A stretch of 64,000 nt of DNA from Octopus bimaculoides (lineage: Eukaryota), in NCBI RefSeq assembly GCF_001194135.2, contig NC_068981.1, forward strand, positions 94,359,343 through 94,423,342. Direction: 5' to 3'. How positions within the stretch are numbered: position 1 is the first letter of the stretch; each line of letters opens with the position of its first letter. Positions 1 to 64,000 of the stretch are shown here, piece by piece. The translations under genes were made by a program, and so were the position numbers. The notes under the pieces were generated by a model. The model was not told the origin of the DNA. It did no database searches and saw only the letters and a list, made by a program, of their open reading frames with translations.

Positions 1-240
1 GAGAGGAGACAGGATTAGCTGGTGCGACCACGTGAGCGTGTATTATATGTGGGAGAATATACAAAAAATAACAACAGACGAGGACAGGTGGTGTAAATAA
101 CAAAAGTATATATTAGTATGACGCTCGGGAATACGGAAAGTCTTTGACGTTTCGAGCTACGCTCTTCAACAGAAAGAATACGGAGACAAGGAGAAAAACA
201 CGGAGAAAAAAAATTGAATAGTGTTCAGTCAACGGTCAAT
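1..240 (-). mobile_element. Penelope-like element terminal repeat fragment with a hammerhead-like motif
   Basis: Minus strand CTGTTGAAGAGCGTAGCTCGAAACGTC at 146-172 matches the CTGAnGA-stem-GAAAC motif of Penelope terminal repeats. Confidence 0.5.
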
Positions 241-280
241 CATAATATATATATATATATATATATGAAACAGATGTTAA

Positions 281-341
<61 letters not shown>

Positions 342-404
342 CGATGACAGCAATGATATACTACCTCAGAAACAAAGATACCATAAATTTTGAAATATAC
401 TAAC

Positions 405-535
405 CTGAAAAGTTTTTGTTTTGATAGTTAAAGATCTCCAAAGTCACTTCTATCATAAGAATGTATGTTCTAATATTCTTTGAAATTGGTGAATCTGATG
501 GCATTGATGTAATTTGATGACAGATATGGGAAATA
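405..535 (-). CDS. Module 11 exon E2 (gene continues left of the window)
   Basis: gcttttctag|T...G|gttagt, 131 nt; [43 protein letters not shown]. Confidence 0.75.
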
Positions 536-3138
536 CTAGAAAAGCAAAACAACAAATTTGAACACATATGAATACTTGATATTGATACATCTCAGTTTTT
601 TCTTTTTTAAATTTAAACTTTAACATACTCTGCATACTCTGAGTGATATCAATCTTAACTTGGCTGCAATTTTATTACTGTTATTAAACCTTTAGCATTT
701 AAACTGGCCATATCCAGCCAAAATATTCTACTTGTTTTCTGTTAAAATCAGCCAGATCCAGCCTATCACACCTAACCTACGATGGCATTCTAAAAACTAA
801 ACAAATACACCTTCAATGTCTCAAAACTATAAAATTAATTCAAAACAACATGAATCAACACAATTACATTTGACAAAGAAATCTGAATGCTAAAGGAAGA
901 TGGCTGAATCAGAGAATACAGGACAAAATGCTTTGTAGAATTACATTGTTTTGTATTCAAAATAAAGTATTGGTAAAGTACTGATGTTGATGTAATTGAT
1001 TATACCCCTTCCATCAAACTCTGTTTTTACTGTGCTGTCAAGAAACAAAGAAACTTAAAACTGATGAGATGCAACTAACAAATGTTAATATCAAAATATG
1101 GCACCAGTGAATTCAAAAACTCCAGAAACTTCACAAACTTCACAATGAAAACTCTGAGTAACACATATATATGTGTGTGTGGGTGCCTTTGTGTTTGTCC
1201 TGAACCACTGCTTGAAAACCAGTGTTGGCTTGTTTACACTGCCATAACTTAGAAGTAGGGTAAAAAGGGACCAATAGAATAAGTACTATGCTTAAAAAAA
1301 ACTTGGCTGATTTTTCAACTAAACCCTTCAAGGTGGTACCCCAGTATGGCTACAGTCTAATGACTGGACCAAGAAAAAGATTAAAGATTATACCATTAAG
1401 TTTTTATCTGATGCATTACTTACTGGGTTTCATTGAGAATTGAACTCATAGCATCCCTCTTATTCAAGTTCCTCACAACATCCTGCATATAACCAATCTC
1501 TGGCTGGAATTGGAACTCATGTGGTATTTTAAACAACGTAGCAAACTGAAAGAAAAAAATGAAAAAATCACATCAATGTAGACAAACAATATTATCATTT
1601 TTAAGTATTATATAAAGGGATGCTGAAAAATTCCTGGATTAAGGGTATTTTCAATGGCCTGGCTGGAGGCCCAACATTCTGAGTTATTTCAAGGGGTTTA
1701 GAAAAACTGAAGGACTGCTGCAACAAGTGTGCACATCTGGGAGAGGAATATGTTGAATAAAATCATAATTAACTGATCCTCCTATATTTTCTTTTACTCA
1801 AAGCCAACAACTTTTCTGCACCCCTCATATACAACAACAACAACAACAACAACAACAATAACAACAACAATAATAATTATAATTGATGAAGAAAATGCAA
1901 GATAGATTTGGCACTAGTCTTTATTCAGTACGATGATTGTTTTGACTCATCCTGCAACTGTCCATTATGGGTAGGATTTTGTGCATCTAATTGTGTTGCA
2001 TCAATCTGTGCTGTTTGTATCTCATCAGGTACATGCATAAAAAAGGAGATGTCCTGCTAGATATACTGAGATGTCCTAGGCATGTTGTCTGTACCTGCTG
2101 TATCAACTAATACAGCAGAATTCCTGAAGTAGACCCCAACCATGGATAACAGATAGCCCAAATTGTGAATATGCTTTATTCAACACACTAATTGACATAT
2201 ACCCATTAGTCCCAAACAATTACATACACACACACACACACACACATATATATACATATACATATATACATATATATATNNNNNNNNNNNNNNNNNNNNN
2301 NNNNNNNNNNNNNNNNNNNNNNNNNNNNNNNNNNNNNNNNNNNNNNNNNNNNNNNNNNNNNNNNNNNNNNNNNNNNNNNNNNNNNNNNNNNNNNNNNNNN
2401 NNNNNNNNNNNNNNNNNNNNNNNNNNNNNNNNNNNNNNNNNNNNNNNNNNNNNNNNNNNNNNNNNNNNNNNNNNNNNNNNNNNNNNNNNNNNNNNNNNNN
2501 NNNNNNNNNNNNNNNNNNNNNNNNNNNNNNNNNNNNNNNNNNNNNNNNNNNNNNNNNNNNNNNNNNNNNNNNNNNNNNNNNNNNNNNNNNNNNNNNNNNN
2601 NNNNNNNNNNNNNNNNNNNNNNNNNNNNNNNNNNNNNNNNNNNNNNNNNNNNNNNNNNNNNNNNNNNNNNNNNNNNNNNNNNNNNNNNNNNNNNNNNNNN
2701 NNNNNNNNNNNNNNNNNNNNNNNNNNNNNNNNNNNNNNNNNNNNNNNNNNNNNNNNNNNNNNNNNNNNNNNNNNNNNNNNNNNNNNNNNNNNNNNNNNNN
2801 NNNNNNNNNNNNNNNNNNNNNNNNNNNNNNNNCAACATACTACTGGATGTGTACCTAATTATTTATAACCAAGTGCTTACTATTGCATGGCAATATCACA
2901 ACTGGGTATTAGGTATGGGTGGGGGTAAATTAGAAATTTACCCAGGATTTATAAGGCAAATAAGAAAATGGAGAGGATATATAATCAACAAACATCAGCC
3001 AATAAACATCCAATTATATCTATTTATTAAATGATCAGAAACATGTGTGAGTGATACAAATTAACGAATGAAATAAGTCAATAACTGCATAAACAAATAT
3101 ATATACATATACATACTTACACACACACACATGCACGT

Positions 3139-3183
<45 letters not shown>

Positions 3184-3786
3184 CACATATATATATAAAA
3201 ACAAATGATTGTAGAATTAGCAATAAATGTGTATTTAGTAATAATTGCAATAGAAAAGAAATAGTTTACCTATGTGTAGTAAGTACTCAATTGAGTAATA
3301 AGGTATATGTGGGGGCCACCCAGAACCATATGAAACATAGGCTAAATTACCATATGTATACCTTCAGAAACAGGAATAGGGGGAACTCAACGGGATTAAG
3401 TAACTATATATGAGACCTCAAGGATAAGGGTATTAGCTATGACCTACACTGGAAAATCCTAGCCTCAGCACCTGCATATAATGTTAAGAATAAGAAATGC
3501 ATGTTATGTGTAAGTGAAATTTTCTTCATGCTTAAGGCTAACTCTCTTAAAGAGAGAAATGTTTCTACCTTCATAAGACGAAACACACTTACTCTAAATA
3601 CCATTAATATCATTAATATTAACTATTACTAGTGCTAGTACCCCTCTCAATAACAATAATAATATTTTTCCTAATATAAACACTAAATATTGATTACTAT
3701 CTTTTCCTAATGTTATTCATTACGTTAGTTATTCTCCTAATATTTGTGCTTAACAGCACTCTGTGTGTATATATGTATATGTATGC

Positions 3787-3845
<59 letters not shown>

Positions 3846-5005
3846 TTTGTACATATGGATATGTGTGTGTGTGTGTGTGTATATGTATGTGTGTGTGTTT
3901 TTGTATAAATACGGATGCTACTTTCTGTTTAAAATTCAAACCAGGTAATCCAGATTAGCATGAGGAAATGAAACAATCACTGCATCTACATATCCAATCA
4001 TTTTGTAAAGGGTGGTCTAAAAGTTATGCTACCATTTCATATATATGTACTGGTAAGCTCTTCAGCTTACCAGTTCCAGTCAAACCGTCTCACCCATGTC
4101 AGCATGGAAAGCAGATATTAAATGATGAAGATGATGATGACAATGTATATATTGGTTTCAAATTTTGGCACAAAGCTAGTAAAATTTTAGGGGAGGGGCT
4201 AAGTCAATTACATTGACCCCAGTGTTCAACTGCTACTTATTTTATCTACCCCTGAAAGGATGAAAGGCAAAGTTGACCTCAATGGAATTTGAACTCAGAA
4301 TGTAAAGACATGAAATGCTGCTACACATTTTGCCTGGTATGCTAATGATTCTGCCAGTTGACTGTCTTTATATATGTATATATTAAAAGATAGGTAGTGT
4401 GACTTTTGAGTGACTCTATGCTATACATTGGCAAGCTATTATGGCCAGACAACAATGCTTTAACTCAAATATAGAACTATAGAAACAGCTTTAAAACTAA
4501 CTTGTTTAAATAGTCCAGCAACAACTGAATCCATGTCGAAGTATCCAGTCTGGAGAAAGCTTTTCAAAATCAACTGAGTGGAGGATGACTGCACCAGAAA
4601 TTGGTTTAAAGTTACTTTCCACATGTCTACAAAATAGAAAAAAAAGTAAGAATTAGTTTACATATTTTTATACATACATATTCATTTGTGAGAGTACAGG
4701 TCACCAGGACAATTGGTTACTGAGCAACTAGTATGTTATCGATCATGTGTATCCTGTCAGCAACATAGCATTGTGGCTATAATCAAACCAATGTTCAACA
4801 GTTATGTGCAAGTGTGGCTGTGTGGTATGAAGCTTGCTTCCCAACCACATAGTTTGGGGTTCAATCTCACAACATGACACCTTGGGCAGGTGTCTTCTAC
4901 TATAGCCTTGAGCTGATCAAAGCCTTGTTAGTGGATTTGGTAGACAAAAACTGAAAGAAGCTTGTCATATATTCATATATATGTATGTATGTTTGTATGT
5001 ATGTA

Positions 5006-5044
<39 letters not shown>

Positions 5045-7941
5045 ACACTCCGTCAGTTACAACGACAAGGGTTCCAGTTGATCCAATCAATGGAACAGCC
5101 TGCTCATGAAATTAATGTATGAGTGGCTGACCACTCCACAGACATGTGTACCCTTAACATAGTTCTTGGGGAGGTTCAGTGTGGCACAAAATGTGACAAG
5201 GCTGACCCTTTGAAATACAGGTACAACAGAAACAGGAAGAAAGAGTGAGAGAAAGTTTTGGTGAAAGAGTACAGCAGGGTTCGCCACCCCCACTGCTAGA
5301 TTCCCATGGAGATTTAGGTGTTTTAGCTCAATAAACACTCACAACACCCAGTCTGGGAACTGAACCACGATCCTATGACCGCAAGTCCGCTGCCCTAACC
5401 ACCAGGCCATCGTCACCTTCACTGTTATTGCTACTAGAACATTAATAACTTGTATAAAATGAACTTCTACATAGAACCTTCCAATATATACAGAAATGAC
5501 ACGCACACACTCAACAAAACTTCCTTTCTAAAAAACACTTCCAGCTTTCTAGATACGGCTAATAGAGCTGATGCCACAAACAACGTATGAGGCGGAATGT
5601 TTGCTTATAAAAACTTGTATATGCACACATGAGAGTAAGGGGACATNNNNNNNNNNNNNNNNNNNNNNNNNNNNNNNNNNNNNNNNNNNNNNNNNNNNNN
5701 NNNNNNNNNNNNNNNNNNNNNNNNNNNNNNNNNNNNNNNNNNNNNNNNNNNNNNNNNNNNNNNNNNNNNNNNNNNNNNNNNNNNNNNNNNNNNNNNNNNN
5801 NNNNNNNNNNNNNNNNNNNNNNNNNNNNNNNNNNNNNNNNNNNNNNNNNNNNNNNNNNNNNNNNNNNNNNNNNNNNNNNNNNNNNNNNNNNNNNNNNNNN
5901 NNNNNNNNNNNNNNNNNNNNNNNNNNNNNNNNNNNNNNNNNNNNNNNNNNNNNNNNNNNNNNNNNNNNNNNNNNNNNNNNNNNNNNNNNNNNNNNNNNNN
6001 NNNNNNNNNNNNNNNNNNNNNNNNNNNNNNNNNNNNNNNNNNNNNNNNNNNNNNNNNNNNNNNNNNNNNNNNNNNNNNNNNNNNNNNNNNNNNNNNNNNN
6101 NNNNNNNNNNNNNNNNNNNNNNNNNNNNNNNNNNNNNNNNNNNNNNNNNNNNNNNNNNNNNNNNNNNNNNNNNNNNNNNNNNNNNNNNNNNNNNNNNNNN
6201 NNNNNNNNNNNNNNNNNNNNNNNNNNNNNNNNNNNNNNNNNNNNNNNNNNNNNNNNNNNNNNNNNNNNNNNNNNNNNNNNNNNNNNNNNNNNNNNNNNNN
6301 NNNNNNNTTCTTTTTCTTTTCTTCCTTTCTTTTGTCACTTTTGCTATGAATTAAATTAATGAATTCAACGGGATACACCGTCTGCAAGTAGTTGGGTTCA
6401 GCATATTATCCTCCATTTTCTAATTGTTACACAAATTTTGGGTAAAACCTCCACTTTTACCCGCTCCCATTGATTGCGCCTAGTATAGCACTAGTGTAGC
6501 AATAATTGGGTACCCTCCCAGCAGTATACTGGATAGATACTATCCCTTAGTGGGTTGTACCCCCAACCCCTAACTCTCTCACGTTATATATATATATATA
6601 TATGTATAAATATGAATATGTCTTTGTGTCTGTGACTGTCCCTCCCACCACTGTTTGACAACTAGTACTGGTGTGTTTATGTCCCTGTGATTTAGAGATT
6701 CAGCAAAAGAGACCAATAGAATAACTACCAGGCTTTTAAAAAATGAGTACTGGGGCCAACACATTTTACTAAAACATTTTCAAGGCAGTGCCAAAGCATA
6801 GCGACAGTCTAATGACTGAAACAAGTTAAAGATAAAAGATTGAGTTAAGTCCACAAATCTTTGTGTAGGTACTGCATGCTTGTATAATTCACTACTAGAA
6901 GCAATATTTGCATAATGAAACTAACAAAGAAATTGTTGATTTGCATTTGTGAGTTAAATTCTTCAAGCAAGAAAATGTAGCTCATTGGACTGTGGATATT
7001 ATCTTTAACCCATAAACTGCGATAGGCCACCTCAGTGGCCAACACGACAGTGCGACAGGCCACCTCAGTGGCCAATGCGACAGTGTGACAGGCCACGTGC
7101 ATGGCCACGGAAGTAGGGCATGATCTGACCTAATTTTGATGATGTATAATGTATGCACATGATACCCTTTCCCCCCAGAAACAGTGTAGCCAATCACAGA
7201 AGGTGTTAAGAAACACTGAGTATTTTTTTGCAAGTGATAAATCGATGTCGATCTTTACCCAAAATAGGCTCAGCAGTTCGTGTTACATACAGCAAAATCT
7301 CAGCAGTTTATGCGTTAAGAAGGTTTATTATTGCAAACACCTGCTTGAGAGAAAGCCATAACAAATCAGAGAAAGATATCAGAAAACAAATTTACCTGTT
7401 GTGTTTAATGCAGCAATATCAATTTTATCTGTTGTGATTGGTAGGATATCTGAGAACATCTTCATAAGCATGTAACCAAAACTGTTTAACGAAAATACAT
7501 ATATGTTAATATATAGTTATTATTCAATCAGCTTTAAATGAATAAAGATATTACAATGCATTTAAAATAGATGTTCTTTATCAGCATTTTGTCTGTAAAT
7601 TATGAGTTTGTAAATCAATGATCCTCTAAACATAGTATTTGAGTAAATACATTTACATACATTTATTAAACACACATACACACACAGACAGACATATATG
7701 CACATACATGTACACACATATAGGGGAAGGGATATAAGTGTAATGTCTGTATGTGTATGTGCACGTGTGAGAGAGAAATGAGGAGACTGAGAGAGAGTGG
7801 GAGACTAAGAGAGAGAGAGCAAAAAGAGAATGACATTAAAAAATACGATATAGACAAGAGTGAGAGAGGAAAAGTTAAAAGCAAGGAGAAAGACTAGCTG
7901 GAATAGAAATGGTAAACTAAGGAAAAAAAAGAAAGAGAAAA

Positions 7942-8020
<79 letters not shown>

Positions 8021-11000
8021 GAGCGAGCACGTTGCAAAGAAATGAGATAGAAGAAAAGGGATACAGATGTAAGATGTTTAAAAAACATTATATCATGGTG
8101 AAATAAAATTAGTTTTCTGATTGAATTGTGTAGTTGAAATCTTCAATAATAAGCAATGTATGAAAACAACATTTTGATAGAATATATGTTAAAATTGGAA
8201 TTTTTTAAAGAATTTTTTAGACAGTGTAGACTTTAATAATTACTTTCTTTTAGTAAAAGTTACTTATAAGTAACTAATAAGCATCTTTTGATATTATAGT
8301 ATAGGTATATGCTGGAAAGCCATGTTTGCTACTAGTGCTGTTACACTAAAACTACTTGAAAATCTCAGATGATCATGAACAACAGGAAGAACAAAGTATG
8401 ATAAAAACCATGTTTGAACCTTATGAAATTCCTTGAACAGAACAAAGATGCCAGGACAGCTGCTGTATATAGACCTGTTTTATCAATGTCAATATATAAA
8501 TAAAGATGCAAAATTGGTGATGATAATGATGATGAAAAGGAGGAAAATATACCTATTATTGCTGACTATATAACTGTTCATTATTTCAGGGACAGATATG
8601 TTAGATCGCAAACCTAACAAGTTTGGAATTATATCTTGCAAATTTTTTACTTGATTTAAAATAATTTTCCTCATAAAATCTTCACCACTTTGGTTATTGA
8701 AGAAGCTATTGATCTGTAAGGCAAAATGAGAACAAAATTATAAACCAATATCAAACAGTTTTTATTCTATTTCTATAAAGAAATCATTAGAACACTAAGA
8801 TAATTTTGGTACACATTAAAAATAGAAAGAATGATGAATGAAAATCAGATGAATCAGAAGCTTTATGAAAAGATATACTGAATTAAATAAATTGTCTGGG
8901 AAATTTTACCTTTTTTTCCAAATATTGAGAGTCATACAATTTGACAAGGGCAGAGTAAAAGTCAAAATTGCTGCAAAATGTGGAATTGATAATACTCAGT
9001 ATTTCACTTGGTATGTTATTATATTTTGATGCTTCTTTGGTTAAAAACTTGTTAAATGTTCCATTGTAACAATGTTCCTGAAGTTTTGAGTCCATCATGA
9101 GAATCTTTGACAGCTAAAAGATACACAAGGAAAGTATATAGTAATGTTGGAATGAATAAATAACTTTAGATAAATATTTTGATTTGAGTAAATTAATTCT
9201 TGCTGTGAGAAAATTTTGTTGTGTCTAGGACATTACGCCAATATTTGAGAAAATTGTTTTACATCCATTTTTCCATTGTTGGAGCAAATGTTTTTATAGC
9301 TGTTTGTCTTTCCCATCACTAACCACTCGGCTATAATATCAGTGAAACTGAAACAAGGTAAGTAGTGTGCTTTGACCAGAGGTACAATACAACAGTTGAA
9401 GACTTATGGTCAGTAGTCTGTTGCTAATATTTGATTTAAGTTAAATATCAACCACATCAACATTACCATTGAGAAAACATGCAAATATTACAAGTACAAC
9501 CCACTTCCTTTCACTAGGTAATTAAAAAAGTTCCAAGTGATTGTCATGAAAATATTATAACCTAGTAGCTGATAGATAAATGGGCCATATTACATTGCCA
9601 ACATTATACTGCATTCTAAATCCTTAATTCTTCATAGATAATTACAAGAAAATTTAAATATGCTCTAAGAGCTGTATAATTCAGTGTTTTAACCCCAGAG
9701 GTAATGCATAAATGATTTCATTAGTTTCTAGCTATTGGTTCAAATTCTTCTATAATCCTTCTTGAAGAAGATAGTAAGCACCTATTCTATCATATTTCCT
9801 TTTTTCTAGCTAAGATGGCTAATGGAGTATTCAAATAGAAAAAAAAGAAGAAGCAATGATCTGATCTTACTGTATTAGGAAAATGATAATAATTTATAAC
9901 CAAAGAATGTTTAGTAATTTACAGTTATCAAAGATTATATTTCCCTAAAGATCATTTTTTGTTGATACCTAATGATAATAATATTTTTAATTCAGGTGAA
10001 GACCAAAGAATTACGCAAAATACTGATTTAAATTTTTGGCACAATGCCAGCAATTTCGGGGGATGGGGTAAGTTGATTACATTGACCCCAGTGCTCAACT
10101 AGTACTTATTTTACTGAGCCCGAAAGGATGAAAGGCAAAGTCAACTTAGACAGAATTTGAATTCAGAACATAAAAACAGGTGAAATGCTGATGAGCATTT
10201 TGCCTAACATGCTACCAATTTTGTCAGCTTGCCACCCTGGAATAACTCAAAATATCAGCAATACCATGCATGATGAAGAATTACATAATATGTTCGTAGG
10301 TCTGATGTTTTGTCTGTTAAAACACATTAACCACCTCACAACCACCAGAGGTACATTTTTCATAATTTGAGAAAATATTTTATTTTGTATCGTTGATATG
10401 GGTTCAAGGATATTTAAATAACTTGGGTATTAAATATTAAAGTTTGATTATGAAATGTAAAAATGCAAAAACAAAAAAAAAAATTACATTTCCTTGTAAT
10501 TAACTCTTTAGCATTTAAATTGGCAACATCCAGCCAAAAATTTCTATTTGTTTTATATTCAAACTGGCCAAATCCAGTCCCTCTCATCTATCCTATAATG
10601 TCATACCCAAAGTAAACAGTCACATTATTGGGGTTTCAAAGTTGCAGGATAATGCATGATTAATTCAAAACAAAGCACTAAATTTGACAGAGTAACCTGA
10701 ATGCTAAAGGTTAAACAGTATACAAGTGTGATTTTGGTAGAAGACTAAAGTTTTTAATTGTGAATTCCTTTTGTATTAAATATCTAGCATTAGTATTCAG
10801 AAGACAGTATGTTCTTTAAAATACATTAACTAAACTCCACAAATTAATAACTGTGATTTAACTGTGAATATGACTAGACTAATCAACTTGATGCTAACTA
10901 TATTGTATTGAGTTAAAATCTAGAAACATTTACTGTCTGTTAAGTAGCCTCTAATTATGACTATATGAAAATTATTCATTTTTGTAAAATAACATGGCTT

Positions 11001-13404
11001 AAATTATTCATGAAAAAGATGAAGAAATACTCACTACATCTGTATTATTTAATAATAATGCCACTGTTGTATCACTGATGTTATATGCTTTAGACAAAAG
11101 CATTGTGAAGTTTCTCATGTCTGTGTATTGAAATTGGTCTGTAAAAAAACAAAAAGGAAAAAAAAAATTATGATGTTAGTAAGGTTATGCTTATGAAGCT
11201 AGAAAACTGACCAAATGTTGAAACTATGTATCAAAAACATACATACATACATGCATACATGCATACATGCATACATGCATACATGCATACATACATACAG
11301 GGTGTTTGAATTAAATTGATGATTATTTTGTCACCTTTATCTCCAGGAGCAGCTTGATATATTGGTGAACAGTCAACAGCATTGGAAAGCATAATGATTA
11401 AAGTTGTAGTTAAGAAAAAGTTAGCCAACATGGAGGGCTGGAAATCATCTGAATATTGGAATAATATATCATAATGATTTTACCAGGGGATCAAAACGCT
11501 AATATCATGAATGTTGCTCATTGCTCTGTGAACACTGTAAAAGCTGTAAGATGGGACACGGACATCAGGAAAACCAAGTTCCCCTAAACAGTGATGGTCT
11601 TTGGGTATGTCTCCAGTAAGGGTGATGGCATGCACCCCACCCACATCTTTGAACAGGGCTGCTGGAAACTATAGTTAAACCCAGACTGGAGAAGATTGCA
11701 GCAGGAAGGTCATATGTGTAGCAGCAAGATTCGACTCCTCGCCATACCTCCAGAAAGAGTCAGAAGTGGTTGTTGTAGAATTTTTGCAACTTCTCCAGAC
11801 CTAATTTCTGGCCTCCTACTTCTCTTGAATTAGTAATCCTATGCATTACTATGTGTGGGCATGGTTGACAAAGACACCAACTGCTTTCCTACAACACCAA
11901 ACCCAAACTAGTGGCTAAGATCAAGGAGAAATTTGACGATCTTCCCAGGAACACAGTGAGGAATGCATGTGCCAGGTTCTAGAGCCTTCTTGAGGCTGTA
12001 GTGGAGGCTGAGGGTGGCTACTTTGAACTAACTGTTATCTCGTAGCCATAACAGATATTTTTTTGATTTTCTAAAAATACTTCTATTTTTGGGCAGGATA
12101 TTGTGTTTTTCTTTTTCCTTTTATGCAAACTGTCAAATTCAGCCCAAACACTCTCTATACACACAAAACACATACATACATACATACTTGAGTAATAGTT
12201 GATCTTATGTAAAAGTTGACCCCCTAATTTTGGCCAAAAAATTGGGAATTTTCCATAGACCCCATATAAAAGTCGACCCTAGTATTTCATGAACAGCAGG
12301 ACAACATTTTTGGGTCAAGGTACCGTATTATCCTGTACATAGAAATAACACTGTTACAAAATTGTGTGGCTACCTTTCCATAGCTTGTCCTATAGGTAGA
12401 ATACTTGGTGCTTATAATGGAATGCTTGGTGCTTATAGTAAAACACCATTTAATAGCAAGCACTACACATCTGTTGATGGATACTACATCATCATTACTA
12501 AAATGTATGCACAAGATATGCTGCAAGCCTGCATACATCTTCAAGCACAATCAACATATGCATCATACACTTGTTTAGATGGTGAGAAACATGTTTCACA
12601 GACAGCACTATTGGTGAGCACTGGCAAATGCCACTGTCTGGATTTATACAGTAGCATGACTTTGGTAATCCTAAAAACATTCAATTAATTGCTAGATCAG
12701 CGGTTCCCATGTAGCCTTTATATTTTCCTCATCTCCAAATACAATAAACACATGCGTCATATGTTCGTCTGCTTACATGGTGAGAAACATGTTTCACAGA
12801 CAGCACTCTCAGCAAACAACAGCAAAAATCACTGCATGAATTTGTATGGAGGCATAACTTCAGTAAGCCTAAAAACATTTAGTTAATTGCTAGATCAGTG
12901 GTTCCCAAACTTTTTTTTACTGCGGAATCCTTCAACATTATTTTTAAAAATGTGGAACCCCTGATGACTTTCAGGAAACCCTGGAGTTTTGCAGAACACA
13001 CTTTGGGAATCCTTGATCCAGATTATGGACATTTACTGGAAACTGCACACGAGAGTTATTTGGCCTTGTTTATGGGTTTTGTTATTTACCAGGACGTGTG
13101 TTTTGAATCAAAGAATTGGTAATATTACTGTAATTCAGTATGTCTTTGTTTTTATTCACTTAGAGATCAGTTAGGCTTCTGCTGCTGATATGGTACTTTG
13201 GATTCTAGCTTGAATTTCAGCCCCTCAAAAGTAGTATCCATGTAATAGTTGACCCCATAAATTTGACCATAAAAAATGGTCTAAAAAAGTCGACATTTAC
13301 ACACGTATAAACGGTGTATATATATATATATATATCTTCATATCTATGATTCTAGATCTCTCTCTCTTTTTCCCGCTTTCTCTTTATACATACATACATA
13401 CATG

Positions 13405-13459
<55 letters not shown>

Positions 13460-16400
13460 ATACATACAAACATTTGAATATCTGCAAGCATCTATATATC
13501 ATATATTGTGCATTGTTATATGTATGTGCTGTTTTCATGAATATATGACTATATAGTTATGAAGTGAATGAATATATATATATATATATATAAAACATAT
13601 GTAAGCAAATATGTAAGCATGCATGATTTCATGCACATGCATGTATGTATGAAGTATCCATCTATCTATCTATCTATTATATGTAAAATTTATTTTTTTA
13701 TTTGTATTTCTATGAGGAAAAGGTTAAGGAAATGGTTAACACCAGTTGTTGATTTCATTAGATTATTTGATAAAGCTAACAATCTTCAAAATCTCTTTGA
13801 GTAATTCCCTTGCATTTTAGGTAGTTAAACTTTAGAAAGTAAAAAAAACGATTATAAAGACATTGAAAGAAGTGGAATAAAAAGTAGGATTACAGAAGCC
13901 TTACTTTGTACTTTAGCCATCATGTCCATGAGATGCTTTTGAAGAATACTGCTATTTCCATTTGAGCTGAAAAATAGTGTTCAGAAAAGAATGTACATCT
14001 GATATAGAGTAATTTTCAATTAATAAAAAGAACTTTCTATTTGTTTTTTGTTTTAGAATTTTTTGTGCCACAAACTGATGTCTTTGCAGCAACATGCTTA
14101 GAACAAGCAGTTTATTTCAGTAAAACAAGATGTTTACTATGGACTTTATAGATTAACATATCTGTCGGCATATAAAATAGACAGTCACATAAGACACACT
14201 GCTACTTTACAAATACATTTTGTGTGGGGGAAAAAAAATTTCAGTATATTTCACCACATGTACTGAAAGATTATAAGTGGTTTTGTAGAGGAAAATATAT
14301 TATTCTGTATAAGTAAATAAAATACTGTGACAGTATACTGGAATAAAACATGAAACCATAAACTTATCTCATAAACTATGTTATACGAGAACTGCATTTA
14401 AACTTGGTTTTCTTTCAGGTTAACAATGTAGTTGTTTACATTTTGGTCAAGAGTTTTGTCACACAGGATGTAAAACTCACATTTCTAGCTATGATGTCTT
14501 GTGTTACTTTAATTGGCCAACATGCGAAATTCGTCAAGACAGATTTTCTACAACTGGGTGGTGATCCTGTTGCTAATCTTTACCAGCTTTCAAGCAAGGT
14601 CACATTTCCCACATGGTTAGATATATTTTTCGCAGAAGACTGGATACAAACAATGCTGCTCATATGAAGATGATGATGATGATGATGACACTCATTTACA
14701 ACCGTCACACGATATCTAAACAATAGTTGACACACACACGCACGCACACACGCATGCATGCATGCACACACACACATTTATATATGATGGGCTCCTTTCA
14801 GTTTCCGCCTACCAAATCCACACACAAGGCTATAGTAGAAGACACCTGCCCAAATTGCCATGCATTGGGACTGAACTCAAAATCACATGTTGGCAAGCAA
14901 CCTTCTTCACCACACTGTCATGGATGTACCAGTTTTTAATAGTTTAAATGCATAAATAAAAATGGAGGAATTTCTAAAACAATTAACTTACATTACAAAT
15001 TTTCCATCCCTTGTTAAGTTACTGAATGCACTCAATACTGTCTGCCATATTTTGAATGCTGGAGGTGGGAGGCTAATAGACTTATTGGTATATTGCTGTT
15101 CCCACAACAAACCAATTACTTTCTTAATGTAGTTGTCAGCACCAGAGACACTTATGTTTTTCTCTTTCAACAACTCTCTCTGTAAATTAAAGAATAGCAT
15201 TTTTATTACGTTGAAACATGTTTAAGAGTACTGTGTTTGACAAAATTCGTAGCAAAAATAAACTCACGTGAGACCTAGCTGTATGTGTTAAGAAATTGGA
15301 ACACTTCCTTGAGGTATTTTCTCCTCAAACTTATTATTGATACTCATAATGAGTGACATTACATTTTCTCTTCATTCATTCATTCATTCATTAATTCATT
15401 CATGCTAACAATTCTGCCAGCTCGCTGTCATTATTTCTATATATACTGATTACTTGTAAGTCTTGTGTCAAGTGCGTAAACTGCACTTCATTGAGGAGAT
15501 CTAATAAGACTGAAACATGCCTGTTCTTTCCCTGTTGGTTTGCAAGTCATTTTCCATTCCTATTTGTATCATTTTTATTTTTAAAAAAATCATTTAGGTG
15601 ATATTATTGTCATTATCTTCTTTAGTAGGTATATTTAGATTTGAAACACTCTTAGTGGGGATTTTTGTCCTCTAATAGAACACATAATTTCAGTTAATTG
15701 AAGTATTTCAACTTACTATATTACATATGTGAGACTCTACCTTATGCATATCTATATAAGAACTAATTAAAAGATACCACAGATAATTAAATTCTTATAT
15801 TTACATACAGGTATGAAGTAATCTAAAATTTTGTTGTGATGTATAATAACTGAACGAGTTACAATAGGTGTCAAGTTGAACTATTTGACACATGGAAATC
15901 AGTTGAAGTCTTACTGCTGCTACTGTATTGTGCCACTTTGTAATGTGCATAACTAGGCCTCTCTGATTCTTCTTGATTACTTTGTGGTTCTGCAGTTAGA
16001 AAGGGCTCTAGAAATAGAAAACTATTGCGTCTACAAAAACTATCAAACTCAAGCTATCATTGGAAGAAAAGGGCTAAAACTACAAAACAAATCAATCCCC
16101 ACCAACCAAAAAAAGAAAGAAAAAAGGTCATACAACTGCTATTTAATAAATAGTTGAAATAACATTTAAGACAGAAAGAAAACACATATAAAGACTGAAG
16201 TATTAACAAGGACACTTTTAAAAGGTTTTTTTTTATGAAGAATAAAAACACAATACAAGAAAATATTTCTTTTAATCTAGTGCAAAGCCATTCTTGCTGT
16301 TTCATTGACTTCAGCTCTTAACTGACTATATTGATACATGAAATTAATAAACCATTTCCTCTACTTATTGCAGAAAATGTACTTTGAAAGGCTGTTTTCT

Positions 16401-16795
16401 GTAAAGAAATTTGCAAAACAGTTACATTATACTACTTGTACAAGAATACTTACTATTAATGGGTTCATGGCACCATCAAAATAATTTTTATAGAAAGTTT
16501 CAAATACTTTCAGCACACTTTTTTCTAGACTTCGTTCTTTCCAGACATCTCCTGAAAAATATTTAATTAACACATATATGTATGTGTGTATATATATATG
16601 TATATATTCTTTTACTTATTTCAGTCATTTGACTGCAGTCTTTAGTCGAACAAATCGACCTCAGAACTTATTCTTTGTAAGCATAGTACTTATTCTATCA
16701 GTCTCTTTTGCCAAACAGCTAAGTTCCAGGGACATAAATACACCAACATTGGTTGTCGAGCAATGGTGGAGAGACAAACAAAAACACACAAACAT

Positions 16796-16836
<41 letters not shown>

Positions 16837-17864
16837 ACGGTCTTCTTTCAGTTTCTGTCTGCCAAATCCACTCACAAGGCTTTGGTCAGCCCAAGGCTAT
16901 AGTAGAAGACACCTGTCCAAAGTGCCACCCAAGACCATATGGTTGGGAAGCAGGCTTCTTACCACACAGCTAAGCCTAATATATATATTGTCAATGTATC
17001 ATATACTCTTTTACTTGTTTCAGTCATTTGACTGTGGCCATGTTGGAGTACAACCTTTAGTCGAGCAAATCGACCCCGGGACTTCTTCTTTCGAAGCCTA
17101 GTACTTATTCTATTGGTCTCATTTGCCAAACCGCTAGGTTACAGGGATGTAAACTCACCAGCATCAGTTGTTAAGTAATGTTGGGGGGACAAACACAGAC
17201 ACACAAACGTATACACACACATACATATGTATATATACACTTATATACGATGGGCTTCTTTCAGTTTCTGCCTACCAAATTCACTCACAAGGCTTTGGTC
17301 GGCCTGAGACTATAGTAGAAGACACTTGCCCAAGATGCCACGCAGTGGGAATGAACCCGGAACCATGCGGTTGGTAAGAAAGCTACTTACCACACAGCCA
17401 CTCCTGTGCCTATAATGTCATTTACCTGTTGTTTCTAGCATGTCGGGTTTTCTGGTGGTAGTCTGGTCTTTTTTAAGTCTACTATTTCAGTAGAATTCTA
17501 CGCATGTAGGAAACATCAGACAAAAGTAAAAGATTGGGAGATTTGAGTTTTTGAAAGCTGGTAGGTGATGGGTGAGAAAGGTGGAAGAAGGGGCATTGAA
17601 TGTTCCTTTAAGAAAAAATATGTATATATATTTCCCAGATTCGTAATCTCTGTATTTTTCTATGTAGATAAAAAAAAAAAAAAAANNNNNNNNNNNNNNN
17701 NNNNNNNNNNNNNNNNNNNNNNNNNNNNNNNNNNNNNNNNNNNNNNNNNNNNNNNNNNNNNNNNNNNNNNNNNNNNNNNNNNNNNNNTATGATACATTGT
17801 GAGCTATATATATATGCACATACATGCATGTATGTGCTTATAAGTATGTATATATGTGTGTGTG

Positions 17865-17918
<54 letters not shown>

Positions 17919-18119
17919 TAATATACATATAATACATACATATGTATGTATGTATGAATATATATATACATACACTTGTATATATGTATATATACTAATT
18001 CACACATACACACACACTGAAAGAATGGGTAGGCGCTCAAATTTATTACATTCACTGAACTCCAATATGCTATCATAATGCAGTAAATCCACTAGGATAC
18101 ATATATAAACACATCTCTC

Positions 18120-18161
<42 letters not shown>

Positions 18162-19243
18162 ACAGTCTTCCACACAGTTTTTATTAACCAATTCACTCAC
18201 AAAGCATTGGTCAACCTGGGGCCAAAATAGAAGACACTTGTTCAAGGTACCATGCTGTGGAACTGAACCTGAAACCACATGGCTGCAAATCAAGTTTCTT
18301 AACCACACAAACCATGTCTGTACCTTTTAAAATTTTGTCCCCATAAAGAGAGTAAAGACTCCTTTGGTCGTAAATGACTATGAGATTGCCCCTAGAAAGT
18401 TCCCCTCCAAGGCACAAGTTCAGGCAAGGTTGTTTATGGAAGACCAGCAGTTATGCATGCATACCAGCCTCCTCTCTCTGCGCCACCGATGTTATCCAAG
18501 GGAAAGATAAAGGCAGATACAGCTTGGCACCAGTGACATCACAACTTATTTCTGCAGATGAGTAAACTGGAGTAACATTAAATAAAGTGTCTTGCTCAAG
18601 AACACAACCTGGTCTAGAAATAGAAATCATTACCTCATGATTGTGAGCCCAATGCTCTAACCATTGAGCCATTTATACAGTAAGGGAACTGGACATTGTA
18701 ACATTCAAAATTTTTGCCAGGAACATTTACTGAGGAAGTTTTATGAAAGGTCTCTTATCTAGAAAGGGAAAAGAAACATTCTGCAAATTCTCTTACACTG
18801 AAATCTATCCCTTGCTGTTGCTGTAAATAAAATAGTTAAAGATGATAACTTGAGTAACTTACCAAGATAGTTAGTATACATTTCATTAATGCTTGTGGCA
18901 TTCATTGTTAAAAGCATTGTGAAAACACTTTGCACTGGAGATTGGCTATGGTTCGTGAAACTTGGTATTGAGTCATATATCTGAGAAATAATTCTGTAAA
19001 AGAAGAGACCAATACATTAAAGAGAGTATAGAGAAACCTTCAACTATTCTTCCATTCTTATCATCTCTGAAGCTATTATCAGAAACACACATACACACAT
19101 GGACACATACACTCTTGCATGCACACACACACACACACAGACACTCTTATTCTCAATCGCACACTTTCTAGCATTTTGTTTCTCCTTTTTTACTGTTTTT
19201 CATTTACTTATGACATGATAATTATGAAACTTTTAAAAAATAT

Positions 19244-19291
<48 letters not shown>

Positions 19292-22200
19292 TGTGTGGTA
19301 CATAGTCCACCATCTTAACTACATGACCATTAAAGCCTGTACTTTGAATAAAAACATTGCTAATAATATTAGGAACAGAATATAAACAATATTGAAAAGA
19401 TTTGATTTAGCACTATTCTAAGCTTTTTTTTTCCTACATGTAACTCAATGAAAACAAGAACCATTTACATACTTATATATGTTTTTATGCTCTTTTGTAT
19501 TTTCATCGTACAAAAAACTTTGTAAAATCAGATTTTTCAATAACTTGTTCAAAGGCTCCCAAAAGTTGGTCTGGTTAGATTTGGTCAAAACAGATAATTT
19601 CTCCCATACTGACTTAACAAGATTGAGGAGATTGGTGGGGTCCATGGCTTTTGCAGATGATGCATCACGCTTTTAAATAAGAGAAAAAAATGAAAAAAAA
19701 ATGAGTTATTTTGCTATTTAATTTTGATTGAAAACCAAACAACACAGTAAAATTGGAAAAAAAAAGTCTTTATATTTCTCAAAAATATTGTAGAATTACA
19801 ACAGACGGAGTGATAATGTAATGATTTTGGCTGTTGGAGATTCATCCTTTTGTATCCCATCACCAGTACTAAAGTGTATCCATGATGAAAATTTTAATTT
19901 TCATTGGCTCAAAATATCTAACAAAATGGGTATCTTCAGCGGTACAACTTATTGCAATATGCAATGAATGCACTGCATAATTGCATAACTTTAAAGTATT
20001 TGGTTACCATTCAACATTCAACTGAAATCCGTTTTTTGAGTTTAACCTGGAGAGGCAATATACTAGGCCCAGAAGTTGATAATTCATTGGTGGATCTATC
20101 TAAAAGAGATTAACTTATTGGCTATGATTGTTGCACTACTCTGGGATGAATCAATACATATTTATTAATCAAGAATACTAAAAGGACTGAATTATGGTTA
20201 CACATACATGTGCATGCATACACGCACATGCACACACACACACATGTGTATATATTATATAATATATATATTCTTTTTTCTATTACTTGTTTCAGTCATT
20301 TGAATGCAGCAATGCTGGAACAAATCAACCCTAGGACTTATTCTTTGTAAGTCTAGTACTTATTCTATCGGTCTCTTTTGCCAAACTGCTAATTTGCAGG
20401 GAGGTAAACACACCAACATTGGTTGTCAAATGATGGTGGGGGGACAAACACAGACACACAAATACATATATNNNNNNNNNNNNNNNNNNNNNNNNNNNNN
20501 NNNNNNNNNNNNNNNNNNNNNNNNNNNNNNNNNNNNNNNNNNNNNNNNNNNNNNNNNNNNNNNNNNNNNNNNNNNNNNNNNNNNNNNNNNNNNNNNNNNN
20601 NNNNNNNNNNNNNNNNNNNNNNNNNNNNNNNNNNNNNNNNNNNNNNNNNNAAGTTGACCTTGGCGGAATTTGAACTCAGAACGTAACAGCAGACGAAATA
20701 CCGCTAAGCATTTCGTCCGGCGTGCTAACGTTTCTGCCAGCTCACCGCCTTATCAAGTTTCTTATCACACAGTCACTTCTGCACATATATATTTATATAT
20801 GCATGTGTGTGTGTGTGCGTGCACATATATATACATACATACACACACATATATGTATTACGTAAGATATATATATTTATGTAGCTATATTTATATATAT
20901 ATTTATGTGTGTGTGTGTGTATATGTGTGCATCTGTGTGTCTCATATGAAGAGCGAAAATTTGTGCAATATTAAGTTTATAGTGAACTACAACTAATGAG
21001 TTTACAGTATGGTTTTAATTCCCATTTAGAAATTTTTCACATCATTCATGTTGCATATAATCATCAAAAATTCTTTCTTCTATAAGAAAAATGTTGATGG
21101 TTTTGCAGTTAGGAAGGTACTGATGTACAGTAATGAATTTTACGTGGATTGAATCTATGACCAGGTTTTAATTTTCCGCTGAAGCTGATTCACTTATGTA
21201 ACTGTGTCCTCAAGCAAACAAATATTTCAGTTTTCTATTTCCCTCATAATTCTCAACATATTTAAGAGATCAATGTAACAAAAGTTATTACCTTTTTTCG
21301 TACATTTGACAACTGGTTGAATTCCTGTTTTAGATTTAGAAAATTGATGGAACAAATATTCTGTAAGTAGGAATTGAGGTCAAAATTTGAATTTGGAACA
21401 GATGCCATTTTGATAGTTGCCATTGCTTGACAAATAGCTTTGGTTGGGTCTTGAGAGCCAGCTATGCTCATCAATGCTTTGGTAATCTAAAAAATCCAAA
21501 TGTGAAGAAAACATTGATTATGGTGTTACTATAGGATAGAATCAAAAAAATCTTATTCTACAAAGATAAACATTGTTGATTAAAATGACAGTCTACCAAC
21601 ATAGAAATAAATGTGTATACTACAAGAGTTATGTTTTTCCCAATAAAGATATTTAAGTCAATGTTTCAGTTCATCTAGTTTCAAATGGTGTAAATCAGTA
21701 GACTACTACTGCTAGTAGTAAGTATCTTAAATATAGGTAATAGCTTGCATTAAAAAAATTTACATATTTATTCCTGCTGTAAAGTAATTTTAGATTAAAA
21801 CTCAAGTCTTACAAAATAATATGTGGCTGGCAACTGAATTATAACCGATGTGAAATCACATCAGATCTTATGTAACCATATTTAAAATTAGTTTATATTA
21901 ATGTGGCTAAATAATCAACATTCAGTGTCCCATGATGGTCTTGCAAAACCTTGCAAAAGATTTAATTGTTAATAGTCTAACCTATACAACTATAACTAAA
22001 TGCATTCCATAAATTTGAGTTCTCTTAGTCATGAAACAATGTTTGTAATTTGGCTCTATTATGAAAACTGAGAGCGCATCAGTGCTCTAACATCACAAAC
22101 TACTATTAACTTCATTACACTCACACAAAGAAATTGAGTGACATCTCACTTTCAAGCTGAAATTTGTTCAGAAAAACTATGATCTTTTTGTCTGACGATG

Positions 22201-25200
22201 ATGATAATTTCTCAACAGGTATAAGGGTTCAAATTTGATATGGGAGTGTAATTAATTATATAAACCTTAGTACTTCCCTGGTACTTTATTTTATTAATCT
22301 TGTAACAATGAAATACAAATTTCACCTTGAAATTTGAACTCAGGGAGCATAATGCAAAAGATTTTATCCAACACTCTCATAATACCAGCAAGCTGCCACC
22401 TGAAGATATTAAAAGCGATCTGCTTACATTGTGTTTAAGATGAGAAAACATGTAAATTATGGAAACTTACTTGAGATTCGTTCAAGGCCATGTTATATAC
22501 AACACTCGATAACATTTCTGGTGACTCCAACAATACTTGTACTGCTTTTTGCAATTCAGGTTTGTTAATCAACAGAGTAGAAATGTTCTGTCCAAAATCT
22601 GTAATATCAAGACAAAAATAAAAAAATAAAAAACCAGATGCAATTTTATGCAAATTTCTACTGTTTCACATAAATTTTCTCATGAAAAATGTGGGTTTTG
22701 TTGAAATAATTGTTTAAAGCTGGGTGGCCTCTCTGTTGTTAATCATTCAACAGCACACACACACATGTGCAAGCAGACATGTATGTACAGGTACACACAC
22801 ACACATGCACACAGAGAGTACAATGTACCAAAGATTTTAGTTTAAGGTGTTATGAGATAATAAGCAGATTTAAAATCAAATGCAAATATGACTATATTAT
22901 GAGTGGTTAACATTGTGTGTATGTGTGTATGTGTGTGTGTGACCTGGGTATAACTTCAAGCTACATCCAGTGCTAGGGCTCTGGTACAGTTTTTCCAGGG
23001 CTTGAAGGGTGTGGAACCACCTTTTGACCATTTTTGTTTTCAGTAGTAGCACTTGTTGGGTTCCTAGGACTGCAGCATGACAGATTGTGAAGAGATAGTG
23101 GAAGAGGACCCAACTGAGCCAACGGTGCTTCTTACATTGATGCTGAGTGGAGGAATCCTGAACACCAAACTCTATCAGGAGAGTAACTACAATGCATCCA
23201 AAAGGGTGGCGTCAATGGTTGTATAATCAGCTGATGAAAGATTCACTATGACTTGATCTTATGATTTAAATTCATGATAATGGAATTGGATGGTGTCAGA
23301 GAGTCATGGGAATCCACAAAAGCAGCATAAAATGTTTGCCTACCTATTTATGTCAAAGCTAGATCTGGTGGACTCTGTGAAAGAAACCTTTATGGTTCAA
23401 CAGAGGGTAAGCTGGCTACAGCAATGTATTGAGGAGTGCAGAAAGTAAGATGAGGCAAGCAAGACATCCTGACCATGCACTACATCTGTTTCCATCTCTG
23501 GTCGTCTTGACCTGGTTTTACCACTGGATTGAAGATGGTCACGAATGAGACAACTTTAAATAAAGTAACCATGCAATTCATTGGTGATCATTAAAGATGA
23601 CCAGACAGTCATAATCTCTCTGAGGAGAACAAATGTGTGTGCGTGTGCGTGCGTGCGCGTGTGTGTGTCTGAGTATCTGCATATTGTTATTTACTTACTT
23701 GAAAGCTGAGGCAACATTTTGTCTAATGTCTCTAAATAAAATACAAGTTCAGATATCAACTGCTTCCATTCAGGCATTGTTTTTGCTTGTTTGATGAATG
23801 GACTCAGATAGGGCAGGACCATGTAAATTTCAGTTACACTGCTGTGAAGTTAATTGAAGCAAAAAGGTAAACACAATTAATGTAGTCATTTAAGTTTTTA
23901 TAATTATTATTATCAACTATGAAAAGCAAATCAAAGAATCATTTAAGTCAACATGGTTTCAATTTTAAACTATGATGAATAATGTTTCTATATATAAAAC
24001 TTAAACGGAGGCAGATTTATTCCTCAAACTACCAAATATCCAACACTCATCCTATTTTGCAAGACACCTTTTTTTTTATGAGGTGAGAATGGTAAGCAGT
24101 GATGTGTATAAATGCAATGTTATTACCAGTTTGAATATACCAGTGGCAAGTTCAAACTTGTAAACAAGCCATTCACTGTGTTTTGTCTTGGAGAAAATTT
24201 TCACTGTAGACAAATGGTGTAAATACACCTAAATCAGCTTGCAGCACCACCTATCCAGACTGTGAGATGCAGGCATTTTGGAGTAGTTATCTCCTCTTCA
24301 GTCACAGAAACTGGATGGTGGTGCCGCAAGCTGACAAGAGAGACAATCTCTTATGTTATTCCAGTTGTACATCGGCTGGTAGTGCTTCCGTGACTGAAGA
24401 GGAGATAACCACTCCAAAATGCTAGCATCTCACAGTCTGAATAGGTGGCACTGTGAACTGATTTTGTCTACAGTGAAAAATTTTCTCCATGATAAAACAT
24501 AGTGAATGGCTTGTTTACAAGTTGGAATGTATCACTGGCACATTCAAACTGGTAATAAAATTGCAATTTTTTATTTTGTTCCATTATTTGGTTTTCTTTT
24601 AATGCATACATTTTTATTCTTTATCTCTCTTACTTTTGATTGATATACGTAGTCTATAAAAAAACCTACATTTTGTATTATATTGTAACATCTGACCATA
24701 TGACAATCAACTTAAGCTAAAATCATAGAAATTTAAGAGTAATATACACTTTAAAACTAAAATATCTTAAGCAAAAAAATGTTTATAGAGACATTTAATG
24801 GAAGGCTAAATGAATAAGAAAGAGGGAGACGAGGATGAAGAATTACATATATAACCATTTATGCACCATACTTAAGGTATATACACCATTGATAGGCCAG
24901 TTACCTAGGTATTCATCCTGAGATAACATCTCTTATGAACGTGCTGTGTTAAAAACGAAATAAACAAAGGATGAAGATGAGAAATCACCCCAGCTAGTGA
25001 AAATGCCAGACAAATTTAAAATCCTGTGGATGTATAAGATTGGTATAAGAATGACCAAGATGGCAATCTATGATGGTATTTGATCTGTTGAGAGTGGATG
25101 ATATAGGATGATAGCGATCCATAATGATGATGATGATGATGGTAGTGGCGGCGGCAATGGTGGTGGAATCATAAATATAATTACAAATTTAAAAAAAAAA

Positions 25201-26159
25201 CACCTAACAAAAAGGAAATTTCTCATATATATATTTTCAAGCAAGATTGTGGTACACATTAGATAGTCTAACCAAATATCTCTTTGTCTGTATGAAATAG
25301 AACTTAACTCAGCAACTCCCAAAGGCTTTTGCCAAAGAATAGTGTAGTTGTGAAATATTTACATATGAAAGAATGCTGTTCATGAGGAAAACATATTGTA
25401 TATTCGTCTTCTCTCAGTATAAAGTAAATGTGATATTATTAATCGTATTATTAATAGTATTTTGTAAGAAAAATGACATTACCCATTAGTAAACGACTGC
25501 AGTTGTTGTTTCCACATATTTAAAAGAGAGACGATTTTTGATGAGTTCAGCAAATTTTCATTGTTTCCAAAGAGCCAAGTCAAAGGTTTTGAACTTAATT
25601 CCATCATCACCATTTGCATTTTCATAGCCTCAGACATTAATAAAGACAGGTCTAACATTGAACCTTCAGATTTGTCAGTTATCTGAAAAAACATTTAATA
25701 TATACTCATAAAATTTCAGTAATAATGTTCAATACCTTTATTTTTAATAATATGTAATGAAAAAGAGAGAACTGGTGGAAGAGTAAATACATTTAGTTGC
25801 AAGAATAGTCATCACTGCAGGTGAGTACACACACGCACACGCTAAAGATAAGCATCAGAGTAAAGATATGCTGTGGCTCTACTATTACAGAAAATGCTTA
25901 TAATAGAAAGGGAATTGTGGTACAATATGGACAGATTTCTGAATACCAGCGAACATTTATGCAGATATAACAATTTAAAAGATAAGCATATTACAATGGA
26001 TAATACTAAGTGGACTTTTCCATTTTCTCTCTCTCTTTTTTTTTTCTTGTGATGTAATCTTGGGACTGAAAATGTTTGCGGCTGAAGATAGCTTTAAACC
26101 GTCCTTTATATCAATTATATACTCATATAATGATACAATGACAGTTTGTGTTTAAAGCT

Positions 26160-26192
<33 letters not shown>

Positions 26193-26619
26193 ATAATCTT
26201 TTCTGTTATAGGGACAAGGTCTGAAATTTCAGATGAGTGGGAATAGCCAAATACATCGAATCTACTGCATAACTGGTACTTAATTTATTGACCCTGAAAG
26301 AATGAAAGACAAAGTTGACCTTGGTGGAATTTGAACTCTACGCAGTTTTCCTAGCATGATAACAATTTTGCCAGTTCGCCACCTTAATAGCTTCAAATTT
26401 TGCCACAAGGGCAGCAATTTTGGGGAGGGGATAAATCGATTACATCGACCCCAGTGTTCAACAGGTACTCATGTTATCAACCCCCAAAAGGATGAATGGT
26501 AAAGTTGACCTTGGCAGACTTTGAACCCAGAACATAGCGACTGGTGAAATACCATTAAGCATTTCGTCCAGCCTGCTAATGATTCTGCCAGCTCACCTTA
26601 TATAATAATAATAATAATG

Positions 26620-26693
<74 letters not shown>

Positions 26694-29600
26694 CATAATA
26701 ATAATAATAATAATAATAATTGAGGAAAAGAAGAGAAATCAAATTAATATTATGTAGGTTTTGGTGAATGACTGCCATTTATTTCAAATTACATACAAAA
26801 GTTATGCAATTCTATGTAATAAATTAGTGTTCATTCACTTTGTCAAACATTACAATTTGATTCACAATCAGCATATGTTGAAAGAGTGTATTAGAGAATC
26901 TATTCAAACCCTTAGTTTTATTGTTGCTATCCTCTTTAAAAATATTTTAGGCTCCTAAATTCATAATATTTGGTATTAATAAACCATAATGAAATTAAAG
27001 CATTATTTATTGAGAATAATATTTATGTTGTACTTTCTACTCTCTAGTATTTAATAAGATTAATACTATCAGTATGTATGAATCAATATACTCACAGAAA
27101 GGTAGAATTCTTTAAACCCTTCTAAAGAAAGTAGGTCTTTTTGTAGAGTATCCATATCAACTTGCAAAATAACTTCCTGACAAAATTTCTTCTGCTGTTC
27201 AGAGATGCTTTGGCTCCAATCAACGGCAAACATTTTCCTAAATGCATCTGTATTTGTGAAGTTGCATATATTTGTCCAGCTGTCTTCTTCAATCAAATGG
27301 AAAATCTGTAAAGGAAAATAAAATATTAATAAACTTTTGACCAATTTGTTTTTAAAAAAACTCATTCTAATCTGGTGACATATGATTTTATTTCACATTT
27401 GTTTAAAAACATGTTTTGCAATTATAATTTTTGATTTAATCAACTTGTCTGTATATAACTGTAGTGGAGTTACATTTTCTGGGGTTATTTCTTACAAATT
27501 GTCTGATTCTGTCTGGAAAAATACTCTCAGTTTCTATTTCCCCAATTTTTTTTTGTATTCTTTTCTCATATGATAAGAACCAACCATTCTGTGTACACTA
27601 TTATCATTGCAGTCAAAATCTCATTATCATAAGTATCCATTTTTTATGCATGCATATAATTGATGTATCCACAATGCAGTACTCTGTTCATCCAAGTCCC
27701 AATAAACTTCTTTGTAAGACCAAATAGACTCAGCTCTAACCCAGATACTTCTTTCTATGTTAACCTCAGATACTCCTTTCCTTTAACTTAGGAGATATTT
27801 TCCCCCAGTGTGCATGCCCACATTACATGTTTCAGCTGAATACATAAGTCAATGTAGTCACTCTTACAATTCAGTTACAGCTGCATTTAAGAGAACTTTT
27901 CCTTGGTTTCCTCACTAACATGTTGCAAGACATTTATTTACTCATCAAATGATCTGGAATTGATTACTAATAATTATTGCTTATCTGAGGGTAAATTAAT
28001 TCCTTTATAGATTATGATAAGCAGATGCTTCAAACCATTAGGAGCTACCTCTAGGAATTTTACACATGGATAGAAAGACACGCAATGAGCAATAAAGAAG
28101 AGAGAGAGATTGCACATTGCCCAAGCAAATTAGATTGGATTTCAACAGTTTCCATAAATTCTTCTACAGCAACAAAATGCTATTCTATAACAAAAGTAAA
28201 ATTTTTCAGCATCAACAAGTAAGAATTGCATGAAAATTATTATGATTTCCCAATATAAACTACAAAAAATAAACACTGAGAAAAAGATTATTTCAAAGAG
28301 AATTTACTTCCATCCTCTATTATTATAAGCATCTAAAGCAAGGGTGAAGAACACTTTTAATAGACAGAAGTGAGATGCAAATACCTGTGGGAGTGCTTCT
28401 CTCCCAAAAGAAAATAACGAATCATTCATTTTACAAATACAAAGGTATACAACTTACATTAAATTACTAGTTTTGTCTTAACGCTTAAGCCATCAGTGGA
28501 TAGTTTTAAAACTGAATTCAGAGAAAATTTTTCTCTATGTGTGATGGGTTCCCCACCTCTGCTTAAATGATGATGTTCAACATAGTCTTAAAATATCAGA
28601 TTTGCAGAAGAAATGAGATTGTGTGGTATACATGTTTTTCTGAGGAAAGGGAAAGTTTAAGGGAAGCACAAATTTTCTAACTGGAAAACGAAACCAGTCT
28701 TCAGACTCGGTTCACAAAAATATTACCTCTATACAGGATATAAAAACGATACATCGATTTCTAGCTTCCTAGCCTTAAATATGTAAAAAGTTGCAGTAAC
28801 ATAATAAAAATTATACACACATACCCTCACTGGATCTTTGAATATTTGCAAAGTTGTGTTAAGAATGATTGCAAAAGAATCTGGAGACATTCCTGATTGA
28901 CCAATCAACTTTAGTACTTGATGAGATTGAGCTAAGCTTGTTTCATTAAAATTCCTGCTTTCTGGAAACACGATAAAATATAATCCTTTTAGTACAAGAA
29001 TGTTTTATTATTCTTATTTTTGTAATTTTGAAAAATTTTAAATTTTCATCAAAATTATGATTGTTATAAATGAAGATTTAAAATTTAAAAATAGAAATAT
29101 AGGTGCATATATATGGCTGTGTGGTAAGACGTTTGCTTCCTAACCACATGGTTCAGGGTTCAATCCCACTGCAGGGTACCTTGGGAAAGTCTTCTACCAT
29201 AGCCCTGGGCCAACCAAAGCTTCATGAGTGGATTTGGTAGACAGAAACTGAAAAGAAGCTGATTGTATATATATATATATATATATATGTACACACATAT
29301 ATATTTATATATGTGCGTGTGTGTGTATGTATTCGTGTTTGTCTTCCGTCACAATTTGATAGCTGGTACTCATTTGTTTACATCACTGTAACTCGGCAAT
29401 ATGAGATAAAAGATCAATAGAGCAAGTACCAGGCTTAAAAGAAAAAAAGAAGAGATATTGGGGTCGATTTGTTTGACTAAACCCTTCATGGCGATACTCC
29501 TGCATGGTTGCAGTCATATGACTAAAACAAATAAAAAATAGCAATACATAATTTTACAAATTTTAAAACCTACTTAATTTAGCAAAGCAAACAAGATGAT

Positions 29601-29713
29601 TGATATTGTTGCAATATTTTAGACTTATTGGCACAAAAGGAAATAAATATCTGCTGTTATGCTTTTCTCAAGAGAATTTCTGAGAGAAATGAGATGGTTG
29701 CAACTTGAAATAA

Positions 29714-29775
<62 letters not shown>

Positions 29776-32709
29776 ACACGCGTATGCCTGTGTGTGTGTG
29801 TACATACGTGTTGTGCGTGTGTGAATGAGTGAGTGAGTGAGTGACTGTGGGTGTGTGTGTAAATGAGTGAGTGAGTGAGAGTGTGTGTGTGTGTGTGTGT
29901 GTATTTATTAAAACTGAAGCAGAGAGTTTATTTTGTGACTTGAGTTTCGCACCATGGTGATCTTCAGACAAAACATGAGTTTTTCCTGAAGATTGCAGTG
30001 ATATGGAACTTGCATTACATGCCAAACTGTCTGCTTCAATTTCTAATAAAAAACAAACATATCCTCCACACCATGTACTGAGTACTCTCTCCTCAAGTGT
30101 TTGACATTAGGTAATATATGCATATATATGTGTGTGTGTGTACGTATATCATGATCGTCATCATTTAGCATCTACTTTCCACGCTGGCATAGGTTAGATG
30201 GTATGACTGGAACTGATAAATCAGAGAACTGTACCAAGTTCCAGTTGGATACTCTTCCTAACGCTAACCACTCCAAGAGTGTAATGGGTGCTTTTAATGT
30301 GTCACTGGCATGGGTGTTTATATGTGCCACTGGCACAGGTACTTTTTACATACCTCTGGCATGGGTGCCAATTATGTTACATCAGCATTGGCCACGATTA
30401 CAATTTCACTTGGCTTGACAAGTATTCTCAGGCACAGCATATTGCCAAAGGTCCTGGCCATAAATATATATATATATATATATATTTATGTATGTTTGTA
30501 TATGTATGTGTGTGTATATAAATATATGTAAATATTGATATACATATATGAATATAAATACTACACACACATGCATATAAAACAGGCATTTACTAACATT
30601 AATTCAAAAGTTGCTGACCCTCTTGAAAGCTATGATATTAGGCACTTAGATATGGTGTCCTACAGTGGAACTGAACCCAGTACCATATGACTGAGAAGCA
30701 AATTTCTTAACCACATAGTCATACCTACTATTTCAAATTTTAGTAAAGACAAATAATGTTGAAATAATAGAGAATGTTCCAGCATGGCCACAACTTTTAG
30801 GCTGAAACATAAAAACATAAAAGATTAATAGAATAATTCAATTAATTATCTTTACCTGATATATTTTTAAGATGTATGTTCATAAACCGAAGTAGGTACT
30901 GTACACTAACCAAATTTCTGCTTATCATGCGTAATTGCTTTCCTTGTGTGGTGTTTGGGGTTAATACAACATAGCTGTTTAATAATTTCATCAGTTGAAA
31001 TATAGATGATAAACTGAAAGAGAAGTTAGACAATATACATGAGATTCAAAAAACCATCAAAGAATGCTCTGTCTACATCAAAACAACTCATTCAGTCCAG
31101 GTCTGCATGATGAGAGCTGACCTGGAGTTAGACAACAATAATAAAATGCATTTGGATAAACGTAAGCTTCAGAAACTTCCTTTAAATCAAAATCACATTT
31201 TTACCTTCTCTAGTTTTGTACACTAGCTAGTTCTTGAAATAGGAATTATGTTGATGGTAATTGTGCTATTGTTTTGTTGTTGTTATTGTTGGTGTTTAAT
31301 TAATGTCAACTACATTTGAGTACAGAAGTGATCTTCATTCATAGTTTTATATTTCTATTTTTACTGGATAGGCTGTCATAAGATTTCTGAATTTAAACAT
31401 CCCTGTTTTAAGGACAATAATGAGATAAGGTTGCTGCATTGTATGGGTTAAAAGGCCTACAAGTTAAATGTAGCTGGGTTTTCAGCATTTGTTGATACTG
31501 CCTATGTCTCTTTAAAGAACTCACCAATAAAAATAAATATCAAATTTGATTAAAATGTCTGACCTTTCCGATGTTATAGTTTTGCTTATAATTGAAATAT
31601 TTATAAATTATATATAAAACAGAGAATTTTTGTTACCTAATCTTATCAGCATCTTCTTCAAGTTCCTTCCATTCTTTAGCAATGCGTTCAAATATTGATG
31701 GCAAGGTTGATAAACCAGACTCATTAAAACCTGTCTTGAATTTCTTAAAAACATCTTCAATGTTTGAAGTCCATTCTATGTAAAAAAGTATGGTCTTCTG
31801 GGCTGAACCCACATCCACTTTCAAATTAGGATCATCAAATTGTATACTCATCTGAAAGAAGAAGGGAGAAAGGATAGAGGGAGAAAAAAAACTTAAATTC
31901 AGGGGCTGCAGTCAGTAAAGAAATGGAAGAATGTACAAGAGAGAAACGAAATCCATGGGGGAAAAGATGGATTGAAGGTGACACAGATACTTAGAAGAGA
32001 TCTTGGCAAACAAGATAAAAAGCTGGAATGTAGATAACTTATGAAACAACATAACAAATTTTATCTTAAGTAAGCAGCAAGCAGAGTCCAAGAAAAAAAA
32101 TCAAAGTAAATAAAGCATTACAATGAGAGAGCAACTCAATTTAAGCATGAAATTTTAATCAAATCAGACACAGTTTTACTGTTACAGTCAAAGTGATACA
32201 ATGGAAACTTTAATGATGAAATTCCAGGCATTAATTAATACACATAATAGAAATGTAGAACGTACATGTATGCGTGCATGTGTTCATGCAAGTATGTTTG
32301 TGTGTGTAAGTACATACATACATACATGCATACAAACATTCACATATACATACATACATACATACATAAGTACGTACATACATATGAAAGTGTCCAGTTA
32401 GCTGCTTCTGTGCCAAAGTTCTAATCTGGGCTAAACAACAATAATAATGACAGAATGAACCAAATCCTACCTTTGCTACTAAATTGGACCATCCAGGAAT
32501 GGTTTTATTGAGTTCAGCCATCAAGGTTTTCATACTGACATTTTGGAAAATTTCAGAACAAGCAGCAGTTTGAAGGCTGGACAAATCTGCATCTGACATT
32601 TTGTGGGAGATATCAAACATGACCCTGAAAACAGTTTTATTTATGCAAATCTTTTCCCAGTTGTCTTCATCTAGTAAAGGTAACACCTGCAGAAGTAATA
32701 ATAATAATG

Positions 32710-32774
<65 letters not shown>

Positions 32775-33012
32775 GATGATGATGATGAAAATAATTATAA
32801 TGGTTTCAAGTTTTGGCACAAGACCAGCAATTTCAGGGAGGGGATAAGTCAATTACATTGACCCCAGGGCAGAACTGGTACTTATTTTATCGACCCTGAA
32901 AAGATGAAAGGCAAAGTCGACCTTGGTGGCATTTGAACTCAGAATGTAAAGGTAGACGAAATACTGCTAAGCATTTTGCCTGGTGTGCTCATAATAATGC
33001 CAGCTTGGCACC

Positions 33013-33075
<63 letters not shown>

Positions 33076-35840
33076 TCGATGAGGCAGCAATATTCCCTTT
33101 GTGTAGATTATGTGAAAAGTTATTTGGGTCTGTTGGACATATAATTAGTGGGTACTCAAAACTGGCCCCAAAAAATGCCATGTCAAAGTGGCAGTGTGAA
33201 TACACTGGGAGTTGTGCAGGAGTATGGGCTAGGTTGTTCTAACAAGTAGTTTGAGCACCAACCTTTGCCAGTAGCAGAAAATGATCAGGTGGAACTTACA
33301 TGGGATAAATAAGCCAGTCTACACAGATAAGAAACTGCAATTTAACTGACCAAATATCACTCTCCTACAGAAGTTCAAAAGAATGGGCCTTCATTGGTTG
33401 GTGTTGCTATACCAGCAGATAAGAATACTGTGAATCCAGTGAATGAGGAAGTTGAGAAGTACCAAGACCTAACATTGGATGTGAAATGCATCCAGAAAGC
33501 CTAAAAGTGAGTGTGTTACCAATTGCGATCATTGCACTTGGAATCATCTCAAAGAAAGCAATATTCTGGCATGAAAAGCTGCAAATACCAAACTTTATAG
33601 GAAAACTATAGAAAATAGCAATACTTGGGACAAGATTGTCGAGAAAAATCTTGCATCTCTAAGCTGTTATGCATTTTGTTCTATGCACTAATGATTTTGT
33701 CAGTTTGCTAATAACAACTTTTATTTGTTTGCCACAAGAACCCATTCATTCTTGTCTTCTAGAAGGCTCAAGTGGGATCCACCTACAGATGCTTACATAT
33801 CTGATACAGATTGAAATCTAAACAATGCCACTCAGGTGATTGACAAAGACTCACTCATTATTGCTGTATTTTATACTTATTAATAACATCGCTCTGTTTT
33901 CTCTCTCATTTAACACTACTATAACAGATTTTGTTCTCCTGAACTAAAAAGCCTCATACTCCACCCAAATCCTCCCAAAGCATCTGCTTATGTTTCACCA
34001 CCACACGACCTGAACTTAACATTCAACCAATCTTACCTCTGCAGTTAGGCTCTCTGAAATACCACTTGCCCATATTTTTTTCTTCAGGCATTAAACTGAA
34101 TATTAACCTAAATGGTCTCACAAATCTGAGAGCATTACAAAGATAAGTGCGTCTCTCCTTCAAACAAATTAATATAACAATCACAACATAATTCATTCAT
34201 GATTTCCATTTCTACTTATTCCAATTTCACATTTTTATACCCTATTTTCTCTTAATGAAAGTCATAATGTAATAACTTCCATTTCCTTTTTCCTAACTTT
34301 CTGCCTGTTTTGAAAATGAAAGCATTCCCATGTAACATCCTTGATAGAATAGCAGTGTCATAGCAATCTATGACAAGAAGTGGTTACACTTTATTCCAAC
34401 CTACAAAAAAAGAAAAAATCATCTTACCTTGAGTGGATTGGTTATTATGGATTTGAGAGTTGATGAAATTAACTCAATTACTGTATCAGAGTTATCAACC
34501 AGAGTCAAGAATACTGATAATTCTGGTGATGAGTTGAGATATTTCTTTAAATTGTATTGATCTGCCTCTGAAAGAAGAAATGAAATTGAGATTGAGGAGT
34601 TCTGTCTAGTTACACTTCAGTAAAGTCAAGCTTAAATGAAATTTATGAGTTAAATTTTAAAATCTTTTTAATTGTCAAATCTATCAGTGAAATTAAGTTT
34701 ATAAGTCATGCCTGTAAGTTAACCGTGTGTGTCCAATTTATGAATCCTTTTAGTGTTTATAAATTGTAAAAGATAATTCAGAAACACAAATTTCTTTTCT
34801 AATTGTGACTTTTAATATAATTTGAAACAACAGTAACAACTGTTTTTAGGGTTTGTATCAAGAGTTTACTTGTCATAGAGCATCTAAACTCCTTGTTTAC
34901 TACTGTCAACTTGACATTAACTCATATCACTCATGTTATTAACGTTCTTGATGCAACCATGTATGTCACATAGTCTTATTCCATTCCTCTGTAAATTTGT
35001 GGCCTGTGCATTAATGAAACATCAACAATATATTGAAGAGAAAATGAAGGTACTAGACTAAATATTTAGCATATTTTAGCTTGTTTATCTCAGTAAGAAA
35101 ACAATTGAGGTGGGCTGAATTGGCAAAATGGTAAAAGCCTTTGAAGTGGGCTGAATTGGCAAAATGGTAAAATTGCCAGATGACTGACAGCATTTATTTT
35201 TATCTCTTCTTAATTCTAAGTTAATTATGTCAATTTTAACATTTTGCTTTCTTTTGTCATGTTATATTTAAGCACAAATATTCTATCAAATGTTCTTTAA
35301 ATGTACCACAATACAGAGTTCTTTAATGTTCTTTAAATGTACCACCTTAAAATGTATCAAACAGCTATTCATACAAGAAGTCCATCATAAAGTAAAATAT
35401 CAGTGTTTTGTCTAGTCAAAAGAAATTATATTATTGTATACAAAGTTTGACATGAAAAAGTAGGTAGCTGTGAAGTCTTACCTAATGCCCGTATATTCTG
35501 GGTGATGAAGTCAAGGAGATTGAACATAATATAATCCTTTACTCTCTCTCTTTGAACCATGTTTCTTAAATGTGATGGCAGTTTGGAAATATCGATTTGT
35601 TGGGAAAGGTTCAGGTACTTTATTCCAGCTCTAAAAGGAAGCAAATTCACATGTTTTTAGCACATTATGTGTGTATGTGTTTGTGTTTGTGTATTTATAT
35701 TTGAGTATGCATGAGCATATATCTGTCTGTCTGTCTACCCATTTGGCTGTTTGTCTGTCTCTTTCTCTCTCTGACAGAAGTTTAGTGTAATTATTTATTA
35801 GTGTTGAAATTATTCTTTCTTGTCACCCAATGCTCTTATG

Positions 35841-35899
<59 letters not shown>

Positions 35900-38800
35900 C
35901 CTTTCTACTAAAGGCACAAAGCCTGAAATTTTGGGGTGAGGGCTAGTCAATTATATTGATCCCAGTGCATAACTGGTACTTATTTCATCAACTCCAAAAA
36001 AGTAAAAGCAAAGTCAACCTCAGTGGAATAATAATAATAATCATGATGCAATTTTTCATCATTAAAAATAAGAGTTTCAGGCTCACTTGGTGCCATATTT
36101 AAGGGATAATGAAATTAAGCTCAAGTTGTTAGATGTTTCAACCAGAGAACTATAGGAAAAGTAAATTACAAACAATGCCTCACTTGAGAATCTAAAGCTT
36201 ATGGAAAACATGGCCTTCAATAACCTTAACTTTATTCTGCAAGGTATTTAAAAATTAAAACTAGAGTGCTTAAAAGTTTACCATGAGGATTTTATAGCAA
36301 GAATAATTTTTAAAATTGTAAGATACAGAAATAAATTTATTTCTCAAACGCGTGATAATGTTATAAGTAGCGTGATCAGGATAAATTATCCATACATTGC
36401 AGAAAAATACATTACTGGCCAGCCATGAGACATCTCTGTGATTACATGTCAAGTGTTTTACCATTAAACTAAATTGCCCAGCAACGAATTCTTCTGCAAT
36501 TTTAGAACTTATAAATTTAGCTTCATAAGACGCTAATGTTAAATTCAACTTTATGGTGAAAGTAAACAAACAAAGTTTGTTTTTAGAAGCATTGAGATGT
36601 ATGGCCAGTAACGTATTTTTCTGTAATGTATGGATTATTTATCCTGATCACGCTATTTATAGCATTATCACGCGTTTGAGAAATAAATTTATTTCTGTAT
36701 CTTACAATACATCTCAACACTTCTAAAAACAAACTTTGTTTACTTTCATCGTAAAGTTGAATTTTTTAAAAATTGTATTACAAAGTTTCCAATGTTATGT
36801 CCTGAGTGCATCTAATTACAGTAATCCCTTGCCATATTGCAGTTCACCTATCATGGTTCACCTATCATGGTTCACCTATCATGGTTCACCTATCATGGTT
36901 TATTATTTAAGCTTACTTCAATTCCTCCGTGGTGTTGTTTAGCGCTTATAAGAAAATAAATATATACAAATTACAGAAATAATAAAAAAATATACAGTAT
37001 AGTACTGTTTCTACTTCGTGGATGTTCACCTATTGTGGGGATTGGGGGTTGGAATGTAACATCTGCAATAGTTGAGGGGTTACTGTAGTTGAAATGTGGT
37101 CCTTCAAATAATGAAAACCTTGGATTATTTTCTGTCTAAATCAAGATTATGTTTATTTATTGATGTTTATTTCTTTTTCAACATCATTTTCTTTATTTAG
37201 TCTTCGTCTCTCTTTCTCTCCCCTCTCTCTCCCTTGTTTCTGCTACCATTTAATTGTTCTCATTAAAAATAAGAAGTGATTATAAAAAGTTTTTCTTTGA
37301 GATACTTTGAACTATTTGTGAAACTTTTTACTATAGATCAAATTACTTGTATAAATATTGCTTTTCAGATATTGTTTGACATCTAAACAAAACGATGCTA
37401 TATTTACGTACGTATGTATGCATGTATGTATGTATGTATGTATGTATGTGTGTATGTATGTATGTATATGTGTATGCATGTATGTATGCATGTATGCATG
37501 TATGTATGTATGTATGTATGTATGCCTGTATGTATGTATGTATGTATGTACGTATGTATGACTGGGAGAACAATGCCTGTCATCGCCACAGGTGGAGGAA
37601 GCAAGTTAAGGAGGGGATCAACACTTTTGAGAGAGCACGTATCCAGCATGAAGAACTTGAGCGAGCTGCGCAAAAGCGCACGGCTCATATAGTGAATGGG
37701 GAAAGCTTGGTCTGCAATGTTTGCAGTCGTGTATGCTTGTCAAGAGCAGGGCTCATTAGCCACCAATGGAGCTGCAAATGCAAAATATAAATTAGTCCTA
37801 GAGCGCACAATGTTCCTGAAGGTCGGCAATGGTCTTCCTCGGTCACGAGTGGACGGCCATCATCATGTATGTATGTATGTATGTATGTATGTATGTATGT
37901 ATGTATGTATGTATGTACGTACGTATGTATATGTGTGTGTTTAAAAGTACAGACATGCAGACACACACACACACACACACATATGCATTTTATCAATAGA
38001 AATGCACATCACAGATGTTTCCTGCAAGCAACTGTGACATATTCTAGCAGAGATCTGTCTAAAAGATGGTATTTCTGCAAGAAAATATAACTAAGATTGT
38101 TATTTTTAAAAAATCCACTTATCCAGCTTGTTTCAGAGATGTCATACAGAGCAATAGATAAGACTTTCATACACAAATATTAGTATAGATTACATACTTG
38201 GTAAAATATTCGATTATGGACTTTTCATCAAATCTTTTAAATGCATCCTCAAAAACATCTTCACTGACACCCCATGTAAATTTCGGAGGATACTCAATCA
38301 GTTGTGCAAGTAATTTCTGAAACTGAATTTCAGATGCTGCACGTCCCAGGTAGTCTACTGGAATTGTAGAATTCTTTTCATAATTTTTCAAAAAGTTCAT
38401 CTGAAAATTATTGAAACATAGTTTTAAAAAAGAGTATTTTACGAAAGCATATATCTGTCTGTCTGTCTACCTGTCTGTCTGTCTGTCTGCCTGTCTACCT
38501 GTCTGTCTGTCTACCTGTCTGTCTGTCTGTCTGTCTGTCTGCCTGCCTGCCTGTCTGCCTGTCTGCCTGCCTGTCTGTCTGTCTACCTGTCTGTCTGTCT
38601 GTCTGTCTGTCTATCTGCCTATCTATGTGTGTGTATTATATATATATATATATANNNNNNNNNNNNNNNNNNNNNNNNNNNNNNNNNNNNNNNNNNNNNN
38701 NNNNNNNNNNNNNNNNNNNNNNNNNNNNNNNNNNNNNNNNNNNNNNNNNNNNNNNNNNNNNNNNNNNNNNNNNNNNNNNNNNNNNNNNNNNNNNNNNNNN

Positions 38801-41800
38801 NNNNNNNNNNNNNNNNNNNNNNNNNNNNNNNNNNNNNNNNNNNNNNNNATAAAAGAGATATTGGTATCCAGAAGACCCAAGGTGGCAGGTAAGGCTATGT
38901 AAGTGCTATGGAAGGACCGTAGTTAAACTCTTGGTTCAATAATAATACAAGTGTGGAATTTTCAGGACATTTAGGAAGTGGAAGTTAGTCTTACAGTTGT
39001 TTCTGTGATATTAGGGATATCCCGTCATCAGAGACGATGTGAGATGGTTAAATAGAGGGAAATAGTAGAGTTCAATGTAATGAGCTATTTTGGAAAAGGA
39101 TGGAAATAAGAAGTATAAAGGGAAATAAGAGAATAAAAGTAAAAGTAAAAATATATGTAGGATGTTATAGTTGCAAGGAACTATGACATCTTACATATCC
39201 AAGGAAAGTGGTGTGTAGAAGTGGTAGAAATGTTTTTTGTCCATGGTCTGTCAATTCCGATAGGAGTTCATATTTTGTCACTACAAATGGAAAGTGTGGA
39301 GATGTAGATTCCAAGTGCTGTTCATTCAAATGAGTGGAGTCTTGTGGATTGAGTGAAATTTCGAGAATGTAGTGGTAGTATTACATAGAGAGGAGAGAAA
39401 AGATGTGTATGTTAACATGAGGAGAATGGTGAAAAGGCCAAGGTGAGGAAAGAAGAAAGAAAGAGGAATAGAAAATGAAAAAAAGGAGAGTTAGTTGGTG
39501 GTCAAGATATTATGAGGGGGGATGGGAGAGGAATAGGGGAATGGTAGAGGAATACATATAAATATATGGGATGGGAGAGGAGTAGGAGGGATGAGAGAGG
39601 AATAGGGGATGGGAGAGGAGGATGGAGTACAGATAAATATATATATTATTGAATATGGAGACTGGTACATCTTCAAATTTTTCTTTTAATCTAGCAGTTA
39701 ATATATATGTACCAGTTGCCAAGAATGTGTTAAATATGCAAATTGGAATGTATATACAATTATGTTACACTGCAAAACCTAGAGGGTATTTAAACATGGA
39801 TAGTTGATGGGTTAGATGAGGTGCTTGAAATATGTATTTACATGAATTACATATTTTTTTCCTATTTTTGATTTCCCTATTTTTAAAATGCTGTAACTTG
39901 CAGTGCTGGTTCTGAATTTTATAGAAAATCTATAGAGATAAACTTAAAAGTAAATATAGGTCCAGTATAAGAGTAGAAGCATACTGAAAAAAAAAAAAAA
40001 ATATTGTTCTGAAGGGAAAGCATTGGAATAAAAATAAAGGATATTTATAACATACCAATTCCATAATATTGCTGAAACCAGGTAGTGTTTGATTTATTTG
40101 TAGTAAGAGCTTTTCTAAATCAACACTTGTTATCAGAGAACATAAATGTTTTATAGAAACTTTATCTTTAAATGATGGGAAGATATTTTGGAATATAGTT
40201 GTATTATAGCACATCTTCTTCCATAGTGTTTCATCTTGCATAAGTGGTAAGAGCTGATGAAAGATAAAGAAAAGTGATATGAAAAACATTTGTAATATAT
40301 TGTGAAGTTAAGTTTTTTTTTATTAACTTGAGCATTAATCAATCATAATGCCCAAACTCTTTCTGATTCAAACTAAAATGTTTATATCATTTTATTAAAT
40401 CATAAATCTTCAGTGTGTAGTCTATAGCTATTAGATTATCTAATGTTTACAGAAGATACATTGCATGTGTTCATGGTCTTTTTCTTGATTTGTACAATAG
40501 CAAGATTTCCTTAGATTAAAACAATCAACTAAATAGTTAAATAAAAAATGGGATAATGAAAATAAATGAAACTACTTTCAAAATTGCTCACAAATTTACA
40601 TCAACATAAGACTTATACTAGTTGCAAATGACCTTTAATAGGACATGAATGGACATAACTATATCAACTATTCTAACAATTTGAAGTCAGAAATCTTAAA
40701 AAATGCTATTGCAGTACATTACTGAATAAAAAAAAGCACTGTAAAAAAAAAGAACGGAAAACAGTGTTTAATTCCTTATGTCTTGTCTCTAAAATATCTA
40801 CTTACTCTTTCTGGACTGGCAAACAGCTCTAAAGTAGCAGTAATTAACTGTGGAGCCATATCTGGTTTAATTTCAAAAAAATTCTGTAATCCTGAAGACT
40901 TAATATATTCAAACATGTTGAAAGTATCTGATGCTAAAAGAAAAGAAAACAAATCATATAATGGTTCTGAAAGGACAGACATAATCTTTTAAGAACATTT
41001 TAGAACTTTGACAAGGATAAACAGTGAAGCACTTGTCAATTAATTAAAACATCTGGATAGTTTCAATGAAGTAGATTTATAAAACATGATGGAAAATAAC
41101 GCTAATTAAATAAAAACTTTCAATCTAAATATCATAAATATGAGGAAAGTAACTGTATAGGAGTTCCATTGCTGGTTTCACTTTGTATGGTTTATGTATT
41201 AAGATATAATTAGTTCTTCTCCTTCAAGCTATTCAAGATGCAGCATCAACAATCTATGATACTGCAAAGCTTCATATTGTATTGTATATACATATGATGC
41301 TAATAATATGGCACAATGCTACTCTTGTTGAAGTCTAATTATCTGTATATTTTTAAATGGGTATTAGCATTATACAAATATATAATGCAATATAAAACTT
41401 CAAAGCAATACAAATGCCTTATCAAACCTTTGATGACTTTGATTACAATTTTAACTGAAGTCATAAAAATCATGCTCTGCCTGGATTTGAAATTCATCAG
41501 ATCATTATTGAAAGTTTTAATGGAATGCCAATTACATCTAAAAACGTGGAATCAGCCATGAAGTTTGATAGTGCTCTAGAATTAAACAATTTGTCAATAA
41601 GAGTTTATGGTACTTATTTCCCCATGAATTCTTGTCATGTGTGACATGTGTATCTGTCTATACATATGTGAAACACAGCCTTATAAAACACTCTCAAATG
41701 ATTAAAATGGAAATCGATTCAAAAGTATGCTACATTCTTAGACCTTGCTGTCTGTGTGGAGCAAAAGAACTACAGGTTCAAAAATAAAAATCATTAACAC

Positions 41801-44800
41801 AAAAAAGGTGTTACACCAAATGAACATGTAAAGAAGGGATAGTGTTTTTTTTCTGTTGGCTGTTGATTGCAGTAAAGATGTTTAATTTTTCAGTCACACT
41901 ACGAGTTGCATTTTGTACCTTGTATGTTGTAGGCTCTTGCTTGTGTTGCAATATTTAACTTGATGATAGAGTTATTGATACCACTGTCTTTCAGATATCA
42001 GATCAGTTTCAGTAACAATGTTGGGTTCTTCATTCTTTTGTTTCTGAATGTACAGAGGTATTGCATAAAGTGGGCCTTATATGTATTTATTGTGAGCCTG
42101 ATATACATTTTGATGGTGTCTCTGCTGTTGCATACTTCAACCATAAGTTCTTTACACAGCCATCTATATTCGAAAGGTGATTGTGACCAGTCACTGCAAC
42201 AAGTCTAACTGAGCTTGGTTTGACTTGTTAGTGAATATGTTGTTTTGTTGTGGTTCAATATTTGGGATTCTATGTTGCCAAGGCAGTTAAAGCTGACCTT
42301 GAAAGTGCACTTATCGAATATTTTATCATATGTATATAATCGAGGGAAGTTCTTTCTGTTGAGGGAAAAGTAGTATTCAGCAATATTGATATAGATAATT
42401 ACCACTGGATGTTTCCTTTCCCTAATCAATCTTCTGAACCAAAAATAGTTAGCATAGACTTCTTTGTGTTTAGGAGAGTACAAGTTGTGAGGCTCAACTT
42501 ATTAAATTACTGAAAATAATGCTCTAATAGTAATGAATTTAAAGAAATGAAAAAAATTTGTCATAGTATTGGTAAGCCTTCTCCTGATACCATGAAAACC
42601 ACTAACAAGGGTTACAGACCTGGTTTATTACAAACAGGCTTGCTAAAGGTGCTATTTACTACCTTTCTTTAAAAGTTACTTACAACTAAAAACAAAAAAA
42701 GAAAGAAAAAATTCGTGCTTCTAAGTAGTCCATGATTTTTTCCTTATTTATGCTGACATGATATTTCTACCTACTTGTACATGTATGTGTGTTTATATAT
42801 CTATAGTATATGAAGTTGTATTTCATTATGTTTGTAATAACTACTCTGCTTAGGTGCATATGTATGTAGACTAATTTTAGTGAGAGTGAAATTGGAAAAA
42901 TAAAGTTCAAAAGTAAAAATGCCAACTCATATGTACATACATATACATTTTTATCATAAGAAAGAGTTTTAATTTGATGCCATGCATGCATTCCTTAAAA
43001 GATACATTTTTCCGTATGAATTACATTTTTTATTCTTATGTGAATAATCTAGTCTTTCTGGATGAATATAACATTCCAAATCACCATAAATCTTTCCATT
43101 GGATATTTGATTTTATGTTATTTTTGTTTGATTTATTATCACAAAAAGCTTTATATCTATTTTATATGATTTGATGAAGTTGTAGAAATGTTTTAATGTC
43201 ATCAGTCATGGATGCTATACAACTAAGTAACTGTTTAGCTTTTTAAGTATGTATAGTTGATTTTGAAATTTTTATATATCTTCAAATGATATATTCTCAT
43301 TGCATAGAGAGGCACAGTATATTTCCTAGGGCAGTGTAAGTGTAACAGTTCAGTCTTGTATCAAGTAGATCAATATTGAAAATATTAGCTTACAACTTCA
43401 TGAATAATACTCTCTTTTCAGTTAACAAAGCAGAATATGATTAACCCATCATCATGAAATTTGTAAGATGCAATCAGAATAAGGTCTTATTAATTAGTTG
43501 GACAATTTTTCAGTAATCATCTTCTCTGAAACTTTGTCTCATTCTTCAGCACTGAATGTTTGGTTTATTAAGTCATCTTTTTGATAATCAATCTGCAACT
43601 ATTTCTGTTTATTGTCACTTACAACACTGCACACTATGAATGACAGATTGAGATGTTAGAGATAAATTTTTCAATTATTATGACAAAGGTAAAGTAGTAT
43701 ATCAAAAAGAAAATTATCTGAGATATATACTGTTGCTATTAAAATTTAGAAATTATATGAAAAAATGTGTGCAAGGTACAGGTATTTGTTTCAGTTATCA
43801 AATATTGTGCCACATTCATTTGGAACAAAACAAATCTTATTGCATCTTTATATGATTTAAGGAAGAAAGGCGTAACATTCAAATTGACATATGATTGTTA
43901 ACAGTTTTAATGAGGTGAAACAAGTAATTAAGTCCATAGAACTCATATATCACAATGAAAATTTGTATTAATCTTGACAGTAGATGTATGAAAATGGAGT
44001 TAAACATCCATTAGTTCCTGCATTGATAGAAAAATTGCTTGAAATAATTTTACCGTAACATATACATTGTAATTTGGTACAAAAGTGCTAGGATAAGGCT
44101 TTCTTTTCTAAATAAGTCATTCCTTTAGAAGCTAGTATTTCCATTACACATTATGTGTCTCTGACAAGGATCCAAGTGGCAGCATACATGTGAATTAATT
44201 TCCATTTTATTTGACACTATTTTATAAAGCAGTGTTTCATATATATTTATAGACAGAAACATGTGAGACAAAAATGTACATAAAGTATATGTTATAAAAT
44301 AAGAAGAAAATAAATATGTTGTACAAAATACAGCAGTGTTCTCTGCAGCAGTTTGCAATAGAGCTATTCTATGTTTTGCTAAGTTGGGCCTTATTTGACT
44401 ATTGTGCTTACAGCTAAACTACATCTGGAATAAGATAGTAGAATCCCATATCTTTGTCAAATTTTTTTGAGTTTATCTAATTGCTGGATGCTTAGAAGTT
44501 TTAAATAGACTGATGAACACAGAACACAGTTCAGAAATATTTACCTGTAATATGTTTCAGATTGGCATTTGCAAAGTCCCAAATCTTCTTCTGTGCATAG
44601 ATTTGCATATTTTGAATTGGAAGTACTGTTGATTTACTCAAAGTAGCAAAGAACAGCATCACATAAGCATTTATCAACTGGGGACTGCAAAAGAGAGAAT
44701 GCAATTAAGATTAAAGTAAATACCAGGTGAATGTAATATCATTAACAGATCGTAGATTAAGCAAGCAGTTACTGTCTTGAAAATTTAAAAGCTGATTTGG

Positions 44801-47800
44801 TAGACACTGCGGTGATAAATATGTTTGATATACACATTCTGATTGTTATTCTGAAAGATATACTGATTTGTTTGATGTTTCATGACTTATCTCAACTAAA
44901 ATATAAGAGCAATGATGATAAGGCATCGGGGATGATATTAACTTTTGTATTTCTGACTATTACTTGCACAATAAACATGAATAAGACCAGTGAGTCAGTG
45001 AGAAAATCTATTTATTTAAGGTTCTATAATTTTTGTGACAGTGTAATTATAGAAAACATGCAAAGATTGAATGAAAAAACTGTTGCTAATATCAAAAAAT
45101 GTTCACATACTTGGCAACTTTCTGCAGTAAATCTTTTTCTGTGATGTTGGTGAGCATTTCAGTAAATAAATCTATTGAGATGTTACTATTAACTCCCAAT
45201 ACAAATTTGGGAGGTTTCATGACCAATTCAGAAATCAAAACCTGTAATTCCATTTGAGAATTTGCATATGCTGTGTAGTCCACTGGTATCTGTTGGCCAT
45301 ATGAGTAATTTGCTAGCTGCATATACTGAAAAGATCAGATGAAATAAATAGATAAATAAATCATTGAAAACGACATTTGAATATATCTGTATGAGCATTG
45401 TATAACGGTATAAACAGATATCTATTATATACTGAGTACATTATTGATGAAATATTTAAAGTGTGGACGATAAAAAATCTAATTAGAAACAAATGAATGA
45501 CAAGGAAAATTGATATCAATTAATGTCTAATGTACTACAAATTTGTTTCTGCTAGGTATGGAATACAACAGCATTTCTGTTTTATTCTTATCACAGATGT
45601 GAAACTGAAGCACATATCTTACAATACTTCCTGAAGTAGTAAAATAGGAATCATGTATAATTGTAGAATAATGCATTTTTCTGATGCAGGAAAACAAATT
45701 TATTAGAAATTATATCTAGAGAGCCAACCTTCCTCAAGAAAATCCTTAAATAAGTGGCCTATTCTGGATTTGTTGAGAAACATGTTTTGTGATGTAGTAT
45801 ATTGTCAGTGGAAATTGCTCATGTAGTGCATTCAACACCTTTCATTTTTGTAATTCTTTAATGCAGAAGTAGTAAGATCATTAAAAAAAGCAGCATATAA
45901 GGAGAGCAAAGCAGTAGAAATGTGGCAGATTTGGGAATTCTCCTCTCAACCATTAGTCTCCAGATTAAATTAGTATATGATTACAATAACTTAAATTACT
46001 GTCAGAAATTTCTGACATTGATATTTACTTCTTGAGTATGTATATACAATATAAATTTTACCATTACAAACACAACATAATTAAAAGCAAAAAAACATCT
46101 TGAAAATGATTTCTCTCATTTTATCAAGGACATTGTGAATAGATCTTCAAGAATACATTGTAATGAGTTATTGACTTTATGGTATTTAGAGTAGTTTCAG
46201 GTTCACATTCTCAGGAAGAAAATTAAAGGGACATAGATATATTATCTAACTTATATAAGAGCTATGCAGAAAGTAAACGAGATATTTTTAGAAATGAATT
46301 TCTTTGAACTTTATCTAATGAAAGAACACTAGTTCACTGAGTGAATTTAACCAGTGTAGGAATGGATGCATGTTGAAACAAAATATTTTGTTGTTAATAA
46401 AAGGGAATGTAACTGGTGTTTTATTAATAAAAAAGTTACTATATTTCTATAAGATAATACAGTAATATACTTGATTAATGATGAAATAGATGTGGTAGAT
46501 AACAAAGCTAAAGAATATTTAAAATATTACCATTTCCATAAGACTGCTGAAGCCAGGAAGTGTTTTATTTACTTGTTGTAAGAGTTTTGCATAATCAGTT
46601 GCTGCTATCATTTGACATGCAGATTGTATATTCCTTGGATCATTGATGGATGGGAACAACTTTTGGAAAAGAGTTGCATTCTCACATATCTTTACCCATA
46701 AAGTTTCATCTTCAATAAATGGTAGAATCTGATGCAATAAAAAACAGAGGAATATGAAAGAATTTATAACATAGTGTAGACTTAAATTTTGTTTACTCCC
46801 TGTAAACGATAATAATGCTCAAGTTGTCTTCTGACAACATACTACTTGACAATCAACAGTGGTTTGTTTATCTTCCTGTAATTATGCAGTTCAACAAAAG
46901 AAACGAGTGGAATAACTGCCAGAATTAAAGAAAAAAAAACACTACTGAGGTTGATTTGTTTGCCAAAACACTTTGACACAGTGCTCCAACATGACCTCAG
47001 TCCATTCACTCATAATGTTATAACTGAAAAATAACAGTTAAAGAAAGAAAAGTTAATATGTATGTATCATTTGTGTGGAAAATATCTACTTACTCTTTCT
47101 GGATTGGTAAATATGTCTATAGCAGATGCAACCAATTTTGAAGCAACTTCAGGTGTAATTTCTACCAGTCCAAGCAATTTCCTTAATTCTGGAAACTGTA
47201 TGTATTGATACATATTGAATGTATCTAATCCTGGAAGAAAAGAAGGAATAACATAAGAGTTCTGAAAGAAGAAACAACGTTTCAATAAGAGCAGATTTAT
47301 AACAGCAGATGGTGATATCTGGTGAAATATTATTCAACTGAATAATACATCTGGATGGTTTTAATGAAGCAGGTATATCAGAGAATCAAATTTAATAAAC
47401 ACAGTCATTTTAAATATCTTAATTGAGTTGATTAGTGAGTGCACAAATATCACTCCTTTGGTCTTCATTTGTACGTTTCATGATCTGAGATATGAAAATA
47501 TCTGTATTCCATATGCAATATTGTTAATCTGTTTGGCAAAAATGCTCTGTATTTGTGTTTATAGTTTTCACTTTTGTAAGCTATTCTGTAATTGGTGATA
47601 GATGGGGGTTATGCAATAACTTGCAGAATAAGTTGATGAGATGATTTGTTTATAGAGTTGAAATGTTTGTGTTGTATATTAGCTCATTCCATTAGTGAAA
47701 TTGACATTACCTGTACAGGTGCATGGCGGGAAACATGTCAGACATCAAAGTGATTAAAGAGCAATGTGGAATGAAGTGTTTTGCTCAAGAACAACACTAT

Positions 47801-48789
47801 ATCACCAATCTGGGAATGAAAACCTTGACCTCCTGATAGTAAGAGCAGCACACTAACCACTAGGACAATACAATCTGTACAATAGAAGTAGTCAGACTGT
47901 CTGTGGAATTTTTGATTTTCTCAGACTGTTGCATGTTTAAAAGTTTCAAATAGATTAAAGAACAATGAATAATGCTCAAGAATACATACCTACAATACGT
48001 TTTAGATTGGGAATTAAAAATTCCAAAACCTTCTGTTCTATATAGACTTTCATATTTTGATCTGGAATTCCTGTTATATTCAATGTAGCCAAGAATTGCA
48101 TTACATAACCATTGATTATCTGAGGACTGAAAAAGAGGAAATGCATTGAGAATTAAATTGATGAATATTCTAGAATTGAAGTATTTCATTTAAAAAATAA
48201 GCAATAAAGATGTATGAAGTTGTGAAAATCAGTTAGAATAAGTAAAGCTAAATTTCCTTGATATAGTGTTTCTGATTTGTATTGTAAACAACGTACAGGA
48301 TGTATTAGAGAATATTTGTTCTGTTCTGAACTCAGTTTTAGAGTAATGGAATAAAACATTTTGTGGATGATATTATAAATGATACATATATGTATATACG
48401 CTGTCTGGGGGCATGGTGGTTATAGATGAGGGCTATATATGTGTGTGTGAATATATATCATCATCATCATCATCATCATCGTTTAACGTCCGCTTTCCAT
48501 GCTAGCATGGGTTGGACGATTTGACTGAGGACTGGTGAAACCGGATGGCAACACCAGGCTCCAGTCTGATTTGGCAGAGTTTCTACAGCTGGATGCCCTT
48601 CCTAACGCCAACCNNNNNNNNNNNNNNNNNNNNNNNNNNNNNNNNNNNNNNNNNNNNNNNNNNNNNNNNNNNNNNNNNNNNNNNNNNNNNNNNNNNNNNN
48701 NNNNNNNNNNNNNNNNNNNNNNNNNNNNNNNNNNNNNNNNNNNNNNNNNNNNNNNNNNNNNNNNNNNNNNNNNNNNNNNNNNNNNNNNN

Positions 48790-48829
<40 letters not shown>

Positions 48830-51800
48830 CAAATGTAGGCATGTGCATATGTATGGATGTATGTATGTACATCATCTTACCATTAGTTCCACAAGAAATA
48901 TGAATATTGGAAGAGAGTTTTACTGGGTAAATATATATAACAATTTCTCATTTTCAGAAGTGTGTTTATGGGAAAATGCAAAGAAAGAATAAAGAAAATG
49001 CTGAAAATATTTTAAAAAATACTTTTACATACTTGGCAAGTTTTTGCAGTAAATCCTGTGTGTTGTTGGTGAGCATTTCAGTAAATAAATCTATTGAGAA
49101 GTTATGATTAACTCCCCATACAAATTTGGGAGGATTCATGACCAATTCAGAAATCAAAACCTGTAATTTCACTTGAGTATTTGCATATGTTGTGTAGTTT
49201 ACTGATAGCTGTTGACCATATGAGTAAGTTGCTAGCTGCATATACTGAAAAGATCAGATGAAAGTGATAGATAAATAAATCATTGAAAATGATATTTGAA
49301 TATATCTGTATGAGCATTGTATAATGGTATAAACAGGTATCTATTATATACTGAGTAAGTTATTGATGAAATATTTAAAGTGTGGACGATTAAAAATCTA
49401 ACTAGAAACTAATAAATGATGAGGAAATCTGATATTAATCCATGACTTATATACACTATTTTCTTTTCTGCTAAGTATGGAATACAACAGCAAACTTATA
49501 TTTCGTCTGTATTCTAATGATTAAAAACTGAGTAATATCGAATTTATCTCTGGGAAATATATGACCTACAAAAGTTTAAGAGGTGTTTTTATAATTGGAC
49601 TTCATCAAATCATGTCAGATGAAGGAGAAAAAAATTTCAGTAAGTTAATTTAGTCAATATGGGATTGGAAACATGTTGAGATTTTGTTGATACTAGAAAA
49701 ACATGACAACTGTTTTATTAGCAAATTATTTAAAATGTTTTTACAAAACATTGAAGTAATACACAGTAAGCATTATTAATGATAAAACAGGTGCAAGAGA
49801 CAGAAAACAAAGAATATTTTAAAAATTACCATTTCCAAAAGACTGCTGAAACCAGGAATTGTTTCATTTACTTGTTGTAAGAGTTTTTTAAAATCAATTG
49901 CTGTTATCACTTGACATGCAGATTGTATACTGCTGTTATCTTTAAAGTATGGGAATAGGTTTTTGAAAACAGTTGAATTGTAACATATATTTTCCCATAA
50001 AGTTTCATCATGAATAAATGGTAGAAGCTGATGGAATACAAAGTGAAGAAACATGAAAGAATTTATAACATATTTTAGATTAAAGTTTTAGTTACTTTCT
50101 GTAATCATTTACAATGGTCAAATTATCTTCACATATAGATCAAATGGTTGTAGACATGGCTGTGTAGTTAAAGAGTTTAGTTGACAACCATATTGCTTCA
50201 TGTTTTATTCCTTTATTCCATAATCATTATGAATGTTCTTCAACTGAGTTTTTCTTAACCTCTTGAGATCTATACTTCAATAACAACTCAACCCTGTTAC
50301 CAGAATTGCGCACACATACACACACATATACATATGTACAGATGTTTATGTGTCTTCATATTGTGTGTATATATATATGTACAGTGTTTCCATGTATCTT
50401 CATATTGTCACCTTGTTACCAGAAGCAGAGACAATGTTTACGTTTCTATCAAGTAAGGCATCATGTCACTCTTCAGTTTTGTCATTTGTGAAAACCAAGG
50501 GAATAAGCAATTATCTTATTCAAAAACAAGCAAGTTTTTGCCCGCAGGGAGGTCATCAAACCATAAAATACTGCCTCAGAGACTCTCATCCAACCCATGC
50601 CAGCATGGAAAAAGTGAACATAAAAATACTGCTGTTGATGTTGATGAAACGTTTATATAATGTTTGTAACTCCTATATGTTCAATGTATAGCCAATAAGA
50701 TGTAGATTTTTTTAATGTTACAGAAAATATATTACATATATTTGTGCTTTATTTTTCAATTTTTGTATAAACTAAATTTTCCAGGGACAATAAGTAGTGT
50801 TACATAAATTTTTCAAAATTGATTAAAAGTTTTCAATCACCATAATTCATTTACTAGTTACTAATAACATGAATGTCTGTCCACTAATTTTTTTCAAAAT
50901 TTGAAGTAAAAAAAAATAAAACCTAAACATTCATTGCTGTATATTTCTGAATAATGATAGTAACAACAAGAAAATAATTGTTTATTGACTCCATATTTCT
51001 GTGTAAGATATCTACTTACTCTTTGCGGGTTGATAAGTATGTTCAGACCAGACTCAAACAATGCTGATGCAGTATCTGGTGAAATTTGAACCAATACAAA
51101 AAGATTCTTTAATTCTACTGATTGTATGTATTGAGACACGTTGAATGTATTTGTTTCTGAAAGAAAGCAAGAATAATGTAAGCATTCTAAAAAAACTACT
51201 GTCTTTTATAATATTTATAATATAAAATGATGGAAACTGGTGTTTATCAGTTGATTAAAACATCTGTACAGTTTTAAGGAAGAAGACATATGAAAGAAAA
51301 TATTTAATAATAGAAAGTAATAGTAATTTATTTAAGACCTTTATTTTAAGTATGTCAAACATATGGATGATTAACTGCACAAAATTTCCATTGCTGACCT
51401 CACTTACTTTGTTTGTGTTGTGAGATAAGGAAAGCAACTGTTGTTTTTAAGTTGACTCTTTATAGTATAATAATTTATCTGCTAGATGAAGTTTGTCTAA
51501 ATTTGACTGCTGTGTTTATGGTTAAGGCATATGAAAAATACAATAGCAGTAGTCAAAATTATAGTAGAAAATTATCTCTAGTTTATGAGTCTTTAGAAAA
51601 ATAAAGTCGATTAAAGAACAAAAAATACTGCTTGTCAATACATACCTACAATAGGATTTAGATTGGCAATTAAAAATTCCATAACCTTCTGTTCTATATA
51701 GACTTGCATGTCCATTTGTGATGGAAGTCCCATTGATTTACTCAGTATAGCAAAGAATTGCATTACATAACTACCCATTACCTGAGGACTGAAAAAGAGA

Positions 51801-54800
51801 CAGAGTGGTGGAAATTAAAACATTCATTAGATGAATATAATAGGAACAAAGGACTTAATATCAAATAAGTAATAAGAGTGATGAGTAGCAGAATTGTTAC
51901 GACATCAGAATAAATATTTTGCAGCATTTCTGATGACATTATGTTCTGAGTTAAAATGCTGCTGGGATGACTTTGCCTTTTGTCCTTTCGGGGGTTGATA
52001 AAATAAATACCAGTTGAGAACTGGGTTGATGTAATTGGCTTATCTCCTCCCCTGAAATTTCTGGCCTTGTACCAACATTTGAAACCAATATTGAATAGGT
52101 AATAATGAATTTTGAGAATGCTAAATTGATTTGTTAGGTCTTGTTTGAGTTTGATTTATATTCTCTGGTTCTTGTTCTGAAAGCTGAAGTGCACTGTTTA
52201 GAAAATTTGTATTATTTTCTGAATTAAATTATTGGTGTAACAAGTAGAAGGTATTGTGAGTGATATTAAATTATGAATATTTGTTGCAAAGGAAACATGA
52301 ATAGGAATAGAGTTTAAGTGGATATATGTAACTATAAATTGATATGATGACTTGTTTCTTAATGCTGTGGTGAGAACATTATGAAATGCATGAGTTGTGA
52401 GATACTCCTATTTTCTCCAAATAAATATTTCTTCATGATCTTTTTATAAAGTTGACGATAAGACATTTGAAATTCTGTAGTCTAGTTTGTTTGAAATTAC
52501 CTTTACTAATTGACTGTTGCAGTATTCAACAAAATGATCTCTGTTTGAGTGAGAAGTGTTTAATTCTACGTTTCAACTAATTATTTAGTCAACTATCAAT
52601 AATGAAGGGCAATTCTATTATCATAAATTTAATAATCCCTATCCTTTTAAAATGTTTATAAATAAGATTATCTTGTATTTTATATACTGAATGATTTCAT
52701 ATCTGTGTTGTTATGAATGTTTCAATTAAAGTAAATCAGATTTTTTTTATATATTTGACAGTGAAGTACAATTGATGTGTACATTGTTTTAGTAAATTAT
52801 ATATGTATAGCTTCTGTATTATTTAATGCTTGTAAACATCATAAATTGCATTGTGCATACTATTAAGCATTGGTTTTAAGTATATTATATATATATTTTC
52901 AAGTATTTAGTTCAAAGAGGAACAGCAGTGCTTATAGCATTTTTTCTATACTTTGAAAGCATTCTTGGGACAAAAGCTTTGACAAAGAGTTTAGCATGAA
53001 TTTTATCAAAAGGAGGGAGTCAGAAAAGATTAAAAAAAAAATAGAATAGTACACTGAGTATTTGTTCAGAAGTGCAGGAACTGTTGCAACAGAGCTAATG
53101 ATTAAGTGATTATATAGTGATTATAGTGTGTCAGTAGGTGAAAGATGGCTAATCTGTTCCATGGTTTGTTTTCTCAATGCTGCCAAAAATGGTTTTTAAT
53201 CAGCCATGCCTGCAGAAAGTGCAGGCTTTCAGAGACTTGTGAGATTGATGACATTCTGCTAAATTATTTTAAATTGATGACTGCAGTTAAGACATTCATC
53301 AGGGAGGGGATTTCAGAGGGATGAAGAGGAAGAACTGGGTGTGGTAGTTAGTTCAAAAGTTGTGAGGTTGGACACAATGTGGGTGATCAGAGGAAGAGAA
53401 CTGTTTGAATCAAGAGTTCCTGAGTAGAAGTAGCACAAGATGTGCCAGCTCTTAGGAGCATGGACCATTATAGTATTGCCAGAAAAGGGCAAAGAAAAAT
53501 AGACAGCATATCTGTGGAAAGATCAAAGGCTGAGGTATATCTGTAAGTGATGTTATGCTAATCAGTTTAACCAACTTTCCCTGGATGTAATTTAGAATAT
53601 TTTTGTAGAGGCAGCACTATCCCAAATAGTAATCGTTTGTCTCACTTGAGCTTTGTAGAAGGTTGGCAGTTTTAGGGTGATGAAATATTTTATATCTTTA
53701 AAGACAAAATTCAGTCTTTGAGGTACAGTCCAAACTATGTTAGGGATGTGCATTGACTATGAGAAATCCTCAATAATAATAAGGCCTAGTATTTGGAACA
53801 ATCATTATGATCTAGTTGCCTACTGTTATTGTTTAAGAGGGGTGAAGTAAGATGATGTTTTCTTGGGATGAGCAGTGCTTGTGTCTTTTTTTTTTTCCTA
53901 TTGAAGAAGATAAAATAAATATGTCACAACTGAAAGATATTTCTGTGAAACATTTCTCTGCAAGTCAACATAACACTAGTACAGATATATTCTTTTATTT
54001 TTTTTACTTGTTTCAGTCATTTGACTGCTTCCATGTTGGAGTACCACCTTTAGTTGACGAAATCAACTCCAGGACTTATTTTTTGTAAGCCTAGTATTTA
54101 TTTTATCGGTCTCTTTTTGCCGAACCACTAAGCTACGGGAATGTAAACACACCAACATCGGTTGTCAAGTGATGGTGGGGGGGAAAATACAGACACACAA
54201 ACATACATATATATATATATACATATATATGACAGGCTTCTTTCAGTTTCTGTCTACCAAATCCACTCACAAGGCTTTGATCAGCACACAGCTACAGCAG
54301 AAGACACTTGCCCAAGGTACCATTCAGTGGGACTGAACCTGGAACTATGTGATTGGTAAGCAAGCTTCTTACCACACAGCCATGCCAACATGAACAACAT
54401 TCTAATAGAGAATCTACAACAGTTTCAAAACAGATATTGTTTCTGGTCTTGAAAGAAAAACTTATCTTCTTTGATTCAGAGTTAGCAATGTTTAATGACT
54501 ATTTAAAAAAAAACTAGTTCCCAGGTAATGTGTTCAGGTAAGAATTATTATTGTTTTAAAAACTTGTCTTGTATGTTGCCAAAGACTTTGATACTTTTTA
54601 AAATTTGATATATTCTTAGATATAAAAGGGAGAAAAGCATTCATAAAAAAATTTATTTAGAATAAATCACGAATATGAAAATCACAATATAAGTGAAGTA
54701 ATGTTACAGATGTGTGTTTATCATGAGAGATTATCAAGAGAGATTATCAAGAGATTGTGAGGATTGGTATTTATAATAAATTTAAGTATTATAGGTACCT

Positions 54801-57800
54801 GTAGTTCATCTATGGAGATAGTGAGGTACAAGACTCTTTCAGGAATATGTGGTGAGTGTCATTGTACAGTTAAAGAACATGAGTTTGATATTGTACATTA
54901 AAAGATATTCTTAAAGTGTCTGTTCATACATATAGTTGATATCTAGCATGAGTTCTGTGTGTGGAATATTATAAAGGAATAAAAACAAAGAGACTACAAC
55001 CTTTATATGAGAGTGGTTGGTTGGCACTCTGTCGGTTTTGATGACAAGGGTTCCAGTTGATCCCATCAACGGAACAGCTTGCTCGAGAAATTAATGTGCA
55101 AGTGGCTGAGCACTCCACAGACACATGTACCCTTAATGTAGTTTTCAGGGAGATTCAGCGTGACACAGAGTGTGACAAGGCTGGCCCTTTGAAATACAGG
55201 TACAACAGAAACAGGAAGAGTGAGAGAAAGTTGCGGTGAAAGAGTACAGCAGGGTTCGCCACCATCCTCTGCTGGAGCCTTGTGGAACTTTAGGTGTTTT
55301 TGCTCAATAAACACTCACAATGCCTGGTCTGGGAATCGAAACCGTGATCCTACGACCGCGAGTCCGCTGCCCTAACCCCTGGGCCATTGTGCCTCCACTA
55401 TATGAGAGTAGCTAGATATGACAGCAAGTATTGCACTGAAGGGAGAGAGTGGAAGGAAGCATTACTAAACCTTAAAATATAGCAGAGTTGATAGTGTAAG
55501 AGTTGGAGATGCAGCAATGGTGTGAATTGATGAGAAGCTTCCAATTCAAGAATTGTAAAACGAATGGAAATCATAGATGATAATGAATATGGTCAATCTT
55601 GAAATAAGTTCTGATAATTGTTTTAAATGCCAACTACTACAAAATCTTAATGACGGTATGTGGGGAAATCTTAGGTTTAGATAAAAGTTATAAATTTTTA
55701 ACATACTTGGCAAGTTTCGCAAGTAAGTCTTCTCCTGTTATGTTGATAAAATATTTGTTAAAGGAATCCAATGTCAAATTTGTGTTATCATTCCATATGA
55801 ATTTTGGAGGCTGCATCACCAAATAACCAATTAATGATTCCAGTTTCTTTCTAGACATCTCATATGCTGTGTAGTTTACTGAAAGTTTTTCACTCAATGT
55901 ACCATTTTCAAAAAGTTTAAACTGAAAATATTAGTTTATAAATATATAAGGTAACATTCTTATCATTAATAGCAAGAAAAAATTATAAACAAAGTTTCAT
56001 AGCACTTAACTGGGTAATTGAAATATTATATTTCAATTGTTTATATTTCTGTAGCAAAAGAATTATACTAGAATCAGATCAATAAGAAAATATTTGAAAT
56101 ACATTCTATTTTCATCTAGGAATCTTCAAATCAGAGTAGCTTAGTCTTAAGATACAAAATAGCATTAATCTATCTGTCTGTCTGTCTGTCTGTTTGTCTA
56201 TCTAGGTCGTCCCTCAGGACACCCCAAGACTGTTTCCACATGTTTTCCCCATTCATCTCAATCTTCCATAATGGTCCTCAACTCCTGTATCCCTTCCATA
56301 CCAGGATCATGTTGAGACAAAGTGGGTATTGTAAAAAAGGAAAACAAAAGGGGTTTCACATTATATACCGTGTATCTATAAAACATTGAAGTTATACATT
56401 TGATTAATGATGAAATAAAGGTGGTGAGCTGAAAGAATCATTAACACACTAGATAAACTGCTTAAGAGCATCTTTTCCAGTTTTAAGTTCTGAGTTCAAA
56501 TTCCACCTAGGCCAACTTTGCCTTTCAACCTTTCAGAATTAATAAAATAAGTACTGTCAAGTATCTGGGTTGATGTAATCAGCTGAGCCTCCCTAAAATT
56601 TCAAGCCTTGTGCCTATAGTAGAAAGGATTAATGGTGAAATAAATTTAACAGGTAGCATAGAGAAGAATAATTAAAAGTTCACAAAATCTCACCATTTCC
56701 CAAAGACTGCTGAAACCAGGAAGTGTCTCCTCTAATTCTTGTAAGAGGTTTTCAAAGTTAACTGGTCCTATCAGGTCACATGCTGTTTGTATAGTGCTTT
56801 TATCTTTAAAGTATGGGAACAGTTTTTGGAAAAGAGTCATATTGTAACACATCTTTTCCCATAGAGTCTCATCTTCAATAAATGGTAGAAACTGTGGAGA
56901 AAATATACAACAGATATATTATAATCTAAATAATTTCAATATAAGTTAAAGATGTATCGATATAATAGTGCAGCTGCACTTATAAACTTAGTGAATTTTG
57001 ATTGTCTTTAAGTAATATCGTGTTTGGTTGTCTTTTCTATATTATCTTTTTAAACCACTACTTTGCTTAACACATTAAAATATTAGTATATGAAACAAGT
57101 AACTGAAACACTTTTTAATATGAATGCTAATTTTATGCCAAGGCTCATAGTAAAAGACCTAGGGTATCATTTTTGCAGGTGTTGTGGATGAGTGATAAAT
57201 CTGGAATACAAAGTAAATAGTATACCTGCCTAAACAAAAACAAACCAAAAACAACAATTTGTTACTGAACAGTTAGCTGGAGCCTTTGAAGTTTAGATCT
57301 TAAAAAGTTTAGGTCTCAAAAATACAATGATCAATATACTTGATAACATACTGTATTGCAGAGCATTCTAACTCCTCTTTGTGTTCATGAATCCCCACAC
57401 CCTCATTCTAAAAGAAGTATACATAATAACAGTTTCTAAGAAATATGTTGATAGCATTTCATTATCTATTTAATGTTGTCATCAAATTGGCAAATACTCA
57501 AGTAAAAAAAAATCTGAGAGATCAATTCAGATAAATTCTATCAAAAGTATGAATTGATTTTTTAACATGTTCTTTCTCAACATTTCCCATGGACATTATC
57601 ATGTTGAAGTCTTATCATTCTTATATTGAAATAAACTATCTGGTTTTGATAGTTTATTTCTTGTAACTATGTTGAATGTAGAACAGTGGTAAAAATGAAA
57701 TAGGAATAAAAATAATAACATTTGATTTCATTTCTTTTTGTTAACAGACCAGTTTTATGGTGATAATTCTAGAAATTTTGATAGTTTATTCTTGATTTTG

Positions 57801-60800
57801 TTATCTATTATTGTGGAAAGAAATATAGTCGTTTGTCTTGGATTCATTAAGAGTATTATTAATTTTACTTATTGGAAATGAAAATCAGATCATTTTCTTT
57901 CTTTTACACTACTTACCCTCTCAGGATTTATAAACATGTCTAAAGCAGTTGCAGCAAACAATGAAGAAATTTCTGGTGTAATTTCAACCTGCCCAAGAAG
58001 CTTCCTGAGTTCTGTAGAATTTATATACTCAAACATATTGAATGAACCAGATGCTGAAACAGAGTGTATTGAATATTTTTGATTTTAAAAATGTAACTGC
58101 ACAATATTCTTATATGGAAACAAAGGAATATGAGCAAGAGTTAGTATCTGTGGTACATAATTTTGAAGTTGAACATAATTACTGACTACCAAAATATGAT
58201 CAAATATATATAAAAAAATATATTTTAATGATATTGAATGAGAAGTACATTCAAAACTCAGTTTCTTTTCACTTTTATTTTAAGCTAATTTTGCATATCA
58301 ACTTCGCCTTCCTGGCATTTGTGCCACTGGCACATGAAAAGACATTCGAGCAAGATTGTTCGCTGCCTTCCTGGCACTTGTGTCAGTGGCACGTGAAAAG
58401 ACATTTGATCAAGATCGTTGCCAGTGCCGATGGACTGGCCCCTATGCAGGTGACACATAAAATACACCATTTCTAGTGTGGCCATCACCAGTACCGCCTG
58501 ACTGGCCCTCGTGCCGGTGGCACGTAAAACACCCACTACACTCTTGGAGTGGTTGGCGTTAGGAAGGGCATCCAGCTGTAGAAACTCTGCCAAATCAGAT
58601 TGGAGCCCGGTGTCGCCTCCTGGTCCACCAGTCCTCAGTCAAATCATCCAACCCATGCTAGCATGGAAAGCGGACATTAAACGACGATGATGATGATGAT
58701 GATTGCCAGTTATCCACAAAGAATCAAAAGCTGATGAGGTCAATGCATGCTTATAAAAATCGTACCTTTGGAGACATGTGAAAAACTTCATCTAACAAGC
58801 AACATCAGAGTACTTCTACAAGGCGATCATACGAGCTTTTTAAGGTTGGTAATGAAATATTAACATTCAACTCAAATTACATGCAGTCAAATGATACTTT
58901 CTCTTAGGGATCTTATGGATAAAGTATTTCCTAATTTATATGTCAATTTCACTGATGTAAACTGGCAATGTGAAAGAGTTATACTAGCTCCAACTAATGA
59001 AATGTTTTATAAACTCAGTCATGAATTTCTTCAAAAGTTAACAGATATATTAGAAATGATTTTTCAATCAATTGACAACAGTTGATCAAGATCAGGTTGT
59101 TCAATACCCTGTTGAATTTCTGAACACATTTAAACCCACTGGGATGCCACCACATAACTTGACACTAAAACTGGGCGCTCCCATTATGTTGCTTAGGAAT
59201 CTTGACTCATCTCACCTGTTGCTTGCTCACATGTTGGAAGCAGCAACAATTTATTCATTTTGACACAAACAGAAAATTACACAATGTATATTATTTGCCC
59301 TGAGGTGCTTCAACATTGACAGATTTTCAGTTTGAAATTCTATTATCATTACAATTTGGATATTTTTCAATAAAATATAGATATTTTGAAATAATTATGA
59401 AAATATATCTTTATATTTGTTTACTAAACTGAATAAGAACAGCAGTAACTCAGGCAATGCTGGGCCATTCAGGTAGTATATATATATATATATANNNNNN
59501 NNNNNNNNNNNNNNNNNNNNNNNNNNNNNNNNNNNNNNNNNNNNNNNNNNNNNNNNNNNNNNNNNNNNNNNNNNNNNNNNNNNNNNNNNNNNNNNNNNNN
59601 NNNNNNNNNNNNNNNNNNNNNNNNNNNNNNNNNNNNNNNNNNNNNNNNNNNNNNNNNNNNNNNNNNNNNNNNNNNNNNNNNNNNNNNNNNNNNNNNNNNN
59701 NNNNNNNNNNNNNNNNNNNNNNNNNNNNNNNNNNNNNNNNNNNNNNNNNNNNNNNNNNNNNNNNNNNNNNNNNNNNNNNNNNNNNNNNNNNNNNNNNNNN
59801 NNNNNNNNNNNNNNNNNNNNNNNNNNNNNNNNNNNNNNNNNNNNNNNNNNNNNNNNNNNTATATATATATATGTATGTATATATATATATATATACATAC
59901 ATGTGATATATATTTACACATGCACATACATGTATGAAATTATATATATGTATAATTTCAAAGGAATTCAGGAAATACTTACCAGAAATAACTTCTAGAT
60001 TTGCATTGATAAACTCAATGAATTTTTGTTCCACAAGAATATTGGTATTTTGCATTTCTAATCCAGTCATGTCACCAATCATTTCAATAATTTTCATTAT
60101 ATTTATCTCCAGTTTAGTACTAAAACAAAAGAAAAGATAAAAAGGGAATATATATTTTATATTAATTTATAGGAGACATATATTTTGTTCAGAAATGTTT
60201 TTTTGTACACTGACAAGTTTTACTTTAAGAGAAAGAATAAGCATTCCTCACAGGTATTTCTAATGTAGCCAAATATCATCGTGAACATTTCTGCTCTAAA
60301 TAATCTAGAATTCATTAAAGGTTATTAAATCTTGAAGGTGATTATTACCTGAAGTAGTTGTATCATACGGTTTATCTTTTATGTTATAAAGAATGCGTAT
60401 AAGTTAAGTTTATCTTTAAGCTAGAGATGAAAAAAAAAAGAAATTCTTTCGGCAGCATATGACCAATCATATAACTTTGACTATAAACATATTTTTCCAA
60501 CTTATTGTCATTACAATTCTTGTTTTAACATGTTTAACTCATAATTTTGAGCCTTCAATGCAACATGTCAGCACATTTCAATGTTGTATTATCTTGTCAG
60601 AGTCACATCTTTAAATCTAGCCTCACAACTTTCTCTATATCTTTTGTTGACCTTCATACGTTTTTTTACTACTAGACTTTCTTGAAAGCTCTAAGGTAAA
60701 ATTTCATCAGTGATATTGTATTCATAGAGTATATAAAGAGTGATTTAAAAATTGGTCACTTTTTCAACATATACAACATAACATTATCTAAGAAAGTGTT

Positions 60801-61629
60801 ATATTTCAGGATGGTCAATTTTTTTCTTTTTGACAAATAAACATACAACACATACATGATAAATTTGTTCTTCACTTTAGTTTTATTATTGTTCTAATTT
60901 TAGCGTCCTTTGTCCGAAATCTTTCATCACTGCTCCTGTGACATCTTCAATGACTGCCTATCTCAGAGACATGTGGGATAGTGAGTTGCTGAAGAGGTCA
61001 CAGGAGGTGTGACAAAAGATTTCAAAGGACACTAAAATAACAATAACAATAAGAATAAGATCAATAATAAAGCTGAAGTGAAGAACAAGTGTATAATGTA
61101 TGTGCTTATCTAAGAAACAAATTGTTAAAATCTTATATTATTTGATGGTTCATTTCTTAGGTTATTTTCAGATATGGGCTTCAACCAGAAGCTAGAAAGT
61201 GGAAAGTGGAAACAAGAATGTACTTTGGGTTACAACTTATATTTTTATTCCAAAAGATACCTCAAGAGAAAGCATAGGTGTCATATCCCTCTATCTTTAT
61301 ATCCCTCCAAAGTTTTTAGGTTTGAAACCTGCATAAATTAGAATTATTAGTTCATGATTTTAAACCTTGTTGCAATCCATTATTTTTAAACTGTTAAGTA
61401 AGACATATTACATTTCTTTCCTTTGTTTTATTGCAGAAAAATACTGTAGTTTATGATCTAGTGGAAAATTACATATCACAATAATTCAAGCAAAACCTTG
61501 ATGGGAAACCCATTAAAAATTGGAAAAATTAAATGACTAGTTAAAGTCATAGATGTAATTCTTTGTACAAGGTGTATGTGTGTATGTGTTTATATACATG
61601 TATGATATATATACGTGTGTATGTATGTG

Positions 61630-61674
<45 letters not shown>

Positions 61675-62548
61675 NNNNNNNNNNTCAGTGCACTTTCACA
61701 CTCAATATTTATTCCAAGCAGGAGAGAATTTCTATCATCCTAGTTTCCAGACCACCAGACCATGTGATTTCGATCTTATTGGGCACTTGTTTGCCAGGCA
61801 TGGCGGTAGTCTGACCTTGCTTACAATATATAAAAAATACAGTGTCATAAAATCACTGATTTTGTAAAACATTGTAAGGTGAACATCATAACACAGTAAT
61901 CTTAAATGATGCGTTTATACAAAAAGATGAAAAAAAACCTTCCTTAATATTAATCAGACTCAAGGTGGTGAGCTGGCAGAATCATTAGCATGCTGGGCAA
62001 AATGCTTAGCTGCATTTCATCTGTTTCTACCTTCTGAGTTTAAATGTTGCCAAGGTCAACTTTACTTTTCCTCTTTTGCTGGCCTTGTGTGAATATTAAT
62101 GAATATTTATCAAACTCCATTAAGGATACAAAGGAGCAGAAACCTATACTATAGGTAGCAAAATCTTGTGTGCTGATCAAAATAATGAGATAAATAAAAA
62201 TGTTAGTTTTTAAAAAATTAGTGAATGTTATCAGTGCCTGGAATATAAAAATACACAGAAATAGCAAAAAAAAAAAAAAAAATATTATTGATAATGTAGT
62301 GTCGCATACTCTTACCTTGATACCATTAACTCTTGTTCAAGTTCTTTTAGCTTTTTTTGTAATATTTCAAATGTATTTCCATAAGCTTTGGAATCCAACC
62401 AGTTGTTGTTTGAACTTATGAAGAATTGTGGGGGATTTTTTGTTAAAGAATCCATTAAATTTTGGAACTGGAACATTTCTTTAACAATTTCAAAGTAACT
62501 GACAGTTCTATGAATATTTTCTGGATCAGTTGTCAGGAGAACATACAT
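405..62548 (-). CDS. Internal 40-exon segment (about 2155 aa) of a giant secreted or membrane protein built from about 11 tandem modules of roughly 230 aa; possibly an ABCA-type transporter with an expanded extracellular domain
   Basis: All 40 exons have polypyrimidine-AG acceptors and GT donors, and adjacent exon phases match. Lengths sum to 6466 nt (3x2155+1) with no stop. Modules are homologous and carry many N-x-S/T sequons. No start, stop, TM helix or Walker motif lies in the window. The ABCA assignment is only by remembered similarity (about 0.5). Confidence 0.88.
688..896. mobile_element. piggyBac-like MITE
   Basis: TIR cctttagcatt...aatgctaaagg; homologous to 10500-10714. Confidence 0.65.
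1424..1545 (-). CDS. Module 11 exon E1
   Basis: ttttctttcag|TTT...CA|gtaagt, 122 nt; [40 protein letters not shown]. Confidence 0.78.
1612..1831 (+). mobile_element. Mariner deletion derivative
   Basis: TA-flanked inverted ends (gggatgctgaaaaattcctgg / aagccaacaacttttctgcacccct) with a remnant of the transposase C-terminus (...EYVE*). Confidence 0.65.
2280..2833. other. Assembly gap (others near 5647-6307, 17686-17788, 20472-20650, 38655-38848, 48614-48789, 59495-59859 and 61675-61684)
   Basis: N runs, mostly adjacent to microsatellites or SINEs. Confidence 0.98.
3240..3600 (+). mobile_element. Penelope-like GIY-YIG endonuclease fragment with one stop
   Basis: [36 protein letters not shown]...W(TGA)[35 protein letters not shown]. 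Confidence 0.8.
4150..4370 (-). mobile_element. tRNA-derived SINE family S2 (minus copies also at 10025-10232, 20651-20750, 22210-22400, 26200-26597 (two), 32805-33012 and 35895-36030)
   Basis: ggtttcaaattttggcaca...ttgaccccagtg...aagttgacc...tttgaactcagaa homology. Confidence 0.8.
4502..4626 (-). CDS. Module 10 exon E3 (no E4 found; could lie in gap 2280-2833)
   Basis: ctattttgtag|AC...CAA|gttagt, 125 nt; [41 protein letters not shown]. Confidence 0.8.
4812..4970 (+). mobile_element. tRNA-derived SINE family S1, 5' half
   Basis: tgtggctgtgtggt (A box) and ggttcaatc (B box); multiple copies in the window. Confidence 0.8.
7021..7107. repeat. 33-bp minisatellite, about 2.6 units
   Basis: gayaggccacctcagtggccaa..cgacagtg units. 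Confidence 0.9.
7396..7481 (-). CDS. Module 10 exon E2
   Basis: ttcgttaaacag|T...G|gtaaat, 86 nt; [28 protein letters not shown]. Confidence 0.75.
7943..8020. repeat. (AG)n microsatellite
   Basis: Directly visible. Confidence 0.95.
8553..8713 (-). CDS. Module 10 exon E1
   Basis: ttgccttacag|ATC...AG|gtatat, 161 nt; [47 protein letters not shown]. Confidence 0.83.
8910..9113 (-). CDS. Module 9 exon E4 (Cys pair)
   Basis: atcttttag|CTG...AAG|gtaaaa, 204 nt; [59 protein letters not shown]. Confidence 0.87.
10500..10714. mobile_element. piggyBac-like MITE (second copy)
   Basis: ttaa-ctctttagcatt...aatgctaaagg-ttaa, i.e. TIRs with TTAA flanks. Confidence 0.7.
11035..11138 (-). CDS. Module 9 exon E3
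   Basis: gtttttttacag|AC...GTA|gtgagt, 104 nt; [34 protein letters not shown]. Confidence 0.83.
11294..12160 (+). mobile_element. Degenerate Tc1/mariner transposon
   Basis: TA-cagggtgtttgaattaaattga left end with a similar inverted right end; transposase remnants (QQDS.P.H, FWPP..., [16 protein letters not shown]). Confidence 0.75.
12180..13316. mobile_element. Non-autonomous Tc1/pogo-like element containing an hAT-like MITE and an internal duplication
   Basis: aagttgaccc/aagtcgac subterminal repeats at both ends; end acacgtataaacggt; cagtggttcccaaac...tttgggaa at 12897-13012. Confidence 0.5.
13905..13966 (-). CDS. Module 9 exon E2 (short)
   Basis: ctatttttcag|C...A|gtaagg, 62 nt; [20 protein letters not shown]; supplies the needed phase 2-1 link. 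Confidence 0.65.
14768..14930 (-). mobile_element. S1 SINE 5' half (others at 18170-18320 and 30600-30730; 3' halves at 1190-1388, 6620-6840 and 20272-20465)
   Basis: ctttcagtttccgcctaccaaatccacacacaaggctatagtagaagacac homology. Confidence 0.75.
14992..15179 (-). CDS. Module 9 exon E1
   Basis: ttaatttacag|AGA...AT|gtaagt, 188 nt; [46 protein letters not shown]. Confidence 0.85.
16454..16551 (-). CDS. Module 8 exon E3 (no E4 found downstream)
   Basis: atatttttcag|GA...ATA|gtaagt, 98 nt; [32 protein letters not shown]. Confidence 0.75.
16608..17410 (-). mobile_element. Two tandem composite S1 SINEs
   Basis: Each copy has a 5' half, an internal (TA/CA)n tract and a 3' half (cagtcatttgactg...gacaaacacagac). 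Confidence 0.85.
18355..18672 (-). mobile_element. tRNA-derived SINE family S4 (partial copy at 47690-47865)
   Basis: Head atggctcaatggttagagcattgggctcacaatc; shared aaagtgtcttgctcaagaacacaac. Confidence 0.65.
18863..18993 (-). CDS. Module 8 exon E2
   Basis: cttcttttacag|A...G|gtaagt, 131 nt; [43 protein letters not shown]. Confidence 0.83.
19473..19669 (-). CDS. Module 8 exon E1
   Basis: ctcttatttaaaag|CGT...AA|gtatgt, 197 nt; [40 protein letters not shown]. Confidence 0.83.
21292..21486 (-). CDS. Module 7 exon E4 (Cys pair)
   Basis: gattttttag|ATT...AAG|gtaata, 195 nt; [56 protein letters not shown]. Confidence 0.86.
22471..22598 (-). CDS. Module 7 exon E3
   Basis: gatattacag|AT...CAA|gtaagt, 128 nt; [42 protein letters not shown]. 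Confidence 0.85.
22960..23620 (-). mobile_element. Degenerate RTE-like reverse transcriptase fragment
   Basis: Remnant [15 protein letters not shown] resembles the AFVDFxKAFDSV motif; many stops. Confidence 0.45.
23699..23841 (-). CDS. Module 7 exon E2
   Basis: aacttcacag|C...A|gtaagt, 143 nt; [47 protein letters not shown]. Confidence 0.83.
24113..24567. repeat. Long inverted repeat (foldback/MITE-like), arms about 190 bp
   Basis: ttattaccagtttgaat...ctcctcttcagtcac pairs with gtgactgaagaggag...attcaaactggtaataa. Confidence 0.92.
25483..25682 (-). CDS. Module 7 exon E1
   Basis: gttttttcag|ATA...GG|gtaatg, 200 nt; [38 protein letters not shown]. Confidence 0.85.
26602..26720. repeat. (AAT)n microsatellite (also 32697-32772, 33013-33073 and 35840-35899)
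   Basis: Directly visible. Confidence 0.95.
27096..27305 (-). CDS. Module 6 exon E4 (Cys pair)
   Basis: ttcctttacag|ATT...TCT|gtgagt, 210 nt; [58 protein letters not shown]. Confidence 0.9.
28825..28961 (-). CDS. Module 6 exon E3
   Basis: gtgtttccag|AA...AGG|gtatgt, 137 nt; [45 protein letters not shown]. Confidence 0.9.
29113..29540 (+). mobile_element. Composite S1 SINE
   Basis: tRNA head, internal microsatellite and 3' half. Confidence 0.8.
30856..31013 (-). CDS. Module 6 exon E2
   Basis: ttctctttcag|T...G|gtaaag, 158 nt; [52 protein letters not shown]. Confidence 0.86.
31637..31851 (-). CDS. Module 6 exon E1
   Basis: ttctttcag|ATG...AG|gtaaca, 215 nt; [45 protein letters not shown]. 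Confidence 0.88.
32471..32686 (-). CDS. Module 5 exon E4 (Cys pair)
   Basis: tacttctgcag|GTG...AAG|gtagga, 216 nt; [72 protein letters not shown]. Confidence 0.9.
33078..33660 (+). mobile_element. R4/Dong-type non-LTR retrotransposon 3' fragment
   Basis: [19 protein letters not shown] zinc-knuckle remnant, then restriction-like endonuclease remnants ([23 protein letters not shown]); abuts an (AAT)n tract. Confidence 0.75.
34428..34567 (-). CDS. Module 5 exon E3
   Basis: ttcttctttcag|AG...AAG|gtaaga, 140 nt; [46 protein letters not shown]. Confidence 0.9.
35482..35630 (-). CDS. Module 5 exon E2
   Basis: cttccttttag|A...G|gtaaga, 149 nt; [49 protein letters not shown]. Confidence 0.87.
36315..36768. 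repeat. Two interleaved inverted repeats
   Basis: 36315-36420 pairs with 36601-36708, and 36540-36600 pairs with 36709-36768. Confidence 0.85.
36817..37087. mobile_element. Tigger/pogo-like MITE with an internal 14-bp tandem repeat
   Basis: TA-cagtaatccctt...gaggggttactg-TA; (ggttcacctatcat)x4 at 36841-36900. Confidence 0.7.
37408..37925. repeat. (TATG)n tracts flanking the RTE fragment
   Basis: Directly visible. Confidence 0.95.
37560..37866 (+). mobile_element. RTE LINE 3' end
   Basis: [27 protein letters not shown]...[18 protein letters not shown]; 3'UTR ends in catcatcat. Confidence 0.8.
38198..38400 (-). CDS. Module 5 exon E1
   Basis: aattttcag|ATG...AA|gtatgt, 203 nt; [43 protein letters not shown]. 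Confidence 0.92.
38453..38620. repeat. (TCTG)n-type microsatellite
   Basis: Directly visible. Confidence 0.95.
38860..39480 (-). mobile_element. Highly degenerate LINE endonuclease-like fragment
   Basis: Weak resemblance to the APE C-terminal half ([17 protein letters not shown]). Confidence 0.3.
39505..39640. repeat. Purine-rich imperfect tandem repeat
   Basis: gggatgggagaggaataggg motifs repeated. Confidence 0.7.
40056..40253 (-). CDS. Module 4 exon E4 (Cys pair)
   Basis: ctttcatcag|CTC...TTG|gtatgt, 198 nt; [66 protein letters not shown]. Confidence 0.93.
40806..40933 (-). CDS. Module 4 exon E3
   Basis: ttttcttttag|CA...AGA|gtaagt, 128 nt; [42 protein letters not shown]. Confidence 0.9.
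41820..42490 (-). mobile_element. Degenerate Penelope-like linker plus GIY-YIG fragment
   Basis: [29 protein letters not shown] followed by frameshifted GIY-YIG-like segments ([26 protein letters not shown]). Confidence 0.7.
44545..44684 (-). CDS. Module 4 exon E2
   Basis: ctcttttgcag|T...G|gtaaat, 140 nt; [46 protein letters not shown]. Confidence 0.92.
45111..45325 (-). CDS. Module 4 exon E1
   Basis: atcttttcag|TAT...AA|gtatgt, 215 nt; [43 protein letters not shown]. Confidence 0.93.
46531..46728 (-). CDS. Module 3 exon E4 (Cys pair)
   Basis: ttgcatcag|ATT...ATG|gtaata, 198 nt; [66 protein letters not shown]. Confidence 0.93.
47094..47230 (-). CDS. Module 3 exon E3
   Basis: cttttcttccag|GA...AGA|gtaagt, 137 nt; [45 protein letters not shown]. 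Confidence 0.92.
47990..48126 (-). CDS. Module 3 exon E2
   Basis: tctttttcag|T...G|gtatgt, 137 nt; [45 protein letters not shown] (a different frame from the ORF track entry). Confidence 0.92.
49033..49244 (-). CDS. Module 3 exon E1
   Basis: atcttttcag|TAT...AA|gtatgt, 212 nt; [43 protein letters not shown]. Confidence 0.93.
49830..50027 (-). CDS. Module 2 exon E4 (Cys pair)
   Basis: ttccatcag|CTT...ATG|gtaatt, 198 nt; [66 protein letters not shown]. Confidence 0.93.
51020..51156 (-). CDS. Module 2 exon E3
   Basis: ctttctttcag|AA...AGA|gtaagt, 137 nt; [45 protein letters not shown]. Confidence 0.92.
51646..51788 (-). CDS. Module 2 exon E2
   Basis: tctttttcag|T...G|gtatgt, 143 nt; [47 protein letters not shown]. 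Confidence 0.92.
53230..53720 (-). mobile_element. Highly degenerate CR1/L2-like LINE fragment
   Basis: Higher-GC block with weak LINE-like translation. Confidence 0.3.
53990..54385 (-). mobile_element. Composite S1 SINE
   Basis: Same arrangement as 17008-17410. Confidence 0.85.
55023..55398 (-). mobile_element. tRNA-derived SINE family S3 (second copy at 5043-5420)
   Basis: Minus-strand head gtggaggcacaatggcccaggggttagggcagcggactc...ggtttcgattccc; two homologous copies of about 375 bp. Confidence 0.85.
55707..55921 (-). CDS. Module 2 exon E1
   Basis: attttcag|TTT...AA|gtatgt, 215 nt; [49 protein letters not shown]. Confidence 0.92.
56694..56891 (-). CDS. Module 1 exon E4 (phase 0-0, Cys pair)
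   Basis: tctccacag|TTT...ATG|gtgaga, 198 nt; [66 protein letters not shown]. Confidence 0.93.
57917..58053 (-). CDS. Module 1 exon E3 (phase 1-0)
   Basis: ctctgtttcag|CA...AGG|gtaagt, 137 nt; [45 protein letters not shown]. Confidence 0.92.
58320..58700 (+). mobile_element. Repeat ending in an RTE-like (GAT)n tail (minus copies at 48458-48613 and 30155-30420)
   Basis: ggttggcgttaggaagggcatccagctgtagaaac...acccatgctagcatggaaagcggac...gatgatgat. Confidence 0.75.
58740..59210 (+). mobile_element. Helitron PIF1-like helicase fragment
   Basis: [10 protein letters not shown], then after a frameshift [35 protein letters not shown]. Confidence 0.85.
59983..60119 (-). CDS. Module 1 exon E2 (phase 2-1)
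   Basis: ttttgttttag|T...G|gtaagt, 137 nt; [45 protein letters not shown]. Confidence 0.9.
60905..61030. repeat. Imperfect hairpin of about 125 nt
   Basis: gtccttt...ctcctgtgacatcttca...ctatctca / tgggatag...tgaagaggtcacaggag...aaaggac. Confidence 0.8.
62316..62548 (-). CDS. Module 1 exon E1 (phase 0-2)
   Basis: cctttgtag|ATG...AG|gtaaga, 233 nt; [43 protein letters not shown]; the PPxF motif is shared with other E1 exons. Confidence 0.88.
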
Positions 62549-62946
62549 CTACAAAGGAAAAAGACATATCTAGCATTTACTATTTAGAGCAACAATAATG
62601 AAGAAGAGAACAGCAAAACCAATAATTTCTAGTAGTTGTGCCTGTCACACATTTTAGTGTGTCATTAAATTGACCCAAGTACATGATACTTATAACATTC
62701 TCTTGTAAGAATTTATCTAAGTACATCTATATTAGTGAATATATATTTATTTCTCAATTGAAAAAGCCTTGTTATGGATTCAGATGCAGTTGTTGTAGAC
62801 CTATGATTGAAATGTTTGTGATACAACAACTTTATCCGTTTTTTTGTGTATTGCATATCTAAGTCTGTATTATGTGTTTCTCCCTTTCTTGGATGGTTGG
62901 GTGTAATTAAAAAGTTAAGTTTTCTTCTTTAATATTATGTTAAGAA

Positions 62947-63165
62947 AAAAGGTGGCAAGCTGGCCGAATCATTATTGCACCAGGCAAAATGCTTAGCATT
63001 TCAACCATCTTTACACTCTGAATTCAAATTCTGCTGAGATTAACTTTGCCTTTCATCCTTTTACGGCCGATAAAATAAGTACCAGTTGAGCACTGGGATC
63101 ACTATGATCAACTTACCCCCTCTCCTGAACTTGCTGGCATTGTACGTAAATTTGAAACCAATATT
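62947..63165 (+). mobile_element. S2 SINE (plus copies also at 51880-52090, 56420-56630 and 61963-62080)
   Basis: ggtggcaagctggccgaatc...gaattcaaattc...aagtaccagttgagcactggg...tttgaaaccaat. Confidence 0.8.
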
Positions 63166-63329
63166 AAGTCAAAAAATGTTTTGTGTAAATTTATTTGTTG
63201 TATATGTGTAATTTGTATCAGTGAAATTATGTGCTTGAATATATGTTCCCACTTCCACCTCTGTCACTTCACATCTATCTTTATATTATCATTCTTTCTC
63301 TCTCTTCACAAAACTTTAACTTGTTATGC

Positions 63330-63790
63330 AACTGTCGCTATTCACCGTTGTCTGATGTAACATGCGTAGGATGGTGGATACCACAAAGATGATGAGAGAA
63401 GGCAAAAGGAATGGAATGCTTGTATGAGCCCAGCCAGCTCCAAGGAGCAGAGCCCATTATAGTAGCAGCAAAAAGGGTAGAGAAAGAGAAAACAGCTTGC
63501 CTGTGGACAAAAGGTTGGAGAGTGTTTGTAAATGACTTTATACCACTCAGGCGGCCATTTTGAGGTTGTGTTCTAGGATTTCTGTGTAAGCAGCAGTATA
63601 GTATCACTATTTCAGATTTGAGTGCAATACTTCATTGTGAGTTTCTGCTCATTGATAATCGTTGGAAGATTCTCTTCTGGTTATGAAGAGAAGGAGAAGT
63701 CACTGGAATGTGATCCTAGATATGTTTAGAAAATACTTTTACCATGAGAGACCTTCTAGTGAAATCCAATGATTAGAACAACTTCAAGCA
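63330..63790 (-). mobile_element. CR1/L2-group LINE 3' fragment
   Basis: TLQPFVHRQAV, with frameshifted YYNGLCSLELAGLI, typical of the ORF2 C-terminus. Confidence 0.65.
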
Positions 63791-64000
63791 TTCCAGCTGA
63801 GTGCTCATGATTAAGGTGAGTGAGGTAGTTTATTTAGTGTAAGTTTTTTCATATGAATAGCATTTGTGTTTACTTGCAGTTGAAGGATGATACTTTTTGT
63901 TCATAGAGTCAATGTGTATTTGTAATGTAGCCTTAAGTTGTGAGCAATAAGTTGTAAGTTGCAAGGTTGGAGAATGGTAAACAGGAATGGAGGATAACCT

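Follow-up and report, generated by a model that had tools for sequence, protein, structure and literature searches.

The window analysed here, a stretch of 64,000 nucleotides of the Octopus bimaculoides genome, very probably covers the middle of the first extracellular (or luminal) domain, ECD1, in the octopod ortholog of a giant ABCA13-like lipid transporter, the gene of which would pass both window ends. The first-pass annotation of this DNA had read the gene correctly, but the product is not a new kind of protein: what had been called a hidden giant protein in its own right is predicted, from homologs and neighbouring genes, to be an internal ECD1 part of a giant ABCA-subfamily transporter. 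The window itself contained no transmembrane (TM) helix, no ABC2_membrane_3 and no ABC_tran domain, and the connection with a transporter is drawn from orthology and from adjacent genes of other species. Vertebrate ABCA13 was compared by description only, and the term 'ABCA13-like' does not set it above other ABCA paralogs.

Gene model and the tandem module

An independently derived gene model on the minus strand comprised 40 predicted exons (6466 nt) encoding 2155 aa with 0 stops, and was identical to the single spliced frame and phase cycle of the first-pass annotation. Each exon of the model begins after a pyrimidine tract and AG acceptor and ends at a donor of the GTAAGT/GTATGT type. Exons were 62-233 nt long and arranged in quartets, with the phases 0 to 2 (E1), 2 to 1 (E2), 1 to 0 (E3) and 0 to 0 (E4) in each module. 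The predicted exons of modules M1 to M7 are listed below; P0001 and P0011 denote the Argonauta hians proteins GAB1599091.1 (4510 aa) and GAB1599092.1 (1115 aa).

62316..62548, minus strand, M1 E1: 233 nt, phase 0 to 2; acceptor present; ortholog P0001 1228-1297
59983..60119, minus strand, M1 E2: 137 nt, phase 2 to 1; exon HMM and splice sites; N run 59495-59859 begins 124 nt past the donor
57917..58053, minus strand, M1 E3: 137 nt, phase 1 to 0; FNMFEYI...NPER
56694..56891, minus strand, M1 E4: 198 nt, phase 0 to 0; ETLWEKMC...C...LPGFS, Cys pair
55707..55921, minus strand, M2 E1: 215 nt; motif and splice sites
51646..51788, minus strand, M2 E2: 143 nt; splice sites
51020..51156, minus strand, M2 E3: 137 nt; splice sites
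49830..50027, minus strand, M2 E4: 198 nt; Cys pair; motif and splice sites
49033..49244, minus strand, M3 E1: 212 nt; motif and splice sites
47990..48126, minus strand, M3 E2: 137 nt; splice sites
47094..47230, minus strand, M3 E3: 137 nt; motif and splice sites
46531..46728, minus strand, M3 E4: 198 nt; Cys pair; motif and splice sites
45111..45325, minus strand, M4 E1: 215 nt; motif and splice sites
44545..44684, minus strand, M4 E2: 140 nt; splice sites
40806..40933, minus strand, M4 E3: 128 nt; exon HMM and splice sites
40056..40253, minus strand, M4 E4: 198 nt; Cys pair; motif, exon HMM and splice sites
38198..38400, minus strand, M5 E1: 203 nt; exon HMM; ortholog P0001 3719-3782
35482..35630, minus strand, M5 E2: 149 nt; ortholog P0001 3788-3838
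34428..34567, minus strand, M5 E3: 140 nt; exon HMM and splice sites
32471..32686, minus strand, M5 E4: 216 nt; Cys pair; ortholog P0001 3886-3953
31637..31851, minus strand, M6 E1: 215 nt; ortholog P0001 3952-4036
30856..31013, minus strand, M6 E2: 158 nt; splice sites and Argonauta alignment
28825..28961, minus strand, M6 E3: 137 nt; exon HMM and Argonauta alignment
27096..27305, minus strand, M6 E4: 210 nt; Cys pair; ortholog P0001 4121-4194, 55% identity
25483..25682, minus strand, M7 E1: 200 nt; second-round HMM; ortholog P0001 4203-4260
23699..23841, minus strand, M7 E2: 143 nt; splice sites and gene-model search
22471..22598, minus strand, M7 E3: 128 nt; splice sites and gene-model search
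21292..21486, minus strand, M7 E4: 195 nt; Cys pair; ends ...NVRKK (first part of a dibasic site); ortholog P0001 4352-4416, 62% identity

The regularities in exon size, motifs and Cys pairs described in the first-pass annotation were recovered. Exon sizes recurred four times each for E4 (198 nt in M1-M4) and E3 (137 nt in M1, M2, M3 and M6), and all matches to PPKF, FNM..YI, NPER, ETLW and LPGF that belong to the array were on the minus strand and in order. The 17 Cys residues consisted of one pair in the E4 of M1-M7 and of the putative M9, with 22-31 residues between the partners, and a single residue in the last exon. N-x-S/T sequons numbered 55, as compared to 24.3 +/- 4.4 expected from composition (2.3-fold), a count reached in 0 of 2000 shuffles. 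The model starts at an acceptor, that of M1E1, and stops at the phase-1 donor of its last exon, so the gene should continue 5' of M1E1 and 3' of the window.

Seven additional weak exons proposed by the gene-model search (36149-36087, 33565-33413, 26596-26553, 18566-18465, 11448-11299, 5567-5511 and 1034-945) were dropped because of low coding scores and because they fitted no module; those at 36149, 33565 and 26596 would also have broken modules that align to Argonauta exon after exon, with no interruption. The window was also scanned for Rfam families and tRNAs, with no match.

The module consists of about 215-240 residues on four exons, is predicted to be almost all-helical, and has a single invariant Cys pair together with numerous N-glycan sites. 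HMMs for the exon types, trained on just three modules, were run over the complete set of 3385 six-frame segments from the window. The E4 HMM recovered M4 at 1.6e-32 and M5 at 1.6e-12, the E3 HMM M4 at 6e-15, M6 at 4e-5 and M5 at 1e-4, the E1 HMM M5 at 6e-11, and the E2 HMM M1 at 7e-8; a second round added the E4 of M6 (9e-6) and the E1 of M7 (0.007). A non-cephalopod profile, compiled solely from annelid, hemichordate and bivalve copies of the module, detected each of M1-M7 at 1e-12 to 4e-15 (whole M7, 1.5e-13). By these profile statistics the seven copies M1-M7 are certain and far beyond chance, so that the earlier count of about 11 copies holds for M1-M7; the remaining four are treated below.

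Eight N runs (not six) were present in the 64 kb, including 59495-59859 and 61675-61684, and one 154-bp repeat copy adjoins the gap at 48614. Repeats produced by assembly, for instance because haplotigs were collapsed or wrongly duplicated in this gapped draft, are nevertheless extremely improbable: the modules share 26-57% identity in protein and about 70-87% in DNA, a divergence much too large for duplicated haplotigs, each of M1, M5, M6 and M7 has its own Argonauta ortholog, and collapse could only have reduced the copy number. All eight runs fall within introns of the model, the nearest exon being at least 124 nt away, hence no reading frame crosses a gap. The gap 38655-38848 is situated in the intron between M4E4 and M5E1, and whole modules could be hidden there.

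The module had not been recognised as a named domain in the first-pass annotation, and this stood up to the searches. Pfam gave only DUF6327 for M3 (E 0.046, below cut-off) and no family for the repeat regions of the homologs P0001, P0002, P0003, P0007 and P0008. Sequence-profile searches of the PDB with the module returned only chance matches or designed helical bundles and did not reach ABCA1/4/7. Modelled alone in AlphaFold, one module gave a poor result (pLDDT 58), since its exon-defined borders do not coincide with those of the folding unit, and the model of two modules had a mean pLDDT of 73; the former was almost all helix and the latter all-helical, in agreement with the helical modules proposed earlier. 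Foldseek (threshold E <= 0.001, as for the sequence profiles) yielded best E values of 1.4 (one module) and 0.5 (two modules) and found no ABCA ECD. A word-indexed protein search with M3 and with a 35-sequence cross-phylum alignment gave no match; the same search overlooks P0001, which is present in the collection, and the result was therefore counted as a tool miss.

Homologs and the link to ABCA transporters

A profile of M1-M7 was searched against 1.84 billion proteins and gave 16 matches, which came from Argonauta hians, Acanthosepion, Sinanodonta, Potamilus, Argopecten, Owenia and Ptychodera, so that cephalopods (a cuttlefish included), bivalves, an annelid and a hemichordate are represented. 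All of them bore a hypothetical or uncharacterized label, and this octopus-only profile retrieved no vertebrate protein. The first local profile iteration had taken up P0016, a bacterial surface protein with an original E of 8.8e-4; this protein was removed and the iteration repeated.

M1, M5, M6, M7 and M8E1-E2 are collinear one-to-one with Argonauta P0001 (42-52% identity for whole modules, up to 62% for single exons), which shares the module, its Cys pair and the conserved dibasic R-x-K/R-R site that follows M7. The central block of P0001 has 11 copies, whereas the octopus window has three (M2-M4), and the Argonauta gene is split into at least two unnamed gene models. Module matches numbered 25 in Argonauta (20 in P0001 and 5 in P0011), 11 in Sinanodonta KAL3877832.1, 11 in Argopecten XP_069125419.1, 15 in Owenia CAH1795285.1 and 27 in Ptychodera XP_070556625.1. 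Thus, comparison of these protein models shows that copy number differs greatly between lineages. The giant ABCA models of Sinanodonta, Argopecten, Owenia and Ptychodera carry the same tandem module at 12-20% identity to the octopod modules, with an inserted C-type lectin domain in Ptychodera. Octopod, scallop and hemichordate share the three internal intron positions of the module, which fall at profile columns ~59, 105 and 151. The Argonauta fragments P0001 and P0011 sum to 5625 aa, and in Ptychodera 6292 aa lie ahead of the ABC part.

Since the module ends are phase 0-0, whole modules can be added, lost or skipped without a frame break. The array might then serve mainly as a source of isoforms, in which whole modules or single E4 exons, also phase 0-0, are skipped to tune ECD length or partner binding. 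Some P0001 modules (2157-2647) do not have an E4 in the database model, which may be an annotation error or exon skipping. Every module, however, retains intact splice sites and open frames, and we consider an isoform function as the main role unlikely.

The transporter part is visible in several homologs. In Sinanodonta P0005, modules are followed by ABC2_membrane_3, two ABC_tran domains and R1_ABCA1 in one protein, and the segment directly after the array aligns to ABCA1 354-865 and ABCA4 368-880 at 1e-90. A word-indexed search with the Sinanodonta ECD1 core and TMD1 returned only three unnamed fragments and was counted as a tool miss, not as absence. An ABCA N-terminus opens P0003, P0004, P0008 and P0011, the last of which matches ABCA4 6-261 at 4e-22. 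The genes for P0011, an ABCA N-terminal fragment, and for P0001 share a strand, and the former stops 7.4 kb upstream of the latter. Behind the repeat genes of Argopecten and Ptychodera, no more than 300 bp away and in the same orientation, come genes with ABC2_membrane_3 and ABC_tran (and R1_ABCA1 in Argopecten).

These arrangements bear on a secreted or matrix giant protein that would consist of helical modules only and be unrelated to a transporter. Such a protein would be compatible with a window devoid of a transporter domain and with the database models of Argonauta, cuttlefish, Owenia, Ptychodera and Argopecten, which likewise end without ABC domains. Those models, however, are visibly fragments that begin with an ABCA N-terminus and TM1; the missing ABC halves follow directly in Argopecten and Ptychodera, the Argonauta repeat protein is preceded by the N-terminus, array and full transporter form one protein in Sinanodonta, and the octopus frame is open at both window ends. 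A stand-alone protein is accordingly very unlikely, and the array is read below as part of an ABCA transporter.

The module was located by profile matches exclusively in the ECD1 region of ABCA-type proteins. By hhalign, internal modules matched the first ECD1 segment taken from five ABCA proteins, one of them ABCA4, with 95.3% probability and E 2.4e-8, with the Cys pairs aligned; in a one-sequence test the internal-module profile matched ABCA4 105-244 at 2e-5. In these targeted profile comparisons the module is shown to be a relative of the one ECD1 segment that ordinary ABCA proteins have next to TM1; the relationship is limited to such comparisons, as the PDB-wide profile search and Foldseek gave no ABCA match. 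An extracytosolic location of the array, proposed earlier as extracellular, is likely in view of the Cys pair kept in each module across phyla, the sequon excess and the ECD1 position in homologs.

Predicted coding sequence downstream of M7

The remaining predicted exons, which had been assigned to 'modules 8-11', are as follows.

19473..19669, minus strand, 'M8' E1-phase exon: 197 nt; coding, module status not demonstrable; aligns to Argonauta and cuttlefish protein tails
18863..18993, minus strand, 'M8' E2-phase exon: 131 nt; junction to the preceding exon confirmed by P0001 alignment
16454..16551, minus strand, putative 'M8' E3-phase exon: 98 nt; ends ...NPLI; gene-model search, no homolog support
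14992..15179, minus strand, putative 'M9' E1-phase exon: 188 nt; splice sites and gene-model search
13905..13966, minus strand, putative 'M9' E2-phase exon: 62 nt; splice sites and gene-model search
11035..11138, minus strand, putative 'M9' E3-phase exon: 104 nt; splice sites and gene-model search
8910..9113, minus strand, putative 'M9' E4-phase exon: 204 nt; Cys pair
8553..8713, minus strand, putative 'M10' E1-phase exon: 161 nt; donor uncertain, model search preferred 8651
7396..7481, minus strand, putative 'M10' E2-phase exon: 86 nt; weak acceptor
4502..4626, minus strand, putative 'M10' E3-phase exon: 125 nt; splice sites and gene-model search
1424..1545, minus strand, putative 'M11' E1-phase exon: 122 nt; gene-model search
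405..535, minus strand, putative 'M11' E2-phase exon: 131 nt; phase-1 donor; weak E2-region profile match (0.011)

The non-cephalopod module profile gave only in-register matches of 0.14, 0.07, 0.67 and 0.003 for M8, M9, M10 and M11, the hhalign scores of these four fell in the range of shuffled sequences, and exon-level profiles detected nothing past M7 in the window. Profile similarity to modules 1-4, the absence of which the first-pass annotation had named as a refutation for modules 5-11, was thus present in modules 5-7 and lacking in 8-11. The E4 exons of 'M8' and 'M10' were not found; the gap 2280-2832 marks the expected place of the latter. The downstream 19 kb nevertheless appear to code on the minus strand: a splice and codon model untrained on this region scored 153.7 there versus 23-28 in the other three orientations, and the spliced M8E1-M8E2 sequence matches the Argonauta ortholog over the junction at 8e-20. 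'Modules 8-11' are therefore predicted to be coding, but their status as modules was not confirmed.

The region 405-19669 could alternatively be what is left of array copies that have decayed and in part lost their function, or be mis-modelled, with much of it skipped in the real transcript. The insignificant profile similarity, the two missing E4 exons, some weak splice sites and a coding score per kb of about half that of the upstream part would fit this reading; the score comparison is biased, as the model was trained on the upstream part and upstream scores are inflated. Against it, the 12 downstream exons keep an open frame and the correct phase cycle, the coding score is strand-specific, M8E1-E2 is conserved in Argonauta and cuttlefish, and the distal ECD1 of bivalve homologs is likewise weakly module-like. 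Decay or mis-modelling is thus rather improbable, less so than the other alternatives, and a coding continuation of ECD1 is preferred.

Proposed origin and comparison with ABCA13

The ECD1 region modelled here would follow transmembrane helix 1 and come before the conserved ECD1 core, which itself precedes TMD1, and the array is inferred to have arisen by serial tandem duplication of an exon quartet from the ancestral ECD1. ABCA13 is the largest ABC protein and among the least understood, and the extracellular domain of ABCA1/4/7 is an elongated lipid-holding tunnel. As a tentative proposal, the glycosylated, disulfide-stapled helical units could form a long extension of the ABCA ECD, possibly a lipid-holding or partner-binding stalk that also directs transporter sorting. 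Human and mouse ABCA13 comprise 5058 and 5034 aa, with the excess length in a long N-terminal region without recognised domains that is required for function (PMC7948424, PMC13161189); in the mouse this region is reported to be needed for vesicular localisation and cholesterol internalisation. A stalk or sorting role would fit this requirement. Tentative, too, is a wider generalisation, namely that the module is the ancestral block of the giant ECD1 in ABCA13-type transporters across Bilateria, the vertebrate ABCA13 N-terminal region included; the module would then have originated by serial duplication of the TM1-proximal segment that every ABCA protein has once, and its copy number (7 to >27) would set the length of an extracellular or luminal lipid-handling stalk.

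The locus gives a region of the ABCA13 kind an anatomy, with a bounded repeat unit, an invariant Cys pair, conserved introns and a traceable origin in the ECD1 of ordinary ABCA proteins. It yields testable structural units, a profile usable on vertebrate ABCA13 and a route to the repair of gene models, as the annotation of at least four invertebrate genomes now divides the giant ABCA gene among two or three 'hypothetical proteins'. A literature search of limited scope found no description of a repeat structure in ABCA13 or of a molluscan ABCA13, which is weak evidence of novelty.

Ordinary ABCA1, ABCA4 and ABCA7 have one such ECD1 segment, whereas the octopus window has at least seven. Like vertebrate ABCA13, the octopus gene would encode a giant ABCA transporter with its extra length in the N-terminal region. 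An ECD1 of several thousand residues, a feature of the ABCA13 group, is seen here with at least 2155 aa in the window alone. Large ECD exons, another feature of the group, are absent; the extracellular domain of human ABCA13 is reportedly encoded in part by a 4.8-kb exon, according to the title of Prades et al. 2002 as cited in PMC7948424, whereas the octopus array consists of quartets of 130-215-nt exons, a structural difference only and no proof against orthology.

Gene model, assembly gaps and intronic repeats

The window has a G+C content of about 32-33%, as in AT-rich eukaryotic DNA. In a six-frame motif scan of the window, all array motifs (PPKF, FNM..YI, NPER, ETLW, LPGF and W.K.C) were located on the minus strand in recurring order, and the open segments of this strand comprised four exon types (E1 to E4), each recurring. 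One HMM per exon type was built from three copies and searched against all 3385 six-frame segments of the window. The further copies recovered were all in the correct order and confined to the minus strand (modules M1 onward, numbered 5' to 3' along this strand).

Further exon copies found with the exon-type HMMs (all minus strand; E-value, search round)
M4 E4, 1.6e-32, first
M5 E4, 1.6e-12, first
M4 E3, 6e-15, first
M6 E3, 4e-5, first
M5 E3, 1e-4, first
M5 E1, 6e-11, first
M1 E2, 7e-8, first
M6 E4, 9e-6, second
M7 E1, 0.007, second

Every exon was bounded by a donor of the GTAAGT/GTATGT type and by an AG acceptor with a preceding pyrimidine tract. Splicing of M1-M6 (24 exons) gave 4191 nt free of stop codons. 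A phase-aware chain search, with splice matrices and a codon table trained on M1 to M8E2, regained all training exons and proposed downstream exons; for the final model, seven weak extra exons were removed and two boundaries were set by phase. The resulting 40 exons (6466 nt, 2155 aa, 0 stops) reproduced the model of the first-pass annotation, including its ends (62548 and 405) and its phase cycle (E1 0 to 2, E2 2 to 1, E3 1 to 0, E4 0 to 0). The described cysteine pattern was likewise recovered (17 Cys: eight pairs, one per E4 in M1-M7 and in the putative 'M9', and a single residue in the last exon), and the abundance of N-glycosylation sequons was borne out by 55 sites versus 24.3 +/- 4.4 expected from composition. 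Since M1E1 starts at an acceptor and the final exon ends at a phase-1 donor, the gene extends past both window ends.

All eight N runs in the window are intronic in the model, with the nearest exon at least 124 nt away, so that the reading frame is never carried over a gap. In five gap-bearing introns, nothing can be missing or apparently nothing is. The exons on either side of the gaps at 61675, 59495 and 48614 are consecutive types within one module, and the gap at 17686 lies between E2- and E3-phase-type exons of 'M8', also consecutive types, the E3-type exon being only putative. At the gap at 20472, the Argonauta protein goes directly from its M7 ortholog to a tail to which M8E1-E2 align. 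The gap at 38655-38848, in the intron from M4E4 to M5E1, could conceal whole modules; the gap at 2280-2832 occupies the expected site of 'M10' E4.

Several repeats were observed in the introns. Immediately upstream of the acceptor of M5E4 (32686) is a trinucleotide run, which the open segment of this exon crosses as poly-Leu.

Repeats in the window
4121-4357, 10019-10236, 26383-26661, 32740-33075, 51888-52092, 56415-56631, 62926-63168: interspersed family 1, SINE-like, about 200-280 bp, 70-82% identity, both orientations, all intronic
4814-5026, 14729-14922, 16582-16976, 17001-17400, 20244-20471, 29113-29536, 53985-54386, also 1163-1389, 6585-6841: interspersed family 2, up to about 400 bp, 70-84% identity, intronic; adjacent copy pair at 16582-17400
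5043-5423 and 55022-55399: dispersed repeat, 383 bp, 83% identity
48460-48613 and 58551-58703: dispersed repeat, 154 bp, 93.5% identity, inverted, adjoining the gap 48614-48789
37300-38010, 32690-32800, 7650-8100, 29650-29930: long intronic microsatellite tracts

Homologous proteins and number of modules

The module matched no Pfam family, in agreement with the first-pass annotation, which had recognised no named domain, and had no relative among PDB sequences. A search of 1.84 billion representative proteins with a profile of M1-M7 (four rows lacking one junction residue that neither exon's frame encodes) gave 16 matches. All matched proteins with a name were hypothetical, unnamed or uncharacterized.

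Proteins matched by the M1-M7 profile
P0001, Argonauta hians, 4510 aa, 20 matched stretches
P0002 and P0017, Acanthosepion, 1170 and 1587 aa
P0003, Owenia (annelid), 3359 aa
P0004, Ptychodera (hemichordate), 6292 aa
P0005, Sinanodonta (bivalve), 4286 aa
P0007, Potamilus (bivalve), 1522 aa
P0008, Argopecten (scallop), 2878 aa
P0011, Argonauta hians, 1115 aa

In P0005, the repeats are followed by ABC2_membrane_3, two ABC_tran and R1_ABCA1 domains, and the segment directly after the repeats matched ABCA1 354-865 and ABCA4 368-880 at about 1e-90. An ABCA N-terminus was detected at the start of P0003, P0004, P0008 and P0011 (P0011 versus ABCA4 6-261, 4e-22). In Argonauta, 7.4 kb separate the end of P0011 from P0001, which lies downstream of it on the same strand. 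In Argopecten, an ABC2_membrane_3 gene lies 292 bp after the repeat gene and is followed by an ABC_tran ... R1_ABCA1 gene; in Ptychodera flava (locus L002, 10001-86767), the 6292-aa repeat gene is followed 254 bp on by a 4923-aa ABC gene on the same strand. The ABCA N-termini together with the adjoining or attached ABC domains argue for single giant ABCA genes split up by annotation; if the two Ptychodera genes are one, the protein exceeds 11,000 residues. By sequence comparison, the array is placed in the first extracellular domain (ECD1), between positions matching about 261 and about 368 of ABCA4, and the window very probably encodes ECD1 sequence of an ABCA-type transporter. In the Ptychodera repeat gene, which has 27 modules, a single C-type lectin domain is inserted.

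Protein identity was 38-57% among M1-M4 and 26-32% for M5 and M6 against M1-M4; M7 had no significant BLAST similarity to any other window module. A test profile was made from annelid, hemichordate and bivalve modules only, free of any sequence from the window and from its orthologs in cephalopods. This profile matched each of M1-M7 at 1e-12 to 4e-15 (M7 at 1.5e-13), so that seven of the about 11 modules proposed earlier are certain. For M8, M9, M10 and M11, in-register matches were obtained at just 0.14, 0.07, 0.67 and 0.003, hhalign scores fell inside the shuffled-sequence range, exon-level profiles gave no match, and two of the expected E4 exons were not found; these four lack significant profile or hhalign support. 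The region is nevertheless coding: a chain search on 1-18860, outside the training set, scored 153.7 on the minus strand versus 23-28 for the three other orientations, and the alignment of M8E1-E2 spans their junction in Argonauta (8e-20) and cuttlefish (8e-7).

Probable origin and predicted fold of the module

After local iteration of the module profile and removal of a bacterial false positive, the module tiled the homologs (Ptychodera 27 matches, Argonauta P0001 20 and P0011 5, Owenia 15, Argopecten 11, Sinanodonta 11). The two Cys alone are invariant across phyla. The iterated profile also matched the first ECD1 segment after transmembrane helix 1. A profile restricted to internal modules matched this segment of Ptychodera at 1e-8 and, in a one-sequence test, ABCA4 105-244 at 2e-5; by hhalign, internal modules aligned to the first ECD1 segment of four giant ABCAs and ABCA4 over 107 columns (95.3% probability, E 2.4e-8), Cys pair on Cys pair. 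Homology of the module to the first ECD1 segment of ordinary ABCA proteins is thus supported, by targeted comparison only, since the profile search of the whole PDB did not reach ABCA proteins.

In terms of profile columns, the intron positions within a module are 59/105/151 (window), 59-62/105-106/148-152 (scallop) and 57-63/105-106/146-152 (hemichordate). The exon quartet thus dates back at least to the split of these lineages, or was copied throughout as a unit. DNA similarity between modules extends into introns, as expected for genomic tandem duplication. E1 of M3 and M4 with about 320 bp of flanking intron (45040-45573 versus 48959-49492) shows 86.6% identity over 539 bp, versus about 70-75% for their other exons, which looks like gene conversion or partial re-duplication.

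One exon-defined module gave a poor structural model (pLDDT 58). The two-module model, calculated from a 28-row cross-phylum alignment, reached pLDDT 73 and was almost wholly helical, as predicted in the first-pass annotation. Residues about 95-270 and 325-457 were confident, and about 45-95 and 280-320 weak. From these blocks, the folding unit would comprise the second half of E2, E3, E4 and about 40 residues at the start of the following E1, offset from the exon-defined module, with a variable linker at the E1/E2 border. Foldseek searches of the PDB with the one- and two-module models gave no significant match.

Comparison with Argonauta and other ABCA proteins

Matches of P0001 to the window were collinear by tblastn, and its tail resembled M8E1-E2; cuttlefish matches were far weaker, which places the species of the window among octopods other than Argonauta.

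Collinear tblastn matches of P0001
1228-1297, M1E1
3719-3953, M5
3952-4194, M6
4203-4416, M7

The window thus spans roughly the final third of an Argonauta-type array and what comes after, and about 2300 ECD1 residues (P0011 plus P0001 1-1227) should lie 5' of it. Best-hit analysis gave one-to-one pairs M1/A6, M5/A18, M6/A19 and M7/A20 (A, modules of P0001), and many-to-many relations between M2-M4 and the eleven modules A7-A17. This central block (40056-55921) has 3 modules in the window versus 11 in Argonauta, which indicates lineage-specific expansion or concerted evolution; copies hidden at the gap 38655-38848 could make the count of 3 too low. Four modules of P0001 (2157-2647 and 2879-3046) end at about profile column 160, without the E4 part; the cause could be a true loss, a skipped exon or faulty annotation. 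The junction of M7E4 with M8E1 is spanned by a furin-type dibasic motif (...NVRKK|RDASS, 21292-21306 plus 19655-19669, minus strand), with NVRRKRESE in Argonauta and GRQKRDVSS in cuttlefish at the same place; this suggests a conserved candidate proprotein-convertase cleavage site within the extracellular domain.

The gene family is already known. The 'hidden' protein of the first-pass annotation is not new, since unnamed orthologs of the locus exist in the databases. In a limited literature search, neither the repeat unit nor its derivation from the ECD1 of ordinary ABCA proteins was found described, and the same held for the conserved exon quartet and the copy-number range.

In ABCA1, ABCA4 and ABCA7 structures, ECD1 and ECD2 jointly make up an elongated domain outside the cytosol, whose tunnel can accommodate lipid. 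The ECD1 sequence of the window is modular, helical, Cys-paired and sequon-rich. The array might lengthen the extracellular domain as a glycosylated chain of helical units, each stapled by a disulfide, and the phase symmetry of the module would leave copy number free to change. It is conceivable, if rather doubtful, that such a stalk holds lipid or binds partners and acts as a sorting determinant. The extracellular domain of ABCA13 has been described as abnormally large and unexplored in a 2026 review (PMC13161189). In mouse ABCA13, the long N-terminal region, which according to the authors has no homology or conserved domains, is required for vesicle localisation and cholesterol internalisation (PMC7948424).

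What the first reader, a model, noticed from the sequence alone, without database searches (positions are those of the whole stretch)
8910..58053. The module may be a multiplied ABCA extracellular-domain segment
Seen: module 9 E3+E4 reads [46 protein letters not shown]...FCS. Recalled, not computed: ABCA1 ECD1 has [46 protein letters not shown]...ELC, and ABCA4 has a similar Cys-pair segment. Established: ABCA ECD1 forms a hydrophobic lipid tunnel and is greatly enlarged in ABCA12 and ABCA13. Inference: a lineage-specific ABCA with a serially extended lipid-binding ectodomain.
Basis: inference. Interest (0 to 1): 0.72.

Follow-up and report, generated by a model that had tools for sequence, protein, structure and literature searches.

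The report
Tandem lid-domain repeats of giant ABCA transporter
The window is an internal stretch of a giant octopus gene whose four-exon unit, repeated about ten times, encodes copies of the apical 'lid' domain of ABCA lipid transporters, and this may explain how ABCA13-type transporters acquired their huge, so far unexplained, ectodomain.

Summary
On the minus strand a 4-exon unit (about 229 aa) with conserved splice phases recurs. Seven copies are robust, a partial copy lies upstream, and two degenerate copies lie downstream.

Twenty-nine exons splice into a 1684-aa open frame with 2 Cys per module and 38 N-glycosylation sequons. This model is collinear with the C-terminal part of a 4510-aa Argonauta hians protein, so three of the four flagged assembly gaps are intronic. 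The gap at 17686-17787 is unresolved.

The ABCA interpretation is supported through three links:
- The module profile matches internal repeats of 4286-aa and 6516-aa proteins that carry the full ABCA core.
- The Argonauta ortholog is preceded by a canonical ABCA N-terminus.
- A profile built from internal modules alone hits ABCA4 residues 129-263 (E about 5e-5), with both invariant Cys aligned.

That ABCA4 segment is the ECD1 lid, which is unresolved in cryo-EM structures. This explains the empty Foldseek result despite a confident model (pLDDT 91).

No TMD or NBD exons lie in this window.

The parts
62316..62548 (-). M0 exon B (last exon of a module that starts beyond the window)
   Evidence: jackhmmer E 3.5e-20. 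Acceptor phase 0, donor AAG|GTAAGA after 2 bases. Matches P0001 1228-1297.
59983..60119 (-). M1 exon D
   Evidence: donor CTG|GTAAGT, phase 1
57917..58053 (-).
   Evidence: acceptor tttcag|CA, donor AGG|GTAAGT
56694..56891 (-). M1 exon A (carries the Cys pair)
55707..55921 (-). M1 exon B
51646..51788 (-). M2 exon D
51020..51156 (-). M2 exon C
49830..50027 (-). M2 exon A
49033..49244 (-). M2 exon B
47990..48126 (-). M3 exon D
47094..47230 (-). M3 exon C
46531..46728 (-). M3 exon A
45111..45325 (-). M3 exon B
44545..44684 (-). M4 exon D
40806..40933 (-). M4 exon C
40056..40253 (-). M4 exon A
38198..38400 (-). M4 exon B
   Evidence: matches P0001 3719-3782
35482..35630 (-). M5 exon D
   Evidence: Only candidate with the right phases in its interval. 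Matches P0001 3788-3838.
34428..34567 (-). M5 exon C
32471..32686 (-). M5 exon A
   Evidence: matches P0001 3886-3953
31637..31851 (-). M5 exon B
   Evidence: matches P0001 3952-4036
30856..31013 (-). M6 exon D
   Evidence: matches P0001 4028-4080; near-identical ORF P0009 in a related genome
28825..28961 (-). M6 exon C
   Evidence: matches P0001 4078-4127; P0004
27096..27305 (-). M6 exon A
   Evidence: matches P0001 4121-4194
25483..25682 (-). M6 exon B
   Evidence: matches P0001 4203-4260
23699..23841 (-). M7 exon D (acceptor 23841, 23838 or 23802)
   Evidence: matches P0001 4258-4307
22471..22598 (-). M7 exon C
21292..21486 (-). M7 exon A; ends in NVRKK, and joined to the next exon it gives a conserved RxKR motif
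   Evidence: 61.5% identity to P0001
19473..19669 (-). M7 exon B
18863..18993 (-). M8 D-type exon (tentative)
   Evidence: Right phases and a GTAAGT donor. By eye its peptide [24 protein letters not shown] resembles the last residues of P0001 (IISILFDTTSNQSRLPVKDFF, printed). No alignment score was obtained for this pair.
14992..15179 (-). M8 B-type exon candidate (tentative)
   Evidence: Right phases and a GTAAGT donor, but no significant profile score.
11035..11138 (-).
   Evidence: right phases, donor GTA|GTGAGT; profile score not significant
8910..9113 (-).
   Evidence: 7.3 bits on the correct part of the profile
8553..8713 (-). M9 exon B (tentative)
   Evidence: 9.1 bits on the correct part of the profile

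Best explanation
The window is an internal part of a very large octopod gene on the minus strand. The gene runs off both ends of the window. It encodes a giant ABCA-type (ABCA13-like) lipid transporter.

What the window holds is the enlarged first extracellular/luminal domain (ECD1). It is built by tandem duplication of a four-exon cassette of about 687 nt (229 aa). The cassette's phases (2|1, 1|0, 0|0, 0|2) make it an in-frame unit.

Each cassette encodes one self-contained helical domain of about 11 helices. It has one conserved Cys pair, presumably a disulfide, and several N-glycosylation sequons. The domain is homologous to the apical lid of ABCA ECD1 (ABCA4 about 138-271).

Shown here:
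- the repeat, the exon structure and the open frame;
- collinearity with the Argonauta protein;
- homology of the module to the internal repeats of proteins with a full ABCA core;
- the profile match to the ABCA4 lid.

Inferred:
- This gene continues into canonical ECD1, TMD1, NBD1 and the second half, left of position 1.
- The lid copies form a long glycosylated chain on top of the transporter's ectodomain.
- That chain extends or multiplies the lipid-handling or partner-binding surface of the lid. [quoted passage not shown]
For: - Repeat and phases.
- A 1684-aa stop-free spliced product with 14 Cys (2 per module) and 38 NxS/T sequons.
- A single collinear HSP with Argonauta P0001 (46.5% identity over 1436 aa).
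- Library-wide HMMER search of 1.84 billion proteins with the window's module profile: P0001 (23 stretches), Owenia P0003 E 5e-23, Sinanodonta P0005 E 4.5e-8, Logan transcript P0007 E 2.5e-7.
- P0005 and P0007 carry ABC_tran x2, ABC2_membrane_3 x2 and R1_ABCA1.
- P0005 residues 2253-3274 align to ABCA4 124-1166, so the array sits where the lid sits.
- An iterated profile finds 10-24 tandem modules per protein.
- Two Cys are invariant in 63 modules.
- The profile hits ABCA4 129-263 only, E 4.3e-5. This is reproduced with internal modules alone, E 5.7e-5.
- The Argonauta upstream neighbour P0010 starts with an ABCA N-terminus. P0010 residues 139-331 match the N-terminus of P0007, E 2e-21.
- The AF2 model of the module has pLDDT 91.2 and pTM 0.78.
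Against: - No TMD, Walker A or ABC signature exon lies in the window. No canonical ECD1 exon is found in 1-8552.
- The Argonauta models are partial, and nothing is annotated within 10 kb downstream. No cephalopod protein has yet been seen with both the array and the NBDs.
- The cephalopod-only profile does not reach ABCA4, so the link is transitive.
- Foldseek against the PDB found nothing (best E 0.87).
- The first profile (5 modules) and a single module gave no ABCA hit in the PDB or Pfam.
- dN/dS between the youngest pair, M2 and M3, is about 1.1, and 0.5-0.7 for the other pairs. Constraint on the sequence is therefore weak.
Confidence: 0.78

Rival explanations
1. The octopod gene is a stand-alone secreted or single-pass protein made only of lid-like repeats. 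It would derive from an ABCA gene by fission or loss of the transporter core, so it is not a transporter.
For: All cephalopod models found (P0001, P0010, P0002, P0011) are partial and lack ABC domains. No gene is annotated within 10 kb downstream of P0001. No core exons lie in the window.
Against: Every complete relative found with the repeat carries the full ABCA core, and in one case on a single 20.5-kb transcript. The Argonauta array starts with an ABCA TM1. Giant genes are routinely split by gene predictors. The window's gene still has open splice donors at its last recognised exon.
Confidence: 0.12
2. The module is an unrelated helical repeat, and the ABCA4 hit is a chance match of helical, Cys-containing sequence.
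For: The score is modest (about 26 bits, E about 5e-5). Nothing else in the PDB scored significantly: ABCA4's four entries were the only hits below E 0.1, ahead of designed helical proteins at E 0.14 to 2.2. No ABCA1 or ABCA7 hit. Foldseek was empty.
Against: The same repeat sits inside bona fide ABCA proteins, exactly between TM1 and the residues that align to ABCA4 124 onward. The first and last units of those arrays, which align directly to the ABCA lid region, are found by the internal-module profile at E 1e-6 to 1e-8. Both invariant Cys align. ABCA4's lid does not find ABCA1 either, so the absence of an ABCA1 hit carries no information.
Confidence: 0.05
3. The array is a decaying set of duplicated exons (a pseudogene region) that is no longer expressed.
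For: dN/dS is about 1.1 for M2 versus M3. M8 and M9 are degenerate. A pseudo-exon copy with an in-frame stop lies at 14017-13934.
Against: Twenty-nine consecutive exons keep an open frame, canonical splice sites and phases over 5 kb of coding sequence in an AT-rich genome. The Cys pair is kept in every module. The region is collinear with Argonauta at 46.5% amino-acid identity.
Confidence: 0.03

Closest known systems
ABCA13 (the largest ABC protein; human 5058 aa, mouse 5034 aa)
   Same: It is an ABCA transporter with an abnormally large ECD1, the 'long N-terminal region', lying between TM1 and the rest of the transporter. That region is needed for function (PMC7948424, PMC13161189). The invertebrate relatives found here (P0005 4286 aa, P0007 6516 aa) have the same overall layout.
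   Different: The vertebrate region is described as having no recognisable domains and is partly encoded by one 4.8-kb exon. Here the region is a regular array of 4-exon cassettes, each a lid-like domain.
Apical lid of ECD1 in ABCA4 (residues about 138-271), and the equivalent in ABCA1
   Same: The module profile aligns to ABCA4 129-263 with both conserved Cys. The lid is a helical, lumen-exposed insertion whose two ends (R140, N269) are described as two connectors to the tunnel (bioRxiv 10.64898/2026.06.25.734683). That fits a domain that can be duplicated in tandem. The AF2 module model likewise has short strands near both of its ends.
   Different: ABCA4 and ABCA1 have one copy. The window has about ten and the Argonauta protein about 24. 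The module is longer (about 229 aa against about 135 aa aligned). Sequence identity is very low. The lid is unresolved in cryo-EM maps, so the folds could not be compared.
Argonauta hians hypothetical proteins Ahia01_000186400 and Ahia01_000186300 (GAB1599092.1, GAB1599091.1)
   Same: This is the ortholog. The window model is collinear with the last 1436 residues of GAB1599091.1 before its end. It has the same module, and the upstream fragment carries an ABCA N-terminus.
   Different: Only 46.5% identity. It is annotated as two partial hypothetical proteins without a function. The model stops where the window's M8 begins.
Uncharacterised giant proteins of Sinanodonta woodiana, Potamilus streckersoni, Argopecten irradians, Owenia fusiformis and Acanthosepion pharaonis
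   Same: All contain tandem modules of the same family at about 230-aa spacing.
   Different: Copy number is 5-18. The modules are far more diverged from each other than the octopod ones. None is annotated as carrying a repeat.

Membership tests
ABCA subfamily of ABC transporters | Two nucleotide-binding domains with Walker A, Walker B and the ABC signature | not testable with these tools
   None is in the window (motif scan; tblastn with relatives' core). The gene runs off both ends of the window, and the scaffold beyond it cannot be read here. The relatives P0005 and P0007, which carry the same module, have both NBDs.
ABCA subfamily of ABC transporters | N-terminal TM1 followed directly by a large ECD1 | tested here: inconclusive
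   Not in the window. In the Argonauta ortholog, the fragment 7.4 kb upstream on the same strand begins MKSLHQFFTLFKKHILLRRRQPSLLLLEILWPILVFAIVAV...RAMPSSG...CNLNNRC. I recognise this as the ABCA N-terminus from my own knowledge. It was not run against the PDB or Pfam on its own.
ABCA subfamily of ABC transporters | ECD1 sequence homology (lid segment with a Cys pair) | tested here: met
   Profile A2 against 177,635 PDB sequences: only ABCA4 129-263, E 4.3e-5. The internal-modules-only profile gives 26.4 bits, E 5.7e-5. The link is transitive, because the cephalopod-only profile fails.
ABCA subfamily of ABC transporters | Fold similarity of the module to ABCA ECD1 | tested here: inconclusive
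   The AF2 model is confident (pLDDT 91.2), but Foldseek against the PDB gives nothing (best E 0.87). The homologous ABCA4 residues, about 138-271, are not modelled in the cryo-EM structures. No AlphaFold DB was available.
ABCA13-type giant ABCA | ECD1 enlarged to thousands of residues between TM1 and the canonical ECD1 core | tested here: met
   Met in the relatives: P0005 has NBD1 at residue 3058, and its canonical ECD1 starts at 2253. P0007 has its core from about 4485. The window alone encodes at least 1684 aa of array.
ABCA13-type giant ABCA | Orthology with vertebrate ABCA13 (or ABCA12) | not tested
   No vertebrate ABCA13 or ABCA12 sequence or structure could be obtained. The PDB has none, and the search for homologous proteins returned nothing.

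The most novel reading that the evidence does not exclude
The unexplained giant ectodomain of ABCA13-class transporters in general would be a tandem array of duplicated ECD1 lid domains. This would include the vertebrate ABCA13 'long N-terminal region', which is said to have no homology to any known domain. Under this reading, the octopod gene, with its clean 4-exon cassettes, preserves the duplication unit. The lid would then be an autonomous, duplicable lipid- or partner-binding domain.
Probability: 0.35. Interest if true: 0.72.

Novelty: new variant of a known kind. Interest (0 to 1): 0.58.

Why it matters
ABCA13 is the largest and least understood ABC transporter, and it has been implicated in psychiatric disorders. 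[quoted passage not shown] Yet it is described as having no homology to known proteins or domains (PMC7948424), and a 2026 review still calls its structure unexplored (PMC13161189).

The ABCA4 lid (residues 138-271) is the longest unresolved part of the ABCA4 structures, and it carries many Stargardt variants of uncertain significance. If giant ABCA ectodomains are arrays of lid domains, three things follow:
- The many diverged natural copies give a deep alignment. It already lifts the AF2 model from pLDDT 59 to 91, and it defines the conserved core and the disulfide of the lid.
- The lid is shown to be an independent folding unit.
- The giant region becomes tractable one module at a time.

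For genome annotation, the result shows that several 'hypothetical partial proteins' in cephalopods, bivalves and annelids are pieces of one transporter gene.

Tried and rejected
Module 9 is too diverged to serve as a seed, so the repeat had to be defined from modules 1-4.
- tblastx self-comparison was swamped by interspersed repeats and microsatellites.
- A single module gave no Pfam family and no PDB sequence. The 5-module profile gave only chance hits in the PDB (glutathione synthetase at E 0.06).
- AF2 with only 5 sequences gave pLDDT 59, which is not usable.
- The search for homologous proteins returned nothing for a module, for the exact N-terminus of P0010, which is in its collection, or for the 63-sequence alignment. 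The word index evidently does not surface these eukaryotic proteins. The HMMER scan of representatives did.
- Foldseek against the PDB returned no hit.
- A profile of the array-terminal, ABCA4-like units does not single out module 9 as the terminal unit. Whether M9 is the last module is open.
- tblastn with the canonical ECD1 and core of relatives found nothing in 1-8552 or 62549-64000.
- ABCA4's lid does not find ABCA1 or ABCA7 by phmmer.
- The look-up of encoding contigs could not return DNA for the 116-kb Argonauta gene, and had no record for P0002.
- Exons C and A of M8 and exon D of M9 were not found.


Full report
**What is in the window**

The sequence is AT-rich (GC about 31%), full of microsatellites, and broken by eight N runs. 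It is eukaryotic. The closest proteins found later are from octopods.

These peptides proved poor seeds. Stop-free stretches of the minus strand, however, showed three and then four recurring peptide types. jackhmmer from single copies recovered 4-6 copies of each at E 1e-17 to 1e-43. They always lie in the order D, C, A, B along the gene, that is, with descending coordinates.

**Exon structure**

Splice sites and phases are the same in every copy.

| Exon | Typical length | How it begins | How it ends |
|---|---|---|---|
| D | about 137 nt | one base completes a codon | after one base of a codon |
| C | about 137 nt | two bases complete a codon | in phase 0 |
| A | about 198 nt | phase 0 | phase 0 |
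| B | about 215 nt | phase 0 | after two bases of a codon |

The cassette is therefore an in-frame unit of about 687 nt (229 aa).

I could place all four exons for M1 to M7. Only a D-type exon (18993-18863) and a B-type candidate (15179-14992) could be placed for module 8.

Joining M0-B through M7-B, 29 exons in all, gives 5054 nt. The reading frame is 1684 aa with no stop, exactly 14 Cys (two per module) and 38 NxS/T sequons. This fits an extracellular or luminal glycoprotein.

**Assembly gaps**

The gaps at 48614-48789, 38655-38848 and 20472-20650 each lie between exons that are consecutive in the cycle and phase-compatible.

Residues 234-1669 of the spliced product align in one HSP with residues 3031-4466 of an Argonauta hians protein. 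That is 1436 residues on each side, in 1446 columns, at 46.5% identity. No exon is missing at these three gaps.

The gap at 17686-17787 falls where exons C and A of M8 should be. It stays unresolved.

**What the module is**

One module has no Pfam family and no PDB sequence match. A 5-module profile also finds nothing meaningful in the PDB.

A HMMER scan of 1.84 billion representative proteins with that 5-module profile found ten proteins (names):

| Protein | Source | Length | Result |
|---|---|---|---|
| P0001 | Argonauta hians | 4510 aa | 23 matched stretches |
| P0010 | Argonauta hians, upstream neighbour | 1115 aa | 1 stretch, E 2.3e-4 |
| P0002 | Acanthosepion pharaonis | 1170 aa | E 2.7e-79 |
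| P0003 | Owenia fusiformis (annelid) | 3359 aa | E 5e-23 |
| P0005 | Sinanodonta woodiana (bivalve) | 4286 aa | E 4.5e-8 |
| P0008 | Potamilus streckersoni (bivalve) | 1522 aa | E 3.7e-6 |
| P0006 | Argopecten irradians (bivalve) | 2878 aa | E 2.4e-7 |
| P0007 | Logan transcript, SRR26439020 | 6516 aa | E 2.5e-7 |
| P0004, P0009 | close relative of the window's species | 89 and 80 aa | single-exon ORFs |

P0005 has ABC_tran x2, ABC2_membrane_3 x2 and R1_ABCA1, with NBD1 only at residue 3058. P0007 has the same core, and it lies on one uninterrupted 20.5-kb transcript contig.

P0005 residues 2253-3274 align to ABCA4 124-1166. The extra 2,200 residues therefore sit between TM1 and the position of ABCA4 residue 124.

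Iterating the profile on these proteins shows that this extra region is itself a tandem array of the module at about 230-aa spacing. There are 24 copies in P0001, 18 in P0007, 14 in P0003 and 10 each in P0005 and P0006.

The Argonauta fragment P0010 lies 7.4 kb upstream of P0001 on the same strand. It begins with what I recognise as the canonical ABCA N-terminus and TM1. Its residues 139-331 match the N-terminus of P0007 at E 2e-21.

**Link to solved ABCA proteins**

An alignment of 63 diverse modules has two invariant columns, and both are Cys. Its profile hits only ABCA4 in the PDB, at residues 129-263, E 4.3e-5. The two Cys align to ABCA4 C205 and C230. The next hits are designed helical bundles at E > 0.1.

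That alignment contained array-terminal units that are directly alignable to ABCA4. I therefore rebuilt the profile from internal modules only, and the hit stays: 26.4 bits, E 5.7e-5 at Z = 177,635. The first unit of Argonauta P0010 and the last units of P0005, P0006 and P0007 are found at E 1e-6 to 1e-8.

A cephalopod-only profile does not reach ABCA4. The link is thus octopod modules to bivalve and annelid modules to the ABCA4 lid.

With the 63-sequence alignment, AlphaFold2 models the window's module at pLDDT 91.2 and pTM 0.78. The model has about eleven helices and a short strand near each end. With five sequences the pLDDT was 59.

Foldseek against the PDB finds nothing (best E 0.87). The reason is probably that ABCA4 residues 138-271 are the apical lid of ECD1. 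This is the longest region left unmodelled in the cryo-EM structures (bioRxiv 10.64898/2026.06.25.734683).

The lid is so divergent that ABCA4's own lid does not find ABCA1 or ABCA7 by sequence.

**Interpretation**

The window is part of an ABCA13-like giant ABCA gene, and the module is a duplicated ECD1 lid domain. Two corrections apply:
- The module corresponds to the lid rather than the tunnel.
- The architecture is shared by cephalopods, bivalves and an annelid. It is not specific to one lineage.

The window's M1 to M7 are collinear with an equal length of the Argonauta protein. This suggests that modules were neither gained nor lost since the two lineages split.

M2 and M3 differ by only dS 0.18, share alignable introns (66-88% identity), and have dN/dS about 1.1. 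Other pairs give 0.5-0.7. This points to recent gene conversion or duplication, and to weak constraint on everything except the frame, the splice sites and the Cys pair.

**What is not shown**

No TMD or NBD exons are in the window, and no cephalopod model yet joins the array to the core. A stand-alone repeat protein remains possible; I give it about 0.12.

The function of the array is inferred only. It rests on the lid's proposed lipid contacts in ABCA1 and ABCA4, and on the requirement of the long N-terminal region of mouse ABCA13 for vesicular localisation and cholesterol internalisation (PMC7948424).

**Novelty**

The gene family is known, and the orthologs are already in databases as hypothetical partial proteins.

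In the searchable literature I found no description of the giant ABCA ectodomain as a tandem array of lid domains. The ABCA13 paper states that the region has no homology to known proteins or domains. A 2026 review calls ABCA13's structure unexplored.

I rate this a new variant of a known kind, of moderate interest. The interest would be higher if the same modules are found in vertebrate ABCA13, which I could not test.

Noticed in passing
window 21292-21304 joined to 19669 (minus strand; junction of exons A and B of M7): The spliced junction reads NVRKKR|DASS. This is an RxKR furin-type motif, conserved at the same place in Argonauta (NVRRKRESE) and Acanthosepion (GRQKRDVSS). It may be a proprotein-convertase cleavage site inside the ectodomain.
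   Followed up: partly
window about 58864-59300 (+), in the intron between exons D and C of M1, next to the gap 59495-59859: Plus-strand ORF fragments match the Pif1 helicase 2B domain (Pfam PF21530, E 1.6e-12). This is probably a Helitron-like or PIF1 helicase remnant inserted in the intron.
   Followed up: partly
window 54401-54100, 20471-20314, 17419-17043, 16971-16628, 14930-14690: Five copies of one interspersed repeat family, with 55-75% identity at the translated level. All are intronic. Two abut the assembly gaps at 20472 and 17686, which may be why the assembly broke there.
   Followed up: no
window 63165-62950, 62085-61962, 56592-56418, 52092-51884: A second interspersed repeat family lies in introns of the array.
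   Followed up: no
window about 32690-32794 and about 32990-33110: Long trinucleotide repeats translate as poly-Leu on the minus strand and poly-Asn on the plus strand. The first lies directly upstream of, and in frame with, exon A of M5, but before its acceptor.
   Followed up: no
window M2 (51788-49033) versus M3 (48126-45111): These two neighbouring modules are much closer to each other than any other pair: dS 0.18, exon identity 72-89%, and introns partly alignable at 66-88%, with dN/dS about 1.1. This suggests recent gene conversion or duplication with relaxed or diversifying selection.
   Followed up: partly
window 14017-13934 (minus): A short copy of part of the candidate exon at 15161-15078 carries an in-frame stop. 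It looks like a decayed duplicate exon.
   Followed up: no
P0004 and P0009 (Logan ORFs) against window 28961-28732 and 31045-30845: Single-exon ORFs from a closely related genome reproduce exons C and D of M6, including read-through into the intron. By eye, about 3 of 45 exon residues differ, against about 6 of 31 in the intron read-through.
   Followed up: no
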